From Alphaproteobacteria bacterium (lineage in GTDB: Bacteria; Pseudomonadota; Alphaproteobacteria; SP197): a stretch of 64,000 nt of DNA. A model generated the notes under the pieces. That model saw only the letters and a program-made list of their open reading frames with translations, had not been told where the DNA came from and ran no database searches. Where the stretch lies: contig OZ220705.1 in NCBI GenBank assembly GCA_965116515.1, forward strand, positions 3,888,331 to 3,952,330, read 5' to 3'. The translations under genes were made by a program, and so were the position numbers. Position 1 is the first letter of the stretch. Each line of letters begins with the position of its first letter. Positions 1 to 64,000 of this stretch are shown here, in pieces.

Positions 1-444
1 TCCCCACTCGAAGGGAGCGAACCACTGCTGTCCCTCGTGCTGGGCGTCCTGGATGTTGTAGAGCGCCGGGACCACGTCCTTCCAGTTGGAAAGCAGCGAC
101 GTGTCGATGGGCTGGAGAATGCCCGCGTGCCGCCAGCGCGGCACATTGTTGCTGCAAGGATGCATGACATCCACCACGAACCCCGCCCTCACCTTGGTGA
201 AGGACTCCTCGGCGTCACCGAAGACCGGACAATCCGGCTCCACACCGTGTTTTTCGACATAGCTTGGCCAGATTTCCGGCACGTCATATCCGGACCACGT
301 GAAATAGATCGCCTGTTCCTCGGCCCGGGCCGCCGTCAACGGCATCACCGTCGACACCAGTCCGACCGCGGCCATCGCCTGGCTGAGCTCACGACGGCTC
401 AGTTCCCCGTTTTCAAGTCGCTTGATGGTATCCCTGATATCCAT
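1..444 (-). CDS. Periplasmic substrate-binding protein, PotD/PotF (polyamine) family, paralog A. Only the N-terminal ~148 codons are in the window; the gene continues past the window start.
   Basis: The reverse-strand translation reads MDIRDTIKRLENGELSRRELSQAMAAVGLVSTVMPLTAARAEEQAIYFTWSGYD... It is about 88% identical at protein level to the intact gene at 1674..2783. It has a Tat-like SRRELS signal. A GGAGGA RBS lies 8 nt before the ATG at 444, and the same arrangement occurs in paralog B. The ORF table misses it because it runs off the window edge. Confidence 0.7.
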   Translation of the reverse strand, partial: MDIRDTIKRLENGELSRRELSQAMAAVGLVSTVMPLTAARAEEQAIYFTWSGYDVPEIWPSYVEKHGVEPDCPVFGDAEESFTKVRAGFVVDVMHPCSNNVPRWRHAGILQPIDTSLLSNWKDVVPALYNIQDAQHEGQQWFAPFEWG

Positions 445-632
445 GGATGTGATCCTCCAGATTGTCACCAGCCCGGAGCCCGGTGGCCCTGGGTTTCATG
501 TTGTGTCCGCGTCACTCGGTTGCGGACCCGGTGAGCATCTTCCAATTTTTCTGACTGGTCAATCAAGTTTCAAGGTGACCCGGACAATGAAACCCATCGC
601 GACTGTTGGCATGAACAAGCGCAGAGACGGCC

Positions 633-850
633 ATGCGTTTCGCTGACGGTGTGCCCAGGACGGTTGATGTGATGGAAGAAGGTGTGTGGATCCCCCTCAA
701 GCGCGGTGTTCGCCTGGCGGCGCGCTACTGACTACCCGGGGATGCCGAACACAATCCGGTGCCCGCACTTCTCGAATGCCTCCCTATTGCGAGCGCGACA
801 CGGCGCGGCCGGGAGACGAGCCGAAACACGCGTGATTCGCCGGCCCGATG
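633..850 (+). pseudogene. Decayed 5' fragment of a CocE/NonD-family hydrolase gene. It is the duplicated copy of the start of the gene at 2983..5010.
   Basis: Nucleotide homology to 2972..3190. It encodes MRFADGVPRTVDVMEEGVWIPLKRGVRLAARY followed by an in-frame TGA (tac tga at 723..728) and a 1-nt deletion. After about 850 the homology ends and the TetR gene follows. Confidence 0.6.
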
Positions 851-898
851 GCCACCGGCTCGAACAGGATGTCGTGGCGTGAGTCCCGGGCCATCGCG

Positions 899-1585
899 TC
901 AGGCCGCACAGCCTTGCGCCACCGGCCGCGCGAAATGATGCGGAAAGACCGTGGCGAGATAGGCGAGGCAGTCCATTCTCGCGGTTTGCCGGCGGATATC
1001 GCGCGGATACATGAGAAGGTTGAGCCACAGGCCGTCGACCAGAGCCTCGAGGCTGCGGGCAATGCCTTCCGCGTCGGTGTTCTGGTATCCGCCGCTTGCC
1101 ACCAGTTCCCGGCACAGCCGGAAGATCTCGACGTATCTCTCGTCATCGAAGCGATGATGGATCTCGAGATAGGCGGGCCGGTACTTCGCCTGACCCCAGA
1201 AGGCGAACCACACCGCCAGTTTCTTTCTGGAGCAGATCCGGCGATCGAAGTCCGCTTCCAGGATGGCCTGCAGTTGTTTCGCCGGATCCGGACCCGCATT
1301 CAGCATGGCGTCACGCCACAGCGCATAGTGCTCCCGCGCCAGGTACCCCAGGGTCTCGACATAGAGGTCTTCCTTGGTGCGGAAGTGAAAGTTGACCACG
1401 CCATGCGAGAGCCTGGCGCCTCTCGTGACGGTTGCCAGGGTGGTGCCCGAAAAGCCCCGCCTGGCGATGGACTCGATGGTGGCGTCGATCAGCTGCTGGC
1501 GCCGTGCCTGGCGGGCGGCAAGGCGCCGGTCCGCCGTGCCGGTCGGTTGCGACCCGGTCGAAGCCGGGGATGCGACATCTGGCAT
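899..1585 (-). CDS. TetR/AcrR-family transcriptional regulator
   Basis: 228 aa. N-terminal HTH RQQLIDATIESIARRGFSGTTLATVTRGARLSHGVVNFHFRTKEDL. ATG start at 1585. Confidence 0.85.
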   Translation of the reverse strand: MPDVASPASTGSQPTGTADRRLAARQARRQQLIDATIESIARRGFSGTTLATVTRGARLSHGVVNFHFRTKEDLYVETLGYLAREHYALWRDAMLNAGPDPAKQLQAILEADFDRRICSRKKLAVWFAFWGQAKYRPAYLEIHHRFDDERYVEIFRLCRELVASGGYQNTDAEGIARSLEALVDGLWLNLLMYPRDIRRQTARMDCLAYLATVFPHHFARPVAQGCAA

Positions 1586-1673
1586 ATCGCTTCCACCACA
1601 TTGTGAAGGGAACGGGAACCGGGACCACGCGTGTCCCGGTTCCCTTCTGTCAGACGGAAGGTGCGGTGTCCGG

Positions 1674-2783
1674 TCAGAAACCGGCGATCATCTCACCCCA
1701 GTCACGGTTGATCATGGTCTCGATCTCTTCGACCTGCGCTCTCAGGAAGACACCCTTGTCCAGGATGTCGGCGGGGTTCCGGGAGAGTCCACGGGCCGTC
1801 AGATCGGCATCGCTGACGAGATCGAACGCCGCGGCGCTCGAGTGACCATAACCGTTTTCCACGATCGTGTGCACCCCGACCTCGGGAGCGAGCATCGCAT
1901 TGATGAGATCGTGGGCCTTGTCGTAGTGAGGCGCATTGCTGGTCAGCACCGTGCCACAGACCCAGGTGAGCGCGCCCTCCTTGACGTTGGCAAACTTCAC
2001 CGGAATGCCCTGCCTGGTGAGTTCCAGGGGCGAGCTGTTCCAGGTCATGGCCGCCACGAGTTCGCCGGAGGCGAGAGCCTGTTCCACCGTCGTCATGTCA
2101 CTCTGGCGGAACCGCAGCAGGTCACGCTGCTGCCTCAGGATATCGAGCACCTTCGCCAGGGCCTCATCGGTCAGGTTGTCGGTATCGACGCCGGCGTAGA
2201 TGGCGGCGCACCACCAGGCATCCTCGGCCGCATCGATGATCGAAAGCCTGCCGGCATAGCGCTCGTCCCACAGCAGCCCCCACGACTCCTCTTCGCCCTG
2301 CCAGTCGACGATGTCCGTGCGGTAGGTGATCGACGTCTGTCCCCACTCGACGGGAGCGAAATACTGCTCTCCCTCGTGCTGGGCATCCTGGATGTCGTAG
2401 AGCGCCGGAATCACGTCCTTCCAGTTGGAAAGCAGCGACGTGTCGATGGGCTGGAGAACGCCCGCGTGCCGCCAGCGGGGCACATTGTTGCTGCATGGAT
2501 GAATGACATCCACGACGAAGCCTGCTCTCACCTTGGTGAAGCCCTCCTCGGCGTCGCCATAGACCGGACAGTCCGGCTCCACGCCATGTTTCTCGACATA
2601 ACCTGGCCAGTAAATCGGATCGTCGTAACCGGCCCACGTGAAGTAGATCGCCTCTCCCTCGGCCCGGGCCGCCGTCAACGGCATCACCGTCGACACCAGT
2701 CCGACCGCGGCCATCGCCTGGCTGAGCTCACGACGGCTCAGCTCCCCGTTTTCAAGTCGCTTGATGGTATCCCTGATATCCAT
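1674..2783 (-). CDS. Periplasmic substrate-binding protein of an ABC transporter, PotD/PotF spermidine/putrescine-binding family (paralog B, intact). Tat-type signal.
   Basis: Listed ORF 1674..2807 is 377 aa. It has SRRELSQAMAAVGL twin-arginine-like n-region and the family-1 SBP fold. I prefer the ATG at 2783 as start because a GGAGGA RBS sits 8 nt upstream. The upstream GTG at 2807 is an alternative. Confidence 0.8.
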   Translation of the reverse strand: MDIRDTIKRLENGELSRRELSQAMAAVGLVSTVMPLTAARAEGEAIYFTWAGYDDPIYWPGYVEKHGVEPDCPVYGDAEEGFTKVRAGFVVDVIHPCSNNVPRWRHAGVLQPIDTSLLSNWKDVIPALYDIQDAQHEGEQYFAPVEWGQTSITYRTDIVDWQGEEESWGLLWDERYAGRLSIIDAAEDAWWCAAIYAGVDTDNLTDEALAKVLDILRQQRDLLRFRQSDMTTVEQALASGELVAAMTWNSSPLELTRQGIPVKFANVKEGALTWVCGTVLTSNAPHYDKAHDLINAMLAPEVGVHTIVENGYGHSSAAAFDLVSDADLTARGLSRNPADILDKGVFLRAQVEEIETMINRDWGEMIAGF

Positions 2784-2982
2784 GGATGTGATCCTCCAGT
2801 TTGTCACTCGCCCGGAGCCCGGTGGCCCCGGGTTTCATGTTGTGTCCGCGCCACCTGGTTGCGGACCTGGTGAGCATCACCCAGGTTTTCTGACTGGTCA
2901 ATCAAACTCGACACCGGCGCGACGACAAGGCGCTATGGCACGGATGCGTGTAGACTGTCATGGAGCAGCGGGAGTCACAGTC

Positions 2983-5010
2983 ATGCGCATCGTCGACGCT
3001 CTGCCCTCGAAGGTGGAGGTGAGGGAAGAGGGTGTGTGGATCCCTCTCAATCGCGGCGTTCGCCTGGCGGCGCGCATCTGGCTTCCCGACGATGCGGAAC
3101 ACAATCCGGTGCCGGCACTTCTCGAGTATCTCCCCTATCGCAAGCGCGACATGACGCGGCCAGGAGACGAGCCGAAACACGCTTGGTTCGCCGGCCACGG
3201 CTATGCCAGCCTGCGCGTCGACCTAGCCGGCGCCGGTGACAGTTTCGGCGTCATGCGCGACGAGTACACCAGGCAGGAACTCGAGGACGGCCGCGAGGTG
3301 ATCGCCTGGATCGCCAGGCAGTCCTGGTGCACCGGCAATGTGGGCATGTTCGGCATCTCCTGGGGTGGTTTCAACTCGCTTCAGGTGGCTGCCCTGCAGC
3401 CCCCGGAACTCAAGGCCGTGGTCACGTCGTGCTCCACCGACGACCGCTACAGCGACGACATGCACTACATGGGTGGCTGCCTGCTCAACGACAACCTCGA
3501 CTGGGGAACCACCTTCTTCGGCATCCTGCCCCTCCCCGGAGACCCGCTGGTCATGGGAGAGGACTGGCGAGCGAACTGGCAAGCGCGGCTGGAGGACGTC
3601 CCCTGCCCCGTCGAAACGTGGATGCGCCACCAGACGCGCGATTCCTACTGGCGTCACGGATCGGTGTGCGAGGACTATGACGCCATCCGCTGCCCGGTCT
3701 TCGCCGTCGGTGGCTGGCTCGACGGCTACTCCAATGCCGTCTTCCGCCTGCTCGCCGGACTCGAGGTACCGCGTCTCGGACTCATTGGCCCCCATGCCCA
3801 CCAGTGGGGCCATATGGAGACCGCGCCCGGCCCCCACTTCGGCTTTCTCCAGGAAATGCTGCGCTGGTGGGATCACTGGCTCAAGCACAAGGAGACGGGA
3901 ATCATGGAAGAGCCCATGCTGCGGGTCTTCCTGCAGGACGGGGTGCCGCCCCGTTCCTGGTATCGTGACTGTCCAGGTCACTGGATCGGCGAGGTCACGT
4001 GGCCCTCGCAGCGAATCCGCAACCGCCGCTACCACCTGAACCCGGACGGTCTCGGCAGGGAACCTGGCCGTCACGAACCGCGATCCGCCGTCACGCCCCA
4101 GACGCTGGGTCTTGCCGGCGGCGAATGGTGCCCTTACGGCACCGGCGGTGACGGGCCCGAGTTCCCTGGCGATCAGCGCCAGGACGACGGCGCTTCGATC
4201 ACCTTCGAGACGCCACCGCTTGACGCGGATATCGACATCCTCGGCCCGCCGGTGGCGGAACTTGAACTCGAGGTCGACAGGCCTGTCGCCTATCTCATCG
4301 CCCGCCTCAACGACGTCCGTCCCGATGGCGCGGTGTCACGGGCGTCCTTCGGTGTCCTCAACCTGACCCATCGCCACGGACACGATGAGCCCGAGGCCAT
4401 GCCCACGGGTAGCCCAACGACGGTGCAGTTGACGCTCAACGACTGCGCCTACCGCTTTCGCAAGGGGCACCGGATCCGCATGTCGCTCTCCACAACCTAC
4501 TGGCCGATGCTGTTTCCGGCTCCCGAATCGGTACTGCTGACGGTCCATACCGGGACCAGTGTGCTCGACCTTCCGGTGAGACCTGCCACGGGCGGGCCCC
4601 GGATCGGTGAATTCGAGGAACCAGAACAGGCACCGGCGATGGCAATGACGCAGATCGCCGCTCCGCAATCGCGCAACGTAACCACGATTGATCAGCAATC
4701 AGGGCGTCTCGAAGTGACGTCCGAGCGGGGCAGCGGCACCTACCGCATCGAAGACCATGGTCTCGAGTTCGCGAGGGACACCTTCGAACGCATGAGCATC
4801 ACTCCGGACGACCCGCTCTCCGCCGAGAGCGAGGTCGTCGTCACCACCCACATGAAACGCGGCGATTTCGAGGTGGACGTGCGTGCCCGCACCCATCTCA
4901 GGGCATCACGCGAACAGTTCCATCTCGCCGCCGATCTCGACGTCCGGGAGGGCCGTGACCGGATCCTGACGCGCCGCTGGTCCGTGCCCATCGACCGTCA
5001 TCTTGTGTGA
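2983..5010 (+). CDS. CocE/NonD-family hydrolase (X-Pro dipeptidyl-peptidase S15-like alpha/beta hydrolase)
   Basis: Motifs LEYLPYRKRD, GYASLRVDLAGAGDS and GMFGISWGGF (nucleophile elbow) are typical of CocE/NonD. The listed ORF starts at 2761. That N-terminal extension mirrors the promoter and 5' region of the divergent SBP gene, so I prefer the ATG at 2983 with a GGGAG RBS. Confidence 0.8.
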   Translation: MRIVDALPSKVEVREEGVWIPLNRGVRLAARIWLPDDAEHNPVPALLEYLPYRKRDMTRPGDEPKHAWFAGHGYASLRVDLAGAGDSFGVMRDEYTRQELEDGREVIAWIARQSWCTGNVGMFGISWGGFNSLQVAALQPPELKAVVTSCSTDDRYSDDMHYMGGCLLNDNLDWGTTFFGILPLPGDPLVMGEDWRANWQARLEDVPCPVETWMRHQTRDSYWRHGSVCEDYDAIRCPVFAVGGWLDGYSNAVFRLLAGLEVPRLGLIGPHAHQWGHMETAPGPHFGFLQEMLRWWDHWLKHKETGIMEEPMLRVFLQDGVPPRSWYRDCPGHWIGEVTWPSQRIRNRRYHLNPDGLGREPGRHEPRSAVTPQTLGLAGGEWCPYGTGGDGPEFPGDQRQDDGASITFETPPLDADIDILGPPVAELELEVDRPVAYLIARLNDVRPDGAVSRASFGVLNLTHRHGHDEPEAMPTGSPTTVQLTLNDCAYRFRKGHRIRMSLSTTYWPMLFPAPESVLLTVHTGTSVLDLPVRPATGGPRIGEFEEPEQAPAMAMTQIAAPQSRNVTTIDQQSGRLEVTSERGSGTYRIEDHGLEFARDTFERMSITPDDPLSAESEVVVTTHMKRGDFEVDVRARTHLRASREQFHLAADLDVREGRDRILTRRWSVPIDRHLV

Positions 5011-5034
5011 CGCGCCTGCCGTGCCGGGCGGAAC

Positions 5035-6000
5035 CTACCTTCTGGCGGCCTTCGCCTCGGCGATGGCGCCGAGGAACTCCAGCATGGTGTGAGCCCCTAG
5101 GTAGGACGTCACGCCGGTGCCGACGTCGAGCTGGGGGTTGACCTCGACGAAGTCGAAGCCGATGACGTCCATGTGTCGTGCCGTGGCGCGCAGGATGTCG
5201 CGCAGTTCGGCGTAGAGCATGCCGTTGGGTTCGGCAGAGACGCAGCCCGGCACGAGCGACATGTCGAGAACATCGACATCAATCGACACATACATCTTTT
5301 CGCCCCGCGGGAAGGTCTCGTGCACGAAGCCCTCGGGGCCAAGCCGGCGGATGTCATCCATGGTGACGATGCGGCTGCCTTCGGCGCGGGCGTCAATGAA
5401 CTCCTGGAGGGCGCTTCTGAGGCTGCGGATGCCGATCTGTGTCAGCGACAGCACATGGGACATGGGCTTGATGTGACGGAAGGCATGGCCGTTCGTGAAC
5501 CGCAGATCGTGAACGAAGGGCTGATAATCCAGGTGGGCGTCAAAGTGCATGACGTGCATGGGCTCACCGAACGCCCGCACCACCGGATAGGTAACCGAGT
5601 GATCGCCACCGATGATGACCGGCATGGCGCCGCGCTCGAGGATCCCCGCAACATCAGCGGTGATGTTGTCGAATGTCCTTTCGACATTGGTGGTCAGGAT
5701 GTCACTGTCCCCGACATCGACGATGCGCCGGTTTGCCGTTTCCTCGACCAGGTAGGACTTGCCGGTGAGGCTGTCGTAGTACCCCGCCGATCCGAACCTC
5801 AGGGAATGTTCCCGGATGGAACGGGGAGCAAAGCGCGACCCGCCCATGAAGGGAGATCCCTCGTCGATCGGCGTGCCGAGGATGGCGTAATCGGCATCGA
5901 GAGTGGCGATGTCGTCGCAGTAGTCCTGGCGAAGGAATGTCGCGATTCCGCCGTAGGGCGGATTGTAGCGGCCTGCCGGCCCCTGCATGTTGATCTGCAT
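5035..6000 (-). CDS. Ureohydrolase of the arginase/agmatinase family (agmatinase or guanidino-acid hydrolase)
   Basis: 321 aa. Mn-binding motifs GGDHSVTYP, DAHLD and SIDVDVLD. Confidence 0.85.
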   Translation of the reverse strand: MQINMQGPAGRYNPPYGGIATFLRQDYCDDIATLDADYAILGTPIDEGSPFMGGSRFAPRSIREHSLRFGSAGYYDSLTGKSYLVEETANRRIVDVGDSDILTTNVERTFDNITADVAGILERGAMPVIIGGDHSVTYPVVRAFGEPMHVMHFDAHLDYQPFVHDLRFTNGHAFRHIKPMSHVLSLTQIGIRSLRSALQEFIDARAEGSRIVTMDDIRRLGPEGFVHETFPRGEKMYVSIDVDVLDMSLVPGCVSAEPNGMLYAELRDILRATARHMDVIGFDFVEVNPQLDVGTGVTSYLGAHTMLEFLGAIAEAKAARR

Positions 6001-6015
6001 GATGCGTGACCCCAG

Positions 6016-6504
6016 CTAGAATCGTCCAAGAACCAGAAATCGCACGGCCGGTTCTCCCGTTGGCGGAAGCCTGTCCCAGGTAGCCTTCATCTTCAACAGC
6101 GCGCCTGCCGCGCACATCCGCTCGCAAGCGTCCGCCAGCCCGCCTCCAGGCGCCACGGCAAGGGACAATACTCCTCCCGCCCTCAGCAGTCTGACGAGAT
6201 CGTCAAGCACGTCAGGAGAAACATCGCCGCCCCTGAAAGCCCCTGCTGCGACGACAGCGTCGTAGGTGCGATCCGGCAGATCAGCGGGTGACCTGGCGCT
6301 GAAGAGCCGGCGGTAGGCACCTCTCGCGCGTGCTTGCGCGAGCAAGTTGGCGCAAGCATCCATGCCGTCGATGATCCGGTATCCAAGATCTGCGAGAACC
6401 GCGCCGGCCGCACCGTCGCCACAACCCCAATCGAGAATCTCCGCCTGCCGGTTGTCCATGTGGCCAGCAAGGTTGTGACAGCATCCGGCGACGCCATCAC
6501 GCAT
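6016..6504 (-). CDS. Small class I SAM-dependent methyltransferase
   Basis: 162 aa. Motif I ILDWGCGDGAAG. Start uncertain. Confidence 0.5.
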   Translation of the reverse strand: MRDGVAGCCHNLAGHMDNRQAEILDWGCGDGAAGAVLADLGYRIIDGMDACANLLAQARARGAYRRLFSARSPADLPDRTYDAVVAAGAFRGGDVSPDVLDDLVRLLRAGGVLSLAVAPGGGLADACERMCAAGALLKMKATWDRLPPTGEPAVRFLVLGRF

Positions 6505-6618
6505 CGGATCCCTCCATCAGTCGGGGTAACGGCAGTTGGTTCGGTGGGTTCCTGTTGTGCGACCCTCCATGCACCGGACACTCCATCGACCTTGCTCCCG
6601 CTGGTCCGAAGGACAGGG

Positions 6619-7206
6619 TCATGGTCTCGCCCGCGTTGTCAGCGAGGCGATCAGCCTTTGAGCCGCCGCAAGCGCCATGGCGCGGTAGCGAGGCGGTCCT
6701 CTTAGGGTCACCATCGACTGGTGATCGTTGTAGATGGCGGCAAGGCCGTGGGCAACGGTCGTGACGTCGTCTGAATCGGCATCGGGAAACGAGATACGCA
6801 GCACGTCCCCCAGGGCATCGACGAAGCCCTGGAGCCAGCTCTCGAGGCGGGCGGCAATCGCCGGATTGCGGCGGGCGGCAGAATAAACCGATTCGAGGAC
6901 CGGCAACTCGTCGTCCGGAACCTCCGGAAACAGGTAGTCCGGCAGGCTCCCGACGCCCGCCTTGGCGATGAACCAGGCGCGCATCTCGTCGTTTTGCAGC
7001 TGGAGGCGGGCTTCCAGACGATCGAGGAATGCCGCGACCAGATCGTCGCGGTTGCCGATGTAGTGACGGATGATCGAGCGCCTGACACCCGCTTCACCGG
7101 CCACCTCCTCCAGGGAGGCGGCGTCCAGCCCCGAACGTGCCACGCACCGCGAGAACGCATCAAGAATCTGTTCCGATCGCTCGGCACTGAGATCAGGACG
7201 CGCCAT
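6619..7206 (-). CDS. TetR-family transcriptional regulator
   Basis: HTH SEQILDAFSRCVARSGLDAASLEEVAGEAGVRRSIIRHYIGNRDDL. I chose the ATG at 7206. The listed ORF starts at a GTG at 7215. Confidence 0.8.
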   Translation of the reverse strand: MARPDLSAERSEQILDAFSRCVARSGLDAASLEEVAGEAGVRRSIIRHYIGNRDDLVAAFLDRLEARLQLQNDEMRAWFIAKAGVGSLPDYLFPEVPDDELPVLESVYSAARRNPAIAARLESWLQGFVDALGDVLRISFPDADSDDVTTVAHGLAAIYNDHQSMVTLRGPPRYRAMALAAAQRLIASLTTRARP

Positions 7207-7244
7207 GAATGTCACCCCGAATTGCGAGTGTCTTGTCCGAAAAA

Positions 7245-7292
7245 TAGATTGTCATTATTGACAATTTATATTGATCCATCAGAATTGTCATC
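7245..7292. promoter_or_regulatory. Candidate TetR operator and divergent promoter. Palindrome ATTGTCA-TTAT-TGACAAT (7248..7265) plus a third ATTGTCA half-site at 7284..7290. A TTGACA -35-like hexamer (7258..7263) is embedded in the palindrome.
   Basis: Read directly in the intergenic region between the TetR gene (start 7206, minus strand) and the plus-strand gene starting at 7320. Confidence 0.5.
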
Positions 7293-7319
7293 CACGAACA
7301 CCTGGAGAGGGCTGGATTC

Positions 7320-9260
7320 ATGCACTGCCGCCTTACCGCCATAATGGCTCACTTCCTCGCCCTTGCCATCCTGGTCTGCCCCTTCGACGTGGCAACGGGT
7401 GATACCGCCTACGGCAGCCACGACGCATGGAGCGGCCAGGTGGCCCAAGTCTACGGCACCCGCGTGGTTGATCTCGACGGCGCCGTTCATCGAATCGGGA
7501 CCGACGCCGGCGTCCGGCCGGTGGTCCTTCTGTTCATGAACGCCTTCTGTCCGGTATCCAACCGCTACGCTCCCGAACTCAATGATCTTGCCACATTGGC
7601 CGATGCGCTTGGCGCCTCCTTCTACGGTGTCATGTCGGGGCCTTATCTGACGGTGGGTGAAGCCAGGAACTTCGTGGATGACCACGGTTTCGACTTTCCC
7701 GTCATCTTCGATCCCTCCGGTGATCTCGCCCTGCGCCTCAACCCCGTCGTCACCCCGGAGGCCTTTGTCATCGATACCGGTGACGATGTCATCTACCGCG
7801 GCCGCATCGACGACCGTTTCGAAGCGATCGGCGTGCTGCGCAACCAGATCACCAGCCACGACCTCAAGGATGCCATCGCAATGGTGGGGGCGGATGACGA
7901 TCCGCTGCCCGTCTCCACGACGCCCGTCGGCTGCGTGTTCGAGGGCTGGGATGCGGACCGACTGCCGGAATCCGTGACCTACAACCGGGATATCGCTCCC
8001 CTGCTCACGGCCAACTGCACGGAGTGCCACAGGGACGGCAGTGTTGCCCCCTTCCCGCTCGATACCTTTGTCGATGCCAGACGCCGGGCCCGCATGCTGG
8101 CCTTCGTGACCCGCGAGCAGATCATGCCGCCCTGGCGTGCCGTCGAGGGATTCGGTGCCTTCCGCGACGAGCGACATCTTTCCGACCGCCAGATCGCTCT
8201 CCTCGCAGCATGGGCCGAAGCCGGTGCACCGCTGGGGGACGCAGCGGATGCGCTTCCGGAAACGGCGTGGCCGGACCCCGAGTGGCGCATCGGCGAACCG
8301 GATCTCATTCTCGAGATGGAGGAGCCCTTCGCCATCCCCGCGACTGGTCCCGATATCTATCGGTACTTCGTCATCCCGTTCGAGCTGTTTGAGGAGCATG
8401 GAATCAGGGCCATCGAATTCCAGCCCGGCGACGAGAGCGTCGTTCATCACGCCAACCTTTTCGTCGACTACTCAGGTGCTGCGCGCCGCGAGGACGCCAA
8501 GGACGACATACCGGGCTTTTCCGTCTTCGGGACGGGGAACTTCTTCGACTACAGCGGCGAGCAGGAAACCTGGGGCATCGGAGGCTGGACACCCGGCGTC
8601 GATCCCTATGTCCTGCCCGACAAGCATGCCATGTGGCTTCCGGCCGGCGCCGGCGACGTCGTGTTCGAGATCCACTACCACCTCAGTGGCAAGGCCACGG
8701 AGGACCGGAGCCGGATCGGCCTGAGATTCGCCGACGAGCCCGTTGCCCACTGGGTTGACGGGCTCGTGATCGGCACGCAACAGCTCGCGATCCCTCCGGA
8801 ATCGGACACCTACTGGCGCCATGTCCGGATGGAGGTTCCGGCGTCGATCAGGCTGATCGACATCTTGCCGCACATGCACTACCTGGGAGCCGAGGCCAGG
8901 GCGATCGCGACCCTCCCGGACGGTACGCAGATACCGCTGGTCCATGTCGAGGAATGGGATCTGCGGTGGCAGAACATCTACACCTTCCGCGAACCGATCC
9001 ACCTGCCCGCCGGCAGCACGATCGACGGCTGGATAAGATTCAACAACACCTCCCACAACCCCTACAACCCGACGCTGCCGCCCAAGACCGTGACGTGGGG
9101 CTGGGGTTCGGACGAGGAGATGATGGAGTTCTGGATCAGCTTCGTGCTCGACGACTGGCGTCAGCGTGACCGGGTGATCAATGCATCGTGGAATACCTGG
9201 TCCGAGGATCCCCGGTGGGACGGCCCGGTGCCGGATCTGGCCGACCTCAACCTGCCCTGA
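7320..9260 (+). CDS. Secreted tri-domain redox protein: thioredoxin-like (AhpC/TSA/TlpA-like) domain with CxxS motif, c-type haem-binding site, and a C-terminal copper type II ascorbate-dependent monooxygenase (PHM/DBH)-like domain.
   Basis: 646 aa. Signal peptide MAHFLALAILVCPFDVATG. Redoxin-like region FMNAFCPVSNRYAPEL (monothiol C-P-V-S). Haem motif NCTECHRDGSVAPFPLD (CxxCH). His-rich C-terminal blocks HHANLFVDY, HYHLSGK and HMHYLGAE, as in Cu-monooxygenase folds. GGAGAGG RBS before the ATG at 7320. Confidence 0.6.
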   Translation: MHCRLTAIMAHFLALAILVCPFDVATGDTAYGSHDAWSGQVAQVYGTRVVDLDGAVHRIGTDAGVRPVVLLFMNAFCPVSNRYAPELNDLATLADALGASFYGVMSGPYLTVGEARNFVDDHGFDFPVIFDPSGDLALRLNPVVTPEAFVIDTGDDVIYRGRIDDRFEAIGVLRNQITSHDLKDAIAMVGADDDPLPVSTTPVGCVFEGWDADRLPESVTYNRDIAPLLTANCTECHRDGSVAPFPLDTFVDARRRARMLAFVTREQIMPPWRAVEGFGAFRDERHLSDRQIALLAAWAEAGAPLGDAADALPETAWPDPEWRIGEPDLILEMEEPFAIPATGPDIYRYFVIPFELFEEHGIRAIEFQPGDESVVHHANLFVDYSGAARREDAKDDIPGFSVFGTGNFFDYSGEQETWGIGGWTPGVDPYVLPDKHAMWLPAGAGDVVFEIHYHLSGKATEDRSRIGLRFADEPVAHWVDGLVIGTQQLAIPPESDTYWRHVRMEVPASIRLIDILPHMHYLGAEARAIATLPDGTQIPLVHVEEWDLRWQNIYTFREPIHLPAGSTIDGWIRFNNTSHNPYNPTLPPKTVTWGWGSDEEMMEFWISFVLDDWRQRDRVINASWNTWSEDPRWDGPVPDLADLNLP

Positions 9261-9431
9261 TACCGCACCGGCTGTGCTGGCAACGGAGGGGCCACCACCG
9301 GGCCGCATTCGCGATCGACCATTGACATGGCCCTCAAGGCGACCCTGGCCGGGGCCAACGCGTGCCGTGACGATCTGGACTGGTCGGCAGCCACATCGCC
9401 TCGCCAGTGCGTTGAGCGCAAGAGCCGGGAG

Positions 9432-10721
9432 TCAGGTCCAGGTGGGCGGCGTTTCCTGCAGATCAAGACGGTCGCGCATCACGCCGGAGACGAGGTACCA
9501 GGTGAGACCGAACTGTCGCAAGCCATGACGGGGGACGAGGTCCAGCGATTCCACGGGCATGTCGGTTTCCTCGCCAAGAACGAGGCGCGTGAGCTGGGTG
9601 CCGAACATCGTGCTCATGGCGACGCCGCGTCCGTTGAAACCAAGACCGGCGTGGACGTTCCGGGCGAGCCGGAAGAGACGTGGCGTGTGATCGGGTGTCA
9701 CGGCCACCCGGCCGCCCCAGCGGTGGGTCCAGGCGACGCCTTCGAGTGCCGGGAAGATCGCCGTGGCCATCTTGCGCAGATGTCCGACCGAACCCGGCTC
9801 CGCACCGTTCGTGAAGTTTCCGCGGCCACCCATGACGAAGCGGTTGTCGCGATCGAGCCGGAAATAGTGCAGCGTCCGGCGGGTCTCCGCGACAGCATGT
9901 CGACCGGGCAGGATGGCTCTGCGGCGTTCTTCATCCAGGGGCTCGCTCGCGGCGATGAAACTGGTGACGGGCACCACCGAGCGCTCGAGTCCGGGCCACA
10001 GGCGGTCGCTGTAGCCATTCGTGCAGAGCAGCAGGTGTTCGGCCTCGACTTCGCCACCCGAGGCTGCCAGGCGCCAGCCGGCACCATGCGCATGAACGCT
10101 GTGGACGCGGGTCCGGCCATGGACGATGGCGCCCCTTGCGATGGCCGCCCGCGCCAGACCGCGGGCAAATGACAGGGGTTGCACGTGTCCGCCCCGGGGG
10201 TCGTGCATGCCGATATGGTAGTAGTCCGTGCCGATGAAATCCTTCAGGGCGGCACGTTCCAGGCGCTCGACCTTCACACCCTGTTCGCCCCATTCCCGGG
10301 ACCACGCCTCGAGGAAGGCCTTGGCGTGGCGGCCAAGCCCGGCGCTGACCAGTCCGGGGCGTTCATGATCACAGTCGATGCCGTGGCGGCCAATCAGGTC
10401 GAACACGAGGTCCGTCGCCTGATCGAGCATGGCCAACACGGCAGGCGTCCTGTTGCCGCCATACTTTGCCGCAACCTCCGAGGGCAGCATGCGCCAGCCC
10501 GGATTGACCTGGCCGCCGTTTCGGCCGGAGGCGCCCCAGCCAGGTTCTCCGGCTTCCAGCACGATCACCCGCTTGCCGGCTTCAGCCAGGTGAAGTGCCG
10601 CCGACAGTCCGGTAAAGCCGCCACCGACGATGGCGACATCCGCACCGGTCTCTCCGGCAAGGGGTGGCGTGTCAATGGCAGGCGCCGCGCTCGCGGCCCA
10701 CAGGCTCTCCGGCAGCTTCAT
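9432..10721 (-). CDS. FAD-dependent oxidoreductase, DAO family (gamma-glutamylputrescine oxidase PuuB / glycine-D-amino-acid oxidase-like)
   Basis: Dinucleotide-binding motif DVAIVGGGFTGLSAALHLAEAGKRVIVLE. I chose the ATG at 10721 (MKLPESLW...). The listed ORF extends to 10820. Confidence 0.75.
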   Translation of the reverse strand: MKLPESLWAASAAPAIDTPPLAGETGADVAIVGGGFTGLSAALHLAEAGKRVIVLEAGEPGWGASGRNGGQVNPGWRMLPSEVAAKYGGNRTPAVLAMLDQATDLVFDLIGRHGIDCDHERPGLVSAGLGRHAKAFLEAWSREWGEQGVKVERLERAALKDFIGTDYYHIGMHDPRGGHVQPLSFARGLARAAIARGAIVHGRTRVHSVHAHGAGWRLAASGGEVEAEHLLLCTNGYSDRLWPGLERSVVPVTSFIAASEPLDEERRRAILPGRHAVAETRRTLHYFRLDRDNRFVMGGRGNFTNGAEPGSVGHLRKMATAIFPALEGVAWTHRWGGRVAVTPDHTPRLFRLARNVHAGLGFNGRGVAMSTMFGTQLTRLVLGEETDMPVESLDLVPRHGLRQFGLTWYLVSGVMRDRLDLQETPPTWT

Positions 10722-10788
10722 CACGGATTCCCCCGATGCAGAGGGTAGTCTAGTCTGTCCGCTGGAACCGAGACCAGACCGACGAACC

Positions 10789-12300
10789 ATGACGGCACCT
10801 CCCAACATCCTCCTTGTCATGATGGATCAACTCGCGCCTCAGGTGCTGAAGCCCTACGGCGGCACGGTGTGCCGGACGCCCAATCTGGAGCGGTTGGCCG
10901 GCGAGGGCGTTGTGTTCGAGAACGCCTACTGCAATTACCCGATCTGTGCGCCGGCTCGCTTCAGCCTTATGTCAGGCCGCATGCCGAGCCGCATCGGAGC
11001 GTTCGACAACGCAACCGAATTTCCATCCGAGGTCCCGACCTTCGCACACTATCTTCGTGCAATGGGCTATCACACGTGCCTGTCCGGCAAGATGCACTTC
11101 GTCGGTGCGGACCAGCTTCACGGTTTCGAGGACCGGGTGACGACCGACGTCTATCCCGCCGACTTCTCGTGGACCAGCGACTGGTCGCTGGGTCCGACCT
11201 TCTGGGAACCGTGGTTCCACTCGGTGCGGATGGTGCGCGATGCGGGACCTTGGCGGCGCAGCGTCAACACGAGCTACGATGAGGAGGCAACCGTCGAGGC
11301 CTGCCGCTGGCTGCACGATCACGCCGACCGGGCCGATGGCCGGCCCTTCTTCCTGGCGGCGAGCTTCATCAGCCCGCACGACCCCTACCTGGCGCCTCCG
11401 TCTCACTGGGATCTCTACACGGACGACGGGATCGACGATCCCAGGGTCGGCGACATCCCGCTCGAGGAGCGTGACCCCCACAGTCGCAGATTGTACTACA
11501 CGATCGGTCGCCACATGGAGACGATCGGTCCTGCGGACGTCCGCCGGGCGCGACGCGCCTACTATGCCGTGATGAGCTGGCTCGATGACCGCATCGGGCG
11601 GATCCTGGAGACCCTCAAGGCCATCGACGCAGACGACCATACGATCGTCGTCCTGACAGCCGATCACGGAGACATGCTTGGCGAACGCGGCCTGTGGCTC
11701 AAGATGAGCTTCTTCGAGTGGTCGGTGCGCGTACCGCTGATCGTGCATGCGCCGACGCTCTATCGAGCGCGCCGGGTCAGGGAGAACGTGTCCCTGCTGG
11801 ATCTCTTTCCGACCTTCCTGGAATGGGCCGGCGACGGCGAACTGCCGGAACTGTTCGCGCCGATCGACGGCGCCAGCGTCGCCGGACTGGCCGCCGGACA
11901 CAGTGACGGCTGGCCTGATGTCGTCGGTAGCGAGTACTGCGGTGAGGGCGCGTCCTCACCGGTGCTCATGATTCGCCGCGGACGCTGGAAGTACATCCAT
12001 TGCGAGGATGATCCGCCCCTGCTCTTCGACATCGAGCAGGATCCTGACGAACTCGTCAACCTCGCCGGGACACCGGAGGTCGGCGGCGTCGAGACCGATC
12101 TTGCCGGCGAGGTCTGTCGCTGGTGGGATACCGCGGCCCTGAAGGATCGCGTGATCGAGAGTCAGAGGCGCAGGAAGTTCCTTCACGCCGCCCTGTCGGT
12201 TGGCCGTCGCACACCCTGGGACTGGCAACCGGTGCGTGATGCCTCGCGTGAGTATGTGCGTGGCGACAGTGACGTGGATGGCATCTATGACAGGACCTGA
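10789..12300 (+). CDS. betC: Choline-sulfatase
   Basis: Sulfatase signature CAPARFSLMSGR (C-x-P-x-R). N-terminus MTAPPNILLVMMDQL. About 500 aa with the typical BetC length and C-terminal region. I chose the ATG at 10789. The listed ORF 10630.. overlaps the divergent gene. Confidence 0.8.
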   Translation: MTAPPNILLVMMDQLAPQVLKPYGGTVCRTPNLERLAGEGVVFENAYCNYPICAPARFSLMSGRMPSRIGAFDNATEFPSEVPTFAHYLRAMGYHTCLSGKMHFVGADQLHGFEDRVTTDVYPADFSWTSDWSLGPTFWEPWFHSVRMVRDAGPWRRSVNTSYDEEATVEACRWLHDHADRADGRPFFLAASFISPHDPYLAPPSHWDLYTDDGIDDPRVGDIPLEERDPHSRRLYYTIGRHMETIGPADVRRARRAYYAVMSWLDDRIGRILETLKAIDADDHTIVVLTADHGDMLGERGLWLKMSFFEWSVRVPLIVHAPTLYRARRVRENVSLLDLFPTFLEWAGDGELPELFAPIDGASVAGLAAGHSDGWPDVVGSEYCGEGASSPVLMIRRGRWKYIHCEDDPPLLFDIEQDPDELVNLAGTPEVGGVETDLAGEVCRWWDTAALKDRVIESQRRRKFLHAALSVGRRTPWDWQPVRDASREYVRGDSDVDGIYDRT

Positions 12301-12537
12301 AACCGCCGGATGACAAACGGCATGGTCGCCACCTCGGCCGCACCCGTGACCACGCCGGTGGCCGTTCCATCAACATGACCGCACGACGCACGACTTATTG
12401 CCGGCATCGACCTGCTCCCTACGTGGATCAGGAATTGCCACCGGCGCCCGACCTTCAGGCCGGGTGACGTCTGGCCCGACAATCTGCGCATAGGGTAGGC
12501 TGAATCGACGTCTCCGAACGGAACCAGGGGGGAGCCC

Positions 12538-13500
12538 GTGAAGGCAGAGACCGCAACGAACGAATGGCACCGAAGTCCGCGGCGGGTGCATGTGCACTTC
12601 GATGGCATCAGGGTCGCGGACTCCGAGCGCACCATGCTGCTCCGTCAGCACGGCTTCCTGCCGGTCTACTACTTTCCCGAAGACGACGTGCGCACCGACC
12701 TTCTGGTGGCCACCGGCTACACGACCACGTCGCCCTACAAGGGCACGGCGAACTACTGGCATCTCGACACCGGATCACGTGTCGCGCGCTTCGCCGTGTG
12801 GCGATATCTGCGGCCGAAGGACGGATCGCCCGACACCAGCGGTCACTACGGTTTCGACTGGCACAGCATGGACGCCTGGTGGGAGGAAGACGAGCGCATC
12901 CTCGTGCACGCGCGCGATCCGTTCCTGAGGGTGGACGCGGTGCGCAGCGCCCGATCCGTCAGGGTCGAGATCGCCGGGTGTACCGTTGCGGAAACGCGCC
13001 GTCCCGTGCTGTTGTTCGAGACCGGACTGGTGACGCGCTACTATGTCCCCGAAGAGGACGTGCAATCCGGATTGTTCGAGCCGAGTGCCACCTACACGCT
13101 CTGTCCCTACAAGGGTCGTGCGCGTTATCATCATGTACGGATCGATGGCACTCGCTACAGCGATGTGGCCTGGCAGTATGTCCGCCCCCTGCCCGCGGTG
13201 GCGGCGATCGCCGGACACCTTGCGTTCTGGAACGAGCGCGCCGACACGACGATCTTCGTCGACGGAAAACACCTTCCGGACAGAGGCGTGCGCTCAGCCG
13301 GTGAGGGCAGCGAAATGCTGCAGCCGTGGCGTGAGTTCTGGGGGGAACCCCCGCCAGCCGCAATGAAGAGCCGAGGCATCGGCACACAGATCGAGGCCGC
13401 GCGTCCCAACGGCCGGGCCGAGGGCCCGCCCGACGATGTCATGGACCTCGATGTCGAACGCGCCGGAGGAGGCCCGGACGACTGGCCGGAACAGGGGTGA
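12538..13500 (+). CDS. Tandem DUF427-domain protein
   Basis: Two internal repeats. Each contains VRVxF/VRVEI...PVYYFP/RYYVPEEDV...CPYKGxAxY...VAW-YxxP, the DUF427 hallmarks. GTG start at 12538 with a GGGGGAG RBS. Confidence 0.6.
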   Translation: MKAETATNEWHRSPRRVHVHFDGIRVADSERTMLLRQHGFLPVYYFPEDDVRTDLLVATGYTTTSPYKGTANYWHLDTGSRVARFAVWRYLRPKDGSPDTSGHYGFDWHSMDAWWEEDERILVHARDPFLRVDAVRSARSVRVEIAGCTVAETRRPVLLFETGLVTRYYVPEEDVQSGLFEPSATYTLCPYKGRARYHHVRIDGTRYSDVAWQYVRPLPAVAAIAGHLAFWNERADTTIFVDGKHLPDRGVRSAGEGSEMLQPWREFWGEPPPAAMKSRGIGTQIEAARPNGRAEGPPDDVMDLDVERAGGGPDDWPEQG

Positions 13501-13597
13501 CCGGACAGGCGCCGCCGTGCCCTCCCCCTGACTGGCACGCTTCAGGTGCGTGCTCTACCCTGTCGCCCAAGTCCATAGCCGGCCAGGGAGCCATGCC

Positions 13598-15394
13598 ATG
13601 ATCCAGTCACGCCCGGAACTTGTCGGAACCTTCGGCATGGTGACCACCACCCACTGGCAGGCCAGTGCCGCCGGCATGGCCATGCTGGAACGGGGCGGCA
13701 ATGCCTTCGATGCGGCAGTGGCGGCCGGCTGTGTCCTCCATGTGGTCGAACCGGACCAGAATGGTCCAGGCGGCGATGTCCCCCTCATCCTGTGGAGCGA
13801 GAAGAGGAGCAGGGTCGACGTCATCTGTGGCCAGGGGGTGGCACCGTCGACGATCTCCGGTGAGGCCCTGCGGAACATGGGCCTCGATATCATGCCGGGA
13901 ACCGGACATCTGCCCGTCGTCGTGCCCGGCAGTTTCGGGGCCTGGATGCTGCTGTTGCGCGACTACGGGTGCCTCACGGTTCGCGAGGTTCTCGAACCGG
14001 CCATCGCCATCGCCCGCGACGGCTTCCTGCTCACTCCGACGGTCGCTTCCGTTCTCCGGCAAGCGCGTCCCTTCATGGAGGAATTCTGGCCGACATCGGC
14101 AGAAGCCTACTGTGACGGCACCCTCGAGGCCGGTGACCTCCACCGCCTGCCCATGCAGGCCCGGACCTGGGAGAGGATCATCGAGGAGGCGGAGGCCGCG
14201 GGCGGTGACCGCGAGGCCCAGGTCGAGGCGGCACGCAAGGCATGGTACGAGGGGTTTGTCGCAGAGGCGATCGACCGGTTCATGCGCGAACCGGTCATGG
14301 ATTCCAGCGGCGAGGCCCATGCGGGATTTCTCACCGGCGAAGACCTGGCGCGCTGGCGCGCCACCGTCGAGGATCCGGTGACTCTGGATTACGGCGACTA
14401 CACCGTCTGCAAGGCCGGACCCTGGTCCCAGGCCCCTGTCCTGCTCCAGCAGCTGGCCCTCCTCAAGGGCTTCGACGTGGCGGCCATGGATGCGTCGGGA
14501 CCTGACTTCGTCCACGTGATTCAGGAATGCGCCAAGCTTGCCCTTGCCGACCGCGAGGCCTTCTACGGCGATCCCCGCTTTGTCGATGTGCCGCTTGAGC
14601 GGCTGCTGTCCGAAGACTACTGCGCCGGCCGGCGCCAACTCGTGGAGGAAGCCGCCAGCCTGGAGATGCGGCCCGGAACGATCGACGGTTACGGTGGCGC
14701 CATCACGCTGAGAGCTCTGGGCTCAACCAACATCGCCCATGCATCGACCTCTCCCGAGAGCAGCGCTGGATCGAAACCGTGGCGGACATGGAGCGAATTT
14801 GTGGCCCGGCGCCATGGTGATACCTGCCACTTCGACATCATCGACCGCCATGGCAACATGATTTCGGGCACCCCTTCCGGCGGTTGGCTCACGGGATCGC
14901 CTGTCGTACCCGGTCTCGGCTTTCCGGTCTCGGTCAGGGGACAGATGTTCTGGCTCGACGACGCCCATCCCAATGCACTGCAGCCAGGCAAGCGGCCTCG
15001 CACCACTCTGACTCCTACCCTGGCGCTTCACAGGGGCGAACCGCGCCTCGTCTTCGGCACGCCCGGGGGCGATCATCAGGACCAGTGGTCTCTCCATGCC
15101 TTCCTGCGCCATGTGGATCACGGCATGACTCTCCAGGAGTCCCTTGACGCGCCATCCTTCTACACCGACCACATGCCGAGTTCGTTCTACCCGCGCGAGT
15201 GGATGCCGGGTCATCTGGCCATCGAGGATCATTTCCCCCGGTCCACCCTCGATGACCTCGACCGCAGGGGTCACGACCTCAGGATCTATCCGCGCTGGAG
15301 TCACTACAACTCGATGACAATGGCCTCGAAGGAAGGCCGCGTGCTGCGCGCCGCCGCCAGTCCGCGCCGGCAGTGCTACGCCGTGGGTCGCTGA
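13598..15394 (+). CDS. ggt: Gamma-glutamyltransferase family protein
   Basis: N-terminal GMVTTTHWQASAAGMAMLERGGNAFDAAVAAG. Autoprocessing/nucleophile region TCHFDIIDRHGNMISGTPSGG. GTPGG motif. Start chosen at MIQSRPELVG. Confidence 0.8.
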   Translation: MIQSRPELVGTFGMVTTTHWQASAAGMAMLERGGNAFDAAVAAGCVLHVVEPDQNGPGGDVPLILWSEKRSRVDVICGQGVAPSTISGEALRNMGLDIMPGTGHLPVVVPGSFGAWMLLLRDYGCLTVREVLEPAIAIARDGFLLTPTVASVLRQARPFMEEFWPTSAEAYCDGTLEAGDLHRLPMQARTWERIIEEAEAAGGDREAQVEAARKAWYEGFVAEAIDRFMREPVMDSSGEAHAGFLTGEDLARWRATVEDPVTLDYGDYTVCKAGPWSQAPVLLQQLALLKGFDVAAMDASGPDFVHVIQECAKLALADREAFYGDPRFVDVPLERLLSEDYCAGRRQLVEEAASLEMRPGTIDGYGGAITLRALGSTNIAHASTSPESSAGSKPWRTWSEFVARRHGDTCHFDIIDRHGNMISGTPSGGWLTGSPVVPGLGFPVSVRGQMFWLDDAHPNALQPGKRPRTTLTPTLALHRGEPRLVFGTPGGDHQDQWSLHAFLRHVDHGMTLQESLDAPSFYTDHMPSSFYPREWMPGHLAIEDHFPRSTLDDLDRRGHDLRIYPRWSHYNSMTMASKEGRVLRAAASPRRQCYAVGR

Positions 15395-15400
15395 TCCGTT

Positions 15401-16441
15401 TCAGCAGGGGTTGAGCGGCGGCTCGCCGTCGATGTAGCGCCGCACTTCCTCCGCCAACCGCGTTGCAGCGTCGCGCACGGTCTTCATGGAGGCCCCGGCG
15501 ATATGCGGTGTCAGGACCACGCCGGGGTGGGAGAGCAACGGCCAGTGCGCCGGCGCGGGCTCGACGGCGAAAGTCTCCAGCATCGCCCCCCTGAGGTGCC
15601 CGCTGTCGAGCGCACATGCGAGAGCATCGTAGTCGACGAGCGGTCCACGGGCCGTATTGACGAACCAGGCCCCCTGCTTCATCCGGGCGAAGGCGTCCGC
15701 GTTCATGAACCCTTCGGTCCGGGGGGTGACGCGAGCGTGCAGTGTCACGAGATCCGACTGTTCGAGGAGTGCATCGACATCCACCTGGCGCACCTTGTCA
15801 TCCATGTCCCCTGGCGGCACACCGATCAGGGGATCGGCGACAAGAATGTGGCAATCGAAGGCGCGCAGCAGGCGAACGACGCGAGCGCCGATGTTTCCGT
15901 AGCCGATGACACCGACAGTCATGTCACAGAGTTCCACGCCGGCCTCGTCGGCGCGGTAGAGGTCCCCCCGCCACACGCCCTGGCGCAAGGCCTCGTGTCC
16001 CCGGGCGATGTTGCGGGTCAAGGCGAGAATGGCGCCGATGGTGAATTCCGCCACCGCCGATGCGTTGCGTCCCGGCGTGTTGACGACCCGGATGCCGTGC
16101 GCCCGTGCCGCAGCCATATCGATGTTGACCGGCCCACCGCGCGAGACGGCAACACACCTCAGCCGGGGCAACCGCTCCATCATGGAGGCCGAAAGAGGAG
16201 CAAGATGGGTCACAAGGACTTCGGCGACGCCGATCCTCGCAACGATATCGTCTGGCACACCCATGTATTCCTTGAGACCATCCATTCCCGGAACCCGGTA
16301 GCCGTGTTCCATGGGCTCATCGGGCCACGCCAGTTCGTGAAGCCTTGTCACGATTCGCCTCCCGCAGGCCTTGCGCAGGGCGTCATCGAACATCCACGGG
16401 AGCATGAAGCGGTCACCAATGATCGAGATGTTCCGGGTCAT
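15401..16441 (-). CDS. D-isomer-specific 2-hydroxyacid dehydrogenase (NAD-binding)
   Basis: NAD-binding GVIGYGNIGARVVRLLRAFDCHILVADP. Catalytic region TPHIAGAS. The start overlaps the stop of the upstream kinase by 4 nt (ATGA). Confidence 0.8.
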   Translation of the reverse strand: MTRNISIIGDRFMLPWMFDDALRKACGRRIVTRLHELAWPDEPMEHGYRVPGMDGLKEYMGVPDDIVARIGVAEVLVTHLAPLSASMMERLPRLRCVAVSRGGPVNIDMAAARAHGIRVVNTPGRNASAVAEFTIGAILALTRNIARGHEALRQGVWRGDLYRADEAGVELCDMTVGVIGYGNIGARVVRLLRAFDCHILVADPLIGVPPGDMDDKVRQVDVDALLEQSDLVTLHARVTPRTEGFMNADAFARMKQGAWFVNTARGPLVDYDALACALDSGHLRGAMLETFAVEPAPAHWPLLSHPGVVLTPHIAGASMKTVRDAATRLAEEVRRYIDGEPPLNPC

Positions 16442-18021
16442 CGGTCAGCCCTGCGGTTCACGGTGGCGTGCGCACTCCACACCGGGGCCAGGGCCTCGCG
16501 GGTTCGGACATAGAGCGGATAGCGCTCCTCGTAGATTCCGACAAGTTCGGGGTCCGGCGCCTCGGCCGCTGTCAGCAGCGGTGTCACCCAGTCGGCCGTG
16601 CAGTCTTCCATGGTGGTGTAGATCCCCTGTTGCATGGCCGCGATCATCGCCGCTCCCGCCGCACCTGTCTCGTCACGCCGGGTACGGCGCAAGCGCCGGT
16701 CCAGCACGGCACCAAGAATGGCACGCAGGACGCTCGACCGTGCCGCGCCTCCCGCGAGGCGCACTTCCGGTGGAACCGGACCCATGTCGCTGTGACAATC
16801 GCGCGCCGCATAGGCGAGACCTTCCAGCACGGCGCGCGCCAGTTCTGCGAGGCCGGCCCCCGAATCGAGCCCTGTGAAACTGGCCCGCGCCTCTGGAGCA
16901 AGGAAGGGCCCGCGTTCTCCGGCCGGAGAGATGTAGGGATGATAGAGGATCCGCCCGGCTTCGCCGACATGTGCCAGAGCATCAATACGTGGCATCAGGT
17001 CTTCACGACTCCTGCTGACTCCGGAGTCCTCGAGAATGTCGCGCATGAGATCCAGCAGCCAGTCGATGTTGAGTGTGCCCGAGAGATTGGAGTGCATCTG
17101 GATGTAGGTCTCCGGAAGCGGGCAGCACATCGTGTAGCCGGAAAGCCGGGGACTGGACCGCACCGACTGTGCACCAGTCACGTAGCGCATGTGTACGCCG
17201 GTCGAGCCTATGATCGAGAAGGCGGCTCCACCTGCAGGATCGTGGATACCGCCACCAAGTGCCGTGCAGACGCCATCGATGTAGCCGAGAATCACCGGCA
17301 GGCCCTCCGGTAACCCGGTGGCGTCAGCCGCTTCACGCGTGAGCGGGTGGGAGTCCCTCATTCCGTCAACGATGTCGGGCAACAGCCTGGCATGGGATTC
17401 AAGACCGAATTGTGCCAGGGGTTCATCAGAATAATGGCGCGTGCGGAAGTTGCCGAAGGTCAGGACCGCTTCCGACGGATCAGTCACGCGCTGGCCGGTG
17501 AGCCGGTAATAGAGCCAGTCCTTGCAGTGGAAGGCGGTGGCGGCGCGCTGGAGTACATCCGGGGTATGACGGACCATCCAGGCGAGCTGACTCGATTGCT
17601 GACACGGCGCCACTCCGGTGCCCGTGGCATCATAGAGCGCCTGGTAGTCAGGCCTCTCCCGGACCCGGCGGGTCTCCTCCGCCGCTCTGCCGTCGAGCCA
17701 CAACCACGCCGGACCGACGGGATTTCCGGCCGAATCAATCAGCCATGTCCCGTCCCCCTGACCTGTCACGGCGAGGGCGCGGACCCTGCCGCGCAGACCG
17801 GGCGTACTGTCGGTGAGATCGCGCAGCGCACCGGCGGTCCCGGCCCAGGTCCGCTCCATGTCCTGTTCGGCAGCACCATCCGGACCGATCCGGTAGCTGT
17901 TGGGCCGCGACGCCACACCGATCTCGTCGCCTTCCAGCGTGAAAGCCACGGCCTTCAGCACCGAAGTGCCGGCATCCATGCCGATAATCACGTCCGCATT
18001 CACAGATGTACCGTCCGTCAC
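16438..18021 (-). CDS. FGGY-family carbohydrate kinase
   Basis: 527 aa. N-terminal IIGMDAGTSVLKAVAF and FGGY C-terminal fold. Confidence 0.75.
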   Translation of the reverse strand: MTDGTSVNADVIIGMDAGTSVLKAVAFTLEGDEIGVASRPNSYRIGPDGAAEQDMERTWAGTAGALRDLTDSTPGLRGRVRALAVTGQGDGTWLIDSAGNPVGPAWLWLDGRAAEETRRVRERPDYQALYDATGTGVAPCQQSSQLAWMVRHTPDVLQRAATAFHCKDWLYYRLTGQRVTDPSEAVLTFGNFRTRHYSDEPLAQFGLESHARLLPDIVDGMRDSHPLTREAADATGLPEGLPVILGYIDGVCTALGGGIHDPAGGAAFSIIGSTGVHMRYVTGAQSVRSSPRLSGYTMCCPLPETYIQMHSNLSGTLNIDWLLDLMRDILEDSGVSRSREDLMPRIDALAHVGEAGRILYHPYISPAGERGPFLAPEARASFTGLDSGAGLAELARAVLEGLAYAARDCHSDMGPVPPEVRLAGGAARSSVLRAILGAVLDRRLRRTRRDETGAAGAAMIAAMQQGIYTTMEDCTADWVTPLLTAAEAPDPELVGIYEERYPLYVRTREALAPVWSAHATVNRRADR

Positions 18022-18256
18022 ATGGCCAGAATCCTGATCAGGGTATCCGTGACCGGCCGGAATTGCATCAGCGCTTCATGGCGTGATCACCGAGGACGAT
18101 CGGGCGATATGGCGGACGACCGAGCCCGAAGCCGTCACCAATCGGAGCTGTCCCGACCTGCAGATCGACAGGTCGGTGTCGCCGGGCGACGAGGAATTCG
18201 GGATCGCGACGGATGGTCGTATCGGATACGCTCTGCCGGAAATTCGGGTGCATTGC

Positions 18257-19423
18257 ATGAAGATCGAACGCATCATCGCCCGTCCGCTCAAGCGGGGATC
18301 GCCTCTCGACCGGGGAACGTCGCCACGTGCGTCCATCCCGCCCGGGGGCGATGGCGGCAACACGCTGTCGCGTTACCGCGAGTTTTCCGGACGGGCCCGC
18401 GACCCCGGCGGCAGCGGCCCGCCGGCGCTGTGCCTGGCAATCGCCAGCGATGGCACCTGGGGCATGGGTATCACCGATTTCTCCGGGGCAGTCGTGCCCC
18501 TGATCAACGAGTACTTCGCTCCCATGATCGAAGGCGGCAATGCACTGGCGACCGAACGGTTGTGGGACCTCATGTTCCGTCATGCCAGCGTTCCCGGGGT
18601 GGGCGGGATTGTGAGCTACGCGATCAGCGCCATTGATCTCGCCTTGTGGGATCTCAAGGGAAAGCTCCTGCAGCGTCCGGTCTATGAACTGCTGGGCGGA
18701 CCTGCGCACGCGGAGACCTTCTGCTATGCCACCGGCCACGACGTTGCATGGATGCTCGAATCGGGCTTCGAGGCGGTCAAACTGCCATGCTTGTTAGGTG
18801 AGGCTCAGGGCATCGTGGCCCTGGAGAGGATCGAGGAGAAGGTGGCGCACGCCAGGGAGATGATCGGTCCCGAACGTGAACTGATGCTCGACTGCTGGGT
18901 GGCCGGAGATGTCGAGTTCATGGTAAGGCTTGGCGAACGGTTGCGGCCCTACGGCCTGAAGTGGCTCGAGGACTATCTCTACCCCGAGGACTTCGCCTCC
19001 TACGAGGAACTGCGCCGGCGTCTTCCCTGGCAGACACTGGCTACCGGCGAACGCTGGTTCACCCATCTTCCCTTCGGCGAGGCAGCGGCGCGCCGCACCG
19101 TCGACATTTTCCAGCCCGACGTCCGCTGGGTCGGAGGTGTGACGGCCTGTATCAAGATCGGTCACATCGCCGAAGGCGCAGGCCTCCAGGTCGCCCTGCA
19201 CGGCGGTGTCAACGACTCGTTCGGCCAGCACCTGTGCCACGCCATGCCCAGCAACATGTGGGGTGAACTCTACATTGACTCGGCTCCCGGCATCCCTCTG
19301 GAGGAAGGCTGGCGTCCAACACCGGGCATGGCCATCCCGAAAGACGGTCGCCTCGTTCCACCGGCCACGCCCGGTTTCGGCATCGAACTCACCCGCGACG
19401 AGCTTGAGGCCATGACCGACTGA
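18257..19423 (+). CDS. Enolase-superfamily dehydratase, L-rhamnonate dehydratase (RhmD)-like
   Basis: Shared blocks with RhmD as I recall it: SAIDLALWDLKGKLLQRPVYELLGG, FCYATG, LMLDCW, LKWLEDY, QPDVRWVGGVT, PGFGIELTRD. ATG at 18257. The listed ORF begins at 18083. Confidence 0.7.
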   Translation: MKIERIIARPLKRGSPLDRGTSPRASIPPGGDGGNTLSRYREFSGRARDPGGSGPPALCLAIASDGTWGMGITDFSGAVVPLINEYFAPMIEGGNALATERLWDLMFRHASVPGVGGIVSYAISAIDLALWDLKGKLLQRPVYELLGGPAHAETFCYATGHDVAWMLESGFEAVKLPCLLGEAQGIVALERIEEKVAHAREMIGPERELMLDCWVAGDVEFMVRLGERLRPYGLKWLEDYLYPEDFASYEELRRRLPWQTLATGERWFTHLPFGEAAARRTVDIFQPDVRWVGGVTACIKIGHIAEGAGLQVALHGGVNDSFGQHLCHAMPSNMWGELYIDSAPGIPLEEGWRPTPGMAIPKDGRLVPPATPGFGIELTRDELEAMTD

Positions 19424-19602
19424 TCACCCCCCTGCAATTGATTTTCTGCACGATCCGGGAAACCCCACTTGACCCGGACAGGGGAATCTCTAGCGTGACA
19501 TCGACGTGTTGGCGCAGTCGCCCGTCTGTCCTTCTTCAGGGCTTTGGGTCGTTTCAGCACCGTCGAACTGCTTTTGCTCAACCCTGTTTGGAGACTGAAC
19601 AC

Positions 19603-19833
19603 ATGGCCACCACCGCTGACCGCATCAGGCAGATCATCGCCGATAATCTCGACGTTGGCCGCGATCCCGACTTCGACGCGAAACTCGTTGACTCCGGCGT
19701 GTCCTCGGTAGACTGCATCGCGTTTTTCAAGATTGTGAACGACGAGTTCAGCCTGGGACTGGTCGCCGAGGAGTGCCGGCAATTCGAGACACTGAATCAA
19801 TTGGTTCAGCACATCGATCAGAAGGCGGCATAA
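19603..19833 (+). CDS. Stand-alone acyl/peptidyl carrier protein (77 aa) with an atypical phosphopantetheine-site motif
   Basis: Four-helix-bundle-sized ORF MATTADRIRQIIADNLDVGRDPDFDAKLVDSGVSSVDCIAFFKIVNDEFSLGL. Candidate attachment Ser within DSGVSSVD (19690..19713). GGAGAC RBS. Sits directly upstream of a PPTase and a PKS. Confidence 0.65.
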   Translation: MATTADRIRQIIADNLDVGRDPDFDAKLVDSGVSSVDCIAFFKIVNDEFSLGLVAEECRQFETLNQLVQHIDQKAA

Positions 19834-19853
19834 CAGCACATCTGCACTGACGA

Positions 19854-19889
19854 CTGACAGGATGTCGCACCTGGCCCGTCGCTGGGTCG
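19854..19889 (+). terminator. Candidate intrinsic terminator hairpin after the carrier-protein gene (GTCGCACC...GGTGCGAC with a nested CCGTCG/CGACGG stem). No U-tract.
   Basis: Inverted repeat read directly 21 nt after the stop codon. Confidence 0.3.
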
Positions 19890-20340
19890 ACGGTGCGACA
19901 GGATGCCCGGGCCAGGGTTCCCGACCGAACAACGGGCTCCTCGCCATGGATTCTTGAGGGCCGGCCGGCCTTGGCGCCTTCCGGACTTTCGCCTGCGGCC
20001 AACCGGCACACGTGCCGCAAAGGGGTCACGGAAAAGCCGAACCGGCGTCGGCCGGGCATCCGCATCCACTCTGTCAGCAGGTGGCGACATGGCCGCCACG
20101 CCCAAAGCTGCTGCCTGTCCAACTCGACGAGTAGCCAGCCGGCACCGGAACTTCGAGTCGAACGGTGCCCATGGCGTCCGGTTGTGCGCCGGAACGCTTC
20201 CAGCGTCCTGGTACAGTCCGTGCCGATCACCCGGGCGGGGCTATCGAGGACCCTGGTCGACGCCGAGAGACGGGCCCCATTTGCGGATCTGAATGCGGCC
20301 GGTAGAGTCCCCGGAGGCATGGCGACCAAGGACTCCGACC

Positions 20341-21045
20341 ATGACCCTGACGGAGAACACATGGTGGACTCACTGGCGCGAGGTGGATGGCACGATCGTT
20401 CTCCATGTCGATCTGGCGCCGGATGCCGGGCGCGAGGCGCGGGCGGTCTCGTTGCTCGACGACAGCGAGAAAGCGCGCGGCCTCCGCTTCCGGTCCGTTT
20501 GTGCCCGCCGCGAGTTCGTCCTTTGCCGCGCGGCGCTTCGCGTCAGCCTCGCCGAGCGCCTGGGCTGCTCTGGTGAACGGCTTTCGTTCGGCTTCCTGGA
20601 ACACGGCAAGCCCTACGCGAGGCTCGCCGACCGGTCCGTGGACATCGCGTTCAACGTCAGTCACAGCGGCGGGCACGGCCTGATCGCGATCACCGACAAG
20701 GCGAGTGTCGGTGTCGACGTGGAGGAACGTGCGCCTCAGCGCGATCTCGACGGCATCGGCAGCCTGGTGTACGGCCCCAGGGAGCAGCGGTTCCTGGGGA
20801 ACGCTTCGGATCGGGAGAAAGTGCAGATCTTCTATCGCCTGTGGAGCATGAAGGAAGCGTTGATCAAGGCACTCGGCACCGGGTTTTCCCTGAACCCGTC
20901 GGGATTCGAGGTTCCCGGACCGATGCTGCGGGGAGAACGGTCCGGCATCTTCCGCTTCCCGCACCTGCCGTCACAGGCGTGGCGGGTCCTGGACCTGGGG
21001 GAGTCCCGATTCGCCGCCGCGCTTGCCTACCGGCTGTCGTCATGA
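20341..21045 (+). CDS. 4'-phosphopantetheinyl transferase, Sfp/EntD type
   Basis: Motifs GKPY, FNVSHSGGHGLIAI, VGVDVEE and WSMKEALIKALGTG. ATG at 20341 with an AAGGA RBS. The listed ORF starts at 20293. Confidence 0.85.
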   Translation: MTLTENTWWTHWREVDGTIVLHVDLAPDAGREARAVSLLDDSEKARGLRFRSVCARREFVLCRAALRVSLAERLGCSGERLSFGFLEHGKPYARLADRSVDIAFNVSHSGGHGLIAITDKASVGVDVEERAPQRDLDGIGSLVYGPREQRFLGNASDREKVQIFYRLWSMKEALIKALGTGFSLNPSGFEVPGPMLRGERSGIFRFPHLPSQAWRVLDLGESRFAAALAYRLSS

Positions 21046-21198
21046 CCCGGATCGATACCGGCGACGAACCGCCGGACAGCGAGTCCCGGTGCTAACCGCC
21101 GTGGCCGGAGTCCGCCCTTGTCCCGATGCGGTCGTTCGCCCAGCCTGCCGCCGCACGGCTTGCGGCCTGCGCGATGGCACATTGCACCGACAGGAATC

Positions 21199-22950
21199 AT
21201 GAGCGCCGCCGAAACGCGAGGCATCCGCTTCCAGCCCGATGAGACGCCGGCTCCGGCGCTCTCGCTCGGCCTGGGACTGCAGATCGTCATTCTCTCACTG
21301 GCTGGCATCATCCTGATCCCGACGATCGTGATGCGGGCCGGCGGAGCAAGCGAGAGCTATCTCTCCTGGGCGGTGTTCGCAACGGTCGCGATCTGCGGCG
21401 CTACAACGATCCTGCACGCAATCCGGATCTGGCGAATCGGCACCGGCCACCTGGTCGTTATGGGTCCCACCGGGGTCTACATCGCCGTCTGCATTACCGC
21501 GGTTGCCGAGGGCGGGCCAGCGCTTATGGCGACCCTGGTTGTTGTCTCGTCCGTGCTTCCTCTCGTGCTGGCCGCGCGGATGCCGCTGTTCCAGCGGCTG
21601 CTGACACCGACGCTTTCGGCAACGGTCCTGATGTTGATCCCCGTGACGGTAATGCCTGCCGTGTTCGGTCTCCTGACCGCAGTACCGGACGGCACGTCCG
21701 TTCTGGCATCGGCGCTGAGCGCCCTTGCGGTACTCCTCGTCATCGTAGGCATCGCTCTGAAGGTGACGGGCGCGCCACGCTTGTGGGCGCCGATCGTCGG
21801 GGTGGTCGCAGGCTCCGTTGTCGCCGCCGCGTTCGGCCTCTACGACACGGGCCGCGTCATCGAGGCGCCGTGGATCGGTTTTCCAACGGGCGAGTGGGCG
21901 GGCTTCGATCTCGAATTCGGCCCGGCATTCTGGGCGCTTCTGCCGACCTTTCTGCTCGTTACCGTCATTGCCTCGGTCCGGACCATCAGCGGCGCCGTGG
22001 CCATTCAGCGGGTTTCGTGGCGCCGGCCGCGGGCGGTGGATTTCCGCGCGGTACAGGGCGCGATCACAGTCGACGGTCTGGGCAACCTGCTCACCGGTCT
22101 CGCCGGTACGGTGCCAAACGCGTCCACGACCGTCGGCGCATCCGTAACCGAGTTGACGGGTGTCGCCAGCCGCCACGTTGGTATCGCCACCGGCGCAATC
22201 CTTGTCGTAATAGCGTTTCTGCCGAAGGCGCTCGCCGTCGTGCTGGCGATACCGGGACCGGTGGTCGCCGCCTATCTCGGGGTGTTGCTGGCCATGATCT
22301 TCATTGTCGGAATGAGTGTCGCGATGCGCGACGGGATCGACTACCGCAAGGGCCTAATCATTGGCGTCTCCTTCTGGGTCGGTATCGGTTTCCAGTACGA
22401 CATGATCTATCCCGAACATGTTTCCGAGATCGCCGGTGGACTCCTGCGAAACGGGGTCATGACAGGAGGCGCCGCGGCCATCCTGATGACACTTTTCGTG
22501 GAATTGACGAAACCACGCCGCAGCCGTCTCGTGGTTGCGTTCGAGACCTCCTCGGTGCCGAAGATCAGGAGTTTCCTCGGCATCTTCGCCGACCGGAACG
22601 GGTGGGGCGCGGCGATGGCCGCGCGGCTCGACGCTGCCTGCGAGGAGACGCTTCTCACTCTTCTCCACCAGGACGACGGGTCAGACGTGGCGAATCCGGG
22701 CCGGCGTCTGCGTCTGGCGGTCCACAGGGAAGGCACCGGCGCGGTCGTCGAATTCGTCGTGGCCGCACAGGACGTCAACCTCCAGGATCGCCTCGCGCTG
22801 ATCGGCGACGAGCCGGGCGCAACGCCTGCGGAGCGGGAGGTGTCGCTGCGACTCTTGCGCGGGTTGGCATCCTCTGTGCATCACCAGCAGTATCACGGTG
22901 TCGACATCGTGACCGTTCGCGTTGCGGCGCCGATGTCCGGCGCCGATTGA
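21199..22950 (+). CDS. NCS2-family (nucleobase:cation symporter-2 / xanthine-uracil permease-like) transporter with a ~150-aa C-terminal cytoplasmic extension of unknown function
   Basis: TM1 motif PALSLGLGLQIVIL. NCS2 signature region TTVGASVTELTGVASRHVGIATGAILVVIAFLPK, which I compare with UraA ...TGVASRYVG.... The C-terminal soluble part (FETSSVPKIRSF...VEFVVAAQD...) is not recognisable with confidence. Confidence 0.7.
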   Translation: MSAAETRGIRFQPDETPAPALSLGLGLQIVILSLAGIILIPTIVMRAGGASESYLSWAVFATVAICGATTILHAIRIWRIGTGHLVVMGPTGVYIAVCITAVAEGGPALMATLVVVSSVLPLVLAARMPLFQRLLTPTLSATVLMLIPVTVMPAVFGLLTAVPDGTSVLASALSALAVLLVIVGIALKVTGAPRLWAPIVGVVAGSVVAAAFGLYDTGRVIEAPWIGFPTGEWAGFDLEFGPAFWALLPTFLLVTVIASVRTISGAVAIQRVSWRRPRAVDFRAVQGAITVDGLGNLLTGLAGTVPNASTTVGASVTELTGVASRHVGIATGAILVVIAFLPKALAVVLAIPGPVVAAYLGVLLAMIFIVGMSVAMRDGIDYRKGLIIGVSFWVGIGFQYDMIYPEHVSEIAGGLLRNGVMTGGAAAILMTLFVELTKPRRSRLVVAFETSSVPKIRSFLGIFADRNGWGAAMAARLDAACEETLLTLLHQDDGSDVANPGRRLRLAVHREGTGAVVEFVVAAQDVNLQDRLALIGDEPGATPAEREVSLRLLRGLASSVHHQQYHGVDIVTVRVAAPMSGAD

Positions 22951-23040
22951 GAGCGGCATTGCGTCACGACTTTATTGCTGCCTGTTCACGTTTCGCTCGC
23001 GGTATGATCATGGCGGCCAGCTGACCAGGAGAGCAGTCCA

Positions 23041-26000
23041 ATGACGGATCCGGACAGGCCGGAAGGCCGCAAACAGGGAGTGTCCGCCGGCAGCGAGGCC
23101 ATGGCGATTGTAGGCATGGCCTGCCGTTTCCCCGGCGCAGACGACCTCTTCGCCTTCTGGCGCATGCTGGAAGAGGGGAAAAGCGGCGTGATCGAAGGGG
23201 TTCCCGGGTCCGGCGTTGGTCGCATCGGTGAACTGTTCGCTGAAGGCGAGGGGCGGGCCCCGGCCTGCAGGTTCGGCGCCTACCTCGACGAACTCGACCG
23301 GTTCGACGCCGCCTTCTTTCGCATCTCGCCGGTGGAAGCGCAGTTTCTCGACCCCCAGCAGCGAATGATGCTGGAAACCTGCTGGCGCGCACTGGAGGAT
23401 GCCGGCATCGACCCCGACAACCTGAAGGGCAGCCGCACCGGCGTCTTTGCGGGGATCAGCAACAACGAGTATCGCGGGCTGATCCTGGAAAGAACCCGGC
23501 CTGACGAACCCGCCGCGAGCCTTTACTCCGTCACCGGCACCTCGTTCAACACCGCGATCGGCCGGGTCTCTTTCGCTCTCGGCCTGGAGGGCCCGGCGCT
23601 CGCGCTCGATACGGCCTGCTCGTCCTCCCTGGTCGCGATACATCAGGCGGTGACCGCCCTGCAGCGAGACGAGGCGGACGTGGCACTGGCGGGCGGTGTG
23701 CATGCGATCCTCTCCGGTCGTCTGCTGGAGATGCGCGCCAATGCCGGCATGCTTTCGCCGGACGGCCGGTGCGCCACCTTCGATGCCGCTGCCAACGGCT
23801 ACGTGCGCGGTGAGGGCTGCGGGATCGTGGTGATCAAGCGTCTCTCCGATGCCGAGGCCGACGGCGACCGCATATGGGCGGTGATCCGGGGCACCGCGCT
23901 GAACCAGGATGGCGCCAGCCCGGGTCTGACCGTGCCAAGCGGTCCGGCCCAGGAAAAAGTCATGGAGTCCGCGCTGAAACAGGCTGGCCTCTCGCCTTCG
24001 GATGTGGACTACGTGGAGGCGCACGGGACAGGCACCGAGGTTGGCGACCCCATTGAAGCGCAGGCAACCGGCACGGCTTATGGCCACGGACGCGATCCCG
24101 AACGCCCGCTGCTGATCGGCTCGGTCAAGACCAATATCGGCCACCTTGAAGCGGCAGCCGGAGTCGCTGGGGTGATCAAGACGGTGCTGGCCATGAGGCG
24201 GGGCGTCATCCCCAGGCACCTCCATTTCCGGGATCCCAGTCCGGAAATCGACTGGGACCGTCTGCCCCTTCAGGTGACGGCAGAGCCCACCGAATGGCCA
24301 CGGTCTGCCGGTGCGCCGCCGCGCGCGGGGGTGAGCGGTTTCGGCTGGTCGGGGACCAACGCCCATGTGGTGCTGGAAGGGTATGGTGACCGGCACGACA
24401 CCGTCGCCGAAGATCCAGGGCGCTGGACCGACGGGCCGCCGGGGTGCATCGCCATCATTCAACCGTCCTCAATCGAAGGAGCGGCGCCGGTCGCGAAGAC
24501 GCTGGCCTCGCGCGGGTCGCGAATCCTGCCTCTCTCGGGCAGATCGAACGAAGCCCTGAGGGAACTCGCGGGATCGTACCTGTCCTGGCTCGATGAAGGC
24601 ACCCGCGCCGACAGTGCGGAAGCGCTCGCCGACATGGCCTGGACGGCCGCCGTCGGACGCAGTCATTTCGAGTGCCGGTCGGCAGTGGTGTTCCATGACG
24701 CCGGATCCCTGCGCGCCGCCCTGCAAGACCTCCGGGAAGCAGGCGGCACGCGGGTGCCGGCGGCGGCGAGGAAGGTGGCGTTCGCCTATACCGGACAGGC
24801 CAGCCAATGGCCTGGCATGGGCGAAGCGCTCTACGCAAGCGAGCCGGCGGTGCGCGCCGTGCTCGACCGCTGCGACGCGATCCTCGCCAAGGAACGGGAT
24901 GCGTCACTGCTGGACGTGATGTTCGGCCGACCGGGAGCCGCGGGTGACCTCGACGAGCCCCGGTGGAAACAGCCGGCGATCTATGCCCTTGAATGCGCGC
25001 TCACCGCGCTGTGGGACACTCTCGGCGTACGGCCGAATGTCGTGGTCGGACACAGTCTTGGCGAGATCGCGGCGGCGCAGGCTGCGGGCGTGTTCAGTCT
25101 GGAAGAAGGACTGCGCTTCGCCGCAGCCCGGGGCGGGCTGATCGGGGCGCTTCCCGGCGACGGCGCGATGGCCGCGGTCTTTGCGCCCGCTCCGCGTGTC
25201 GCCGAGGCACTGGACGAACACAATGCGGCTTCGGACGGCATTGGCCTTTGTATCGCGGTGGACAACGGCGCCCAGCAGGTGATCAGCGGTCCGGCGGTGG
25301 AGATCGACGCGATCCTGGGACGCCTGGAAGGTCAGGACATCCGGGCCGTGAAACTGCGCAGGAGCCCGGCCTACCACAGCGCGATGATCGACCCGGCCCT
25401 GGACGACCTGGAAGGCGCATTGGCCGGAACCGCGTTCGCTCCGCCTTCGATCCCGTTCGTCAGCAATCTGACCGGCCGCGCGCTGGAGGCCGGTGTCGCG
25501 CCGGACGCGTCCTATTGGCGGCGTCAGGTGCGCGAGCCGGTGGCCTTCCGTGCGTGCATCGAGACCCTGGCGGAATTTGGCGTGGACGCGATCATCGAGA
25601 TCGGTCCCCATGCCGTGTTGGGCCCGATGGCAACGATGGCATGGCCGGAATCCGCAGCCGAACCTCCTGTCGTGCTCTCAAGCCTGCGGCGGCCGGGCAA
25701 GGATGAGGAGCCGCCGCCGGCGGGTTCGGGCGGCGGCTTCATGGAGGCGGTTGCCGGCGCCTACGATGCGGGCCTGGCGCTCGACTTTCCGGGACTGTTC
25801 ACGGGCGAAACGCGCTGCCGCATCGCCCTGCCCGGCTATGCCTTCCAGCGAGAACGCTACTGGGTCGAGGGAACCAGGCGGCGGTCTCAGACCGGCCACC
25901 CCTTGCTGGGAACACGCCACGAGTCCGCGAGCGGCGAGGTCGCCTTCGACACCGAGGTCTTTCCCTCGGACCCGACGTGGCTCAACGACCATCGGGTGTT

Positions 26001-29000
26001 CGGCCGTCTGATTGCGCCCGGCGCGCTCTACGGCGCGATGGCCGCCACCAGCATCCGCGGGGATGGCGGAGGGGAAGCTGCGGTCGAGGACTTTCAGATA
26101 CAGAACGCCCTGGTCTTTCCCGAAGACGACGCGGAGGAGAGATCGAACGACAGGGGCCGGCGGATGCAGGTCCTGCTGGACGACGACGACCACGGTTCCC
26201 GCCGGATCCGCATTCTCAGCAGGGGCGACAGCGAGGACACGTGGACACTGCATGCAGAGGGCCGCATCCCGACAGACTCCTCAGGTTCGACGCGCCCACC
26301 ATCGCGCCTCGATGTCGAGGGAATGAAGGCCGGCCTCTTGCCGGTCGACCTCGCCGCTTACTACCGCTCCAAGGCGGCTGTCGGAATCGATCTCGGTCCC
26401 TCCTTCCGCACGCTGCAGGCGCTGTGGGCCCACGCCGGTGAAGCGGTCGCGGACGTGGTGCTCCCCGTCGAGCGAGAAGGTGATGCGCTCGACGTGCATC
26501 CGCTCGTGCTCGACGGCTGCTTCCAGGCCGTCGGCGCTGCGCGCAACGCCGGCAGCGACGGCGAGGACGTCACCTACCTCCCCTTCGCCTGGGAGCGACT
26601 GTGGCTGGCGGGCAGTCTGCCGGGTCGGCTGGTTTGTCATGTGAAGATGAGGGAAATTCCGCCGGGTCCGCAAGCGGATGCCGATGACTATGAGCCCGAG
26701 GTTCGGGCCGCCGACTTGTGGCTCTATGATCCGGACGGCGTACTGGTCGGCGAACTGGCCGGCTTTACGGTCAAACGCGCGACACGGGCAGCGTTGCTGG
26801 CTTCCGTGGAAGGAATTGACGATCTCATCTACGAGATCGTCTGGCGGGACAGCTCACTTGCACCCGGCATGTTGCCTGCGGATTTCCTGACCGGGCCGCG
26901 GGACATTGCGGCCGACACCCAACTCTTCAGCAACTACCTGGCGAACGAGGATGTGGGTGCGCAAAGCCGGGCCGCGCTGCTTGCGGATCTGGAGCAGTTG
27001 GCGCGCGCCTACGCCCTCCAGACTCTGGACAGGATCGGCTGGCAACGCATCGCCGGCGAACGCGTGGAGTCCGAGGCGTTGCGGGAGCATCTGGAGGTCG
27101 GCGACCACCACCGGCGACTGTTCCGCCGCATGCTGGACATGCTGGCTCAGGACGGGGTTCTGGAGGACCAGGGCGACAGCTTCGTCGTCAACGTTTCCTC
27201 CGGGGCACCTCTCCCGGGGGGACTGGCGAGCGACCCGGATGCCGTGGCTGGCGACATGGCGGCGCGGTACGCGCATGGCACAACCGAAATCGGCCTGTTT
27301 CGACGAAGCGCCGATGCCCTGGCCGATGTCCTGCAGGGACGCATGGATCCGTTGACATTGCTGTTCAGCAGCGGCGAACCGACAGCGGCCGACCTCTATC
27401 TGAAGGCGCCGGTGGCCCGCGCCGCGAACCGGATGCTGGCGGACGCTACGGCGGCATTGCTGCGAGCCCTGCCGGAAGGGCGCACGCTGCGTATACTGGA
27501 GATCGGGGCCGGCACCGGCTCGGCCACCGCGGCCATACTCCCGGAGTTTCCGGAAGGGCGCTACGAGTACACCTATACGGACATCTCGGCCGGCTTCTTC
27601 GCGGAGGCGGAATCGCGCTTCGGCGGTGCCGAGGCATCGATCAACTACCGGGTGCTGGATATCGAGAAGGACCCGGTGGAACAGGACTTCGACCGGCACG
27701 GCTACGACCTCGTGATCGCTTCCAATGTGCTGCACGCGACACGATATCTGAACGAGACGCTGGCGCACTGCCTCAAGGTCCTCGCCCCGTCGGGCCAGCT
27801 TGTCGCGCTGGAGAACCTGCGTGGCCAGGGATGGCTCGACCTGACCTTCGGGCAACTCGACGGCTGGTGGCGATTTGCCGACACGTATCGCCCACACCAT
27901 GCCCTCGCCACTCCGGCGGTGTGGCGCCAGGCATTGGGTGACGCCGGCTTCGGGGACATCGCGATCCTTGGCTTCGACGAGTCCGACCCGAACGCCAATC
28001 CGGACCGGGGGGTGATCCTTGCCCGGGGTCCGGCGGACGTGAGCGAGACGCCGGGTATCTGGGTCCTGGCCGCCGACCGCGGTGGCGTGGCGGCGGATCT
28101 CGCGGCGGATCTCGCGGCACACAACCAGACGGTGGTGCTTGCCGGACCGCAAGCGCCCCCCGGCGAACCAACGGAGGCCGCGGGCGTCGTCAAGACTCTC
28201 GTGGAGGCGGAGCGACGCGAGTCGTGGACATCCCTGCTCGAAGACCTGCCGGGCGACCTTGCAGGTGTCGTTCATCTTGCCGGGCTGGACGGCCATGGCG
28301 CGCAGGCGACGACCGCGGAACTGGCCGAGGACACCCGCCATGCGGCGGCGAGCGCGCTGGCACTGACCCAGGCGCTGGTGGACAGCGATCTGGCCCTGTC
28401 GAAGGGTCTCTGGTTCCTGACACGGGGCGCGCAGATCCTGGAGCGCGAGCGTGGCGGACAACTGACCGGCGCCGCTCTGTGGGGCTTCGGCAAGGTGGCG
28501 GCACGGGAAGCGCCCCAGCTGCAACCGAGAATGCTGGATCTCGATCCCGACGATGCGGTCCTGCCATCCGGCCTGGCGGACGAGTTCCTCCATCCCGATG
28601 CGGAAACACACATCGCCCGTCGATTCGGCCGCCGCCTTGGCGCGCGGCTGGTCCGCGCAGAAGCGGTCGCGGACCGGCTGATCCTGCCCGAGGAGCCCGG
28701 TTGGGAACTGAAGCCCGATGCCGGCGGCTCGCTCGACTCGATCGGGATCATGCAGGTGCCGCCGCTCAGGCTCGAACCCGGAGAGGTCCGCGCAGCGGTC
28801 GACGCCTTCGGGCTCAATTTCCGCGACGTTTTCATCGCCATCGGCGTCGTCGACGACTTCATGGGCGGGGAATTCTGCGGCCGCGTCCTCGAAGTCGGAG
28901 AGGGTGTTACCGGCGTCTCCGTGGGAGACCGCGTCGTCGGACTGACGTTCCGCAACTACGGCTCCGAGACCGTGACTCTGGAAAAGATGATCGTGCCCGC

Positions 29001-32000
29001 ACCACCGGGCTTCTCGGTCAGCGAGCTTGCGACATTTCCGACGGCGTTTGTTTCAGCCGCGCTTTCGTTCGAACTCTCGGGGCTGAAGGCGGGCGATCGC
29101 GTGCTCATCCACGCCGGGGCAGGCGGGGTAGGCCTTGCGGCCATCCAGTTGGCGCAGGCGGCGGGCGCGGAGGTCTTCGCCACGGCGAGTGCGCGCAAGC
29201 GGGACCATCTCCGATCGCTGGGCGTGACTCATGTGTTCGACAGCCGCACGACGGCCTTCGGCCAGGATATCCTGGAGGTGACAGACGGCGCCGGCGTCGA
29301 CATGGTGCTGAACAGCCTGACCGGCGAGGGCTTCATCGAGACCAGCCTGTCATGCCTCGCCCGAGGCGGGCGCTTCGTCGAAATGGGCCGGGTCGGCATC
29401 CTGAGCCACGACGAGATGGCGGCTGCGCGTCCGGACGTGTCCTATGCCATCCTCATGATCGACGCTCTCAAGGAGGACGAACCCGCACGCGCCGGTGACA
29501 TCCTGCGCGGCGTGATGGCGCGGCTTGCCGCCGGAGAGTTGACCCCGCTGCTCCACGCGCGATGGCCCGTGGCCGAAGTGGGAGCTGCGATGAAGTGCAT
29601 GCAGGGCGCCCGGCACATCGGCAAGATCGTCTTCACCAACTCGCCGCTCGCCAGGGGAGCCCTGCGGGGTGACCGGAGCTATCTCGTCACCGGTGGACTT
29701 GGCGGCATCGGCTGCGCGGTGGCGGAATGGCTGGCGGACCGCGGCGCCGGTTCCATCGTGCTCAACGGCCGACGGTCTCCCGACCCAGACGTCGAGCGGG
29801 TGATCGAGGCACTCCGCAAGAGGGGAGCCGAGGTGCGGGTGGAAATAGCCGATATGACCGATCCGCCCGCGATGGACGCCATGATGGCGCGGATCGACGA
29901 GGACCTGCCGCCACTCGCGGGCGTGATCCACAGCGTCGGTGTCCTTTCGGACGCCGCGATCGGCAATCAGAGCTGGGAGAACTTCGAAACGGTGCTCTGG
30001 CCCAAGATTCTGGGAGCATGGCATCTGCACAGGGCGACCGAAAATCGCGATCTCGACATGTTCGTTCTCTTCTCGAGTGTCGCGGGCGTTCTTGGTAATC
30101 CGGGCCAGGCCAACCATGCGGCGGCGAATGCGTTCCTCGACCAGCTCGCCGCGCACCGTCGCTCCCTCGGGCTTGCCGGCCAGGTCATTGCCTGGGGCGC
30201 CTGGTCGGAGATCGGGGAGGCTGAGGAACAGCGGGAGCGGATGTCCCGGCGCTCCGCGTCGGGCGGGCTCGAGTGGATCGTTCCGCAACAGGGCATGAGG
30301 GCCTTCGACCGGCTGGTGCGCGAGGACGCCACGGCGTCCGTGGTGCTCGCGCGTGACTGGACGGCGTTTGGAGAATCGCTCGAGAGCCGTCCGCCCCTGC
30401 TGGAGGACCTGTTGTCAGACGGTGCCGACGACGGCGCCGATGATTCCCTGGCCGACGATCTGTTCACCCGCCTGCAGGATGCGCCCGCGGCAATGCGCGA
30501 AGACGTGATGGCGTCGTTTATCCAGGGAGAAATCAAGGCTGTACTCAGGCTTCCTAGACCGCCGGCGCCCACGGTCGGGTTTTTCGACCTGGGCATGGAT
30601 TCCCTGATGGCGGTGGAGTTCCGCAATCGGCTCAACCGCGCCTTCGCAGGCGCTTACACGGCGTCCAATACGGTGGTGTTCGACTACCCCGACATCGCCG
30701 CACTCTCCGCCTTTCTCGCGGATGAGCTTGCCGGAGTCGTGGGCGCCGACGTGCCCGCCGCGCGAACCGTGCCGGCAGCCGTGCGCGATCACGACAACAC
30801 TTCGGACGGCATCGCCATTGTGGGCATGGCCTGCCGATTCCCGGGAGCACCAGATCTGCCGGCTTTCTGGCGTCACCTTGATTCCGGCTCGAGTGCCGTC
30901 ACCGGGGAGCGTCCCGAGACAGGCCCCTGGAGTGGCTACATCGACCATCTGCCCCCGCAATACGCGGAATTCGGCAACGCAGGCTTCATCGACGGGATCG
31001 ATCAGTTCGATGCCCGCTTCTTCGGTATCTCGCCGATCGAGGCACGGCTGGTCGATCCACAGCAACGGATGCTGCTGGAAACGACCTGGCAGGCCCTGGA
31101 GGACGCGGGGATCGACCCCGACCGGCTCAAGGGCAGTCGCACCGGGGTCTATGCCGGCATAGCGAGCAGCGAATACCGCGACCTGATGAGGAACGAGGAT
31201 TACGGTATCGGCTATCTCAGCACCGCTGCGAGCATGGCGGTTGGCCGGCTTTCGTTCCGCTTCGGTCTTGGCGGGCCCGCGATGCCCGTGGAACTCAACT
31301 GCGCTTCATCGCTGGTTGCGGTGCACCATGCCGTCACGGACCTGCGCCTGGGCACGGTGCACATGGCCTTGGCCGGCGGTGCGAGCGCCGTCCTGTCTGC
31401 GCCGGTGACGCGCGAAATGGCTGATCTGGGCCTTCTGTCGCGCGGCGGTGCATGCCGGACCTTCGATGCGAAAGCGGACGGGTTTGTGCGGGGCGAGGGC
31501 TGTGGCGTGATCATCCTCAAGCGTCTTGCAGACGCGGAGGCCGACGGCGATCGGATCTGGGCGGTGATCCGCGGCTCTGCGGTCAACCAGAACGGCGCGG
31601 CCGCCGGTGCAACGGTGCCGAACGGCCCGGCTCAGGAACGGGTGATCGAGCAGGCGCTCTCGCAGGCCGGCTTCGCCCCCGGCGAAGTGGACTACCTGGA
31701 GGCACACGGCGCCGGTTCGGCGTTTGGCGATCCCATCGAGGTACAGGCAGCGGCGGCGGTGTATGGAAGGGAGAGAGCCAGCGACCGCCCGCTACTGATC
31801 GGTTCGGTAAAGACCAGTATCGGACATCTCGAGTCGGCGGCCGGCATCGCCGGACTGATGAAGACCGTGCTGGCCATGAACCGGGGCGCCATTCCCCGCC
31901 ACCTGAACTTCCGGACCCCGAATCCGCTCATCGAGTGGGACCGGTTGCCAGTGCGGGTGACGGAGGAAGCGACCGCCTGGCCATGCGATACCGCCCGACC

Positions 32001-33252
32001 ACCGAGGGCCGGGGTGAGCGCCTTCGGAATCTCGGGAGTCAACGCCCATGTCGTGTTGGAGGGATATGCTGCCGAGGGCCCTGTGCCCGTGGGGCCGGCG
32101 CTGCCGACCGCAGTCTCCCTGCCGAAACCGATTGCCGCTCAACCCCAGGAGGAGATTGCGCTCGCAGCGCGCACCATGCGTCTCTTGCCGCTTTCGGCCA
32201 AGTCGGATGACGCGCTGAGAGCGCTCGCCGAGCGGTACCTTGGATGGCTTGACGAGCGGTCCGACGAACTGGCGCCGGGAGAAGCTGCATCCGGTTCCCT
32301 GCTGTCCGACATGGCATGGACGGCCGGAGTGGGAAGGAGCCATCTTGCACATCGCGCCGGCCTCGTGTTCCGTGACGCCGCGGCGCTGCGGGCGGGTTTG
32401 AAGGCTCTGGTGGCATCCCGGGACCTCCCGGAACCCGGGACACCTGCAAAGGTTGCATTCGCCTACCCGGAGGAGTTGGGCAACTGGACTGCCCTGGCGG
32501 GGACACTCTACGAGATCGAACCGGTGGTCCGGGCGGTACTCGACCGCTGTGAGGCCGCCATGCACGACCGGTGGAACGAGTCGCTGCTCGAAAGACTGTT
32601 CCGCCGAAGCGAACCGGTTGATCCGGCATGGGCGCGGCCCATGGTCTGTTCCCTGGCATGTGCGCTCACGGCGCTCTGGTCGAGCATCGGCATCCGGCCA
32701 GGCGTGGCGATCGGCTGGGGAGCCGGCGAACTGGCGGCAGCCCAGGCCGCCGGCGTCTTCGATCTGGAGCAGGGGCTCACGCTTGCGACGGAACCGGACG
32801 ATGCACCCGAAGTCATCATGCCATCCCCGCCATCGATCAGCCTCGTCAGCAGCGCCACGGGGCGGCTGGTCGATCCAGGCGACATGCCGGACGGAGCTCG
32901 CTGGAGTCGTCAGACGCACGTCCGGGCGGCCCCGGAGCGTTGCGCTGGCACTTTGGCGGAACTGGACGTCGACGCGATGATCGAGATCGGCCCTGGAACC
33001 GAATTCGGATCGATGCTCGCCCGTGCCTCGACGGCGGCTGCCGACAGCGGCGTGGCGGTTTCGATCGAGACCCTGCGGCGATCAGGCGGAGACGAGGACG
33101 GCGGCTTCATCGCTGCGGTCGCCGCAGCCTACGAGGCGGGCCTTGCGGTGTCCTTCGAGGGTCTCTTTGCGGGCGAGGCCAGGCGCCGGATCGCGCTTCC
33201 CGGCTACCCGTTCCAGCGCCGAAGCCACTGGCTCGTGTCGCGCGAACGGTAG
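23041..33252 (+). CDS. Type I polyketide synthase, single 3403-aa ORF. Domain order: KS-AT-DH-cMT-(KR structural subdomain)-ER-KR-ACP-KS-AT0 (degenerate, truncated AT). No TE or R domain.
   Basis: KS1 DTACSSSLVA, EAHGTGT, NIGHLE. AT1 GHSLGE. DH HPLLGTRHESASGEVAFDTEVFPSDPTWLNDHRV. cMT LEIGAGTG. ER HAGAGGVG. KR TGGLGGIG. ACP LGMDSLMAVE. KS2 ELNCASSLVA, EAHGAGS, SIGHLE. Second AT-like region has GWGAGE in place of GHSLGE. Confidence 0.9.
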   Translation: MTDPDRPEGRKQGVSAGSEAMAIVGMACRFPGADDLFAFWRMLEEGKSGVIEGVPGSGVGRIGELFAEGEGRAPACRFGAYLDELDRFDAAFFRISPVEAQFLDPQQRMMLETCWRALEDAGIDPDNLKGSRTGVFAGISNNEYRGLILERTRPDEPAASLYSVTGTSFNTAIGRVSFALGLEGPALALDTACSSSLVAIHQAVTALQRDEADVALAGGVHAILSGRLLEMRANAGMLSPDGRCATFDAAANGYVRGEGCGIVVIKRLSDAEADGDRIWAVIRGTALNQDGASPGLTVPSGPAQEKVMESALKQAGLSPSDVDYVEAHGTGTEVGDPIEAQATGTAYGHGRDPERPLLIGSVKTNIGHLEAAAGVAGVIKTVLAMRRGVIPRHLHFRDPSPEIDWDRLPLQVTAEPTEWPRSAGAPPRAGVSGFGWSGTNAHVVLEGYGDRHDTVAEDPGRWTDGPPGCIAIIQPSSIEGAAPVAKTLASRGSRILPLSGRSNEALRELAGSYLSWLDEGTRADSAEALADMAWTAAVGRSHFECRSAVVFHDAGSLRAALQDLREAGGTRVPAAARKVAFAYTGQASQWPGMGEALYASEPAVRAVLDRCDAILAKERDASLLDVMFGRPGAAGDLDEPRWKQPAIYALECALTALWDTLGVRPNVVVGHSLGEIAAAQAAGVFSLEEGLRFAAARGGLIGALPGDGAMAAVFAPAPRVAEALDEHNAASDGIGLCIAVDNGAQQVISGPAVEIDAILGRLEGQDIRAVKLRRSPAYHSAMIDPALDDLEGALAGTAFAPPSIPFVSNLTGRALEAGVAPDASYWRRQVREPVAFRACIETLAEFGVDAIIEIGPHAVLGPMATMAWPESAAEPPVVLSSLRRPGKDEEPPPAGSGGGFMEAVAGAYDAGLALDFPGLFTGETRCRIALPGYAFQRERYWVEGTRRRSQTGHPLLGTRHESASGEVAFDTEVFPSDPTWLNDHRVFGRLIAPGALYGAMAATSIRGDGGGEAAVEDFQIQNALVFPEDDAEERSNDRGRRMQVLLDDDDHGSRRIRILSRGDSEDTWTLHAEGRIPTDSSGSTRPPSRLDVEGMKAGLLPVDLAAYYRSKAAVGIDLGPSFRTLQALWAHAGEAVADVVLPVEREGDALDVHPLVLDGCFQAVGAARNAGSDGEDVTYLPFAWERLWLAGSLPGRLVCHVKMREIPPGPQADADDYEPEVRAADLWLYDPDGVLVGELAGFTVKRATRAALLASVEGIDDLIYEIVWRDSSLAPGMLPADFLTGPRDIAADTQLFSNYLANEDVGAQSRAALLADLEQLARAYALQTLDRIGWQRIAGERVESEALREHLEVGDHHRRLFRRMLDMLAQDGVLEDQGDSFVVNVSSGAPLPGGLASDPDAVAGDMAARYAHGTTEIGLFRRSADALADVLQGRMDPLTLLFSSGEPTAADLYLKAPVARAANRMLADATAALLRALPEGRTLRILEIGAGTGSATAAILPEFPEGRYEYTYTDISAGFFAEAESRFGGAEASINYRVLDIEKDPVEQDFDRHGYDLVIASNVLHATRYLNETLAHCLKVLAPSGQLVALENLRGQGWLDLTFGQLDGWWRFADTYRPHHALATPAVWRQALGDAGFGDIAILGFDESDPNANPDRGVILARGPADVSETPGIWVLAADRGGVAADLAADLAAHNQTVVLAGPQAPPGEPTEAAGVVKTLVEAERRESWTSLLEDLPGDLAGVVHLAGLDGHGAQATTAELAEDTRHAAASALALTQALVDSDLALSKGLWFLTRGAQILERERGGQLTGAALWGFGKVAAREAPQLQPRMLDLDPDDAVLPSGLADEFLHPDAETHIARRFGRRLGARLVRAEAVADRLILPEEPGWELKPDAGGSLDSIGIMQVPPLRLEPGEVRAAVDAFGLNFRDVFIAIGVVDDFMGGEFCGRVLEVGEGVTGVSVGDRVVGLTFRNYGSETVTLEKMIVPAPPGFSVSELATFPTAFVSAALSFELSGLKAGDRVLIHAGAGGVGLAAIQLAQAAGAEVFATASARKRDHLRSLGVTHVFDSRTTAFGQDILEVTDGAGVDMVLNSLTGEGFIETSLSCLARGGRFVEMGRVGILSHDEMAAARPDVSYAILMIDALKEDEPARAGDILRGVMARLAAGELTPLLHARWPVAEVGAAMKCMQGARHIGKIVFTNSPLARGALRGDRSYLVTGGLGGIGCAVAEWLADRGAGSIVLNGRRSPDPDVERVIEALRKRGAEVRVEIADMTDPPAMDAMMARIDEDLPPLAGVIHSVGVLSDAAIGNQSWENFETVLWPKILGAWHLHRATENRDLDMFVLFSSVAGVLGNPGQANHAAANAFLDQLAAHRRSLGLAGQVIAWGAWSEIGEAEEQRERMSRRSASGGLEWIVPQQGMRAFDRLVREDATASVVLARDWTAFGESLESRPPLLEDLLSDGADDGADDSLADDLFTRLQDAPAAMREDVMASFIQGEIKAVLRLPRPPAPTVGFFDLGMDSLMAVEFRNRLNRAFAGAYTASNTVVFDYPDIAALSAFLADELAGVVGADVPAARTVPAAVRDHDNTSDGIAIVGMACRFPGAPDLPAFWRHLDSGSSAVTGERPETGPWSGYIDHLPPQYAEFGNAGFIDGIDQFDARFFGISPIEARLVDPQQRMLLETTWQALEDAGIDPDRLKGSRTGVYAGIASSEYRDLMRNEDYGIGYLSTAASMAVGRLSFRFGLGGPAMPVELNCASSLVAVHHAVTDLRLGTVHMALAGGASAVLSAPVTREMADLGLLSRGGACRTFDAKADGFVRGEGCGVIILKRLADAEADGDRIWAVIRGSAVNQNGAAAGATVPNGPAQERVIEQALSQAGFAPGEVDYLEAHGAGSAFGDPIEVQAAAAVYGRERASDRPLLIGSVKTSIGHLESAAGIAGLMKTVLAMNRGAIPRHLNFRTPNPLIEWDRLPVRVTEEATAWPCDTARPPRAGVSAFGISGVNAHVVLEGYAAEGPVPVGPALPTAVSLPKPIAAQPQEEIALAARTMRLLPLSAKSDDALRALAERYLGWLDERSDELAPGEAASGSLLSDMAWTAGVGRSHLAHRAGLVFRDAAALRAGLKALVASRDLPEPGTPAKVAFAYPEELGNWTALAGTLYEIEPVVRAVLDRCEAAMHDRWNESLLERLFRRSEPVDPAWARPMVCSLACALTALWSSIGIRPGVAIGWGAGELAAAQAAGVFDLEQGLTLATEPDDAPEVIMPSPPSISLVSSATGRLVDPGDMPDGARWSRQTHVRAAPERCAGTLAELDVDAMIEIGPGTEFGSMLARASTAAADSGVAVSIETLRRSGGDEDGGFIAAVAAAYEAGLAVSFEGLFAGEARRRIALPGYPFQRRSHWLVSRER
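23095..24384 (+). other. PKS domain KS1 (ketosynthase), active-site Cys codon at 23617..23619
   Basis: AIVGMACRFPGA ... DTACSSSLVA ... EAHGTGT ... NIGHLEAAAG ... NAHVVLEGY. Confidence 0.85.
24772..25870 (+). other. PKS domain AT1 (acyltransferase) plus post-AT linker. Active Ser codon at 25054..25056.
   Basis: FAYTGQASQWPGMG ... GHSLGEIAAAQAAG ... RRSPAYHSAMI (unusual specificity motif) ... RIALPGYAFQRERYWV. Confidence 0.8.
25897..26790 (+). other. PKS domain DH (dehydratase)
   Basis: HPLLG...P catalytic-His motif, then LDGCFQ and the hot-dog fold region. Confidence 0.7.
26880..27990 (+). other. PKS domain cMT (C-methyltransferase). Motif I LEIGAGTG at 27496..27519.
   Basis: LRILEIGAGTGSATAAILPEF ... 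YDLVIASNVLHAT. Confidence 0.75.
28050..28620 (+). other. PKS KR N-terminal structural (pseudo-KR) subdomain
   Basis: Rossmann-like region GIWVLAADRGGVAADLAADLAAH ... GVVHLAGLD preceding the ER, as in fully reducing modules. Confidence 0.5.
28680..29640 (+). other. PKS domain ER (enoylreductase, MDR family)
   Basis: LEPGEVRAAVDAFGLNFRDV ... DRVLIHAGAGGVGLAAIQLAQAAGAEVFATAS. Confidence 0.8.
29677..30250 (+). other. PKS domain KR (ketoreductase catalytic subdomain) with His in place of the catalytic Tyr (NHAAAN; His codon CAT at 30115..30117)
   Basis: SYLVTGGLGGIG ... FSSVAGVLGNPGQANHAAANAFLDQLA. Confidence 0.75.
30460..30700 (+). other. PKS domain ACP. Phosphopantetheine Ser codon at 30601..30603.
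   Basis: FFDLGMDSLMAVEFRNRLN. Confidence 0.8.
30808..32067 (+). other. PKS domain KS2 (second ketosynthase). Cys codon at 31300..31302.
   Basis: GIAIVGMACRFPGAP ... VELNCASSLVA ... EAHGAGSAFGDP ... SIGHLESAAG ... NAHVVLEGY. Confidence 0.8.
32449..33252 (+). other. PKS AT0: degenerate, shortened acyltransferase-like remnant (GWGAGE; Ala codon 32722..32724 where the catalytic Ser is expected). It is followed directly by the stop codon.
   Basis: KVAFAYPEELGNWT in place of FAYTGQASQWPGMG. IGWGAGELAAAQAAG. Only about 160 aa lie between this motif and the RRIALPGYPFQRRSHWL linker-like end, compared with about 260 aa in AT1. Confidence 0.7.
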
Positions 33253-34199
33253 GCGGGACCACGAGCGCGGGTTTCGTCTTCCGGATCCCCGTGCGCGGCC
33301 TTTCGGAAGCCAAGTCCTGTCAGGTACTCGCGCACCATCGCCGCGCATTGCGCGGGTTGTTCCAGTTGCAGAAAGTGTGACGCCTGTGGCACGAAGTCGT
33401 AGTCGACAGCCGACGCATGACTGAGGTCGAAGGTGGGGAGATACGCGTATGGCAGCGTCGGATCGGCGCCGATGACCTTGGTCGGGCAGATCAGAATCGA
33501 CAGATCCAGCAACGGCGAAAAGCTCCTCACGTACTCCGCGATCTGGGCTTCGTAGTCGCGAGGACAGCGCAGTTCGTACCCGTTTCCGTCGGCGCTCTCG
33601 CGAAGAGTCGACCGTGCCATGAGATCGCGCACGCCCGGTACAACCCGGGCAAATCCGGGAACGATGGCCAGGACTTCCGCATACTGCTCTTCGGACTTGA
33701 ACCGCTCCGTCCGGCGCCGGGTCATTGCGGCCGTCCTCTCCGCCGCCTCGATGAACTCCAGTTCGCTTGAGGCGGGTTTGCAGAGCGGCGGATCGAACAG
33801 GACCAGCGCGGAATAGGCGTCATTGAATGACAGCAGGGCGACAAGCGTCGACAGTGAATGAAACACTCCGACCGTCGTCTTTTCGCCGTACTCCCGGACG
33901 ATGGCATCGAGAATGATGTCATGATCGAAAATCAGTGTCGGAATGTTGTGGTCCCGCTGGGAACCGACCTCGTTCCAGCCGTGGTTCCTGAGGTCATAGA
34001 CCATCAGGTCGAAGTCATCGGCGAGCAACGACCAGAACGGATAGTAAAGGTCGGCCGCGAGACCGTTACCGTGGGTCAGAACAAGCCGTGGACCGGACGG
34101 GTTGCCGTATCGCCGCACGGTGGTCACGGTGCTCGTGTCGATCCGGACGTCGAACGTGGCAAGAGGCTCGGGTATCGTCCACATCGTTGCTTCCGTCAT
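33204..34199 (-). CDS. Alpha/beta-hydrolase-fold protein (candidate thioesterase/hydrolase). Convergent with the PKS gene and overlapping its 3' end by 49 bp.
   Basis: 332 aa from MTEATMWTIPEPL. Fold-typical HGNGLAADLYYPFW and a nucleophile-elbow-like VGVFHSLSTL that is non-canonical. Confidence 0.55.
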   Translation of the reverse strand: MTEATMWTIPEPLATFDVRIDTSTVTTVRRYGNPSGPRLVLTHGNGLAADLYYPFWSLLADDFDLMVYDLRNHGWNEVGSQRDHNIPTLIFDHDIILDAIVREYGEKTTVGVFHSLSTLVALLSFNDAYSALVLFDPPLCKPASSELEFIEAAERTAAMTRRRTERFKSEEQYAEVLAIVPGFARVVPGVRDLMARSTLRESADGNGYELRCPRDYEAQIAEYVRSFSPLLDLSILICPTKVIGADPTLPYAYLPTFDLSHASAVDYDFVPQASHFLQLEQPAQCAAMVREYLTGLGFRKAAHGDPEDETRARGPAYRSRDTSQWLRRWNG

Positions 34200-34707
34200 G
34201 ACGCTTGTGTCCGCTTTCCTCTCTATGCGGTGCCTGCAACGGGACACGGCATGACTTCAATGGTCGCCCACGTCACCGCAACGTTCACGGAATATTCGGA
34301 CGAATTGGTTTCCCCTGAATACAGGAACCTGGGGACGGTTGTCCGCTGTGTGGTGGTTCCCCGCGTGTCCGAAATCCGGGGAAACTTCCTTTCATCGGTC
34401 TTGAGATCAATGTTTCATAGTTTGCGTCCTGATACCACACACGAGACAGCCATCCCTTCCAGCCGTCCCGTGCTTGCCGGCCTCGGCGGAGACATCGCAC
34501 TCCACCGACGGGCCAAGCCAGGCAGCGAACGAACGACCATGATCGGTGGCGCATGGACCGGGCCAGGCTGCGGCCCCTCTGCATCTTCGGCAAACGCAGC
34601 GGGTTCGTTGTCGGGCAGACAACGTCACCGACACCGTGGTTGCCCTGGACCCGGGTATGGTAGAACGATCTCCTGGCACTCCGGGGGTCCGGGAGAGGGA
34701 TGACACC

Positions 34708-36042
34708 ATGGACGACCGACTCACGCAGTCACTTCAGGATCTCGACCGTCATCACCACCTGCATCCCTTTACCGATGCCCGCGTCTTCAATGACGCCGGC
34801 GTACGCGTCATCACCGGAGCCGAGGGCGTTTACCTGACCACCTCGCGCGGTCACCGCGTACTCGATGGCATGGCGGGCCTGTGGTGCGTGAACATTGGCT
34901 ACGGGCGCCCGGAACTTGCCCGTGCAGCCCATGACCAACTCCTCTCGCTGCCCTACTACAACACCTTCTTCCAGACATCGACCGTGCCCACCACCCGCCT
35001 CGCCGGACGCCTCGCGGAGATTGCTCCGGAGGGCTTCAACCATGTCTTCTTCGCCAATTCCGGATCGGAAGCAAACGACACGGCGGCGAAGATGGTGCGC
35101 TGGTACTGGCACACGAAGGGGAAGCCATCCCGCAAGACCATCATTTCCCGCCGCCATGCCTACCATGGTGTCACCATGGCGGCGGCGAGCATGTGCGGGC
35201 TCGAGGAGATGCACCCCCAGTTCGACCTACCCCTTCCCGGATTCATCCACGCGGACTGTCCATACTGGTACCGCTACGGCCGCGGGATGGACCCGGAAGA
35301 CTTCGGTATCGCCGCGGCCCGCTCGGTCGAACGGCTGATTACCGAGAACGGCCCGGAGAACATCGGCGCGTTCATCGGCGAACCGGTGATGGGTGCCGGT
35401 GGGGTCATCGTGCCTCCGGAAAGCTATTGGCCGGAAATCATGAGAATTTGCCGCCGATACGACATCCTCGTCATAGCCGATGAGGTGATCTGCGGGTTTG
35501 GCCGGACGGGCGAATGGTTCGGCAGCAACACCTTCGGCATCGAACCCGACATCATGACCATCGCCAAGGGACTCTCGTCAGGCTATCAGCCCATCAGCGG
35601 CGTACTCGTGCACGACCGGATTGCCGGCGTGATGGTCGAAGAAGGTGGGGAGTTTCAACATGGATTCACGTGGTCGGGCCATCCTGTTGCCGCCGCCGTG
35701 GCGCTGGAGAACATCGACATTCTCCGGCGCGAGGCCATCATCGAGACATGCCGGAACGTGACCGCGCCGCACCTGCAGCAGCGCCTGCGGGATCTTGTCG
35801 ATCGTCCTCTCGTCGGCGAGGTGCGTGGCGTGGGCATGATGGCAGCGGTGGAACTCCGCGGCAATAAGGGCACCGCCGCCATGGTTCGCGAAGAGGCATG
35901 GAAACGTGGCCTTCTCGTCCGCGCGACCGGAGAATCGCTCATCCTGTCACCGCCCCTCATCATCACGACGGACGAGGTCGACATGCTGGCAGATACACTC
36001 CTTGCGACACTCGACGCCGTCGAATCACAGCCCGCCGCATGA
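34708..36042 (+). CDS. Class III (omega) aminotransferase, PLP-dependent (putrescine/beta-alanine-pyruvate aminotransferase-like)
   Basis: GAEGVYLTTSRGHRVLDGMAGLWCVNIGYGRPEL, FANSGSEANDTAAKM, ADEVICGFGRTGEWFG, TIAKGLSSGYQP (PLP Lys). ATG at 34708 with a GGGAGAGGGA RBS. Confidence 0.85.
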   Translation: MDDRLTQSLQDLDRHHHLHPFTDARVFNDAGVRVITGAEGVYLTTSRGHRVLDGMAGLWCVNIGYGRPELARAAHDQLLSLPYYNTFFQTSTVPTTRLAGRLAEIAPEGFNHVFFANSGSEANDTAAKMVRWYWHTKGKPSRKTIISRRHAYHGVTMAAASMCGLEEMHPQFDLPLPGFIHADCPYWYRYGRGMDPEDFGIAAARSVERLITENGPENIGAFIGEPVMGAGGVIVPPESYWPEIMRICRRYDILVIADEVICGFGRTGEWFGSNTFGIEPDIMTIAKGLSSGYQPISGVLVHDRIAGVMVEEGGEFQHGFTWSGHPVAAAVALENIDILRREAIIETCRNVTAPHLQQRLRDLVDRPLVGEVRGVGMMAAVELRGNKGTAAMVREEAWKRGLLVRATGESLILSPPLIITTDEVDMLADTLLATLDAVESQPAA

Positions 36043-36053
36043 GGTTCTGAGCC

Positions 36054-36599
36054 TTGATTGGACGATTCGCGGCAAGGTTGGGACGCCGCCTTCCCGGGCA
36101 AATGGTGGCCGGAACGATCCTCACGATTGTGGGTGTCTGGTTCTTCTTCCAGCCGTTGCGTCATGACTACCCCATGGCGGAAGACCTCGTCGCAGTCGAG
36201 GCGGGCGTCGTGGAGGCTGTCGAAATCCGCAAGCGGCGCGGCGCCGTCATCCGCTTCCTCGTTCCCGACCCCCTCGAACTGCAGGCAGTTCTCGAAGGAG
36301 ACAGGAGGATCGTGCGCTATCGCAGTGACCTTCCGCACTACCGGGAACTCAAGCAGACCCTGAAGTCAGGAGCTCATGTCTTTCATCTGTGGATCGATGC
36401 GTCCGACCCCGACGATGCCACTCTTGTCTGGCAGCTCGACAGCGGGGGAACAACCCTGATCTCGGTTGATGACACCATCGAGGCGCTGGTGGACGTCCGT
36501 AGACGGCAGATGTGGCTGCCTGGCGCCATAGCGATCTTCGGTCTCGCCATCATCACACTGTCCATGCGGCGGCGCCTGCCAGGGGAGCCTGCGGCCTGA
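36054..36599 (+). CDS. Small membrane protein with an N-terminal and a C-terminal TM helix (DUF3592-like topology), unknown function
   Basis: 181 aa. TM segments VAGTILTIVGVWFFF and LPGAIAIFGLAIITL. Starts 12 nt after the aminotransferase stop. Confidence 0.45.
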   Translation: MIGRFAARLGRRLPGQMVAGTILTIVGVWFFFQPLRHDYPMAEDLVAVEAGVVEAVEIRKRRGAVIRFLVPDPLELQAVLEGDRRIVRYRSDLPHYRELKQTLKSGAHVFHLWIDASDPDDATLVWQLDSGGTTLISVDDTIEALVDVRRRQMWLPGAIAIFGLAIITLSMRRRLPGEPAA

Positions 36600-37106
36600 G
36601 ACGTTGCAGCGGACCCCGAACGCACCGCCACGGCTCGATCAATCTCCCGCCGCCTGTCCGACAAGGACCAGGCGCGTCATGCCCCACCTATGTGCTGTCT
36701 TGTCCACCCTTGTCAGCGAGACCCCTTCCGAGACCGGAATTGACGCGCACGACGGCGCTTTCGCTCCGGGAATCCAAGGATCATCATCGGAGCGGCACCT
36801 CGACCACGTTCGGAACAACTTCCTCAGGTTTGCTCGCCCCCCAGGCACTGCCGGGGTCCTTGTCGGTGACCGCCATGCGGAGCGTGATCCGTGGGCTCCA
36901 ATCCGACCTGCCTGTTCCGCACTGTCCCTGGCACAAGGCCAGTGGAAGTTCGCCTTCGGGACGTGTCGTTGAAGCTGCTGTCGCACATTGTCAGCATGAG
37001 GTTTCGCGGTGATCGCCTGACCTCTTTCGCCATTCCGATCGGGGACGTTTCCAGGAGCGAATCCCTCAACGGCAGTCACCGGAAAGGCGAGCCTGCCCGG
37101 TCATTC

Positions 37107-38660
37107 TCAGGCTTGCGTTCGCTTTACCATGGCGCGGAGGTCCGAGAGGGCCCACGCACCCAGGTAGCGGGCTGAAACGGCATAGGTGACGAAACCGAGG
37201 GCCACCAGAACCACGAGATAAGCAGCAATGTGATCGCCGCTGGCAGGCCACCAGTGGTAGCGTGTGTAGTGGAGTGCTGCCAGCGCGGCCGCCATCACCG
37301 CTGTGGCCGCGACCATGCGGGGCAGGCGCCGCTTGAGGCGCTGATCGGCAATGAGGTGGTTCCGGCGGACCAGGACCACATAGAGGATGATGGCGTTGAC
37401 CCACGCCGCCGTGGCGGTCGCGAGGGCAATGCCGACATGACCCAGAGACCAGACCAGGGCCAGCATGACGGCAATGTTGCTCACGAGACCGACCACGGCA
37501 ATCTTCAGCACGGTCCCGGGGTCCTTGCGCGCAAAGAAGGCAGGTGCCAGCACCTTGATCAGCACATAGGCAGGAAGCCCGGCGGCGAATGCCCTGAGAG
37601 CGGCGGCACTCGCCTCGCTGTCGACCGCCTTGAAGGCGCCGCGCTCGAAGAGCACGGCGATCACCGGATGCGCGATGACCATGAGAGCGGCCGCCGCGGG
37701 CAGGGTGAGAACCATCACAAGTTCGATGGCGCGGCTCTGACTTTCGTTGGCCCCGGTCTCGTCACGAGCCTCGATCTGCCTCGACAACAGAGGCAGCAGT
37801 GCACTGCCCACGGCAATGCCGACAACTCCCAGCGGCAACTGATTGACCCGGTCTGCATAGTAGAGCCACGAAATGGCCCCGGTGGAAAGAAACGAGGCGA
37901 CCCACAGATCGATGAGAAGATTGACCTGCACGACGCCGGCACCAAGGGCCGCGGGAACGAAGCGGCGGAGCAGTTCCCTCACACCTGCCGTCAGGCGCGG
38001 CAGGAGAAGGCGAGGCATCATGCCGGCACGCCTGACTGCATGGAGGACAAGTGCCAGCTGCAGGATTCCGCCGCACGTCACGCCCCAGGAGACGGCCCTG
38101 CCTGCGTGCACATCGTCGAGCACATGAATCAGGAGCGCTGCGCCGATGAGACTGAGATTGAGCAGGATGGGCGCGGCGGCATAGGCGGCAAATCGCCCGG
38201 TCGAGTTGAGCATGCCGCCGAAGAGCGCCACCAGTGAAATCAGGAGGATGTAGGGAAAGGTGATGCGAGTGAGATCGACGGCCAGGTCGAATTTCAGGGG
38301 TTCGTCGACGAACCCGGGTGCCAGCACCGTGACCACCCACGGCATCGCCACCTCGAAGACTGCGACAAGCACGGCAAGAACCACGGCGAGAACCGCCAGG
38401 ACCTCGTCGGCCAGCCGCCTTGCGGCCACTTCGCCCTCACCCTCGAGGCTGCGGGCGAAGAGAGGGATGAACACCGTGTTGAAGGCGCCCTCAGCCAGAA
38501 GGCGGCGGAAGAAATTGGGGAGCTTGAAGGCGACAAGGAAGGCGTCCGCCACCCAGCCCGTCCCCAGGGCTGCGGCAAACAGCACGTCCCGCACAAATCC
38601 GAGAACCCTGCTCGCGGCTGTCAGTCCGCTGACCGTCAGGAAAGCCCTGGAGAGATTCAT
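37107..38660 (-). CDS. murJ: Lipid II flippase MurJ (MviN)
   Basis: MNLSRAFLTVSGLTAASRVLGFVRDVLFAAALGTGWVADAFLVAFKLPNFFRRLLAEGAFNTVFIPLFA, a near-canonical MurJ N-terminus. 517 aa polytopic. Confidence 0.85.
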   Translation of the reverse strand: MNLSRAFLTVSGLTAASRVLGFVRDVLFAAALGTGWVADAFLVAFKLPNFFRRLLAEGAFNTVFIPLFARSLEGEGEVAARRLADEVLAVLAVVLAVLVAVFEVAMPWVVTVLAPGFVDEPLKFDLAVDLTRITFPYILLISLVALFGGMLNSTGRFAAYAAAPILLNLSLIGAALLIHVLDDVHAGRAVSWGVTCGGILQLALVLHAVRRAGMMPRLLLPRLTAGVRELLRRFVPAALGAGVVQVNLLIDLWVASFLSTGAISWLYYADRVNQLPLGVVGIAVGSALLPLLSRQIEARDETGANESQSRAIELVMVLTLPAAAALMVIAHPVIAVLFERGAFKAVDSEASAAALRAFAAGLPAYVLIKVLAPAFFARKDPGTVLKIAVVGLVSNIAVMLALVWSLGHVGIALATATAAWVNAIILYVVLVRRNHLIADQRLKRRLPRMVAATAVMAAALAALHYTRYHWWPASGDHIAAYLVVLVALGFVTYAVSARYLGAWALSDLRAMVKRTQA

Positions 38661-38814
38661 TCCCCTCTCACAGCGTCGCCGGAAAGCCCGTGATCACGCT
38701 TCATCCCACAAAACGGAACATTCATGAACAGTCACGCCGCCCGTCTGCGGACGACAATGATCGGATATGATGGCGAACCGGTGTCCTGCCCGTCGGCAGC
38801 CGGGTAACTGGCCG

Positions 38815-39642
38815 TCAGGGCGTGATGCCGCGAAGCCGTTCGCTTCGGCGGCGCAGGAGTTCCATCACGATCATCAATCCGATCGATGTCAAGATGAGCA
38901 TGGTGGCGACCGCCATGATGGTCGGCGAAAGAAGCTCACGGATGCCCGACCACATGCGCCTTGGGAGCGTGTGCTCCTCGGTGCTGGCCAGGAAGATCGC
39001 GATGACCAGTTCATCCCACGACGTGATGAAGGCGAAGAGCGCACCGGCCACGACGCCTGGCAGAATGAGGGGAAGCGTGATCTTGAAGAAGACGCGCAAG
39101 GGGTCGCCACCCAGGCTCGCACCGGCCCGGATGAGATTGTAGTCGAATCCGGCCAGGGTGGCCGAAACGGTGATGACGACGAAGGGCACACCGATGGTCG
39201 CGTGGGCGAAGACGAGGCCGGCAAGCGTCCCGGTCAGTCCGACCTTGGCATAGAAATAGAACATGCCGGCCGCCGTGATGACGATCGGCACGATGATGGG
39301 AGAGATGAGGACTGCAAGGATCGTGGACTTTCCCGCATACTCGGCACGATTGAGACCCAGCGCTGCCAGGGTTCCCAGCACCGTCGCCACCAGGGTCGCG
39401 AAGATACCGACGATGATGCTGTTCTGGAGGCCCAGCAACCACTGCGGGCTCGAGAAGAAATCGCCGTACCAGCGCAGCGAAAAGCCTGGCATGGGGTACG
39501 TGAAATAGGGCTCGGAATTGAAGCTGAGCGGCATGATCACGATGATCGGAATGATCAGGAAGGCGAAGATCAGGCAGCAGATCACGCGGAACGTGACATA
39601 CCAGATCCTGTCGAGCGTCGTGGCGTAGGACGGCATCGCCAT
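38815..39642 (-). CDS. ABC transporter permease, PotC/PotI-like (polyamine)
   Basis: 275 aa, six TM helices, EAA-loop region GASLGGDPLRVFFKITLPLILPG. Confidence 0.8.
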   Translation of the reverse strand: MAMPSYATTLDRIWYVTFRVICCLIFAFLIIPIIVIMPLSFNSEPYFTYPMPGFSLRWYGDFFSSPQWLLGLQNSIIVGIFATLVATVLGTLAALGLNRAEYAGKSTILAVLISPIIVPIVITAAGMFYFYAKVGLTGTLAGLVFAHATIGVPFVVITVSATLAGFDYNLIRAGASLGGDPLRVFFKITLPLILPGVVAGALFAFITSWDELVIAIFLASTEEHTLPRRMWSGIRELLSPTIMAVATMLILTSIGLMIVMELLRRRSERLRGITP

Positions 39643-39644
39643 GG

Positions 39645-40907
39645 TCAGTTCACCTTGAGCCGGTCAACACCGACAAAACGGTTGTAGATGAAGAACATGA
39701 CAAGAGTGAGCAGGAGCAACACGCAGGACAATGCCGCCCCGAGCCCCCAGTTGGCTGTTTGCCCCATGTTCTGGACGATCCAGTAGCTGACCATCTGATC
39801 GCCCGGTCCGCCAACCAGCGCCGGCGTGATGTAGTACCCCAGTGAGAGAATGAAGACGAGCAGTGTTCCCGCCGCCACGCCGGGCATGCACTGCGGAAAG
39901 TAGACCTTCAGGAAGGCCTTCCAGCCCGGCGCACCAAGGGACGCCGCGGCCCGCATGTGCCATGGGTTGATGGTCTTCATCACGCTGTACATGGGCAGCA
40001 CCATGAACGGCAGGAGGATGTGCACCATCGCCACGTAGACACCGAACCGGTTGCGGATCAGTTCCTGGGGTTCGTTCCACAGGCCCAGCCACAACGCCAG
40101 GTCATTGATCAGCCCCTCGTTCTGCAGCAACACGAGCCAGGAGGTTGTCCGCACCAGCAGTGATGTCCAGAACGGCAGAAGAACGAGAATCAACAGCAGG
40201 TTGCTGATGCGTGTCGGCAATGTCGCCAGAAGATAGGCAATCGGCAGACCGAGCAGGAAACACAGCAGGGTGACGGCAAAGCTGATCTCGATGGTCCGCA
40301 GAAGAACGTCCACGTAGATCGCCCTGTCCGGGGAGACGCCGACAATCTCGCGTTCCTGGTCGCGCTGCAGGTCGAGTGACCACAGGAGGTAGTAATCGGT
40401 GTAGTAGTCAGAGGCGTTCTTGATGGCATACCAGTAGGCAGGGTCACCCCAGTCCTTGTCGATCTTGATGAAGCCATCGTGGATCTGGTCCACGGGAAGC
40501 AGCGCCAACTGTTCGGACTGGCGCGCTGTCTTCTTCACCATCGACTTGAAGCCGCTGATGTCATAGTTGAGCCGCTTGGCCGCGCGGCCGAACTGTCCGC
40601 GTTCGGCAACGGACAGTTCCTCGGCAAAGGTGGCCATGGCTTCCGGCGGAGGAAATCCCTCGCCGTCCCACTCCCGGAACACCTCCGCTGTACGCGGGAA
40701 CCCCGACGTGAGATCCGGATCCTCGACGGAAAGTGCCAGCAGCGAAATGATCGGCAGGATGAACCCGACAACGAGAAACAGGAAGAGCGGTGCAACGAGG
40801 GCGATTGCCCAGACCTTGCGCATGCGCTCGGCGCGCCTGAGCTTGATCTTCAGCGGCACGCCATCGGCTGTGCGCATCACGTCATGGCTGCCTGTCGTTG
40901 CCACCAT
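39645..40907 (-). CDS. ABC transporter permease, PotB/PotH-like with an enlarged periplasmic loop
   Basis: Permease core ...AASLGAPGWKAFLKVYFPQCMPGVAAGTLLVF. I chose the ATG at 40907, preceded by a GGAGA RBS. The listed ORF begins at a GTG at 40925. Confidence 0.75.
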   Translation of the reverse strand: MVATTGSHDVMRTADGVPLKIKLRRAERMRKVWAIALVAPLFLFLVVGFILPIISLLALSVEDPDLTSGFPRTAEVFREWDGEGFPPPEAMATFAEELSVAERGQFGRAAKRLNYDISGFKSMVKKTARQSEQLALLPVDQIHDGFIKIDKDWGDPAYWYAIKNASDYYTDYYLLWSLDLQRDQEREIVGVSPDRAIYVDVLLRTIEISFAVTLLCFLLGLPIAYLLATLPTRISNLLLILVLLPFWTSLLVRTTSWLVLLQNEGLINDLALWLGLWNEPQELIRNRFGVYVAMVHILLPFMVLPMYSVMKTINPWHMRAAASLGAPGWKAFLKVYFPQCMPGVAAGTLLVFILSLGYYITPALVGGPGDQMVSYWIVQNMGQTANWGLGAALSCVLLLLTLVMFFIYNRFVGVDRLKVN

Positions 40908-40989
40908 GTCCTGGTGTCTCCGCACCGATGATAGAAAAGACAGGGAAAACCGGGGCTGTGACGCCCCGGCTTTCCCTGGAACTGGCTCG

Positions 40990-42063
40990 TTACTGTGAAC
41001 GCCAGACCTGGAAGCGCTCTGTCAGCTCCTCTTCCCGGTCCGCCCACCACACGGTGTCTACCCACAGGGCATTCGCGAGATTGGCCGCAGCTGTCGGCAA
41101 GTGCTGCAGAATGTCCGGATTGATGAGCGCGCCCGCCTCGGCGGTCGTCGGGCCGTACGAGATGTACTGGGACTGACGCGCCATGACTTCAGGACGGCTG
41201 GCATACTCGATGAACTTCATGCCGAGATCGAACTCCGGATGCCCGGCCGGAATGACCCAGTGATCATAGTCAATGATCTGTCCATCCCAGACGATGACGA
41301 AGTTCTTTCCTTCCTTGACGATCGCATTGTAAATGCGGCCGTTCCAGGCGGTGGTCATGGCGACTTCGCCGTCGGCAAGAAGCTGCGGCGCCATGGAGCC
41401 GGCATCCCACCAGATGACCTCGTCCTTGATCGTCTCGAGCTTGGCAAAGGCACGATCAAGGCCCTCTTCCTCATTCTCCAAGAGGTAGGTGTAGACATCA
41501 TCCGCGGCGACACCGTCAGCGATAAGCGCCATTTCGAGCGATGCGGCCGGGCTGTTGGCATAGAGGCCACGCTTGCCCGGGAACGCCTCGAGATCGAAGA
41601 AGTCGGCGATCGTGGTCGGAACGTTGTCGCCGGAGTAGGCATCGCCATCATAGGAATAGATGGTCGCCCATGAGATGGTGCCCACCGAGCAGTCGAGAGC
41701 AGCACCCGGGAAGAAGCGGTCCATGCCGCCGAGCATCTCCCAGTCGAGTTCGGCGAGAAGGCCTTCATCACAACCGGCCATGGCAGTTCCCGACTCCCCG
41801 TCGATGACGTGCCACTTGTATTCGCCAGTCTCGACCTGGACACGGATCTCCGACAGGGTGCCGCCCCACTCGTCCTCGAGGACGGTCATGTCGATTTCCT
41901 TGGCCGCAGGCTTGTAGTAGGCCTCGCGCTGGCTGGCGGAATAGGCGCCGCCCCAGGAAGCCACGGTAACCGTGTCCTGGGCCAGGACGGCTGACGGAGC
42001 CTGCAGGCCCGCCAACGCGGCGCCGGCAAGGACCGCAGCTGAAACTCTCAATATTCCCTTCAT
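40990..42063 (-). CDS. Periplasmic substrate-binding protein, PotD/PotF-like (Sec signal peptide)
   Basis: MKGILRVSAAVLAGAALAGLQAPSAVLAQDTVTVASWGGAY. Family-1 SBP. Confidence 0.8.
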   Translation of the reverse strand: MKGILRVSAAVLAGAALAGLQAPSAVLAQDTVTVASWGGAYSASQREAYYKPAAKEIDMTVLEDEWGGTLSEIRVQVETGEYKWHVIDGESGTAMAGCDEGLLAELDWEMLGGMDRFFPGAALDCSVGTISWATIYSYDGDAYSGDNVPTTIADFFDLEAFPGKRGLYANSPAASLEMALIADGVAADDVYTYLLENEEEGLDRAFAKLETIKDEVIWWDAGSMAPQLLADGEVAMTTAWNGRIYNAIVKEGKNFVIVWDGQIIDYDHWVIPAGHPEFDLGMKFIEYASRPEVMARQSQYISYGPTTAEAGALINPDILQHLPTAAANLANALWVDTVWWADREEELTERFQVWRSQ

Positions 42064-42166
42064 GATTGTCGTCTCCCTTCAAAGGACGTTGTTCATGTCG
42101 TGCAAGGTCGCTAGGACCGTGCTTCATGTGCCGCGTCACGCGGCCTTGAGGACACCTCCCGTCATG

Positions 42167-43288
42167 TCAGGCGGCATCCAGCGCCCGGCAGTCGCCCGAC
42201 CGCCAGCCGATTCTGATTTCCTGTCCCGGTTCAAGGCCGCCATGGCCCGAACCGCGCGGCACCTTGACGACGAAATCGTCGTCGCCGAAAACCTCCAGGC
42301 GCACTCTCGCGTGGTCGCCCATGTAGATCTGCTCCTGCACCACCGCCGTGAAGATGTCATCGCAACCATCACTCTCCACGGCACCAACCACCACCACCTC
42401 GGGACGCAGTGACAGGGTGGTTTGCTGCCCCACCCCGGAAACATTGACAGGCAGGGCCCTGATCGCATGCCCACTGGCAAGTTCGACAAGGCAGACATCC
42501 TCGGCGAACTCCTTGATCGTCCCCCTGAGCCGGTTGTTCTCTCCGATGAACTGGGCAACGAAGGCGTTCTTCGGCCGTTCATAGAGTTCCTCGGGCGCGT
42601 CGAGCTGCTGGATGATTCCGTCATCGAAGACCGCAATGCGGTCCGACATGGTCAGCGCCTCGCTCTGGTCATGGGTGACGTAGACGAATGTCAGGCCCAC
42701 GTTCTGGTGAATGTGCTTCATCTCGATCTGCATCTGCTCGCGCAGCTTCTTGTCGAGAGCGCCAAGCGGCTCGTCCATGAGGACGATCTGGGGCTCGAAG
42801 ACGAGGGCGCGCGCCAGAGCGACGCGCTGCTGCTGACCACCGGAAAGCTGGGCCGGGCGGCGCCTCTCGAAACCGGTGAGTTCCACCATGGCGAGAGCTT
42901 CGGCGATCTTCGTCTCCCGGGCAGGCTTTTCGACCTTGTGGCACTGCAGCGGAAACTCGAGGTTCTCGTAAACCGTCATGTGGGGAAACAGGGCGTAGTT
43001 CTGGAAGACCATGCCGATATCCCGCTTGTGCGGGGGCACCAGGCGCAACGAGCGTCCGTTGAGCACGATGTCGCCATGGGTCGTCGATTCAAACCCGGCC
43101 AGCATCATGAGCGTCGTTGTCTTGCCCGATCCGGATGGTCCGAGGAGCGTGAGGAACTCGCCCTTCTCGATCGCCAGGTTGAGGTCCTTCACCACGAGAA
43201 CCTCACCATCATAGGTCTTCTGGACGTTCTCGAACCGGACCTGGGGCTCGTTGCTCCCCTGGTCCCGGCTGTGCATGCTGTCCGTCAT
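42167..43288 (-). CDS. ABC transporter ATP-binding protein, PotA-like
   Basis: Walker A GPSGSGKTT. Signature LSGGQQQRVALARAL. C-terminal TOBE-like domain. Confidence 0.85.
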   Translation of the reverse strand: MTDSMHSRDQGSNEPQVRFENVQKTYDGEVLVVKDLNLAIEKGEFLTLLGPSGSGKTTTLMMLAGFESTTHGDIVLNGRSLRLVPPHKRDIGMVFQNYALFPHMTVYENLEFPLQCHKVEKPARETKIAEALAMVELTGFERRRPAQLSGGQQQRVALARALVFEPQIVLMDEPLGALDKKLREQMQIEMKHIHQNVGLTFVYVTHDQSEALTMSDRIAVFDDGIIQQLDAPEELYERPKNAFVAQFIGENNRLRGTIKEFAEDVCLVELASGHAIRALPVNVSGVGQQTTLSLRPEVVVVGAVESDGCDDIFTAVVQEQIYMGDHARVRLEVFGDDDFVVKVPRGSGHGGLEPGQEIRIGWRSGDCRALDAA

Positions 43289-43541
43289 TCACCCGGTCCC
43301 GAACGTTTCGCCGATATCTGGTACTCCATCCTGATCACTTCTTCCCTCCGACGCGCCACGCAACACGGTCCATCTTGCCCTCAAGTACGCTGCCAAGCCC
43401 AAATACCGGAGTCCGCCTCCGCATGGAAGTGAATTCCGAGGTACTAGACTAGAACAGTCACGTTCATTATCAAAACTTCTCTCGTGATCGGCGGAGGACA
43501 CAGGTGGCCCAGATGCGTGACTTTCCACGGGCCGGGGAATC

Positions 43542-44846
43542 ATGACCCGCCTCTTCCCTCCACCCGGATCCACGGCCCGGGGGCTTGTCGCCCTCCTCGG
43601 GCTCGTCCTCGGACCAGCCCTTTGCCCTTCCGCAGATGACAGCCCGGCGCTTGAGGTGTCGAGCACCCAGGTGATCCATGCCGCAGTCGCCAGCGGACTG
43701 ATCGGCACGGCGGATTTCGAAGCGATCGACGATCCCCACGCGGGCCCGCTCCTTGTTGGCCGGCCCGGAGCGGTGGATGACCCGGCGCGGACCTTCAGCA
43801 TCATCATGTTCGGGAGCGAATCGACAGGGCTGACACAGATCCAGTTCATCATGTCGGCCCCCTGGGAAGGCCTCAGTGATCGCCTTGAACTCGCTGCCAG
43901 CATCGCCAGCCTTGTCGTGACCCTTCCATCGTTCCAGCCGCCCATGCCACCCATGGAAGCTGGCCCGGCAAGCCTGACACCGATGGCCTCCTGGCTCTAC
44001 AGCCTTTTCTACGAGTCCTGGCTCGGCTGGCCCGGCTCCGGGAAGAGACTGGTGCGGGTGCGCGATGATGTCGCCGTCATCATGGAAGGCACTCCGCCGG
44101 AAACATGGATCATGACACTGGCCGTCGACCGCAGCTTTCCGGACACGACCTGGCCTGGTGCGTGGTCCGGATCCGACACCCCCGGCGTGACGGAGGCTCG
44201 ACAGCTCATTCGCCAGGGCGAATATCAGGTCGCCCGCGGCCTCCTGGAACCTCTGGCCGAAGGCGGTGATCCTCAGGCTGCCCTTCTCATGGGGGACATG
44301 GCGCGGTTCGGCAGGATCGGTATCCCCCACATCGAGGATGCAACCGACTGGTATCTCGTCGCGGCACGCCATCGCCAACCGCGGGCCATCTGGGCCCTGG
44401 CAGCAATGCTCACCGAGGGATGGGGGACCTTCTTTCTCAACAACCTGAAGGGTCAGCTCCTGGCGCGGGCCGAAGCCGCCGGCTCGGCGGACGCCCTCCT
44501 GCTCCTCGGCCGCACCACCCCGGGCGTGAACTACGTTCGTCCACCTGGAGTTTCGGCCAGCGACCAGATCCTGGAGGCCGCACGATGGGGACTGCTGGCC
44601 GCGCAACACGACATCGCCGACCGCTACGCCAGGGGTGACGGCGTCACCTCCGACGCGGTAGAGGCCTGCGCCTGGGCCATCGCGGCCCTGGAGAACACCG
44701 GCCCCGGGGCGGACTACATCTATTCCCGGCAGCTTCTTGCTGATCTCTCTTCCAGGCTCGATGAGACCGGCCTCGCACGGGCCAGGGAAAGAGCCATGGA
44801 CCTCGTGACCGGGCCACCCGCATGGTCGCCCCTTGCTATCGAGTAA
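43542..44846 (+). CDS. Secreted Sel1/TPR-like repeat protein, unknown function
   Basis: Signal peptide MTRLFPPPGSTARGLVALLGLVLGPALCPSA. C-terminal Sel1-like repeats (AQHDIADRYARGDGVTSDAVEACAWAIAA). Confidence 0.5.
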   Translation: MTRLFPPPGSTARGLVALLGLVLGPALCPSADDSPALEVSSTQVIHAAVASGLIGTADFEAIDDPHAGPLLVGRPGAVDDPARTFSIIMFGSESTGLTQIQFIMSAPWEGLSDRLELAASIASLVVTLPSFQPPMPPMEAGPASLTPMASWLYSLFYESWLGWPGSGKRLVRVRDDVAVIMEGTPPETWIMTLAVDRSFPDTTWPGAWSGSDTPGVTEARQLIRQGEYQVARGLLEPLAEGGDPQAALLMGDMARFGRIGIPHIEDATDWYLVAARHRQPRAIWALAAMLTEGWGTFFLNNLKGQLLARAEAAGSADALLLLGRTTPGVNYVRPPGVSASDQILEAARWGLLAAQHDIADRYARGDGVTSDAVEACAWAIAALENTGPGADYIYSRQLLADLSSRLDETGLARARERAMDLVTGPPAWSPLAIE

Positions 44847-45007
44847 GCTCCCTTCTTCAATCCTGTCGGGAATGACGTGAGCCACGCCTGTCCCGAAACG
44901 CTGCTCTGCGAATCGCTCCGCTCCCGGATGTTCCCGTCATGGTGCGCCAGCGGACTTCACGTCCCGGCGCGAGTTGGGGTAGATTGCAGTATTGGCGGGA
45001 GGTGACA

Positions 45008-46231
45008 ATGCAGCCACACGACATCCCTGCGGTGGATGACCTGATCGCCCGGCAACGATCCGGTTTCACCCTGGAACAGCCGTTCTACCGGGACCCAGGG
45101 ATCTTCAGACGGGACATGGAGAAGGTCGTTTCCAGGTCCTGGCTCTATGTCGCCCACGAGAGCGAAATTCCCTCGAAGGGCGACTACCTTGTCTACCGGG
45201 TCGGCGAGGAGTCGATCATCCTGGTACGCGGCCGTGATCACATGGTCCGCGCCTTCTTCAATGTCTGCCGTCATCGCGGCAGCCAAATCTGCCTCGAGGA
45301 ACGCGGCAATGCCGGCAAGCTCGTGTGCCCCTACCATGCCTGGACCTACGATCTCGACGGCCGCCTCATCGCCGCACGTTCCATGCCAGAGGGATTCAAC
45401 AAGACGGACTACCCGCTTCATGGATGCTCGGTCCGCGTGGCCCACGGTCTCATCTTCATCTGTCTGGCCAGTGCCGATGATCCGAATGTCGCGGATTTCA
45501 GCGGAGTTGCCGACCTGCTCGACACCTACGCCGGACTGCATCACCTGAGGGACACGAAGATCGTGCACCGCGAGGTCTATCCGACCTACGCCAACTGGAA
45601 ACTCGTCGTCGACAACTTCCGCGAGTGCTATCACTGCTCACCGGCACACCCCGAGTACACGATGGTCAATGCCTACGTGAAGGCGCACGACCGCGACCCG
45701 GAGACCTACCGTCCGGTGATCGATGCCTGGGCCGAGAAGACGAAAGAGCTCGGCCACCCCGTGGGCTGGACAAATGGCGACATCGGTGACCCGCGCCAGC
45801 CCCACAGCGTATGGCGCCAGCCCATCAGGGAGGGCTATCTCACGCTTTCGGAGGACGGACAACCCGTCGCTCCCCTGCTTGGCGCCCTGGAACACTGGGA
45901 TGGTGGAGAGACCGCCTTCACACTCGGCCCGCTGTCCTATGCCTACCTGTGTGCCGATCATCTCGCGATGTTCCGTTTCACGCCGGTCACGCCGGAATTC
46001 AGCGAGGTGCTCGTGACCTGGCACGTTCGCGCCGATGCCGACCTGGACCGGGACGTTGACCTCAAGCGCCTGATCTGGATGTGGGACGTCACCACCGTCG
46101 AGGACACGAAGATCATCATCGACAACCAGAAGGGCGTGAACTCCACGCGCTACGCACCCGGGCCCTATGCGACCCTGGAGGATTACACGGCAGCCTTTAC
46201 CGACTGGTACCTTGACCGCATTGCCTCCTGA
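45008..46231 (+). CDS. Rieske [2Fe-2S] aromatic-ring-hydroxylating-type oxygenase alpha subunit, GbcA/Stc2/CntA-like (quaternary-amine N-demethylating monooxygenase family)
   Basis: Rieske CRHRGSQIC...CPYHAW. Mononuclear-iron region NWKLVVDNFRECYHCSPAHP. GGGAGG RBS before the ATG at 45008. Confidence 0.75.
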   Translation: MQPHDIPAVDDLIARQRSGFTLEQPFYRDPGIFRRDMEKVVSRSWLYVAHESEIPSKGDYLVYRVGEESIILVRGRDHMVRAFFNVCRHRGSQICLEERGNAGKLVCPYHAWTYDLDGRLIAARSMPEGFNKTDYPLHGCSVRVAHGLIFICLASADDPNVADFSGVADLLDTYAGLHHLRDTKIVHREVYPTYANWKLVVDNFRECYHCSPAHPEYTMVNAYVKAHDRDPETYRPVIDAWAEKTKELGHPVGWTNGDIGDPRQPHSVWRQPIREGYLTLSEDGQPVAPLLGALEHWDGGETAFTLGPLSYAYLCADHLAMFRFTPVTPEFSEVLVTWHVRADADLDRDVDLKRLIWMWDVTTVEDTKIIIDNQKGVNSTRYAPGPYATLEDYTAAFTDWYLDRIAS

Positions 46232-46255
46232 TTCCCCGACATCCCGGGGGAGGCC

Positions 46256-46645
46256 CTAACCGGTCCTTGCGGCCCGATATCTTGAATGCAGGAGCGCCGG
46301 GTCCTCTTCAGGGGGGAGTTCCGTCCGCACCCGGGCCGGGAGTGCGGAACGCACGATGCGATAGGACACGGAAAGGCGCTGCCACAGTTGGTCTTCCGCA
46401 CAGTCAAGAGGCAGGTTTATCCATGAGCGGTGGAAGTACCGCGCTTTTCTCCCGACACCAGCATCGATCAGCATCGTCGCCGTCTCGATACTGTCGGTCT
46501 TGACGGAAACGCCGTCATCGGATGCCCCCATGCAGGCAAACATCTTGCCGCCAACTTTCCAGGCGTCATGGCCGTCTCCCCAGGGGTCCGTATCCACGGC
46601 ACCCGGAAAGACAGCGCACATCGCATTGATCGTCGTCCGGCCCAT
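46256..46645 (-). CDS. MmcQ/YjbR-family protein
   Basis: DTDPWGDGHDAWKVGGKMFACMG resembles the YjbR family core (PFG..FKV.GK.FA). Confidence 0.5.
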   Translation of the reverse strand: MGRTTINAMCAVFPGAVDTDPWGDGHDAWKVGGKMFACMGASDDGVSVKTDSIETATMLIDAGVGRKARYFHRSWINLPLDCAEDQLWQRLSVSYRIVRSALPARVRTELPPEEDPALLHSRYRAARTG

Positions 46646-46775
46646 GTCCTCATCAACTCCGTCGTGTCAGCCGCAGGATCAATACACTCTCGTGGAAGCG
46701 GGTGCGACTCGCATTGGCTGATGCGACAGGGCAGACTCACCATCACATGTGAATTGACGACTGGAGTTTGATGTC

Positions 46776-47696
46776 ATGGAAACTGCTAGGAAGTTGTTGT
46801 TCGCCGCCGGCGCGGCCCTCCTGTTCACGGTACCGGCCGGGGCGGACGTCCCCGAATCGGAGAGGCCTATCATCGTTCCATTGCACAACTGGACCGGCGC
46901 CCAGATCTCCTCGACCGTTTCGGGAGAGATTCTCAGGCGCATGGGCTACAATGTCGAGTACGTGGCGATCTCCGCGCTGGCCGCGCCTCAGGGAATCGCC
47001 GACGGCGAGATCACCTATTCGCCCGAGTTGTGGAGCAACAACCTGGGTGATGTCTATCCGGTCATGATCGAGAACGGCGACATCGTCGACATCGGTGACC
47101 TGGGACTCGATGCCCGGGAAGGCTGGCTCTATCCACTCTATGTCGAGGAGGAGTGCCCGGGTCTGCCCGCTTGGGAAGCCTTCCTCGATTGCCACGAGCT
47201 CTTTGCCACCACCGAGACCATTCCCAACGGCCGCTTCCTTGACTACCCGTCAGAATGGCGCAGTCGCGGCGGCGATCTCATTCGCGAACAGGAGCTGCCG
47301 TTCGATGTTGTTCCCGCGGGCAGTGAAGGAACGATGATCGCGGAACTCAATTCGGCAGTGGAACGCGAGGCACCGCTCGTCATGATGTTCTGGGCCCCCC
47401 ACTGGGTCCTGTCCGTTCACGAGACCGGATGGATCGACATTCCGGAGGACCTGGTGAACCAGTACAGCATGCACAAGCCGCGCATCTTCAAGGTCGTCTG
47501 GCCCGGGACTCACGACGAATGGCCAGTGGCGGCCCGGTTCCTCGAGAGCTTCACGCTCGCGAACGGGCCTCAGGAAGTCATGATGGATCTGATCGACAAC
47601 CAGCAACAGGATCTCATCGAAGTGACGAACCGGTGGCTCGACGACAACGTGGACGTCTGGCAGCCAATGGTCGACGCCGCCATGGCAGGTTCCTGA
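46776..47696 (+). CDS. Periplasmic glycine betaine/choline-binding protein, ChoX/OpuAC family (orphan; no cognate permease or ATPase adjacent)
   Basis: Signal peptide METARKLLFAAGAALLFTVPAGA. Collinear resemblance to ChoX-type proteins as I recall them (VPLHNWTGAQISSTV..., LVMMFWAPHWVL...). Confidence 0.65.
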   Translation: METARKLLFAAGAALLFTVPAGADVPESERPIIVPLHNWTGAQISSTVSGEILRRMGYNVEYVAISALAAPQGIADGEITYSPELWSNNLGDVYPVMIENGDIVDIGDLGLDAREGWLYPLYVEEECPGLPAWEAFLDCHELFATTETIPNGRFLDYPSEWRSRGGDLIREQELPFDVVPAGSEGTMIAELNSAVEREAPLVMMFWAPHWVLSVHETGWIDIPEDLVNQYSMHKPRIFKVVWPGTHDEWPVAARFLESFTLANGPQEVMMDLIDNQQQDLIEVTNRWLDDNVDVWQPMVDAAMAGS

Positions 47697-47708
47697 TCAC
47701 CAACTGAC

Positions 47709-47744
47709 CAGACAGTGCCGGGGTTCCAGCCCCGGCACTGTCTG
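47709..47744. terminator. Bidirectional terminator hairpin: perfect 16-bp inverted repeat CAGACAGTGCCGGGG-TTCC-CCCCGGCACTGTCTG between convergent genes
   Basis: Read directly. 13 nt after the stop of the + gene at 47696 and 37 nt after the stop of ffh. Confidence 0.7.
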
Positions 47745-47780
47745 ATGATCCGGACGAGGTGGTTGTGGTCCTGGTCCCGT

Positions 47781-49181
47781 TCAGGGGAACTTCAGTCCGC
47801 CCGGCATGTCGATGCCGGACAACGGGTTCCCGGATTCAGGTATCTCGAAGCCGGGCGGAAGTTGGCCTCTCTTCGCCATCCTTCGAACCTTCTTCATGCT
47901 GCCGTTCATCTGGGCATGCATTTTCATGACTCTGTTGACATCCTGGATACGGGTGCCTGAACCGGCGGCGATGCGCTTCTTGCGGCTCGCGTGAATGATG
48001 CGCGGATCACGGCGCTCGGCCGGGGTCATGGACGAGAGGATCGCCTCGATGCGGCCGAGCGCAGACTCGTCGAGTTTCGAGGCCTCCATCTCCCGGCGCG
48101 CCCGGGCAACGCCGGGCAGCATTCCGAGAAGCCCCTGCATGCCGCCCATCCGACGCAGGTGCGATATCTGCAGGCGCAGATCGTCGAAGTCGAGTCCCTG
48201 CCCGGACTCCATCTTCCTTGCCAGCTTCTGCGCATCCTCCTCTTCCACGACCCGGGCAGCCTTTTCCACCAGGCTGACGACGTCGCCCATGCCGAGAATC
48301 TGGCCGGCGAGGCGGTCGGGGTGGAAGGACTCGAGCTGGTCGAGCTGTTCACCGGTTCCCAACAGCTTGATGGGACACCCGGTGACCTGCCGCATCGAGA
48401 GAGCAGCTCCGCCGCGGGCATCGCCGTCAATCCGGGTCAGGACGATTCCGGTAACACCGGCGCTCTCGTGAAATGACCGGGCGCTGTTGACCGCATCCTG
48501 CCCGGTCATGGCATCCGCCACGAACAACACTTCGCGAGGCGAGGCCAACGCCCTGACGCTTGCCAGTTCCTCCATCAGTTCATCGTCGATATGGAGTCGC
48601 CCCGCGGTATCGAGGAGAACCACATCGGTGGCGCTGCGTCGCGCTGCCGTGAGCGCGCGCCGGGCAATGGCAAGGGGGCCTTCTCCGGCTACGATCGGCA
48701 GGGTTGCAACCCCCGCCTGTTCACCGAGAACCGCCAACTGCTCCTGGGCCGCCGGACGGCGGACATCGAGGGAGGCCATCAGGACTTTCCTCCTCCCCTC
48801 CCCTTCCTGGAGCCAGCGCCCGATCTTGGCCGTGGTCGTGGTCTTGCCTGAGCCCTGGAGACCGACCAGCAACATGGCAACGGGGGGATTGCCGGCGAGA
48901 TCAAGTCCGGTGGATTCGGAACCGAGCGTTTCCACCAGGTGGTCATGCACGAGCTTGATGACCTGCTGGGCCGGATTGACGCCCCGCAGCCTCTCCGCAC
49001 CACGTGACCGCTCGCGGACCGTTTCGACAAATTCCCTGGCAACCGAGAGTGCGACGTCGGCCTCTAGCAGGGCGGCACGCACCTCACGCAGAGCAGCGTC
49101 TATGTCGCTCTCGCGCAGGGAGCCCTTGTGCCGCAGCCGGGTAAAGATTTCCTCAAAATTGGTGGTAAGCCTGTCGAACAT
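47781..49181 (-). CDS. ffh: Signal recognition particle protein Ffh
   Basis: MFDRLTTNFEEIF... GLQGSGKTTT ... DTAGRL ... TRIDGDARGGAALS ... M-domain GMGDVVSLVEKA. Collinear with canonical Ffh. Confidence 0.95.
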   Translation of the reverse strand: MFDRLTTNFEEIFTRLRHKGSLRESDIDAALREVRAALLEADVALSVAREFVETVRERSRGAERLRGVNPAQQVIKLVHDHLVETLGSESTGLDLAGNPPVAMLLVGLQGSGKTTTTAKIGRWLQEGEGRRKVLMASLDVRRPAAQEQLAVLGEQAGVATLPIVAGEGPLAIARRALTAARRSATDVVLLDTAGRLHIDDELMEELASVRALASPREVLFVADAMTGQDAVNSARSFHESAGVTGIVLTRIDGDARGGAALSMRQVTGCPIKLLGTGEQLDQLESFHPDRLAGQILGMGDVVSLVEKAARVVEEEDAQKLARKMESGQGLDFDDLRLQISHLRRMGGMQGLLGMLPGVARARREMEASKLDESALGRIEAILSSMTPAERRDPRIIHASRKKRIAAGSGTRIQDVNRVMKMHAQMNGSMKKVRRMAKRGQLPPGFEIPESGNPLSGIDMPGGLKFP

Positions 49182-49199
49182 GGAGACTCCCCTGGGGAT

Positions 49200-49682
49200 T
49201 CAGGTCTCTTCCCGGGCCATCCGATAATGGAAATCGCAGTGGTCGGCACCCTGCATGATGGTCTGCGTACGGCTGAGGCGGATACGTGAATCATAACCTG
49301 TCGCGAATGTCGCGTCCCGATTGCAGGAAAGCTCGAAACCGATGTCTGCCAGCCCCATCGCCCGGTACATTTCCGCATAGCGGCACCGCGTGACGCGATA
49401 AACGTGTTCGTCATCCGTGCTGCGCGAGACCTCGGTCTCAAGGGCGCCATCGGCATCCCAGAGATGCTGGAAGGACAAGAATCCGCGGATTCCCCCGGGA
49501 CCTCCGTTCTTCTCGGCGAACTCGCGTCCCTCGGCGATGGCCGCCTCGACAATCGCCGATGAAAGGATGCGGCGCGCGCGCGCCTCGCCGACCTCGGCCT
49601 TCATGGCCTGCCAGAGCGGCCTGACAACTTCGGCCTGAATTCGCCGCCTTTCGAGAACCGGCAGGCGATTGAGCGTTGTCAT
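49200..49682 (-). CDS. Hypothetical protein, possibly of the L-2-amino-thiazoline-4-carboxylic acid hydrolase-like family
   Basis: C-terminal TGYDSRIRLSRTQTIMQGADHCDFHY. I chose the ATG at 49682 with a GAGGTG RBS. The family assignment is from memory. Confidence 0.35.
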   Translation of the reverse strand: MTTLNRLPVLERRRIQAEVVRPLWQAMKAEVGEARARRILSSAIVEAAIAEGREFAEKNGGPGGIRGFLSFQHLWDADGALETEVSRSTDDEHVYRVTRCRYAEMYRAMGLADIGFELSCNRDATFATGYDSRIRLSRTQTIMQGADHCDFHYRMAREET

Positions 49683-49748
49683 TGGAGTCACCTCGTCTGC
49701 CGGGAGGGCATGGACGCCCGTGGCGTCCGCCCCTATATAGCAACAGCC

Positions 49749-50576
49749 ATGGATCCTGTCAGTTTCGTCAAGATGCACGGCCTGGGCAATGACTTCGTCA
49801 TCATTGACGCCCGGGAACGTGCCGCACCGCTTCCCTCATGCGCGATCCGCACCATTGCCGACCGCCGTGTCGGTGTGGGATGCGACCAGCTCATCCGTCT
49901 CGAGCCTTCGATCACGGGCGATGCCTTCATGCGCATCTGGAATCCGGACGGCAGCGAGGCCGAAGCCTGTGGCAACGGAACCCGCTGCGTCGCCCGGCTG
50001 CTCATGGAAGAGACCGGGAGGGATGACGCCGGCATCGAAACGGAGTCCGGCCTGTTGAAGGCACGCCGGCGTGGAGTCGGGATGTTCGACGTCGACATGG
50101 GCGAGCCCCGGCTCGGCTGGCAGGACATCCCGCTGGCGAGGCCGTCGGACACGCTTCAGGTGGATCTCGGCGATGCCGCACCTTCGCCCGCCACCTGTGT
50201 CAGTATCGGCAATCCACATGCCGTCCTCTTCGTCGAGGACTGCGATGCGGTTGATCTTGCGGCGACCGGACCGCTGCTCGAGGAAAACCCTCTCTTCCCG
50301 CGACGGGCCAACATCAGCTTTGCCTCGGTCGAGACGGAGTCGAGAGTGCGGGCGCGGGTCTGGGAGCGGGGGGCTGGCGCAACACGTGCCTGCGGTTCCG
50401 CGGCCTGCGCCATCGCCGTCGCCGGACACCGGCTCGGCCTCACCCTGCGCCATGTGACGGTGGCCCTGCCGGGCGGTGCCCTCGACCTCGACTGGCGCGA
50501 GAACGGACATGTTCACATGACCGGACCCGCCAGCCTGGTGTGCAGGGGAACGCTCATGCCGGAGATCACGGCATGA
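49749..50576 (+). CDS. dapF: Diaminopimelate epimerase
   Basis: FVKMHGLGNDFVIID ... CGNGTRC ... GNPHAVLFV ... ACGSAACA. Confidence 0.9.
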   Translation: MDPVSFVKMHGLGNDFVIIDARERAAPLPSCAIRTIADRRVGVGCDQLIRLEPSITGDAFMRIWNPDGSEAEACGNGTRCVARLLMEETGRDDAGIETESGLLKARRRGVGMFDVDMGEPRLGWQDIPLARPSDTLQVDLGDAAPSPATCVSIGNPHAVLFVEDCDAVDLAATGPLLEENPLFPRRANISFASVETESRVRARVWERGAGATRACGSAACAIAVAGHRLGLTLRHVTVALPGGALDLDWRENGHVHMTGPASLVCRGTLMPEITA

Positions 50577-51769
50577 GCCATGTGGTGAACTTCGGCTGCC
50601 GACTCAACACCCGGGAGGCGGCAATCATGTCTCGTCACCTGGAATCGGGCGGTGTGGAGAACACGATTGTCGTCAACACCTGCGCCGTGACGGCCGAGGC
50701 CGAGCGTCAGGCGCGCCAGATGGTGCGCCGGCTGCGCCGAGAGCATCCGTCGGCCACCATCGTCGCCACCGGCTGCGCCAGCGAGATCGACCACCAGGCG
50801 TGGACCGCCATGCCGGAGATCGATCGTGTCGTGGCCAACGGCCTCAAGACCCGCCGCGAGACGTGGACCACGGCGCCCGCCCCATCGCGGACCGTACCCC
50901 CGGCAGCGAAGGCCCGGACACCCGTCGAGGTGCAGAACGGGTGTGATCATCATTGCACGTTCTGCATCATCCCCCGCGGTCGCGGCGCCTCGAGAAGCCG
51001 TCCGGCTGAGGATGTCATCAACGATGTTCGAGACATCGTCTCATCCGGGTGCAACGAGGTGGTGCTGACCGGCGTCGACATCACGGCATGGGGCCAGGAT
51101 TTTCCGGACCGGCCCCGCCTCGGTAACCTTGTCCGCGCCATCCTCGCCGGCGTACCCGAACTGCCGCGACTGAGGTTGACCAGCCTCGATGTCGCAGAGG
51201 TCGACGGGACACTCCTCGATGCGATCGCGTGCGAGGAGCGCCTCATGCCCCACCTTCACCTGTCACTTCAGGCGGGTGATCCGATGATTCTCAAGCGAAT
51301 GAGACGCCGGCACACACCGCTTGACGCTGTCCGCTTTTGCCGGAGCGTGCGCCAGCTGCGTCCCGACATCGTGTTCGGCGCCGATCTGATTGCCGGGTTT
51401 CCCACCGAATCGGAAGGCATGTTTGCCAATACCCTGGCCCACGTGGACGATTGTGGCCTGACATGGCTCCATGTCTTTCCCTATTCCGAGCGGCCCGGAA
51501 CACCCGCAGCAAGGATGCCGTCCCTTCCGCGCCAGGTGAGAAAGGAGCGTGCGGCGAGGCTGCGGCAGGCCGGCGTGGCCGCTGCCGTCGCCTGTCTTGA
51601 CTCTCTTGTTGGCTCCACGTCTGCCGTTCTCGTCGAATCCCCGGGCACAGGCCGCACGGAACACTATGCCCCGGTGGCGACGCCCGTGGAACTCGCAACG
51701 GGCAGCATCCATGCACTCGTCCTCACCGGCCGCGACGGTAACAGGCTTCTCACGGGACCCGGCCCGTGA
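50573..51769 (+). CDS. mtaB: Radical-SAM methylthiotransferase, MiaB-like (tRNA t6A methylthiotransferase MtaB-like)
   Basis: N-terminal MTTase Cys residues. Radical SAM CDHHCTFCIIP. 4-nt ATGA overlap with dapF. Confidence 0.8.
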   Translation: MSHVVNFGCRLNTREAAIMSRHLESGGVENTIVVNTCAVTAEAERQARQMVRRLRREHPSATIVATGCASEIDHQAWTAMPEIDRVVANGLKTRRETWTTAPAPSRTVPPAAKARTPVEVQNGCDHHCTFCIIPRGRGASRSRPAEDVINDVRDIVSSGCNEVVLTGVDITAWGQDFPDRPRLGNLVRAILAGVPELPRLRLTSLDVAEVDGTLLDAIACEERLMPHLHLSLQAGDPMILKRMRRRHTPLDAVRFCRSVRQLRPDIVFGADLIAGFPTESEGMFANTLAHVDDCGLTWLHVFPYSERPGTPAARMPSLPRQVRKERAARLRQAGVAAAVACLDSLVGSTSAVLVESPGTGRTEHYAPVATPVELATGSIHALVLTGRDGNRLLTGPGP

Positions 51770-52689
51770 GCAGAGACGGTTGGTTCGCCCGGCTGCGTTC
51801 CGGTCTCACGCGCTCTTCGGACAGGCTGAAGGAATCGATCGGCGCGATCGTCAACGCCAGAAAGCTCGACAGTGCAGCTCTCGGGGACCTCGAGGACGTG
51901 CTGATCGAGGGCGATATCGGAGTGACCACGGCGGCCACCCTGGTGGCGGAACTCTCGCGCCAGCGGTTCAACCGGCAGGTGACGGATGAGGAAGTGCGCG
52001 GCGATCTTGCCGAACACATCGCCCGCATTCTCGAGCCGCTCGCCGTGCCCCTGTGTCCTGATCCCGCCAATCGTCCCCATGTCGTCCTGGTGATGGGAGT
52101 CAACGGGACAGGCAAGACCACGACGATCGGCAAACTCGCGCGGCAGCACCGCGAAAACGGTCTCGCCGTGGTGCTGGCCGCCGGCGATACCTTTCGGGCG
52201 GCAGCCATCGAACAGCTCGGGATCTGGGGCCGCAGGACCGGCGCCATCGTGGTGAGCGGCAAGGAGGGAGGCGATCCCGCAGCCCTTGCCTACACCGCCT
52301 ACCAGACGGCGCAATCGCACAATGCGGACCTCCTTCTCGTCGACACCGCCGGCCGTCTCCACAACAAGCGCCATTTGATGGACGAACTGGTCAAGATCCG
52401 ACGGGTACTGGGCAAGCTGGATGCCAGTGCGCCACACGACCGGGTTCTCGTCGTCGATGCGACCACCGGCCAGAACGCCCACGCCCAAGTCGAGACCTTC
52501 CGCGATGCGTGCGACATCACCGGACTGATCGTCACCAAGCTCGATGGATCGGCCCGGGGCGGGGTCGTCGTCGGTCTGGGCGAACGATTCCAGCTTCCCC
52601 TGCACGCCGTCGGCGTTGGCGAGGGGACCGATGATCTCAAGCCTTTCGAGGCGCGCGAATACGCCCGCTCTCTCATGGGGCTTTCCTGA
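51766..52689 (+). CDS. ftsY: Signal recognition particle receptor FtsY
   Basis: VVLVMGVNGTGKTTTIGKLA ... DTAGRLH ... TKLDGSARGG. 4-nt overlap with mtaB. Confidence 0.9.
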   Translation: MSRDGWFARLRSGLTRSSDRLKESIGAIVNARKLDSAALGDLEDVLIEGDIGVTTAATLVAELSRQRFNRQVTDEEVRGDLAEHIARILEPLAVPLCPDPANRPHVVLVMGVNGTGKTTTIGKLARQHRENGLAVVLAAGDTFRAAAIEQLGIWGRRTGAIVVSGKEGGDPAALAYTAYQTAQSHNADLLLVDTAGRLHNKRHLMDELVKIRRVLGKLDASAPHDRVLVVDATTGQNAHAQVETFRDACDITGLIVTKLDGSARGGVVVGLGERFQLPLHAVGVGEGTDDLKPFEAREYARSLMGLS

Positions 52690-52734
52690 CCACCCCGGGA
52701 CTGCTATTCGTCAGCCTCCATTCAACCGGATACG

Positions 52735-53337
52735 GTGCGCATGACAACACCGGTGCTGTCTGAAGACGAGCGGGACCCCCGTGACAAGACTGCCGCAGCG
52801 GCGAAGATCCTCTTCGACTCCCGCCTGATCCTGCTCTTCGGCGAGATCAACGAAAAGGTGGCGCGCGAGACGGCCGGGCAGCTCCTTGCGCTGAGCGAGA
52901 TCTCGCATGAACCCGTCCGCATGGTGATCAGCTCACCGGGAGGCCATGTCGAGTCGGGCGATGCCATTCACGACATGATCCGCTTCGTCGGCGCTCCCGT
53001 GACGGTCATCGGAACCGGCTGGGTGGCCAGTGCGGGTGTGCATGTCTACCTCGCCGCGGCACGGGAAAGGCGCTACTGCACGCCCAACACCCGTTTCCTG
53101 CTTCACCAGCCCATGGGCGGCATCGGTGGCAGTGCCGTCGACATGGAGATCGAGGCCCGGGAGATCCTGAAGATGCGCGACCGCCTCAATCAGGTCATTG
53201 CCAGCGAGACAGGACAGTCTCTCGAGCAGGTGGCGCGGGACACGGACCGCAACCACTGGCTCACTCCTGAAGAAGCCCGCGACTACGGCATTGTCAGCCA
53301 TATCGTATCAGGAATCGACGACACCAACGCCAGTTGA
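52735..53337 (+). CDS. ClpP-family serine peptidase (orphan, no clpX adjacent)
   Basis: SSPGGHVESGDAIHD, TGWVASAGVHVY (Ser), LLHQP (His) and DTDRNHWL (Asp) are consistent with an intact ClpP triad. Confidence 0.7.
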   Translation: MRMTTPVLSEDERDPRDKTAAAAKILFDSRLILLFGEINEKVARETAGQLLALSEISHEPVRMVISSPGGHVESGDAIHDMIRFVGAPVTVIGTGWVASAGVHVYLAAARERRYCTPNTRFLLHQPMGGIGGSAVDMEIEAREILKMRDRLNQVIASETGQSLEQVARDTDRNHWLTPEEARDYGIVSHIVSGIDDTNAS

Positions 53338-53424
53338 CGCGTTCCCCGGCAGTTGAATCGCGCCGGTCACCGAAACGGCACATCGGTTCTGACCGGCACG
53401 TCCCGCATCGAGCGAATCACCCTG

Positions 53425-53916
53425 CTACGCCCGCGTCGATGCGCGCGGTCGAGCGGTGGCTTGCCTCAGTTCGGGGTCCGGAAAGCCGGGCTTGCTTGCT
53501 TCCCAGTCGGCCATTCTGCCATCGACGATGCGGAACAGCGGATGGAGCCGCCGCGTGGCCGTTTCATTCCATTGCCGCCACGCGGGCGAGCGGCGCGCCA
53601 GCTTCGCCATGAGGTGACGCCACTCGAAGTCGACCTGGCCCCGGGATACGTCAATCACGACTGTCTCTGCGCAGGCCTCGATCTTGGCGCCGTCGAACCG
53701 GTATCCCCGTGACACCGCTTCGACATGGACGGCCCACAGATAACTCCCGATCACCGCCACCGGTGCGGTCTCTTTGCGGAACCGGATCAACTGGGGATGA
53801 TGGCGGTATCCGCTGGTCCTTCCGGCAAGAACGGCCTGGGCAAGAAGACCCTCACGCCACAGGGCCACCAGACCGCTCGCATCAAGATGGCAAGGATGCA
53901 GACTCCACAAGCGCAT
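53425..53916 (-). CDS. Pyrimidine-dimer DNA glycosylase / endonuclease V-like (Pyr_excise family) protein
   Basis: MRLWSLHPCHLDASGLVALWREGLLAQAVL, an N-terminus characteristic of this family as I recall it. Confidence 0.55.
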   Translation of the reverse strand: MRLWSLHPCHLDASGLVALWREGLLAQAVLAGRTSGYRHHPQLIRFRKETAPVAVIGSYLWAVHVEAVSRGYRFDGAKIEACAETVVIDVSRGQVDFEWRHLMAKLARRSPAWRQWNETATRRLHPLFRIVDGRMADWEASKPGFPDPELRQATARPRASTRA

Positions 53917-53918
53917 GC

Positions 53919-56072
53919 CTATGCGGGGACCGTGTGCGCCCGATGCCCGGCAGCCGCCCGCGGCGGAATGGGCCTGTCGGAATGCTTGACTGCCGGCCGG
54001 GGAATCAGCACGGCATCAACGGCCCTCACGAAGTCATCGCCGACGATGAGCGGATTGACGTCCATCTCCGAAATCACGTCCTTCAGCGCGTGGCAGACGG
54101 CCGAAAAGCGGCTGAGCACGACACAGAGCAGGGCAACGTCGCATGGCGGACGGGAGCGTACACCGTCAAGCAGGCGCCGGATCCTGAGTCCGTCAATGAG
54201 ATGTCGGGCCTCGTCGGCGCCGAATGGCGCCAGTGAAGAGGCCTTGTCGTCAAGCAGTTCCACCAGGGTGCCTCCGGCGCCCACCATTACCACAGGGCCC
54301 CATTGGGGATCATTCACCATGCCGAAGGCCACTTCGGTTTGCCCGTGGATCATTTCGGCGACACATAACTCCGGTCCAAGAGACATCAGGGACGTGGCTG
54401 CAGCGCGCACCGCGGCCTCGTCCTTCAAGTCGAGACGAACGCCGCCCCCGTCGGACTTGTGATGGAGTTCCGGGACCGCCGTCTTGAGCACCACCGGATA
54501 TCCGATGTCGCGGGCCGCCGCGGCGGCTTCGTCGGGGGATCGGCAAAACCGGCTCGCGGCGACCGGGATGCCGAAAGCGCCCAGCATGGAGAGGACTTCG
54601 GTTTCGCCAGGGGAATCACCCCCGGCAAGACGTTCCCTCCAGAGCCGGACGAGATCCGGGTCCACGACCTGCGCCACGCCATCGTCAGGTGCCCGTCGAT
54701 CGCGATAGGCGAGAGCGCACTTCACGGCCGTGAGAAGCGGCTTCACACCGTTGATCACCGGCACGCCGCTGTCGAGCATGTCGCTGGCGAAGGCCCCGTT
54801 ATGCGCGAAACCAAGGGAGTTGGTGAGTATGTAGGGCTTTTCCGATTCACCGGCAATCCGCCGCGCCGCCTCGCCGATTTCAGACAGGCCCTCGTGCCGG
54901 TCCGTGCGGAAGTACTCATGGGCAAGGATCGCAACTCCGGGATCCCGTTCGAGAATGCCGGCACACTGGATCATCACGGGTCCGAGACGTTCGTTGTAAC
55001 GACCGGCCGCGTCGAGGGGATTGACCGCCTCAAGTCCGATGTCGAGACAGGACTCGAGAGCGCTGATTGTGGCCCTGGACAGTGGCGCAAACTCAAGCCC
55101 CATGTCACTGGCGAGATCCATCATCTGTTCGCGCAATCCTCCCGAATCGAGAATCGCGGCAAATCCCCCCTCGCCCACGGTCTTTCCGAGACCGAGGATC
55201 TGGGCCGCAGCCATGAGTTCGTCGAGATCGTCCGCGCGCAACACGCCGTAGCGGCGGCACACTGCATCGAATGCCGTGTCGTCTCCGGCAAGGGCCCCTG
55301 AGTGTGTCCGGGCAAGCCGGGCGCTTTCCGGAGTTCTTCCGACCTTCGTGACCACAACCGGAATCCCCCGGTCACGCGCCCTGGCAACGGCCCGCACAAA
55401 GGCGTCCGGATCACGGATCGCCTCGGCAAAGAGCGCCAGAACACGGGTTGTCGGCTGCTCCAGGGCGTAGTCCATGTAGTCCGCGACTGATGCGTTGATC
55501 TCCTGTCCCTGTGACACCAGAAGATTGAAGCGCAACCGGCGTGACTCATTGGCCAGCATGCCGAACACCGATCCCGAGTGGCAGAAGGCCGCGATATGGC
55601 CGGGCACGGTATCGAGGGGCTCCTGGAAACTCGCGAAGGTCCGGGCGTCAAAGTTATAGAATCCCATGCCGTTGCCACCGCACACCGGGACACCCGCCTC
55701 GCGGGCCATCGCCTTCAGGCGTTCGAGAAGTCGAGGTTTCCGGTCGTCATCCAGGAGACAGGCATCGAAGATGACCATTGCCCGGATTCCGGCGCAGATC
55801 GCCTCATCGAAAACCCCTTCCATGCGATGCGCGGCCACCGACAGGATGGCTAGATCGACCGGGCCCGGGAGCTCCGCCATGGAAGCCCTGGCCTCGATTC
55901 CTTCGACGGCGGAATGCCTCGGATTCACCACGACAAGACTGCCAGGGTAACCACCCGCCAGAAGGCTCTTCACCATGAGGTTTCCGACGGAGCCGGGCCG
56001 CGGCGACCCACCGACAAGGGCAATGGATCGGGGCGCCAGCAGAGGCGCAAGCCAGTGAGTGCGTGCCGTCAT
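53919..56072 (-). CDS. Acyl-CoA synthetase (NDP-forming), acetate--CoA ligase [ADP-forming]-like (fused CoA-binding, ligase-CoA and ATP-grasp domains)
   Basis: MTARTHWLAPLLAPRSIALVGGSPRPGSVG (CoA-binding). ATP-grasp region C-terminal. I chose the ATG at 56072 with a GAGGGG RBS. The listed ORF extends to 56435 across the divergent caiD-like promoter and start. Confidence 0.7.
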   Translation of the reverse strand: MTARTHWLAPLLAPRSIALVGGSPRPGSVGNLMVKSLLAGGYPGSLVVVNPRHSAVEGIEARASMAELPGPVDLAILSVAAHRMEGVFDEAICAGIRAMVIFDACLLDDDRKPRLLERLKAMAREAGVPVCGGNGMGFYNFDARTFASFQEPLDTVPGHIAAFCHSGSVFGMLANESRRLRFNLLVSQGQEINASVADYMDYALEQPTTRVLALFAEAIRDPDAFVRAVARARDRGIPVVVTKVGRTPESARLARTHSGALAGDDTAFDAVCRRYGVLRADDLDELMAAAQILGLGKTVGEGGFAAILDSGGLREQMMDLASDMGLEFAPLSRATISALESCLDIGLEAVNPLDAAGRYNERLGPVMIQCAGILERDPGVAILAHEYFRTDRHEGLSEIGEAARRIAGESEKPYILTNSLGFAHNGAFASDMLDSGVPVINGVKPLLTAVKCALAYRDRRAPDDGVAQVVDPDLVRLWRERLAGGDSPGETEVLSMLGAFGIPVAASRFCRSPDEAAAAARDIGYPVVLKTAVPELHHKSDGGGVRLDLKDEAAVRAAATSLMSLGPELCVAEMIHGQTEVAFGMVNDPQWGPVVMVGAGGTLVELLDDKASSLAPFGADEARHLIDGLRIRRLLDGVRSRPPCDVALLCVVLSRFSAVCHALKDVISEMDVNPLIVGDDFVRAVDAVLIPRPAVKHSDRPIPPRAAAGHRAHTVPA

Positions 56073-56211
56073 CGTGAACCCCTCGCCAGACCGCCGGCAA
56101 ATCATGGTCCGGTCATGGGGTGTGTCAAGAAGGACCCGACCGCCTTGCAGGAGGGCGCGCTCAGGCGTTAACTGTGAGAGATTGGTTGAGTCGGAACAGC
56201 GGGAGCAATCC

Positions 56212-57021
56212 ATGACCTTGCCTGCCGAAGACAATGACAGCCAGGGTGTGACTGTCCACCGGGAGGACGGGGTGCTGCTCGTCACCCTTGATCGCCCTCC
56301 GGCCAACGCCATCGACACTGCGACCAGCCGCAGGATGGGAGAGGTGTTCCTCGGATTTCGTGACGATCCTGACCTGAGGGTGGCCATCCTGACCGGTGGC
56401 GGCGAGAAGTTCTTCTCGGCCGGCTGGGACCTCAAGGCCGCTTCGGCCGAACTCGAGGTGCTCGAGGAGGATTACGGACCTGGCGGGTTTGGCGGCATGC
56501 AGGACCTGCTCGATCTCAACAAACCCATCATCAGCGCGGTCAACGGCATCTGTTGCGGTGGCGGACTCGAAGTCGCCCTTGACGCCGACATCCTGATTGC
56601 AGCCGAACACGCCACCTTCGCGCTCCCCGAAATCACCGTCGGCACCTATGCACCAGCGGCCTGCATCGCCTTGCCCAAGCGCATTCCCTATCACATCGCC
56701 ATGGAACTCCTGCTCACCGGAAGGTGGTTCGATGCCGCCGAGGCACACCGCTGGGGTCTGGTCAATCGCGTGGTGCCATCAGCGGACCTCATGGACGAAG
56801 CATGGAAAATGGCACGGCTCCTTGCCGACGGACCACCCCTCGTCCAGGCGACCACCAAGGAAATCGTGCGCGATGCAGAGGACAAGAAATTCCAGGACGC
56901 TCTCAACAAGGTCAACGCGCGGCAGTACCGCACAGTCGAGATCATGATTCCCAGCGAGGACCGCAAGGAGGGCCCCCGCGCCTTCCAGGAGAAGCGCAAG
57001 CCGGTCTGGAAGGGGCACTGA
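56212..57021 (+). CDS. Enoyl-CoA hydratase/isomerase (crotonase) family, carnitinyl-CoA dehydratase CaiD-like
   Basis: VTLDRPPANAIDTATSRRMGEVFLGFRDDPDLRVAILTGGGEKFFSAGWDLKAA and ...EKRKPVWKGH closely track E. coli CaiD as I remember it. GGGAG RBS. Confidence 0.65.
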   Translation: MTLPAEDNDSQGVTVHREDGVLLVTLDRPPANAIDTATSRRMGEVFLGFRDDPDLRVAILTGGGEKFFSAGWDLKAASAELEVLEEDYGPGGFGGMQDLLDLNKPIISAVNGICCGGGLEVALDADILIAAEHATFALPEITVGTYAPAACIALPKRIPYHIAMELLLTGRWFDAAEAHRWGLVNRVVPSADLMDEAWKMARLLADGPPLVQATTKEIVRDAEDKKFQDALNKVNARQYRTVEIMIPSEDRKEGPRAFQEKRKPVWKGH

Positions 57022-57045
57022 CCGGGCTCCGGTCCAAAAGGAGGT

Positions 57046-59136
57046 GTGACGAGCGTGGTGCGCGACCCGCGATACGACATTCTCTTCGAGCCGGTACGCA
57101 TCGGTCCCGTCATTGCGCGCAACCGGTTCTACCAGGTCCCCCATTGCAACGGCGCCGGTATCCAGTTTCCCCACGGACAGGCCGCCATGCGCGGCATGAA
57201 GGCCGAGGGCGGTTGGGCGGTGGTGAACACCGAGTGGTGTTCAATCCACCCTTCGATGGATATTCCGGCGGCTCAGGGCACGAGGCTGTGGAGCCGGGAG
57301 GACGTGCGCGTTCACGCCATGATGGTGGAGGCCGTCCATCGCCACGGCGCACTGGCCGGGTGCGAACTCGCCCACGCAGGCCTCACATCGCACAATTCCT
57401 ACAGCCGGCTGACGGCCATGGGGCCGTCCGCCCGGCCGATGCCACCCCAGGATTTTCCCGGTCATGGCCGGGCCATGACACGCGACGACATTCGCAATAT
57501 CCGGCGCTGGCACCGCGAGGGTGTCAGACGTGCCCTGGAGGCAGGATTCGACCTTGTCTACGTCTACGCCAGCCATGGCATCACGGTCTTCACGGATTTC
57601 CTGTCACCGCGGATCAACCGGCGAACGGACGAGTACGGAGGATGTTTCGAGAATCGTCTGCGCCTGTTGCGCGAGACCCTAGAGGACGTCATGGAAGAGG
57701 CTCAGGGAAGGTGTGCCGTGGCCCTGCGCTTCGGCGTCGACGAAAAGGATGGACCGGTTCACCTGGGAGACGAGGAGTGCCGGGCTGTCGTCGAGAGCCT
57801 GGCCGAAGTTCCTGATCTCTGGGATGTGAATATTGGCGGGCCGAACGACATGCTGACCTCCCGTTTCCGCAAGGAGGGCTGGCAGGAATCGTCCATGGCC
57901 TTTGTCAAGGCACTCACCTCCAGACCTGTCGTTGGTGTCGGCCGCTTCACCAGCCCGGACACAATGGCGGCCATGGTCAGACGTGGCGTTGTCGATTTCA
58001 TCGGCGCGGCACGACCGTCGATCGCCGATCCATTCCTGCCCCGCAAGATCGAGGAAGGCCGCATCGACGACATTCGCGAGTGTATCGGCTGCAACGTGTG
58101 CCTGGCCTCCGACATGATGTCCGTGCCCATACGCTGCACCCAGAATCCCACCATGTCGGAGGAGTGGCGCCGTGGATGGCACCCCGAGCGGCTGCCCAGG
58201 CGGGGCAGCAGCGCACGCGTCCTGGTGGTTGGCGCCGGTCCGGCCGGCCTGGAGGCGGCACGGACTGCCGGAGAGCGGGGCTACGAGGTGACCCTGGCCG
58301 AAGCCGGTCCGGAACCCGGCGGTCATCTCAACCGGATGGCACGCCTGCCGGGCCTTGAGGAGTGGATCCGGGTGCGGGACTGGCGCATCGGCCAGATCGA
58401 CCGGCTGAACAATGTCGAGGTGTACCGGAACAGCAGGCTGAACGCATCCGACGTGACCGGCTGGGGCTTCGGCCACGTCATCGTGGCCACCGGATCGCTC
58501 TGGCGACGTGACGGAGTGGGACGCACCAACATCGATCCCGTCCAGGGTCACGAATGCGGTCATGTCCTGTCCCCCGATGATGTTCCCGGTGACGCCCGGC
58601 TCCAGTCGCCTGTGGTGATCTTCGACGACGACCCCTATGTCATTGGCGGTGCCCTGGCAGAGAGACTGGCCTGTGATGGACATCGGGTGCTTCTCGTGGG
58701 CACCGGTGCCATGGTTTCGCCCTGGACCCGCTTCGCCACCGACCAGGCGGACATTCATCGTCGCCTGGTCTCGTGTGGTGTCGACGTGCTCCTCAACCAC
58801 AATCTCGTGGCCATCCGGGACGGCTCGGTGAGCGTTGCCGGCATGTTCGGCGAGCCTCCCTCCATCCGGGAGGCGGCGAGCGTCGTTCTGGTCACGATGC
58901 GCCACCCGCAGACCGAGCTGGCCGACGACCTCGGCAGGGCCATGGAGAACGGCGCGGCCGGCACCATCCAAAATGTCGTTGCCGTGGGGGATTGCCACGC
59001 ACCGGGGCTGATTTCGGAGGCCGTCTTCAGTGGACATCTGGCGGCGCGCTCGCTTGACGAAACCGACCCCGGGGACCTTCCTTTCCGGGTCGAACAGGTG
59101 CCTGCGCACTTCCAGTTCACCGGGAACGGGAGGTGA
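57046..59136 (+). CDS. Trimethylamine/dimethylamine dehydrogenase-family flavoprotein (FMN TIM-barrel + 4Fe-4S + ADP-binding domain; DgcA/StcD-like amine N-demethylase candidate)
   Basis: Collinear with TMADH: DPRYDILFEPVRIGPVIARNRFYQVPHCNGAG (Cys at the 6-S-cysteinyl-FMN position). CIGCNVC...C cluster. VLVVGAGPAGLEAA. True start may be the GTG at 57055, which has better spacing from the AAAGGAGG RBS. Confidence 0.8.
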   Translation: MTSVVRDPRYDILFEPVRIGPVIARNRFYQVPHCNGAGIQFPHGQAAMRGMKAEGGWAVVNTEWCSIHPSMDIPAAQGTRLWSREDVRVHAMMVEAVHRHGALAGCELAHAGLTSHNSYSRLTAMGPSARPMPPQDFPGHGRAMTRDDIRNIRRWHREGVRRALEAGFDLVYVYASHGITVFTDFLSPRINRRTDEYGGCFENRLRLLRETLEDVMEEAQGRCAVALRFGVDEKDGPVHLGDEECRAVVESLAEVPDLWDVNIGGPNDMLTSRFRKEGWQESSMAFVKALTSRPVVGVGRFTSPDTMAAMVRRGVVDFIGAARPSIADPFLPRKIEEGRIDDIRECIGCNVCLASDMMSVPIRCTQNPTMSEEWRRGWHPERLPRRGSSARVLVVGAGPAGLEAARTAGERGYEVTLAEAGPEPGGHLNRMARLPGLEEWIRVRDWRIGQIDRLNNVEVYRNSRLNASDVTGWGFGHVIVATGSLWRRDGVGRTNIDPVQGHECGHVLSPDDVPGDARLQSPVVIFDDDPYVIGGALAERLACDGHRVLLVGTGAMVSPWTRFATDQADIHRRLVSCGVDVLLNHNLVAIRDGSVSVAGMFGEPPSIREAASVVLVTMRHPQTELADDLGRAMENGAAGTIQNVVAVGDCHAPGLISEAVFSGHLAARSLDETDPGDLPFRVEQVPAHFQFTGNGR

Positions 59137-59139
59137 CGT

Positions 59140-59949
59140 GTGCGTGAGGTGACTGATCAGGACCGAGCCGTGTTCGAGGAAGACGGCGTCGTGCTGCTGC
59201 ACGGGGCCTTCGATGAGGCATGGATCACCTTTCTCCAAGAGGCCGTTGACGAGGCCATGGCCAACCCGGGGCCCCATGCCATGGAGTATGCCAGGGAAGG
59301 TCGCTTCTTCGGCGATGTTGAACTCGCCCATCGCCTGCCGGCGTTCATGCGCTTCGTCTGCGAGTCGCCTGCCGCCGGCTACGCCGGTCTCATCATGGGC
59401 TCCTCGAAGGTCAACTACTTTGACGATCATCTCCTGGTCAAGGAGCCAGGAACCGCCAAGCCCTCTCCGTGGCATCAGGACCAGCCCTACTGGGCCGTCG
59501 CAGGGCGCCAGGTCTGTTCCCTGTGGCTGCCGCTCGATCCCGTCAGCCGCGACGTTGCCGTCGAGTTCGTCAGGGGCTCCCACACTTGGCAGGCTTTCAA
59601 TCCCTATCACTTCGAGGACGGACGCCTCTATGAAGGGGCCGGGCTCCCTCCCCTGCCGGACATTGAATCGCAACGCGAACGCTACGAAATCCTTCGCTTT
59701 CCCATGGAGCCCGGCGACGCGCTCATGTTTCACGGCATGATCGTTCACGGCGCCCCCGGCAACACCGGGCATCATCGCCGCCGGGCGCTCTCGACCCGGT
59801 GGACCGGAGACGATGCGCGTTTTCACCGGCGTCCAGGAGAGATTTCCGTGCCTACTGTTCTGCCGGACCTTGCCGACGGCGCATGCCTTGATTGCGGCCG
59901 ATTCCCCGTCGTCTGGAGACGCCATCTGCCACGCCCGGACGCATCCTGA
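59140..59949 (+). CDS. Phytanoyl-CoA dioxygenase (PhyH)-family Fe(II)/2-oxoglutarate-dependent oxygenase
   Basis: WHQDQPYW (HxD), FHGMIVHGAPGN (distal His) and RALSTRW. GTG start 7 nt after a GGGAGG RBS. Confidence 0.7.
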   Translation: MREVTDQDRAVFEEDGVVLLHGAFDEAWITFLQEAVDEAMANPGPHAMEYAREGRFFGDVELAHRLPAFMRFVCESPAAGYAGLIMGSSKVNYFDDHLLVKEPGTAKPSPWHQDQPYWAVAGRQVCSLWLPLDPVSRDVAVEFVRGSHTWQAFNPYHFEDGRLYEGAGLPPLPDIESQRERYEILRFPMEPGDALMFHGMIVHGAPGNTGHHRRRALSTRWTGDDARFHRRPGEISVPTVLPDLADGACLDCGRFPVVWRRHLPRPDAS

Positions 59950-60218
59950 ACGAGAGCTCGCCCGTGAATGACCGAGATTGTGTCACCGACACCCCTTGTG
60001 CACCATGGCCCCAAAGAGGGATGGAGAAGGGCTGCACGTCGTGAATGTCAGCGACGACGGTGTTCAGGGGACACCCTGCAAGGAGAAGAGCCGACCGGTT
60101 ATCGTGGAGCGCGCGACCGCCGCGAACCTTTCGGCCTTCGCGTCATCGCGAATCCGGCAAGGCCTGGTCCCCGGATCGGGAAACCCGCTCCCGCGCCTTT
60201 CGTGAAGGCAAGCGGCGC

Positions 60219-61190
60219 ATGAGCATGGCAAGCGAAAATACAGAAACCCTTCGCCACCTCTATCCGCCGATTGAGCCCTTTGGATCCGGCCGCCTGGCGG
60301 TCGGGGACGGCCACGAGCTTCATTTCGAGGAGTGCGGCAACCCGCGGGGAAAACCTGCTGTTTTCCTTCATGGCGGGCCGGGCGGGGGAATCAGGCCGCA
60401 CTACCGGCAGTACTTCGATCCCGAGGCCTGGCGGGTCGTCCTCTTTGACCAGCGGGGCTGTGGCCGCTCCACGCCATGGGCCTCGCTCGAGTCCAACACC
60501 ACCTGGCACCTGGTTGACGACATGGAGGCCTTGCGCAGGCACCTCGGAATCTCCTCCTGGCTTGTCTTCGGCGGGTCCTGGGGAAGTGCGCTGGCGCTTG
60601 CCTACGCCCAGACCCATCCAGAGCGTGTCAGTGAACTCGTTCTCTACGGCATCTTCACCTTGCGCCGTTCGGAACTCCTTTGGCTCTACCAGGACGGGGC
60701 AAGCCACATCTTCCCCGAGGCATGGGAGGACTTCGTTACCCCCGTTCCCGAAACCGGAAGGGGCGACATGATGGGATCCTACCTGGAGCTCCTGATGTCC
60801 GGCGATTCCGATGTGGAACGCGTGGCGGCGCGGGCATGGAGTGTCTGGGAGGGGTCGATCCTTTCGCTCTATCCTGACCGGCGACGCGAGAAGAGGTTCG
60901 CCAGCGACGACTTCGCCAGGGCATTTGCCCGGATCGAATGCCACTACTTCGTCAATCGCGGGTTCTTCCCCCGTGACGGCCATCTGATCAGCAACATCGA
61001 CCGGTGCCGTCACATTCCCGCGGTCATCGTCCAGGGACGATACGACATCTGTACGCCCGCAAGAACGGCGTGGGACCTTCACCGCGCCTGGCCCGAAGCC
61101 GACTTTCGCCTGGTGCCTGATACCGGACACACGGCCCTCGAACCGGGCAACGTTCACGAACTCGTGGGCGCCACGGACGGCTTCCGGTGA
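60219..61190 (+). CDS. pip: Proline iminopeptidase (prolyl aminopeptidase)
   Basis: LYPPIEPFGSGRLAVGDGHELHFEECGNPRGKPAVFLHGGPGGG ... FGGSWGS. Confidence 0.85.
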   Translation: MSMASENTETLRHLYPPIEPFGSGRLAVGDGHELHFEECGNPRGKPAVFLHGGPGGGIRPHYRQYFDPEAWRVVLFDQRGCGRSTPWASLESNTTWHLVDDMEALRRHLGISSWLVFGGSWGSALALAYAQTHPERVSELVLYGIFTLRRSELLWLYQDGASHIFPEAWEDFVTPVPETGRGDMMGSYLELLMSGDSDVERVAARAWSVWEGSILSLYPDRRREKRFASDDFARAFARIECHYFVNRGFFPRDGHLISNIDRCRHIPAVIVQGRYDICTPARTAWDLHRAWPEADFRLVPDTGHTALEPGNVHELVGATDGFR

Positions 61191-61978
61191 TGGATCTGGG
61201 ACTTGGCGGCAAGACGGTCCTGATCACCGGCGGATCGCGCGGCATCGGCTATGCCACGGCACGTGTCTTTGCATCGGAAGGAACGGACCTCCACCTGGCC
61301 TCGAGGACAAGAGAGGATCTGGAACGCGCCAGGAATGCCATCCGGAGCGAGTTTCCGGTGGCCGTCGACATTCACGTCGCGGATCTCTCGAGCGGGGAGC
61401 AGATACTCGCGGTGGCGCGCGCCTGTGCCGACGCCGACATTCTGGTGAACAATGCCGGCGCCATTCCCCTCGGCACGTTACTCGATGTTGACGACGAAAC
61501 CTGGCGTGCCGCCTGGGATCTCAAGCTCTTCGGCTACATCACCATGATGCGCGCCATGTACGCTGAAATGAAGGCGCGCGGCCGCGGGGTCATCGTCAAC
61601 AACATCGGCACGGCGGGCGACCAGAAGCCGTCCGGCTACGCCGCAGGGGTGACGGCCAATGGTGCGCTTGTCACACTGACCCGCGCGCTCGGTGGAACAA
61701 GCCTCGACGATGGAATCCGGGTGCTCGGAATCAGTCCAGGCGACATGGAAAACGACCGCGGCATCATGGCTCTAAAGCATCATGCCCTGAAGAAATTCGG
61801 TGATAGCGACAGGTGGCGTGAACTGATATCCGGCATGCCTGGCGGGTCACTTCCGGTCTCCGCGGACATGGCCGATGCCATCGTCTTTCTCGCCAGCCCC
61901 CGGGCGCGTTTCATCAGTGGGGTCGTACTGACCATCGACGGCGGCATGTGCGCACGCCAGGCGGTCACAGGCGGCTGA
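61187..61978 (+). CDS. Short-chain dehydrogenase/reductase (SDR) family protein with atypical YxxxV in place of YxxxK
   Basis: GKTVLITGGSRGIGYA ... NNAG ... SGYAAGVTANGAL. ATGA overlap with pip. Confidence 0.7.
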   Translation: MMDLGLGGKTVLITGGSRGIGYATARVFASEGTDLHLASRTREDLERARNAIRSEFPVAVDIHVADLSSGEQILAVARACADADILVNNAGAIPLGTLLDVDDETWRAAWDLKLFGYITMMRAMYAEMKARGRGVIVNNIGTAGDQKPSGYAAGVTANGALVTLTRALGGTSLDDGIRVLGISPGDMENDRGIMALKHHALKKFGDSDRWRELISGMPGGSLPVSADMADAIVFLASPRARFISGVVLTIDGGMCARQAVTGG

Positions 61979-61984
61979 AAAGAG

Positions 61985-63560
61985 CATCGGCACCGGACTG
62001 CCAGACCTTCTGCCAGGTGATGAATTCGGGAACTACATCGTTGACTGAACGGTCGGAATCCGGGGTTGTGCATGTGCAGGGGTACCGCCAACCACCTCCG
62101 CACCAGACGCCCGTTGGAGGGGCCACTGCATTGAGCGAACTTGGCCGCACATCGACAGGTTGTCTACCGCCTGCTTCCGCGCAAACGGGTGATCTGGCGA
62201 TGGCTGTAGAGGACGCTGGAGGACCAGCGCCGGCTCTACAACGCCGCCCTCGAAGAGCGGATCGACTGCCACCGGAAGACAGGCAAGGGTTTCTCCTACT
62301 TCGACCAGTGCAAGAGCCTGACGGTCTGCCGGCAGGCGCTCGGCGACATGAGTGCGGTGTCGGTCATGATCCAGCGCGGCACGCTCAGGCGACTGGATGA
62401 AGCGTTCAAGGGATTCTTGCGCAGGGGCGGCGGCTTGCCCCGGTTCCAGGGTCGCCATCACTGGAACAGCATCTCCATTGTCTCCGGCGTGAAGGTGGAG
62501 GCTGACCGCATCCGCATTCCGTCGTTCGGCTGGCTCACCATCCGCCGCCGGGCAGGTAACCCCCACGTGGACGGCACTGCGAAGTCGGCCGTGTTGAAGC
62601 GCGTCGAGGGCCGCTGGTATGTGGTTGTCTGCTACGCCATTTCTCTGCCGGAGCCGGTGGACGACGGTCGTGTCGTCGGAGTGGACATGAACGCCGGACA
62701 GGTTGCCGCCAGCGACGGCGTGATCCACCACGCCCCGGACATGGCGAAGCTGGAGGCGCGCAAGCGCCGCTACCAGCGCAAGGTTTCGCGCTGCAAGCGT
62801 GGATCGAAGCGCCGGGCGCTGGCGAAGACGGCGCGGCGGATCGCCTGCAAGCGCCATGACTGGCGGCACAAGACCAGCCGGACGATCGCGGACGCTGCGC
62901 ACACCGTCGTCGTCGAGGACCTGAAGCCCAGGGCGATGACGCGGAGCGCGAAGGGGACGGCCGGGGAACCCGGACGAAACGTGACGCAGAAGGCGGGTCT
63001 GAACCGCGTCATCCTCGATACGGGTTGGTCGGGCCTGCGCCGGATGCTTTCCTGGAAGGCGGGACGGCTGATCGCTGCCGATCCTCGCCACACCAGCCAG
63101 ACCTGCGCGGCCTGCGGTGTCGTGGACGCCCGCTCCCGGCGCACGCAGGCGGCCTTCATGTGTGTCTCTTGCGGACATGCGGACAACGCGGACATCAATG
63201 CGAGCCGCGAGATACGGCGCCGGGGACTGGCGCAGCTGCACGGGGAGGGCGTTGCCGTCAGGCACCCGGTGAACCGTGAAAACATACCGAGGCTGGCGGC
63301 ATGACCCGTTCAGCCATCGATGTAAGTTCCATGAATTCGGAATGCCAGACCCGGTGGCGTACGAAGTTGCCTTCTTGTGGACGACAGGCACTCGCTCATC
63401 AAGCAGTCCTTCAAGGAGAGCCGTGCCTTGTGGACCAGAACGGCGATTAACCCGAAGTGCCAGCCGCGCTCAGGCACAACATTTTGAATGTATTGACGTT
63501 CGAGACAACTGTGTATGTCTCTACTGGGGGTCGGTTACCTTCGGTCTGACCGACAGTCAA
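61985..63560 (+). mobile_element. IS1341-like (IS605 family, tnpB-only) insertion-sequence remnant, including probable subterminal hairpin regions
   Basis: tnpB homology spans 62141..63304. The flanks carry inverted repeats (e.g. CCTCCG...CGTTGGAGG at about 62080..62120 and GTCGGT...ACCGAC near 63520..63550). Confidence 0.45.
62141..63304 (+). pseudogene. tnpB: IS605-family tnpB (OrfB, RNA-guided nuclease family) with an in-frame premature TAG at 62207..62209. Probable pseudogene. No tnpA present.
   Basis: Frame reads (TTG)AAHRQVVYRLLPRKRVIWRWL*RTLEDQRRLYNAALEERIDCHRKTGKGFSYFDQCKSL...RLDEAFKGFLRRGGGLPRFQG... It ends with a Zn-finger CAACGVVDARSRRTQAAFMCVSCGHADNADINASREI. The only long intact ORF is 62348..63304. 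Confidence 0.7.
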
Positions 63561-64000
63561 GTTGTGCCGTCAGGATACGCAGATCGAGGGTCTGTCGCTT
63601 TCGAGACTGCCCGCAACGTCCCGACGCGCCGCGTGCCTCTTGAAGTGTGCAGTGCGCTCGCTCGTGGCGGCGTCACCTGTCTGAACGAATACGGGCGCGG
63701 CAGTGCGGCCCAGGTGGCCATGTTCGCCTTTGTCAATGCGTGAACAAGGGACGGGCGGATCACCGGCCTGAGTATCCTGCCCGTCCACGAAGAGACCTGT
63801 CAGTGCGCTCCTGAGAGGCTGGGCAGGTGGCGCCACGCTCTCGACGCGCTCAACGAGAGCGCGTCTGCAGCCATCTGATCCCCGCTTTGTGTTGTGTTTC
63901 ATATCGTTTCATATTCTCTGAAACGATTCAGCTATGTGTCAATTATATCACAGATAGATCAGTATCTTAAACGTTGCACGCCAATCCGTTTCATTGTGTC

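Follow-up and report, generated by a model that had tools for sequence, protein, structure and literature searches.

The window, as we call the whole 64-kb stretch of DNA analysed here, carries at its left end two copies of a segment in which a PotD/PotF-like substrate-binding protein (SBP) gene and the start of a CocE/NonD-family hydrolase gene face away from each other across a divergent spacer (Table 1). A repeat search with gapped local alignment matched window positions 1-845 to 2340-3196 with 736 of 871 columns identical (84.5%, gaps counted), far more than expected by chance. Local identity ranged from 52-62% just 5' of the hydrolase start to 97-99% at positions 300-450; the longest perfect block shared by the two arms measured 85 bp (318-402 and 2657-2741), and the arms were spaced 2339-2351 bp apart. 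This bears out the initial annotation, according to which each of two similar arms holds the 5' part of an SBP gene, the spacer and the start of the hydrolase gene.

Table 1. Features of the tandem repeat (positions refer to the window unless marked L001)
Feature	Position	Strand	Basis or remark
Unit A	~1.5 kb left of the window plus 1-845		comparison of the L001 units
SBP1 5' part (copy A, A-type), first 148 codons	1-444	-	aligns to 2340-2783; gene continues left of the edge
Full SBP1 gene, 369 aa	L001 11143-12252		seen in the 99.5%-identical L001
Divergent spacer, copy A	445-632		versus 2784-2982; identity profile and five-way alignment
Candidate TetR operator, copy A, TGACTGGTCAATCA	552-565		conserved spacer block
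CocE/NonD hydrolase relic, first 71 codons (pseudogene fragment)	633-845	+	versus 2983-3196
Tandem join point, 9-bp microhomology TCGCCGGCC (other strand GGCCGGCGA)	837-845		overlapping alignment ends
Complete repeat unit B, ~2,351 bp	846-3196		comparison of the L001 units
Histamine-dehydrogenase-like relic, first ~26 codons	846-915	-	alignment to the intact start at L001 13010
TetR2 (copy B), BetI-like TetR-family repressor, 228 aa	899-1585	-	Pfam
SBP2 (copy B, B-type), PotD/PotF-family SBP, 369 aa	1674-2783	-	Pfam and PDB matches
Divergent spacer, copy B (functional hydrolase/SBP promoter region)	2784-2982		operator candidate at 2891-2904
Intact CocE/NonD-family hydrolase, 675 aa	2983-5010	+	only 2983-3196 (71 codons) belongs to the unit

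Extent of the repeat and identity of its genes

The sequence to the left of the window edge is revealed by L001, a locus 99.5% identical to the window across 11.6 kb, from which we infer the left ~1.5 kb of unit A. Within L001, positions 8390-10749 and 10741-13088 are 89.4% identical over 2,375 columns and their ends overlap by 9 bp, and the gene calls list SBP and TetR twice with a 32-aa hydrolase stub in between. The duplicated unit of ~2,350 bp comprises the 5' 71 codons of the hydrolase gene, the divergent spacer, the PotD/PotF-like SBP gene, a BetI-like TetR gene and the first ~26 codons of a dehydrogenase gene, so that the regulator gene was duplicated along with the SBP gene. The two units follow each other head to tail in the same orientation, and no unique DNA intervenes.

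A segment of ~850 bp, later trimmed or replaced so that TetR came to lie beside the left copy, had been proposed from the window, where only 845 bp of that copy, abutting TetR2, can be seen because the edge cuts unit A. We regard such a history as highly improbable, since the similarity in L001 runs through the full 2,350 bp and takes in a second TetR gene and the dehydrogenase start; TetR2 next to the relic marks the start of the second unit, and neither deletion nor replacement is needed. An assembly artefact, whether a false duplication or a mis-joined repeat, can barely be credited. It has in its favour the general risk that attends metagenome assemblies, and against it copies that differ by 10-15% with many indels, relics that show lineage-specific decay, and an identical junction shared by four independent assemblies, which represent at least two species-level lineages.

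The intact hydrolase matched Pfam Peptidase_S15 and PepX_C and belongs to the CocE/NonD family (TIGR00976, 220 bits versus a cut-off of 66.3). SBP2 has a twin-arginine-like signal sequence and the type II periplasmic binding fold (SBP_bac_8) of the PotD/PotF family, with matches to Pfam SBP_bac_8/6/1 (SBP_bac_8, E = 4e-17) and to the structures 7xjm (E = 2e-27), PotF 1a99 (E = 1e-23) and 1pot (E = 1e-21). Unlike PotD and PotF themselves, with which identity is ~25-30%, it scored far below the NCBIfam equivalog cut-offs (PotD, 91 versus 582 bits; PotF, 81 versus 636), and no adjacent ABC permease or ATPase genes were found beside the SBPs in the window or in any relative examined. The nearest PotABCD-like set lies at 38.8-43.3 kb of the window and has its own SBP. 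The enzyme encoded downstream in the operon is a full-length homologue of the solved histamine and trimethylamine dehydrogenases (3k30, E = 1.7e-209 over residues 7-677; 1djn, E = 4.6e-159; 6de6); the gene was not itself duplicated except for its first ~26 codons, and its adjacency to the SBP gene is kept down to 70% SBP identity. The duplicated unit stands at the head of a predicted amine-breakdown operon, and a literature search found no direct precedent for an operon combining histamine dehydrogenase, SBP and TetR.

Join point and decayed gene stubs

The microhomology at the join recurs as TCGCCGGCC at 3188-3196, the parental site within the hydrolase gene. At the single-copy locus L012 the hydrolase gene has GGCCGGCGA at the corresponding site and the dehydrogenase gene GGCCGGTGA (8 of 9 bases); each parental site thus carries the motif, and the join a single copy of it. 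Dehydrogenase codon ~26 and hydrolase codon ~71 lie ~2.35 kb apart in the single-copy loci L002, L010 and L012-L019. No IS element, integrase or long repeat was found in the unit or at its borders in the gene lists of L001 and the window. Direct orientation, a novel junction and short homology without a mobile element are the marks of a microhomology-mediated tandem duplication, and all of them are present here.

The ancestral locus would have consisted of the hydrolase gene on one side of the divergent spacer and, on the other, SBP, TetR, the histamine-dehydrogenase-like amine dehydrogenase and an MBL-fold hydrolase. A single illegitimate recombination between dehydrogenase codon ~26 and hydrolase codon ~71, two sites sharing the 9-bp G-rich microhomology GGCCGG(C/T)GA, would have doubled everything between them, giving two intact SBP-TetR pairs and leaving at the join two truncated stubs, back to back, which then decayed. 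Short homologies of 4-15 bp are found at duplication join points in enterobacteria (PMC1428787), and the locus resembles cases such as the lac amplification of E. coli in its direct repeats, its join within a short G-rich homology (here 9 bp, 8 of 9 matching), its truncated border genes and the lack of a mobile element (PMC1428787). In contrast to those repeats, which are young, identical, span 7-32 kb and soon disappear in the absence of selection (PMC1428787), the present one is 2.35 kb long, ~10% diverged, separated by a synonymous distance (dS) of ~0.3 and common to several species-level lineages, with junction stubs that are still recognisable.

The left hydrolase start had been described as decayed, and the relic indeed contains an in-frame TGA (729-731), a 1-bp deletion (~782) and a second TGA (833-835). 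The dehydrogenase relic has AAG in place of its first ATG, overlaps the 3' end of TetR2 and, together with 837-845, continues into the antisense strand of the hydrolase relic. In copy A of the spacer the SBP-proximal half is conserved, while the hydrolase-proximal half is decayed and the hydrolase Shine-Dalgarno sequence deleted. Seven of the 62 differences between the window and L001 fall within 718-870 (Poisson P = 2e-5), a crowding of strain-level differences that neutral decay would predict. With their stops and indels, these crowded differences and the lost Shine-Dalgarno sequence, the relics evolve neutrally, and the 32-aa "gene" called there should be annotated as a pseudogene fragment.

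Age, distribution among relatives and gene conversion

Comparison of ten related species-level genomes (L002 and L017 derive from the same one) placed the same join in four assemblies from at least two species-level lineages, in which the duplication has persisted, while nine related species have a single copy; L002, L003-L006, L010 and L012-L019 each show one unit with the same surroundings. In L011 the join falls at the identical nucleotide, and its relic shares the derived change of GAGTAT to GAATGC with the window lineage while its disabling lesions differ. The junction also occurs in the fourth assembly, MKWU01000027.1, whose identity to L001 is 96%. The SBP genes differ by a dS of 0.27-0.30 between copies A and B and of 0.32 between the A copies of L001 and L011, next to 0.37 for the flanks. 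As the A copies of the two genomes have diverged to about the genome level, we conclude that the event is single and old, its age being close to that of the deepest split among the ten genomes. The age assigned to it initially ("relatively old") therefore stands, for a duplication that is real and shared across species-level genomes.

The single-copy state of the other relatives is best accounted for if homologous recombination collapsed the repeat, with some recombination between lineages in addition. A tree of the flanking genes assigns the two duplicated genomes to separate clades, where each has close relatives with one copy; under purely vertical descent the duplication would have to have been lost about five times independently. 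Strict vertical descent also predicts a dS between A and B larger than that between the A copies, which was not observed, and the B copy of L001 differs from the B-type SBPs of the other clade by a dS of 0.17 versus 0.37 for the flanks; some inter-lineage recombination is thus required in any case. L012 and L010 resemble the B copy up to the 3' end of TetR, and the A copy only over the stretch in which copy B consists of a decaying stub. L014 combines an A-like spacer with a B-like SBP, the polarity opposite to that of a collapse.

These patterns bring in the capture of an allele, in which the two units had reached a divergence of ~10% before they came together: DNA with the A-type allele would have entered from a related species beside a resident B-type allele, one end joined through homologous recombination and the other through the 9-bp microhomology. 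The tandem would later have passed from lineage to lineage, again by homologous recombination, and the majority of single-copy relatives would never have carried the duplication. Such a history avoids the five or so losses and agrees with the dS of 0.17 between L001_B and the B-types of clade II. It also agrees with the occurrence of B-type residues in all of the single-copy loci L010-L016 and of the A-type state in L017, L018 and L019, and with the flank tree, against which each duplicated genome has one SBP copy of native and one of foreign appearance. Yet the TetR gene, dehydrogenase start and hydrolase relic of unit A bear no donor-like signature; the TetR gene of L011_A is nearest to L011_B and L012 rather than L017, and the relics are no closer to L017. 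The divergence between relic and functional copy (0.15-0.16) does not exceed that expected from relic against relic (0.19), giving no sign of divergence that predates the joining, and with a dS of 0.32 between the A copies any transfer of the tandem must itself be ancient. A collapse test of the L011 copies against single-copy L012 and L010 fits either scenario. On this evidence we think allele capture unlikely.

Taken as a whole, with its functional assignments, conversion and collapse, a complete head-to-tail tandem duplication by one old microhomology joining is in our judgement the probable explanation of the locus. Once joined, the two units did not diverge evenly. Sites diagnostic of the paralog outnumbered genome-specific sites 41:11 in SBP, against 5:24 in TetR (Fisher p = 9e-8) and 1:10 in the leader and signal-peptide block. 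Distance trees agreed with these site-pattern counts, as SBP sequences grouped by paralog type (B clade, 100% bootstrap) and TetR sequences by genome (L011 A and B, 90% bootstrap), the TetR paralogs being more alike within a genome than between genomes. Gene conversion appears to have homogenised TetR and the leader and signal-peptide parts within genomes, while the mature SBP stayed paralog-specific. The duplicated tufA and tufB genes of Salmonella reportedly evolve in concert by gene conversion; the TetR and leader segments likewise group by genome, and the locus differs from tufA/tufB in that conversion is regional within the 2.35-kb repeat and spares the mature-SBP segment.

Binding proteins, repressors and their significance

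Both SBP-TetR pairs are intact, of equal length and free of stops, confirming that the duplication created a second intact PotD/PotF-like gene, and the ratios of replacement to silent change (omega) indicate purifying selection on both (SBP2 versus SBP1, 92.4% identity, omega 0.16; TetR2 versus TetR1, 90.8%, omega 0.37). SBP1 and SBP2 differ at only ~28 residues, several of which adjoin the ligand loop. Type-specific replacements occur at residues 51, 55, 57, 58, 75, 94 and 310, among them E57, M94 and F310 at positions that the family otherwise conserves. In alignments, the W37-S38-D39-Y40 loop of PotF falls on residues 50-53 and PotF Y314 on Y312, and the aromatic pocket positions W50, Y53, W248, W274 and Y312 are conserved. 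The acidic positions D39 and D278 of PotF align to G52 and C276, and the ligand is therefore probably neither putrescine nor spermidine. Both proteins would be exported amine receptors feeding one catabolic operon.

The ratio of replacement to silent changes between types was about twice that within types (p = 0.013; consensus-based); as between-type omega is only ~0.23, positive selection is not claimed. The A copies of L001 and L011 differ by a dN of 0.008 (omega ~0.025). The B-type would have gained its replacements around the ligand loop while the A-type kept the ancestral sequence under very strong constraint, and the pair may therefore widen or partition the ligand range. Two analyses were set aside. 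When changes were polarised with L002 as sole outgroup, the duplication seemed recent and SBP2 appeared to have evolved six times faster (22 replacements against 4, p = 5e-4); this reading was dropped once more genomes were sampled, as L017 is itself A-type and seven other genomes share the B-type residues. A strict fixed-difference test (8 non-synonymous versus 0 synonymous, p = 5e-5) is biased because synonymous stem changes have been overwritten in at least one of the 12 sequences.

The second copy might instead be redundant, kept for dosage or by drift, with SBPs and TetRs doing the same job and their differences neutral. The between-type omega well below 1, the identical promoter-proximal regions and candidate operators, and the sufficiency of a single copy in most related species all agree with this. 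It is nevertheless a rather doubtful account: the 85-bp perfect block and the blocks of several hundred bp at 95-99% identity invite recombinational loss, yet both copies have been retained over a dS of ~0.3 in two lineages, the A copy is strongly constrained, conversion spared the mature SBP while homogenising TetR and leader, and replacements struck family-conserved positions.

The repressors resemble BetI in joining a TetR_N helix-turn-helix domain (PF00440, E = 1.4e-11) to the BetI-type C-terminal domain TetR_C_6 (PF13977, E = 1.2e-24), in a near-cut-off BetI score and in the conserved 14-bp palindrome of the divergent spacer. They differ from it in that TetR2 remains below the NCBIfam equivalog cut-offs (TIGR03384, 113.6 versus 201.3; NF001978, 111.7 versus 118), in that the gene lies inside the operon it presumably controls, and in having two converting copies. 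The palindrome-like block, a candidate operator kept in both copies (Table 1), was found in all five spacers aligned; alone among the spacer blocks, it is conserved as far as relatives with 83% SBP identity, where it forms the perfect palindrome TGACTGATCAGTCA. Different regulation of the two SBP genes, which had been considered possible, is unsupported in cis, as the SBP-proximal spacer and candidate operator are 95-100% identical between copies. The DNA-reading heads of TetR1 and TetR2 likewise appear nearly alike and would face identical candidate operators, so that the two repressors probably cross-regulate both promoters.

A promoter scan returned a single, marginal sigma-70-like site, and this in copy A alone. 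The copy A operator candidate overlaps a weak -35-like TTGACC on the minus strand, which, with a -10 element GATGCT, forms a pair over the operator found by eye and below the threshold of the tool. Between TetR2 and SBP1 a terminator scan detected none on the strand that is transcribed, and no Rfam family reached its gathering score in the 64-kb window, giving no evidence of a riboswitch in the conserved SBP leader; the sole weak match in 1-3300, to Chloroflexus-1 (23 bits versus a cut-off of 181), was noise.

DppA1-A5 of Pseudomonas aeruginosa are paralogous SBPs of differing specificity that lack permease genes of their own and serve one ABC permease, DppBCDF (PMC4206461), and SBP1 and SBP2 could plausibly share a transporter in the same way; the PotABCD-type system mentioned above lies in the same window. 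Unlike the Dpp proteins, the SBPs here have a repressor and a dehydrogenase as their linked partners instead of a transporter, and permease sharing is pure inference.

A further reading, possible although we hold it only tentatively, is that the duplication was the birth of the B-type SBP, now the sole copy in most species of the group. If so, a burst of replacements at the ligand loop right after the duplication would have produced a new amine specificity; in most lineages the repeat would have collapsed to the new type alone, and two would retain both because selection blocks conversion in the mature SBP and allows it in repressors and leaders. The locus would then document innovation, amplification and divergence as they occurred in nature, its join point still legible.

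Tandem duplications are the commonest bacterial rearrangement and are usually lost within generations. The locus is a well-preserved but ordinary bacterial gene duplication, of a kind already known; to our knowledge, old tandem duplications with a readable join point are uncommon. A 2.35-kb repeat at 89% identity is also a hazard for the short-read assembly and binning of such genomes. The whole life history of a duplication can be followed here, from the microhomology join through decay of the stubs and retention of both pairs to regional conversion, with single-copy relatives that fit differential loss. For these uncultured Alphaproteobacteria it provides a testable pair of predicted amine-binding proteins linked to a histamine-dehydrogenase-like catabolic operon.

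Structure of the tandem SBP-TetR unit and its join

At the start of the window, a unit encoding a substrate-binding protein (SBP) and a TetR regulator has been duplicated in tandem. The duplication is complete and ancient, has a single origin and formed at a 9-bp microhomology. The initial annotation had described a segmental duplication of about 850 bp, and self-alignment by repeat search and gapped local alignment recovered this match, with positions 1-845 aligning to 2340-3196 at 84.5% identity including gaps over 871 columns. Identity varied along the repeat from 92-95% in the first 150 nt to 78-86% at 150-300 and 95-99% at 300-450, was lowest (52-62%) directly 5' of the hydrolase start and reached 81-88% within the hydrolase fragment. 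ORF listing and Pfam agreed with the annotated SBP, TetR and hydrolase content, and the decayed left hydrolase start does contain both an in-frame TGA and a 1-bp deletion.

Features of the repeat, the remaining window and related genomes
Feature	Sequence	Position	Strand	Details
SBP2, PotD/PotF-like (copy B)	window	1674-2783	-	ORF listing, Pfam
TetR2, BetI-like (copy B)	window	899-1585	-	ORF listing, Pfam
CocE/NonD hydrolase	window	2983-5010	+	ORF listing, Pfam
Left hydrolase fragment (relic)	window	633-845	+	ATG kept; TGA 729-731, 1-bp deletion near 782, TGA 833-835
Oxidoreductase 5' stub at join	window	915-846	-	First ATG now AAG; continues into antisense of hydrolase stub
9-bp overlap	window	837-845; 3188-3196
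85-bp identical block	window	318-402; 2657-2741		No mismatch
SBP-leader hairpin	window	475-497; 2814-2836
Conserved spacer block	window	552-565; 2891-2904		Identical in both copies
AhpC/TSA-redoxin protein	window	7320-9260	+	646 aa
Type I polyketide synthase	window	23041-33252	+	Single 3,403-aa ORF
Genes listed with the polyketide synthase	window	20293-21045; 33204-34247; 34546-36042
PotABCD-type ABC importer	window	38815-43288	-	Complete
RVT_1 gene	L003	1599-3059
IS1595-family element	L003	12159-13133		Zn_ribbon_IS1595, DDE_Tnp_IS1595
TetR, partial match	L013	6705-7098		Residues 20-116
Hydrolase, split match	L015	6526-6813		Split at residue 96
SBP, amine dehydrogenase and adjoining dimethylformamidase subunit genes	L007	3560-6112; 8001-11457		SBP 72% identical

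The copy spacing of ~2,345 bp corresponds to TetR, SBP, spacer and hydrolase start, suggesting that the window edge truncates a tandem repeat. Both halves are present in L001, a 4.14-Mb contig reached by exact protein match to TetR2 that shows 62 differences from the window in 11,580 bp (99.5% identical). The genes on it are ordered hydrolase(-) / SBP - TetR / 32-aa stub / SBP - TetR - Oxidored_FMN/Pyr_redox oxidoreductase (700 aa) - Lactamase_B, and positions 8390-10749 align to 10741-13088 (2,375 columns, 89.4% identity). The repeat unit takes in the initial 71 codons of the hydrolase, the spacer, the entire SBP and TetR genes and the initial ~26 codons of the oxidoreductase, whose start overlaps the TetR stop. 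The initial annotation was correct in its observation and only partly so in its interpretation: the TetR gene abutting the decayed hydrolase copy is the start of the next unit, and the proposed deletion or replacement after duplication is not needed.

The unit ends in L001 share a 9-bp overlap, GGCCGG(C/T)GA, which reads TCGCCGGCC on the window strand. In the single-copy genome L012 both parental sites carry this motif, as GGCCGGCGA in the hydrolase gene and GGCCGGTGA in the oxidoreductase gene, and parental motifs and join together are characteristic of illegitimate joining mediated by microhomology.

Distribution and age of the tandem

The closest relatives identified via SBP homologues (L002 and L003-L006) share this gene context but with a single unit. 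Scanning species-representative genomes added L010-L023, all uncultured Alphaproteobacteria MAGs, among which L010 and L012-L019 have one unit each. L011, a different species-level genome, carries the tandem as well as the hydrolase relic; its join lies at the identical nucleotide position to that of the window lineage, and its relic exhibits derived changes common to that lineage but a 5-bp deletion in place of the W33 stop. A junction search of metagenome contigs added a fourth assembly, MKWU01000027.1, with 96% identity to L001 over the join. An assembly duplication artefact, considered in the initial annotation, is ruled out by the divergence between the copies and by four independent assemblies. 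The single-copy relatives fit differential loss.

Several of these loci have changes of their own. L003 contains an IS1595-family element between the amine dehydrogenase and MBL-fold genes and a reverse-transcriptase gene upstream, both absent from the otherwise near-identical L004 and L005. In L013 the partial TetR match and a dehydrogenase match that starts at residue 22 make a deletion spanning the TetR 3' end probable, and the two-piece hydrolase match in L015 points to a likely frameshift.

Synonymous divergence (dS) between the A and B copies of the SBP in one genome was 0.27 in L001 and 0.30 in L011. Between these two genomes it was 0.32 for copy A (dN 0.008), 0.17 for copy B (dN 0.022) and 0.37 for flanking single-copy genes, the latter reaching 0.34 between L001 and L017. 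By these values, the age of the tandem roughly matches that of the deepest split in the set of ten genomes compared. Both SBP-TetR pairs are intact and of equal lengths in the window lineage, with amino-acid identities of 92.4% for SBP1/SBP2 (omega 0.16) and 90.8% for TetR1/TetR2 (omega 0.37), and purifying selection on the copy A SBP has been very strong all along (omega ~0.025). The truncated gene ends at the join behave like neutral DNA, with stops and indels present. The hydrolase Shine-Dalgarno of copy A is deleted, and 7 of the 62 strain-level window-L001 differences fall within 153 bp of relic (Poisson P = 2e-5).

Gene conversion, SBP types and descent

Sites were scored as paralog-specific when each copy was shared between L001 and L011 and differed from the other copy, and as genome-specific when the two copies agreed within each genome and differed between genomes. 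The SBP gene had 41 paralog-specific and 11 genome-specific sites, TetR 5 and 24 (Fisher p = 9e-8 for SBP vs TetR), and the promoter-proximal spacer with the signal-peptide codons (L001 8700-8930) 1 and 10. The SBP tree followed two sequence classes, A-type and B-type, with a B clade of L001_B, L011_B, L010 and L012 (100% bootstrap), an A group of L001_A, L011_A and L017 (73%) and 0% for pairing within genomes, while the TetR tree followed genomes (L011_A with L011_B, 90%; grouping by paralog, 0-2%). These patterns and trees argue that gene conversion homogenised the TetR and leader/signal-peptide segments and that the mature-SBP segment stayed distinct. The site patterns also indicate that the 85-bp identical block, which spans SBP codons ~15-43 (the signal peptide) within a repeat otherwise ~85-89% identical, is a gene-conversion tract and no special RNA element; an Rfam search gave no hit to it. 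The conversion-prone leader block ends at about codon 43, directly ahead of the point where type-specific residues first cluster. A weak Chloroflexus-1 sRNA match across the TetR2 start and SBP2 stop (window 1553-1711, plus strand; E = 0.005 in a 3.3-kb search) was dismissed as noise, its score being 23 bits where the gathering score is 181.

L017-L019 carry the A-type residues V55, E57, I58, F75, M94 and F310, and the outgroups L018 and L019 have mostly A-type states; D55, I57, Y58, Y75, I94 and N310 (B-type) are common to all of L010-L016. A replacement skew of 22 vs 4 obtained with L002 as sole outgroup was over-interpreted, because L002/L017, one genome, is itself A-type. The strict fixed-difference contrast counted 8 non-synonymous and 0 synonymous differences vs 131:327 within types, in a test with a bias against synonymous change. 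On the lineage-consensus inter-type branch, 31 non-synonymous and 40 synonymous changes (omega ~0.23; odds ratio 1.9 vs within types, p = 0.013) reflect an elevated replacement rate that does not demonstrate positive selection.

In a flank tree built from 5.5 kb of sequence in four single-copy genes, L001 and L011 fell into separate clades, each with single-copy close relatives, so that vertical descent would require about five repeat collapses. Such collapses would be mechanistically cheap because tracts of several hundred bp are 95-100% identical. The SBPs of L015 and L016, B-rich in the 5' half and A-rich in the 3' half, fit collapse, and L017, in which a B-like spacer precedes an A-type SBP, has the expected polarity. 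The opposite polarity of L014 and the position of L001_B, nearer to B-types of the other clade than its flanks are, fit less well, and on these sequence patterns inter-lineage recombination has certainly occurred. Allele capture, in which the copies had already diverged when they were joined, appears unlikely, since the TetR, oxidoreductase start and relics of unit A lack a donor-like signature and the dS between the A copies would make any transfer of the tandem itself ancient.

Amine-related gene context, ligand and regulation

TetR1 is followed by a gene whose product is homologous over its full length to both histamine dehydrogenase (3k30, E = 1.7e-209) and trimethylamine dehydrogenase (1djn, E = 4.6e-159). 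The adjacency of this gene to the SBP gene is kept in relatives with as little as 70% SBP identity, and neighboring genes encode an agmatinase-family hydrolase, a methyltransferase, FAD amine oxidases and a choline-sulfatase-like protein. From this homology and context we infer that the repeat unit heads a putative amine-catabolic operon. In L007 (same genome as L021) the SBP and amine dehydrogenase genes have no TetR between them and adjoin N,N-dimethylformamidase subunit genes (DMF_alpha, DMFA2_C), which hints at small methylated amines as substrates in some lineages.

HMMER alignment placed SBP residues 50-53 (W-A/S-G-Y) on the PotF W37-S38-D39-Y40 loop and W248, W274 and Y312 on W244, F276 and Y314, PotF residues that we take to be ligand contacts. 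The type-specific positions 51, 55, 57 and 58 flank this loop, and 310 is two residues from Y312. Putrescine or spermidine should not be assumed as ligand, because G52 and C276 stand where PotF has the acidic residues D39 and D278 and the SBPs score far under the PotD/PotF equivalog cut-offs. Both SBPs have a twin-arginine-like signal sequence, read from the sequence as SRRELSQ...ARA|E, and no permease genes adjoin them. The PotABCD-type importer in the window, with a TOBE-domain ATPase, its own SBP_bac_8 protein and two permeases, is a possible membrane partner for SBP1 and SBP2; several SBPs sharing one permease has precedent (PMC4206461).

The sole spacer block kept out to 83%-identity relatives, TCTGACTG(G/A)TCA(A/G)TCAA, holds the perfect palindrome TGACTGATCAGTCA in those relatives and is a likely candidate TetR operator. 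It overlaps a -35-like TTGACC with GATGCT 17 nt on, on the SBP strand (by eye; below the promoter-scan threshold). TetR1 and TetR2 have one residue difference in the HTH region and differ mostly in the N-terminal tail and residues 163-170; given near-identical HTH regions, the simplest expectation is that both repressors would cross-regulate both promoters. The terminator scan detected no terminator-like site on the transcribed strand from TetR2 to SBP1, so that transcription of unit B may continue into unit A. The SBP 5' leader region of both copies contains a conserved GC-rich hairpin, GGAGCCCGGTGGCCC(C/T)GGGTTTC, also present in L002, absent from 83% relatives and flagged as terminator-like on the plus strand.

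Elsewhere in the window, the polyketide synthase has the domains KS-AT-DH-cMT-ER-KR-ACP and a second KS/AT stretch, preceded by a 4'-phosphopantetheinyl transferase gene and followed by alpha/beta hydrolase and class-III aminotransferase genes. The unusually long AhpC/TSA-redoxin protein, conserved in L001 and L002, has this domain alone, towards the N-terminal end (residues ~54-164), and nothing in Pfam matches the other ~480 residues.

The locus, with its decaying junction stubs and regional gene conversion, is a clean natural example of well-known processes. SBP1 and SBP2 differ at ~28 residues, and the most interesting possibility is that the B-type SBP may be a neofunctionalised receptor born from the duplication.

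Follow-up and report, generated by a model that had tools for sequence, protein, structure and literature searches.

A bacterial protein family that joins a PHM/DBH-like copper core to a cytochrome c and a PrxL-type redoxin domain, encoded beside a TetR regulator

A gene within a 64,000-nucleotide stretch of an alphaproteobacterial genome (here called the window) encodes a protein in which a redoxin domain of the PrxL type, a small class I cytochrome c domain and a two-jelly-roll core of the PHM/DBH type are joined in a single chain, and which belongs to a family of 2,834 clusters at 50% identity (E<=1e-30) that retains the six residues corresponding to the copper ligands of PHM. The gene lies divergent from one for a TetR-family regulator, and the region between the two carries a conserved palindrome that is a putative operator. 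We consider it reasonably probable that the protein is an exported, self-contained copper monooxygenase of the PHM/DBH type, induced by way of TetR, and fed with electrons by its own haem independently of ascorbate.

The gene, its protein product and a putative export signal

The open reading frame named in the initial annotation was recovered exactly as given there, with its ATG start and 646 residues, and translation returned each of the motifs that had been quoted from it: CPVS at residues 77-80 (nucleotides 7548-7559), CTECH at residues 233-237, HHANLFVDY at residues 376-384, HYHLSGK at residues 452-458 and HMHYLGAE at residues 518-525 (Table 1). The architecture proposed for it, a fusion of thioredoxin-like, haem c and PHM/DBH-like modules, was supported for all three domains by domain searches and by conservation across the family. 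Secretion, which had been stated outright, was borne out as a heuristic signal-peptide pattern: a basic n-region, a 12-residue hydrophobic core and small-residue cleavage candidates were found by scanning in 28 of 30 family members, and export would also be expected because covalent attachment of haem c requires it. In the predicted model of the complete protein, the N-terminal helix is followed by residues of low pLDDT (19-35). A reading of the N-terminus as that of a lipoprotein was rejected, as the sequence I-L-V-C20 does not form a lipobox and its cysteine is missing from close homologues.

Table 1. Coordinates of the features described in the text (positions in the window)
Feature	Position	Strand	Details
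TetR-family transcriptional regulator	6619..7215	-	Longest ORF from GTG 7215; likely true start ATG 7206 (MARPDL..., 195 aa)
Putative TetR operator, perfect palindrome TTGTCA-N4-TGACAA	7249..7264		Extended form ATTGTCA-N4-TGACAAT, 7248-7265; inverted-repeat search
Predicted sigma-70-type promoter of enzyme gene	7258..7285	+	TTGACA / 16 nt / CAGAAT, 10/12 matches
Predicted tetR promoter	7263..7291	-	ATGACA / 17 nt / TAAATT, 9/12 matches; overlaps operator half-sites
Putative third operator half-site, AATTGTCA	7283..7290		100% complementary to arm 7259-7266
CDS, 646-aa three-domain protein	7320..9260	+	ATG start; RBS GGAGAGG at 7304-7310
Signal-peptide-like N-terminus, aa 1-27	7320..7400	+	R4; hydrophobic core 8-19; candidate cleavage after A-T-G27
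PrxL/PRX_like1-type redoxin (thioredoxin-fold) domain, aa ~44-212	7449..7955	+	C77 nt 7548-7550; C205 nt 7932-7934; YRGRIDDRF aa 159-167
Small class I cytochrome c domain, aa ~216-300	7965..8219	+	C233-T-E-C236-H237 nt 8016-8030; probable distal ligand M269 in MPPW nt 8124-8135
PHM/DBH-like N-terminal jelly roll, CuH site	8283..8729	+	H376, H377 nt 8445-8450; H452 nt 8673-8675
PHM/DBH-like C-terminal jelly roll, CuM site	8730..9155	+	H518, H520 nt 8871-8879; M601 nt 9120-9122

The PHM/DBH-like core

Both profile searches and structure comparisons identified a two-jelly-roll core of the PHM/DBH type in the C-terminal half of the protein. In profile alignments, VVHHANLF was matched with TVHHMLLF of PHM (H107/H108), VLEIHY with VLQVHY (H172), PHMHYLG with VHTHHLG (H242/H244) and SDEEM with SSDEM (M314), and the two copper sites were found to retain the ligand sets and spacing of PHM exactly. 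The motifs are no accident of a single sequence. Conservation was assessed among 150 proteins, each representing a 50%-identity cluster and sharing 33-51% identity with the query protein; among these, the CuH ligands H376, H377 and H452 are conserved in 141/146, 144/146 and 141/144, and the CuM ligands H518, H520 and M601 in 140/142, 139/142 and 133/135, so that the six His/Met positions are kept at 96-99%. The copper-monooxygenase-like fold suspected in the initial annotation is thus backed by profiles, by structure comparison and by all six ligands. Within HYHLSGK, which had been put forward as a motif, the first histidine (H452) is conserved and the second (H454) varies among H, R, Q, T and L. 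The sixth ligand, M601 of the DEEM motif, had been overlooked.

The assignment to PHM draws on profiles and predicted structure, since single-sequence searches with the C-terminal half returned no match in Pfam (E<=0.1), in NCBIfam or, using phmmer, in the PDB. Weak matches to Cu2_monoox_C (PF03712) were obtained in 24 of 30 family members and to PF01082 in 10 of 30, mostly below threshold; PF03712 rises above its cut-off in some members, such as P0164 (26.1 against 23 bits). Because Pfam gathering thresholds are missed by the query, and mostly by its relatives, the bacterial family is, judged by sequence, a distant sister group of PHM/DBH and not a curated member of that class.

The possibility that the protein is a peptidylglycine hydroxylase proper was examined and rejected: the positions of the PHM substrate residues R240, N316 and Y318 are occupied by L516, E603 and W605 in the query and are variable across the family, and no PAL neighbour is conserved across 83 loci. 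Because these residues are not conserved, PHM provides no clue to the substrate, a point that was counted against the mechanism proposed below.

The haem and redoxin domains

The CxxCH motif of the cytochrome domain is kept in 145/145 of the representatives aligned there, and an MPP motif in 146/146, the methionine of which (M269 in the query) is probably the axial ligand distal to the attached histidine. The Pfam family Cytochrome_CBB3 scores 15.7 bits in the query (cut-off 27), matches 30 of 30 aligned members at E<=1, and exceeds its cut-off in the relatives P0128 (34.1 bits) and P0136 (37.1 bits); the domain also shows a weak resemblance to cytochrome c6 and PccH. With a CxxCH motif, a distal methionine and a location in a predicted exported protein, the domain has the sequence traits of a class I c-type cytochrome.

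The best sequence and fold matches to residues 44-212 are PrxL/PRX_like1 proteins (Caulobacter CC0220; 3u5r, SMc02350; 2cvb from Thermus; 2ywi from Geobacillus), the last three of which we take to be covered by cd02969 (PRX_like1), and the query domain has in common with the PrxL-type structures a Y-R/H-G-x-x-D-D motif and a C-terminal 'GC' cysteine. Among the representatives, C77 and C205 form a conserved pair. Whereas 2cvb and 2ywi retain a CxxC motif, the query family has kept its second cysteine alone: the first is never present among the representatives, and at the position where it would stand, three residues ahead of C77, the family has N, D, S or G. A peroxiredoxin (AhpC/TSA) reading of this domain was rejected, as the peroxidatic motif PxxxTxxC is absent (residues 7 to 0 before C77 are LLFMNAFC, with no Pro or Thr), and the related PrxL is inactive as a peroxidase (PMC3322552). 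CcPrxL is exported and carries two redox cysteines that are far apart in sequence (PMC3322552), and the query domain resembles it in following a signal-peptide-like N-terminus and in having its two cysteines widely separated; unlike PrxL, it is fused to haem and copper modules. These two modules are retained in the 46 of 150 representatives from which the redoxin domain is missing.

The regulator and its putative operator

The adjacent TetR gene reported in the initial annotation was confirmed, divergent from the enzyme gene and with TetR_N scoring 25.0 bits against a cut-off of 24. Matches of its product to the NCBIfam BetI and AcrR models are confined to the N-terminus, and among solved structures it displayed HTH-level similarity to generic TetRs, which offers no clue to a ligand. 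Orthologues of the regulator stand divergent beside the target gene in close relatives, in Planctomycetota and in Verrucomicrobiales, and 56 of the 83 loci have an ORF of the TetR cluster less than 500 bp away. In about 24 loci with ample sequence around the gene, no TetR is adjacent.

The operator palindrome is invariant in 11 aligned orthologous intergenic regions, in which the flanking bases vary, and is unique in the window (0.09 occurrences expected); 18 loci have it directly upstream of the target gene, among them L044 and L071 from Planctomycetota and the alphaproteobacterial L050. The putative third half-site is conserved in the same intergenic alignment and overlaps the predicted -10 hexamer, and the predicted -35 hexamer of the enzyme gene sits within the palindrome itself. 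The consensus scan from which these promoters were taken gave 2 sites against 0.7 expected. A TetR protein and a palindromic operator placed over predicted promoters are the traits of a repressor/operator/target module, which this intergenic region would represent.

Proposed mechanism and its alternatives

The suggestion in the initial annotation of a periplasmic monooxygenase with built-in electron delivery is supported by the folds and by ligand conservation, from which we infer the occupancy of the metal and haem sites, the direction of electron flow and the hydroxylase chemistry. In the mechanism that we favour, O2 would be activated at the His2Met copper (CuM: H518, H520, M601) and a C-H bond of the substrate hydroxylated. 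The two electrons consumed per turnover would be passed by the protein's own His/Met-ligated haem c (C233/C236/H237, M269), rather than by ascorbate, to the His3 copper (CuH: H376, H377, H452), and the haem would be recharged from the periplasmic cytochrome c pool. The C77/C205 pair of the PrxL-type domain would act as a dithiol-disulfide couple, probably held reduced by a membrane transporter of the DsbD/ScsB/CcdA type, and might supply the haem-copper chain by a second route, two electrons at a time, or else form a thiol-based module for handling or protection. With TetR bound to TTGTCA-N4-TGACAA, a sequence that overlaps both divergent predicted promoters, the gene would stay repressed until a small molecule frees the operator; the most plausible such molecule is the substrate, or a compound related to it. 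Counted against this proposal were the dependence of the PHM assignment on profiles and a predicted structure, the loci without TetR, the lack of a conserved DsbD/ScsB or cytochrome neighbour, and the fusion of some relatives to TPR arrays, which hints at protein or peptide partners instead of small molecules.

A bolder version of this mechanism, which we regard as unlikely, would make the family the prokaryotic, ascorbate-independent form of PHM/DBH, a fully self-wired machine of three centres in which exactly the two electrons used in each turnover, supplied by DsbD/ScsB, are stored at C77/C205 and released singly through haem c to CuH and CuM, the inducer is the substrate, and the PHM fold is an ancient bacterial possession and not a eukaryotic invention.

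Other readings of the same evidence have to be weighed. PHM acts on peptides, the TPR arrays (relatives P0188, P0235 and P0260) and an FGE-sulfatase domain (fused in P0146) are typical of protein recognition and modification, and at one locus (L005) the gene pair adjoins four NHase-alpha-like small ORFs and a LanC-like/DUF4135 protein, in what resembles a RiPP context. The enzyme might on these grounds hydroxylate, by PHM-type copper chemistry, a side chain or terminus of a periplasmic peptide or protein, while its redoxin domain holds or reduces a cysteine of the client. We judge this quite improbable, since the residues by which PHM binds the peptidyl-glycine carboxylate are replaced and variable, neither a PAL/lyase partner nor a precursor-peptide gene is conserved nearby in the 83 loci, the link to sulfatase and FGE is not conserved, and a TetR switch of its own is more usual for a system that degrades or detoxifies small molecules.

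Comparably doubtful is a haem-copper redox enzyme that has no organic substrate and that would draw electrons from thiols or the cytochrome pool and hand them to O2, H2O2, superoxide, nitrite/NO or copper, as a periplasmic oxidase, reductase or detoxifier built on a PHM scaffold. Such a role would agree with the absence of any recognisable conserved PHM substrate pocket, with the presence of MsrA and RND efflux genes near some loci, with the stress chemistry suggested by three redox modules in one chain, one of them peroxiredoxin-like, and with the PHM structures containing nitrite, azide, CO or O2 at copper that are included among the Foldseek matches; but the exact retention of PHM's ligands and their spacing, an arrangement that in known members serves substrate hydroxylation, argues for a hydroxylase, the stress and efflux neighbours are not conserved, and the inactivity of PrxL as a peroxidase (PMC3322552) also speaks against it. 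The least probable reading is that of a redoxin proper, either a thiol peroxidase (AhpC/TSA) or an oxidoreductase of the TlpA/ResA/Sco kind for the maturation of cytochromes or copper proteins, with the jelly rolls as a non-catalytic binding module. It has on its side that AhpC-TSA and Redoxin are the sole Pfam families above threshold in the query, that source annotations read 'redoxin domain-containing protein', and that the structure comparison placed ResA, CcmG, TlpA and Sco among the neighbours in fold; the missing peroxidatic motif and first CxxC cysteine, the same PrxL result, and the 46 representatives that lack the redoxin domain and keep haem and copper modules all contradict it, and a passive binding module would not be expected to hold six metal ligands so strictly.

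Relation to known systems

PHM and DBH, known from textbooks as neuroendocrine copper enzymes, make noradrenaline and amidated hormones in animals. PHM has been described as widespread in eukaryotes, as against its bacterial clan-mate PNGase F (PMC8812541). The PHM catalytic core of PAM (PDB 1phm/1opm/1sdw) is about 15% identical to the query, which differs from it in being bacterial and apparently periplasmic, in having no PAL partner, and in carrying haem c and redoxin domains on the same chain, and which is for this last reason presumably independent of ascorbate. DBH, grouped with tyramine beta-monooxygenase and MOXD (PDB 4zel), is an ascorbate-using enzyme of the eukaryotic secretory pathway that possesses DOMON and dimerisation domains and neither a c-type cytochrome nor a redoxin domain. 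Tethered cytochromes are familiar from other copper enzymes, such as the cytochrome c-fused NirK and the cytochrome domain of cellobiose dehydrogenase that feeds the copper of LPMO; the design they have in common is a small haem domain, within one chain or one system, that passes single electrons to a catalytic copper with no need of a diffusible reductant, although the copper domains of those systems have unrelated folds (cupredoxin, LPMO) and a different chemistry. A cytochrome c fused to an enzyme of the PHM fold is not known to us and did not emerge from the literature searched.

As this locus shows, bacteria hold a very large and uncharacterised sister family of PHM/DBH with the ligands of both copper sites intact, in which a diffusible reductant has apparently been replaced by a fused cytochrome c, usually together with a two-cysteine redox domain. 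If the favoured mechanism is true, the family would provide a recombinant bacterial model, equipped with a haem chromophore, for the crossing of electrons between the distant coppers of PHM/DBH; it would set the orphan periplasmic PrxL family in a functional context for the first time; and it would be a new source of O2-dependent C-H hydroxylases, every one accompanied by a TetR that senses a ligand and by a defined operator, through which the substrate could be sought directly by experiment. Should the bolder version hold, the fused haem would become an optical reporter of the long-debated transfer of electrons from CuH to CuM, in a PHM-fold family of thousands of clusters spread mostly through uncultured marine and soil phyla.

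Neighbourhood and distribution

Across the 83 loci, no neighbour other than TetR is conserved, which holds also for DsbD/ScsB and cytochrome genes; arginase-family, DAO, methyltransferase, S15 peptidase and sulfatase neighbours are common only to relatives at least 65% identical, and RND efflux genes lie near the target in few loci. In the window, a sulfatase gene is found 1.4 kb downstream. Together with the FGE fusion of P0146, this gene suggested a link to sulfatase maturation, which did not hold up as a trait of the family: of the 83 loci, 9 close and 2 distant ones have a sulfatase neighbour and 2 an FGE neighbour, and fusion to FGE was seen in 1 of 270 proteins.

The literature search yielded no characterised bacterial member and no paper on the family, in keeping with the earlier description of such fusions as poorly characterised. 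Word-indexed searching returned 594 homologues, mostly full length. Nearly all members come from uncultured bacteria of many phyla, Candidatus Uabimicrobium being the one cultured lineage encountered, with a concentration in MAGs of uncultured Planctomycetota, Acidobacteriota, Gemmatimonadota, Latescibacterota and Alphaproteobacteria, which may explain how the family came to be overlooked.

The gene and its domains

Translation placed the query gene, and every motif quoted from it in the initial annotation, at the positions first described, and the adjacent TetR-family gene likewise proved to be present and divergent. Two ORFs on the opposite strand would appear to be shadow ORFs of this 63-65% G+C DNA; full-length homologues of the plus-strand protein number in the hundreds.

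Features of the window, in window positions (aa, residues of the query protein)
Feature	Position	Strand	Remarks
Query CDS	7320-9260	+	646 aa, ATG start; RBS GGAGAGG at 7304-7310
CPVS	aa 77-80	+	by translation
CTECH	aa 233-237	+	by translation
HHANLFVDY	aa 376-384	+	by translation
HYHLSGK	aa 452-458	+	by translation
HMHYLGAE	aa 518-525	+	by translation
TetR-family gene	6619-7206/7215	-	divergent, upstream of query gene; TetR_N barely over Pfam cut-off
Putative operator, TTGTCA-N4-TGACAA	7249-7264		perfect palindrome, inverted repeat
Third half-site, AATTGTCA	7283-7290
Probable shadow ORFs	7266-8450; 8472-9308	-
S15 X-Pro dipeptidyl-peptidase/CocE-NonD-type hydrolase	2761-5010	+	749 aa as listed, TTG start
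DAO-family FAD oxidoreductase	9432-10820	-	as listed
Choline-sulfatase-like ORF	10630-12300	+	as listed
Tandem DUF427 (NTP_transf_9) protein	12538-13500	+	320 aa, two domains
MurJ flippase	37107-38660	-
ABC permease	39645-40925	-
Solute-binding protein	40990-42063	-

Pfam searches of the query returned AhpC-TSA (E 2.5e-10) and Redoxin (E 2e-9) over threshold and Cytochrome_CBB3 and PccH under it, with no match across residues ~300-646, and an NCBIfam search added nothing further. A phmmer search of the PDB retrieved thioredoxin-fold proteins only (2cvb, 2ywi, 1lu4 and 3u5r), so that the N-terminal domain alone was recognisable by single-sequence search. Of the three-domain fusion originally claimed, Pfam supported the redoxin domain in the query itself. 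The copper fold was reached through family profiles: a profile of 30 family members matched rat peptidylglycine alpha-hydroxylating monooxygenase (PHM; E about 8e-5), and a second one, restricted to the C-terminal module, did so with E 9e-7 over 259 profile positions. Individual members gave weak matches to Cu2_monoox_C (24/30) and Cu2_monooxygen (10/30), and all 30 matched Cytochrome_CBB3.

Copper core, haem domain and export

HMMER alignment of the family profile with PHM paired VVHHANLF with TVHHMLLF (PHM H107/H108, query H376/H377), VLEIHY with VLQVHY (H172, H452), LPHMHYLGK with RVHTHHLGK (H242/H244, H518/H520) and SDEEMAELW with SSDEMCNLY (M314, M601). Because of these pairings, both the His3 ligand set of CuH and the His2Met set of CuM are present, in PHM order and with similar spacing. 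In a set of 150 cluster representatives (50%-identity clusters; 33-51% identity with the query), the six ligand positions are kept in 96-99%, which upholds the proposed His-rich copper-monooxygenase-type module; within its HYH motif, the first histidine (H452) occupies a ligand position, but H454 differs between members and does not serve as a ligand. Where PHM binds the glycine carboxylate (R240, N316 and Y318), the query has L516, E603 and W605, positions at which family members differ, and a peptidylglycine hydroxylase identity was rejected on that ground. The query can thus be likened to PHM and dopamine beta-hydroxylase (DBH) in its probable mode of working and ligand sets, but differs in these carboxylate binders; since it falls below curated Pfam thresholds, its family is treated as a distant sister family of PHM/DBH.

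The haem domain shows no variation at C233, C236 and H237 (145/145 representatives) or at M269-P270-P271 (146/146), some 32 residues after CxxCH. This signature, which bears out the haem c assignment, marks a small class-I cytochrome c, with His/Met ligation predicted. The relatives P0128 and P0136 exceed the Pfam cytochrome threshold. The best single-sequence PDB matches of the query's domain were to cytochromes c6 and PccH, with non-significant E-values. Covalent attachment of haem requires export, and the signal-peptide-like N-termini of 28/30 family members, including that of the query (R4, a hydrophobic core at 8-19, and A-T-G27), are consistent with that requirement.

The redoxin domain

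Ungapped alignment set the query's FMNAFCPV against FMCNHCPY of 2cvb and FICNHCPF of 2ywi, with C77 opposite the second cysteine of CxxC; at the position of the first cysteine the query has N and other members have S, G, D, A or T, never Cys. The description of CPVS as monothiol was corrected, as there is a second conserved cysteine, C205, in a 'GC' motif likewise found in 2cvb and 2ywi; among 104 redoxin-bearing representatives, C77 is kept in 102 and C205 in 99. A peroxiredoxin was considered and rejected, the catalytic motif PxxxTxxC being absent (the query reads LLFMNAFC). We take 2cvb, 2ywi and 3u5r to be members of cd02969.

The closest characterised protein of this subfamily is Caulobacter PrxL (cd02969), which is exported, carries exactly two redox-active cysteines that are distant in sequence and form a disulfide, relies on ScsB, a DsbD-like transporter, to stay reduced in vivo, and has no detectable peroxidase activity and an undefined function (PMC3322552). 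Because of that likeness, the query domain is best described, by analogy, as a PrxL-type dithiol-disulfide module.

Family size, architecture and distribution

A word-indexed search found 594 homologues, mostly of 640-680 aa, whose most informative name was 'redoxin domain-containing protein', and when 1.84 billion cluster representatives were searched exhaustively, 18,118 matched at E<=1e-3, of which 2,834 reached E<=1e-30. Many relatives align only to query residues ~217-612, and the haem domain and copper core therefore form an obligate unit. A redoxin domain occurs in 104/150 top representatives, either N-terminal to that core (as in the query) or C-terminal to it (P0164, P0188), and in P0136 the entire three-domain unit is duplicated in tandem; such repeated fusion, in more than one order, speaks for a functional link between redoxin and core. 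Further accessory domains include TPR arrays, an FGE-sulfatase domain, G8/beta-helix, EF-hands and DUF1559.

Among species-representative genomes the family is nearly restricted to MAGs, Candidatus Uabimicrobium being the sole cultured lineage found. The nearest relatives (86-89% identity) are from Alphaproteobacteria; other carriers are Rhodospirillales, Gammaproteobacteria, Planctomycetota, Verrucomicrobiales, Acidobacteriota, Gemmatimonadota/Longimicrobiales, Latescibacterota and Binatia.

A conserved TetR neighbour and its putative operator

When every ORF lying up to 5 kb from the gene was clustered, at 83 non-redundant loci, one conserved neighbour emerged, a TetR-family protein of ~195 aa, within 500 bp at 56/83 loci (23 divergent upstream, 30 co-directional upstream and often abutting or overlapping the start of the enzyme gene, and 3 directly downstream); at 40 of these 56 the enzyme is <60% identical to the query. 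The second and third clusters are shadow ORFs of TetR genes, and at ~24 loci with full flanks TetR was not detectable. Arginase-family, DAO oxidoreductase, methyltransferase, S15 peptidase and choline-sulfatase-like neighbours are common to close relatives only. The TetR-enzyme pair appears to relocate as a unit, because in two alphaproteobacterial loci (L001, 7292-9977, 80% identity; L004, 7298-9989, 65%) it lies between tgt and queA, which are queuosine genes, and in the window between methyltransferase/arginase-family and DAO/sulfatase genes.

The 113-bp tetR-enzyme intergenic region contains a palindrome and third half-site, both of which stay unchanged across an alignment of 11 orthologous regions while the remaining positions drift. 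The palindrome occurs once in the 64-kb window (0.09 expected) and in 18 fetched loci, only directly upstream of the target gene; L044 and L071 among these loci are from Planctomycetota, and L050 is at 47% identity. Operator and promoters share bases: the palindrome covers the -35 hexamer of the promoter predicted for the enzyme gene (TTGACA/16/CAGAAT), and half-sites overlap the one predicted for tetR. Such a layout is classical for a TetR repressor governing itself and a divergent target; the repressor would bind there and respond to an inducer.

Proposed function and alternatives

The best overall explanation, held with moderate confidence, is an exported dicopper monooxygenase of PHM/DBH type, haem-fed and TetR-controlled. 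The fused haem c, in place of ascorbate, would supply two electrons per turnover, passing them to CuH and thence to the O2-binding CuM, and would itself regain electrons from periplasmic cytochromes. With a DsbD/ScsB/CcdA-type transporter as its probable source of electrons, as in PrxL, the C77/C205 couple might serve as an extra two-electron reservoir for the chain or as a thiol-based substrate-handling or protective module, and a small molecule, plausibly the substrate, would bind TetR and de-repress transcription. The analysis establishes the folds, the conserved ligands, the obligate pairing of haem with copper core, the repeated redoxin fusion and the conservation of TetR and operator, whereas the occupancy of the cofactor sites, the direction in which electrons flow, hydroxylation, the part played by the cysteine pair and induction are inferred.

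That the substrate is a peptide or protein seems unlikely: TPR and FGE fusions in relatives and one RiPP-like neighbourhood speak for it, but the peptidylglycine-binding residues are lost, conserved precursor or PAL genes are lacking across the 83 loci, and a TetR switch argues otherwise. A haem-copper oxidase, reductase or detoxifier acting without an organic substrate is similarly unlikely. Very improbable is a plain redoxin, peroxidase or maturation factor bearing a passive jelly-roll module, given the missing peroxiredoxin motif, the relatives without a redoxin domain and the conservation of all six metal ligands.

For the proposed dicopper monooxygenase, the catalytic scaffold and ligand sets are already known; the domain wiring and phyletic range are new, and the regulator is dedicated. 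Such fusions had been called poorly characterised, and a full-text literature search turned up no paper on PHM-fold monooxygenases that are bacterial or fused to a cytochrome. Structure-based database annotations may already flag the family's PHM fold. A 2022 comparison (PMC8812541) reported a wide distribution of PHM among eukaryotes and of its clan-mate PNGase F among bacteria. The family, whose chemistry we infer in its entirety, would be notable to copper-enzyme specialists and offers tractable routes, from TetR ligand to substrate and through haem as a reporter of electron transfer.

Other observations

At L005, from a Rhodospirillales MAG of 7.6 Mb, four small ORFs that match NHase_alpha weakly, possibly NHLP-type RiPP precursors, lie directly upstream of the TetR-enzyme pair (1-6014) with a 1,102-aa DUF4135/LanC-like, lanthipeptide synthetase-like protein; an amidohydrolase and an RND efflux system lie downstream. 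At L007, a Tara Oceans scaffold, an 840-aa TPR-extended member without TetR has a methionine sulfoxide reductase gene (PMSR, 6137-6661) divergent beside it and is followed by a complete co-directional OEP/MFP/RND efflux operon (9520-15280).

Within the window, the DAO-family and choline-sulfatase-like ORFs overlap by ~190 bp as listed; the latter most likely starts near 10786 (MTAPPNILL...), since the orthologue start in locus L009 and a tblastn boundary agree. The S15 hydrolase gene probably starts well downstream of 2761, because its hydrolase domain begins at residue ~99. The tandem DUF427 protein lies 3 kb downstream of the query gene. In the composition profile, AT skew is strongly positive (0.228) at 38001-40000; this was rejected as an anomaly and attributed to ordinary codon and amino-acid bias, because it coincides with minus-strand membrane-protein genes.

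Follow-up and report, generated by a model that had tools for sequence, protein, structure and literature searches.

The window that we analysed is a 64 kb stretch of bacterial DNA. Between positions 19603 and 36599 it carries seven genes that an earlier sequence-only reading had assigned to one polyketide locus, and all seven open reading frames (ORFs) lie where that reading had placed them. Five of them are given here the sup names that their identity, discussed below, calls for:

19603..19833, + strand, supB: free-standing acyl carrier protein (ACP), 76 aa (Pfam PP-binding)
20341..21045, + strand, supC: Sfp/HetI-type 4'-phosphopantetheinyl transferase (PPTase), 234 aa (Pfam ACPS and AASDHPPT_N)
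21199..22950, + strand, supE: NCS2/xanthine-uracil-type permease (Xan_ur), 583 aa
23041..33252, + strand, supA: type I polyketide synthase (PKS), KS1-AT1-DH-cMT-ER-KR-ACP-KS2-AT0 by Pfam, 3403 aa
33204..34199, - strand, supD: alpha/beta hydrolase with an invariant Ser-Asp-His triad, 331 aa
34708..36042, + strand: class-III omega-aminotransferase, outside the conserved cassette, 444 aa (Pfam Aminotran_3)
36054..36599, + strand: ORF of 181 aa with two hydrophobic segments, outside the conserved cassette

The first four genes had been described as co-directional with short gaps. They are co-directional, but not every gap is short: 507 nt separate the ACP and PPTase genes, followed by gaps of 153 nt and 90 nt (the permease ORF as mechanically called starts at 21118 rather than 21199). 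supD is convergent with supA and overlaps its 3' end tail-to-tail by 49 nt. The aminotransferase and the 181-aa ORF, which starts 12 nt past the aminotransferase end, do not follow the hydrolase as had been thought; they are on the + strand and divergent from it. The amine-catabolism neighbourhood is genuine, as amine/osmolyte-catabolism genes flank the locus. The surroundings encode a BetI-type TetR, an arginase-family protein, DAO, choline sulfatase, GGT, a PotABCD-like transporter, a Rieske oxygenase and OpuAC.

The locus matches the sup (‘sponge symbiont ubiquitous PKS’) cluster, which Fieseler et al. (2007, Appl Environ Microbiol 73:2144) reportedly described in a bacterium living in symbiosis with the sponge Aplysina aerophoba. 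The type clone is pAPKS18, in which SupA-SupE correspond to GenBank ABE03911-ABE03916. We compared the window proteins by exact-sequence and 90%-cluster look-ups. SupA is identical to ABE03915.1 at 3329 of 3403 positions (98%), aligns gaplessly and falls in the same 90% cluster. SupB has the same sequence as ABE03911.1, SupC and SupD share 90% clusters with ABE03913.1 and the pAPKS18 SupD, respectively, and SupE is 98% identical to the pAPKS18 SupE. An alternative supC start at 20293 gives 250 aa, the length annotated in pAPKS18. An independent record lists the pAPKS18 SupE (ABE03914) as a permease (PMC3908369, Table 1). The flanks also match pAPKS18, with its ‘epimerase’ (ABE03910), ‘aminotransferase’ (ABE03917) and ‘membrane protein’/MurJ (ABE03919).

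The gene order in the window is supB-supC-supE-supA-supD, and the features that mark a sup cluster are present: a SupA orthologue, a single reducing module with a cMT followed by KS-AT, and supB, supC, supD and supE adjacent to supA. The window cluster differs from that of pAPKS18 by about 2% amino-acid divergence and in lying inside a 64 kb piece of chromosome, whereas pAPKS18 is a cosmid insert; proteins identical to those of the window are encoded on contigs of 4.1-4.7 Mb. Thus, the sup genes are real but already known: at 98-100% protein identity the locus is the published cluster and not the novelty that the sequence-only reading had seen in it. Its PKS family had been described with this same neighbourhood, although not biochemically characterised. 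That reading had also raised the possibility that SupA joins two genes by misassembly. We consider SupA a genuine single ORF, because the SupA derived from the 2007 cosmid likewise has 3403 aa and because 56 homologues in other genomes form uninterrupted frames of approximately 3200-3600 aa (stop to stop).

Pfam confirmed the claimed domain order of SupA, KS-AT-DH-MT-ER-KR-ACP-KS-AT, with E-values down to 1e-154, and the 56 homologues have the same layout. As had been noted, Pfam gave no TE or R domain in SupA. The domains are arranged as follows:

23098..25680, + strand: KS1 and AT1 (Pfam and motif conservation)
25888..30240, + strand: reductive and methylation loop, DH, cMT, ER and KR (Pfam and motifs)
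30508..30735, + strand: integrated ACP (Pfam PP-binding)
30793..33240, + strand: KS2 and AT0 remnant (motifs and comparison with AT1)

All catalytic motifs are conserved across the 56 homologues, those of the second AT excepted. KS1 (aa 20-445) has Cys193, His328 and His368, and AT1 (aa 575-880) has GHSLG. As its specificity motif, AT1 has PAYH in the window, and the form shared family-wide is x-A-[Y/F]-H; by established AT motif rules this motif would be nearer the malonyl-type HAFH than YASH. The loop contains His984 and Asp1158 in DH, EIGAGTG, NVLHAT and Glu1591 in cMT, and HAGAGGVG in ER. KR has GGLGGIG, Lys2322, Ser2346 and Asn2363, but His2359 replaces the catalytic Tyr. In an alignment with mycocerosic acid synthase (MAS), this His occupies the position of the catalytic Tyr, and it is found in 56 of 56 homologues. 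The Ser of the integrated ACP (GMDS2521LM) is likewise kept in all 56.

The KS2 triad, Cys2754, His2889 and His2929, is kept in 56, 52 and 56 of the 56 homologues, respectively. KS2 is conserved equally with KS1 and forms a group of its own, with nearest neighbours of the same type in 112 of 112 cases. The second AT is inactive, as had been claimed: it has GWGAG instead of GHSxG, lacks GQGSQ, is shorter than AT1 through an internal deletion of about 105 aa and is the least conserved domain of SupA. Its inactivity and partial deletion hold throughout the family. Judged by these patterns of conservation, KS2 is under purifying selection and the second AT is a scaffold.

The sequence-only reading had framed SupA as fungal-like. 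The order KS-AT-DH-cMT-ER-KR-ACP is indeed that of fungal highly reducing PKSs (HR-PKSs), but, judged by the KR region, the closest kinship is not with them: against solved structures, this region scored 176 bits with bacterial MAS and 97 bits, still a significant match, with fungal LovB, and all close SupA homologues are from bacterial metagenome-assembled genomes (MAGs). MAS makes methyl-branched fatty acids, and its methyls come from methylmalonyl-CoA. SupA shares with MAS and MAS-like enzymes (PDB 9d2y, 5bp4) a bacterial, fully reducing KS-AT-DH-ER-KR-ACP and the absence of a loading module. Unlike MAS, SupA has an intact SAM-type cMT, an AT motif of the x-A-[Y/F]-H form instead of the YASH of a methylmalonyl-specific AT, a His at the position of the KR Tyr, and an extra KS2-AT0, and it is accompanied by an ACP, a hydrolase and a permease encoded by genes of their own. 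The LovB/LovG pair shares with sup the order KS-AT-DH-cMT-ER-KR-ACP, the absence of an integrated TE and a discrete alpha/beta hydrolase, LovG being the release hydrolase of LovB. However, LovB is a weaker match than MAS and has no second KS-AT. The ER of LovB is inactive and is complemented by LovC, whereas the ER motifs of SupA are intact. The swf system (SwfA-C), the second such family spread across sponges, is, like sup, a monomodular reducing PKS/FAS common in sponge symbionts, and one swf fosmid has a SupE-like permease (44% identity). SwfA is KS-AT-DH-ER-KR-ACP without a cMT or second KS, and it works alongside a reductase/sulfotransferase and a radical-SAM enzyme (PMC3908369).

These likenesses raise the question of whether SupA is iterative and builds most of a singly or multiply methylated chain, as MAS or a fungal HR-PKS would, or inserts a single methyl-branched C2 unit into a chain that primary fatty-acid synthesis has made. 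Its domain order is that of iterative fully reducing synthases, with MAS the best solved match and LovB matching too, and it combines one active AT with a complete reductive loop. PMC4245539 and PMC4210886, however, describe Sup enzymes as small PKSs with one module that are restricted to high-microbial-abundance sponges, propose mid-chain methyl-branched fatty acids as their product, report a correlation with branched fatty acids in sponges, and tie Sup to single branches in mid-chain. The conserved second KS and second ACP suggest hand-over more than pure iteration, and multi-module relatives of SupA, with two to three repeats of the same module, suggest a logic of one module, one cycle in the clade. 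An iterative SupA therefore seems to us rather unlikely. Where papers citing the original description characterise the family, they liken it to fatty-acid synthases.

The proteins encoded around SupA offer further indications of how a chain might be handled. The probable phosphopantetheine site of SupB is Ser35 in GVSSVD, a candidate site whose Ser-x-Asp reaches at least 90% conservation among 61 homologues. SupC has a weak NCBIfam HetI match. About 150 aa at the C-terminus of SupE (~22471-22950) form a cytosolic domain with an RsbW/SpoIIAB-like fold. The structural model of SupD is similar to thioesterases of the acyl-CoA and PKS types, the CurM TE among them, and SupD is likely a trans-acting thioesterase or acyl-hydrolase.

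The SupD model bears on a second alternative, in which SupD would hydrolyse 3-oxoacyl-SupB and spontaneous decarboxylation would give a methyl-branched methyl ketone or hydrocarbon, with no re-entry to fatty-acid elongation. No KR, DH or ER belongs to the KS2/SupB ‘module’ itself, and the resemblance of SupD to offloading thioesterases such as the CurM TE would fit such a step. Against this, the reductive loop of SupA or FAS II could process SupB-bound intermediates, the correlation reported in sponges is with branched fatty acids, and we found no backing for such a product in the literature consulted. We regard this outcome as very improbable.

To define the extent of the functional unit, we turn to other genomes. 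SupA homologues in the best 80 other species-level genomes span more than 15 phyla and all come from MAGs, several of which have names that suggest a sponge origin (for example, Poriferisocius and Palauibacter irciniicola). A published sponge-specific KS clade consists mostly of Gemmatimonadetes and Alphaproteobacteria (PMC10308959), which agrees with the taxa of our matches. Neighbours were counted over 87 loci, 80 from the species-genome scan and seven others. Beside SupA homologues, SupB and SupD were each present in at least 54 loci, SupE in at least 38 and SupC in at least 33; these are lower bounds because locus flanks are incomplete. The four proteins were undetected in about one-third of loci, in part through incomplete flanks and in part because some loci are multi-module relatives. 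The order of supB, supC, supD and supE is shuffled among the loci, and no other real gene family recurs beside SupA homologues in the 87. Thus, the seven genes do not form one locus as had been claimed: only five are conserved with the PKS across the 80 other species.

The two remaining genes behave differently. The aminotransferase scores 663 bits against NCBIfam NF005682 (cut-off 510), a broad, general omega-aminotransferase subfamily. Among the sampled sup loci, its orthologue occurs only in three that share the synteny of the window (L002, L088 and L089); other class-III matches at sup loci have about 30% identity and lie 2-8 kb away. MurJ and a polyamine-type (Pot-like) ABC transporter accompany the aminotransferase in every syntenic genome, which points to backbone synteny and not to functional linkage. 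Because the window aminotransferase is 90% identical to that of L002 and SupA only 57-68%, the two have different histories. supA itself seems to pass between co-resident symbionts more rapidly than the genes around it. In the pAPKS18 record, the protein that clusters with the window aminotransferase (ABE03917.1) is called plain ‘aminotransferase’ and has no Sup name. The 181-aa protein, with N- and C-terminal hydrophobic segments, had no Pfam or NCBIfam matches; it is present in one of the 87 loci and recurs only within the window's own lineage.

These observations bear directly on the pathway that the sequence-only reading had put forward, in which a reduced, C-methylated chain would receive a last, unreduced condensation on SupB, followed by release by SupD, decarboxylation of the beta-keto acid and action of the omega-aminotransferase on the resulting ketone, to give an alkylamine or amino-lipid. 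In its favour, the intact KS2 comes without dedicated reductive domains, SupA lacks TE and R domains while a trans hydrolase is present, and the aminotransferase adjoins supD divergently, an adjacency kept in L002, L088 and L089. Yet an aminated-polyketide pathway should show co-conservation of aminotransferase and PKS, whereas every other sampled species lacks the orthologue at its sup locus; this, the co-kept MurJ and Pot-like transporter, the unequal identities to L002, the missing Sup name and the breadth of the subfamily, set here among amine-catabolism genes, all speak against the pathway. Nor does SupA offer an R domain or another aldehyde/ketone route; the ketone for transamination could presumably come only from spontaneous decarboxylation. 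The pathway is therefore without comparative support, because the aminotransferase and the 181-aa protein are confined to the window's own lineage, and we judge it extremely improbable. A narrower version would be that this lineage alone recruited the two genes to aminate a Sup-derived 3-oxo or methyl-ketone intermediate, with the RsbW-like domain of SupE coupling transport to control of the synthase. If true, this recruitment would give a methyl-branched alkylamine or amino-lipid, but we give the idea hardly any credence.

The explanation that we favour, and hold to be very likely, is that the locus is the sup cluster of the uncultured alphaproteobacterial lineage of pAPKS18, that supABCDE is its unit and would act as modelled below, and that the aminotransferase and the 181-aa ORF belong to an amine/osmolyte-catabolism backbone. 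In the literature consulted, which covers the original description through papers citing it, we found no biochemical proof of a sup product. A mid-chain methyl-branched product is compatible with the sequence, given the intact cMT and full reductive loop, and it is plausible that KS2 uses the free-standing ACP before the trans hydrolase releases the chain.

Based on these features, we propose a model for the Sup pathway. SupC would turn both carrier domains into their holo forms. As SupA has no loading module, an acyl thioester may prime KS1 directly, much as in MAS. AT1 would then load malonate, the cMT would add an alpha-methyl from SAM, and KR (in its His variant), DH and ER would fully reduce the unit. 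KS2, intact beside its dead AT scaffold, may take over the 2-methyl-acyl chain and condense it with malonyl-SupB. The chain would be elongated further or processed and finally released by SupD. The product would be a fatty acid or lipid with a methyl branch in mid-chain, as the literature proposes.

Among the PKSs that PCR surveys recover from sponge microbiomes, the Sup family is described as the dominant type. As the cluster was published in 2007, the value of the present locus as a discovery is modest. However, it places the type sup cluster in an intact chromosomal context, which makes for a clean expression construct, and the comparative data delimit the unit as supABCDE, with the aminotransferase excluded.

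By sequence, the PKS locus in the window is the type sup ('sponge symbiont ubiquitous PKS') cluster, known from clone pAPKS18 of an Aplysina aerophoba symbiont, in a closely related strain. This conclusion is based on cluster look-ups and on a direct comparison of the PKS proteins. We searched for homologues with the C-terminal 903 aa of the PKS and found KS-AT proteins that were 50-71% identical in MAGs of Rhodospirillales, Gemmatimonadota, Latescibacteria, Nitrospira and Caldilineaceae. These homologues suggested the Sup family, which was then tested directly. In an exact-sequence look-up, the window PKS and SupA (ABE03915.1, also 3403 aa) fell into one 90% cluster, and a gap-free alignment showed 3329 of 3403 residues to be identical. 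The window carrier protein has the same sequence as SupB (ABE03911.1), while SupC (ABE03913.1) clusters with the window PPTase and SupD (ABE03916.1) with the window hydrolase. The 'epimerase', 'aminotransferase' and 'membrane protein' of pAPKS18 cluster with flanking genes of the window, and SupE of pAPKS18 (ABE03914) has been given as a permease (PMC3908369). Proteins identical to those of the window were also found on contigs of 4.1-4.7 Mb. Thus, the locus was already published, and the novelty claimed for it in the sequence-only reading does not hold.

The genes of the locus are as follows.

Genes of the locus and their Pfam families (the PPTase, permease, hydrolase and aminotransferase starts are the most likely ones, taken from exact matches to database gene calls)
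19603-19833, plus strand: supB, carrier protein, 76 aa
20341-21045, plus strand: supC, Sfp-type PPTase
21199-22950, plus strand: supE, xanthine/uracil-family (NCS2) permease
23041-33252, plus strand: supA, PKS, 3403 aa, with KS, AT, DH, methyltransferase, ER, KR, PP-binding, KS and AT domains
start 34199, convergent with the PKS: supD, alpha/beta hydrolase, 331 aa
start 34708, plus strand: class-III aminotransferase, 444 aa
plus strand: 181-aa ORF without any Pfam family

All of the ORFs described in the sequence-only reading are present and their Pfam families agree with it. Its anatomy of the PKS was also right: the Pfam order is KS-AT-DH-MT-ER-KR-ACP-KS-AT, with domain E-values down to 1e-154, and the Pfam domain search of SupA found no TE or R domain. 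The second AT carries GWGAG in place of GHSxG and is about 105 residues shorter than the first AT of the same protein. The layout needs two corrections, as the aminotransferase and the 181-aa ORF both lie on the plus strand, and the carrier protein and PPTase genes, said to be separated by a short gap, are 507 nt apart. The 3' ends of the hydrolase and PKS genes overlap by 49 nt.

The pAPKS18 record has an extra protein, ABE03912, between supB and supC. We tried three candidate ORFs in the 507-nt gap (19834-20340) and none matched it in the exact-sequence look-up. Scans of the gap for Rfam families and for promoter or terminator consensus sequences returned no match and were uninformative. Within the gap, the window differs from contig L007 by a 4-nt indel.

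To define which genes form the unit, we searched bacterial and archaeal genomes, one per species, with an alignment of the ACP-KS2-AT0 region as the query (KS2 being the C-terminal KS and AT0 the second AT, also called AT2) and took the 80 best loci. Every one of the 80 comes from a MAG, and the taxa represented are Nitrospirales, Latescibacterota, Alpha- and Gammaproteobacteria, Gemmatimonadota, Chloroflexota and Acidobacteriota, as well as Binatia, Acidimicrobiia, Opitutales, Dadabacteria, Rhodothermales and others. The window proteins were compared by tblastn with these loci and seven fetched earlier (87 in total). SupB and SupD each matched in at least 54 loci, SupE in at least 38 and SupC in at least 33; these counts are lower bounds because the flanks were limited. 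All-against-all clustering of the flanking ORFs gave no other recurrent real gene family. The order of the sup genes differs among loci, with E-A-D(-)-B(-), A-B-C-D-E(-) and A-E-D(-)-B(-) found beside the B-C-E-A-D(-) of the window. Because the set is retained despite this shuffling, there is good evidence from gene content that supA to supE form a five-gene functional unit.

The aminotransferase appears to lie outside this unit. The sequence-only reading had linked it to the PKS, as the enzyme that would yield an alkylamine or amino-lipid product; this link has no comparative support, since an orthologue was found in 1 of 87 loci (L002, a metagenome contig with the same synteny as the window). 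The 181-aa protein likewise matched in a single locus. Wherever the aminotransferase is present (L002, L088 and L089), it is accompanied by MurJ and a Pot-like ABC transporter, which points to backbone synteny. The protein scores above the cut-off of NF005682, a general omega-aminotransferase subfamily. The surrounding genes encode a BetI-type regulator, an arginase-family protein, DAO, choline sulfatase, GGT, a Rieske oxygenase and OpuAC, and suggest amine and osmolyte use. The amine-catabolism neighbourhood was thus correctly recognized from the sequence, and it is a simpler home for the aminotransferase than the sup system. Two well-formed ORFs of the window have no Pfam family: one of 198 aa (6619-7215) and one of 434 aa (43542-44846), which lies between the Pot-like transporter and the Rieske oxygenase and is conserved in L088. 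Near the window end (62348-63304) lies a TnpB/IS605 OrfB-type gene; its Pfam domains are OrfB_IS605 and the Cas12f1-like TNB.

An alignment of 56 uninterrupted SupA homologues shows which domains are maintained. The catalytic motifs of KS1, AT1, DH, cMT, ER and ACP are all invariant or nearly so. KS2 keeps its triad (Cys in 56/56, His in 52/56 and His in 56/56), and its mean identity of 64% compared with 68% for KS1 indicates that the two are about equally constrained. At the AT2 nucleophile position, 53 of the 56 homologues have Gly (38, including the window SupA), Asp (5) or a gap (10), and further loss of the AT2 domain has occurred in 10. Mean identity is lowest in AT0 (47%) and highest in KR (77%). 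KS1 and KS2 are paralogues that are 53-57% identical. Because the nearest neighbour was of the same type for all 112 KS sequences, the duplication is older than the spread of the family.

The KR has a histidine, His2359 (30115-30117), where the mycocerosic acid synthase has its catalytic Tyr. This substitution is found in 56/56 homologues, with the Lys, Ser and Asn kept. We rejected it as a novelty because, according to a review, the tyrosine of KR domains is 'sometimes replaced by histidine' (PMC7327777). The His-type KR of SupA is taken to be an active variant. By established motif rules, the AT1 motif x-A-[Y/F]-H and the intact cMT together suggest that the extender units are malonyl and that the branches derive from SAM.

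In the database matches, split calls of the PKS gene raised the possibility that the family often consists of two genes. We rejected this reading because the split points vary by contig, the L002 homologue contains a frameshift (~9863-10025), and the reading frame is uninterrupted in 56 genome loci. Many of the SupA homologues on metagenome contigs L001-L004 and L006 were called as two genes. The frameshift and split calls could be due to long-read assembly error or to real pseudogenisation; in a 2014 amplicon study, 15% of supA fragments had frameshifts.

The history of supA differs from that of its flanks. The KS1, ER and KS2 domains of the window SupA are 83-87% identical to those of L001 and L055, loci with gene order and neighbours unlike those of the window; for L002 and L089, identity falls to 59-67% despite the synteny that they share with the window. 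The neighbours in L002 are 77-94% identical to those of the window (SupB 94%, SupD 82%, aminotransferase 90% and MurJ 88%). This conflict between the supA and flank phylogenies suggests that recombination or horizontal transfer has replaced supA within a conserved locus.

Relatives of 5800-7600 aa or longer occur at L036, L039, L041, L042, L047, L057, L067 and L087, in MAGs of Bryobacterales, Longimicrobiales and Binatia. They consist of two to three tandem copies of the KS-AT-DH-MT-ER-KR-ACP module, and His-type and Tyr-type KRs occur together in one protein. Some genomes have two multi-module SupA-type loci about 25-45 kb apart.

By sequence, both KSs of SupA are catalytically competent, one AT and one cMT are active, and the reductive loop is complete; two carrier proteins, a PPTase and a trans hydrolase are also present. 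From this inventory, we propose a model for the Sup system. An acyl thioester would prime KS1, and a single malonyl extension would be C-methylated and fully reduced; alternatively, several cycles may take place. The multi-module relatives, being repeats of the same module, slightly favour a single cycle for each module. KS2 would then condense the chain with malonyl-SupB, loaded by AT1 or FabD, and the chain on SupB may be reduced and elongated further, or released. Release may occur through thioester hydrolysis by SupD, a putative thioesterase for which the sequence search gave no close solved relative and the fold search returned a generic alpha/beta hydrolase. This scheme fits, without proving, the proposed mid-chain methyl-branched fatty acids. 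As for SupE, none of the usual ATP-binding boxes was seen by eye in its RsbW-like domain. A SupE homologue on a swf fosmid is flanked by anti-anti-sigma (STAS) genes (PMC3908369), which hints, speculatively, at a partner-switching type of control.

Sup enzymes have been termed 'unusual, small monomodular polyketide synthases', and their former assignment to Poribacteria has since been withdrawn (PMC4245539; PMC4210886). A 2023 survey again described a sponge-specific KS clade, not in MIBiG, mainly from Gemmatimonadetes and Alphaproteobacteria (PMC10308959). We found no report of a demonstrated sup product in the accessible literature, which excludes the original 2007 description. The Sup family is very abundant, and our analysis sets the minimal unit for a test of its product.
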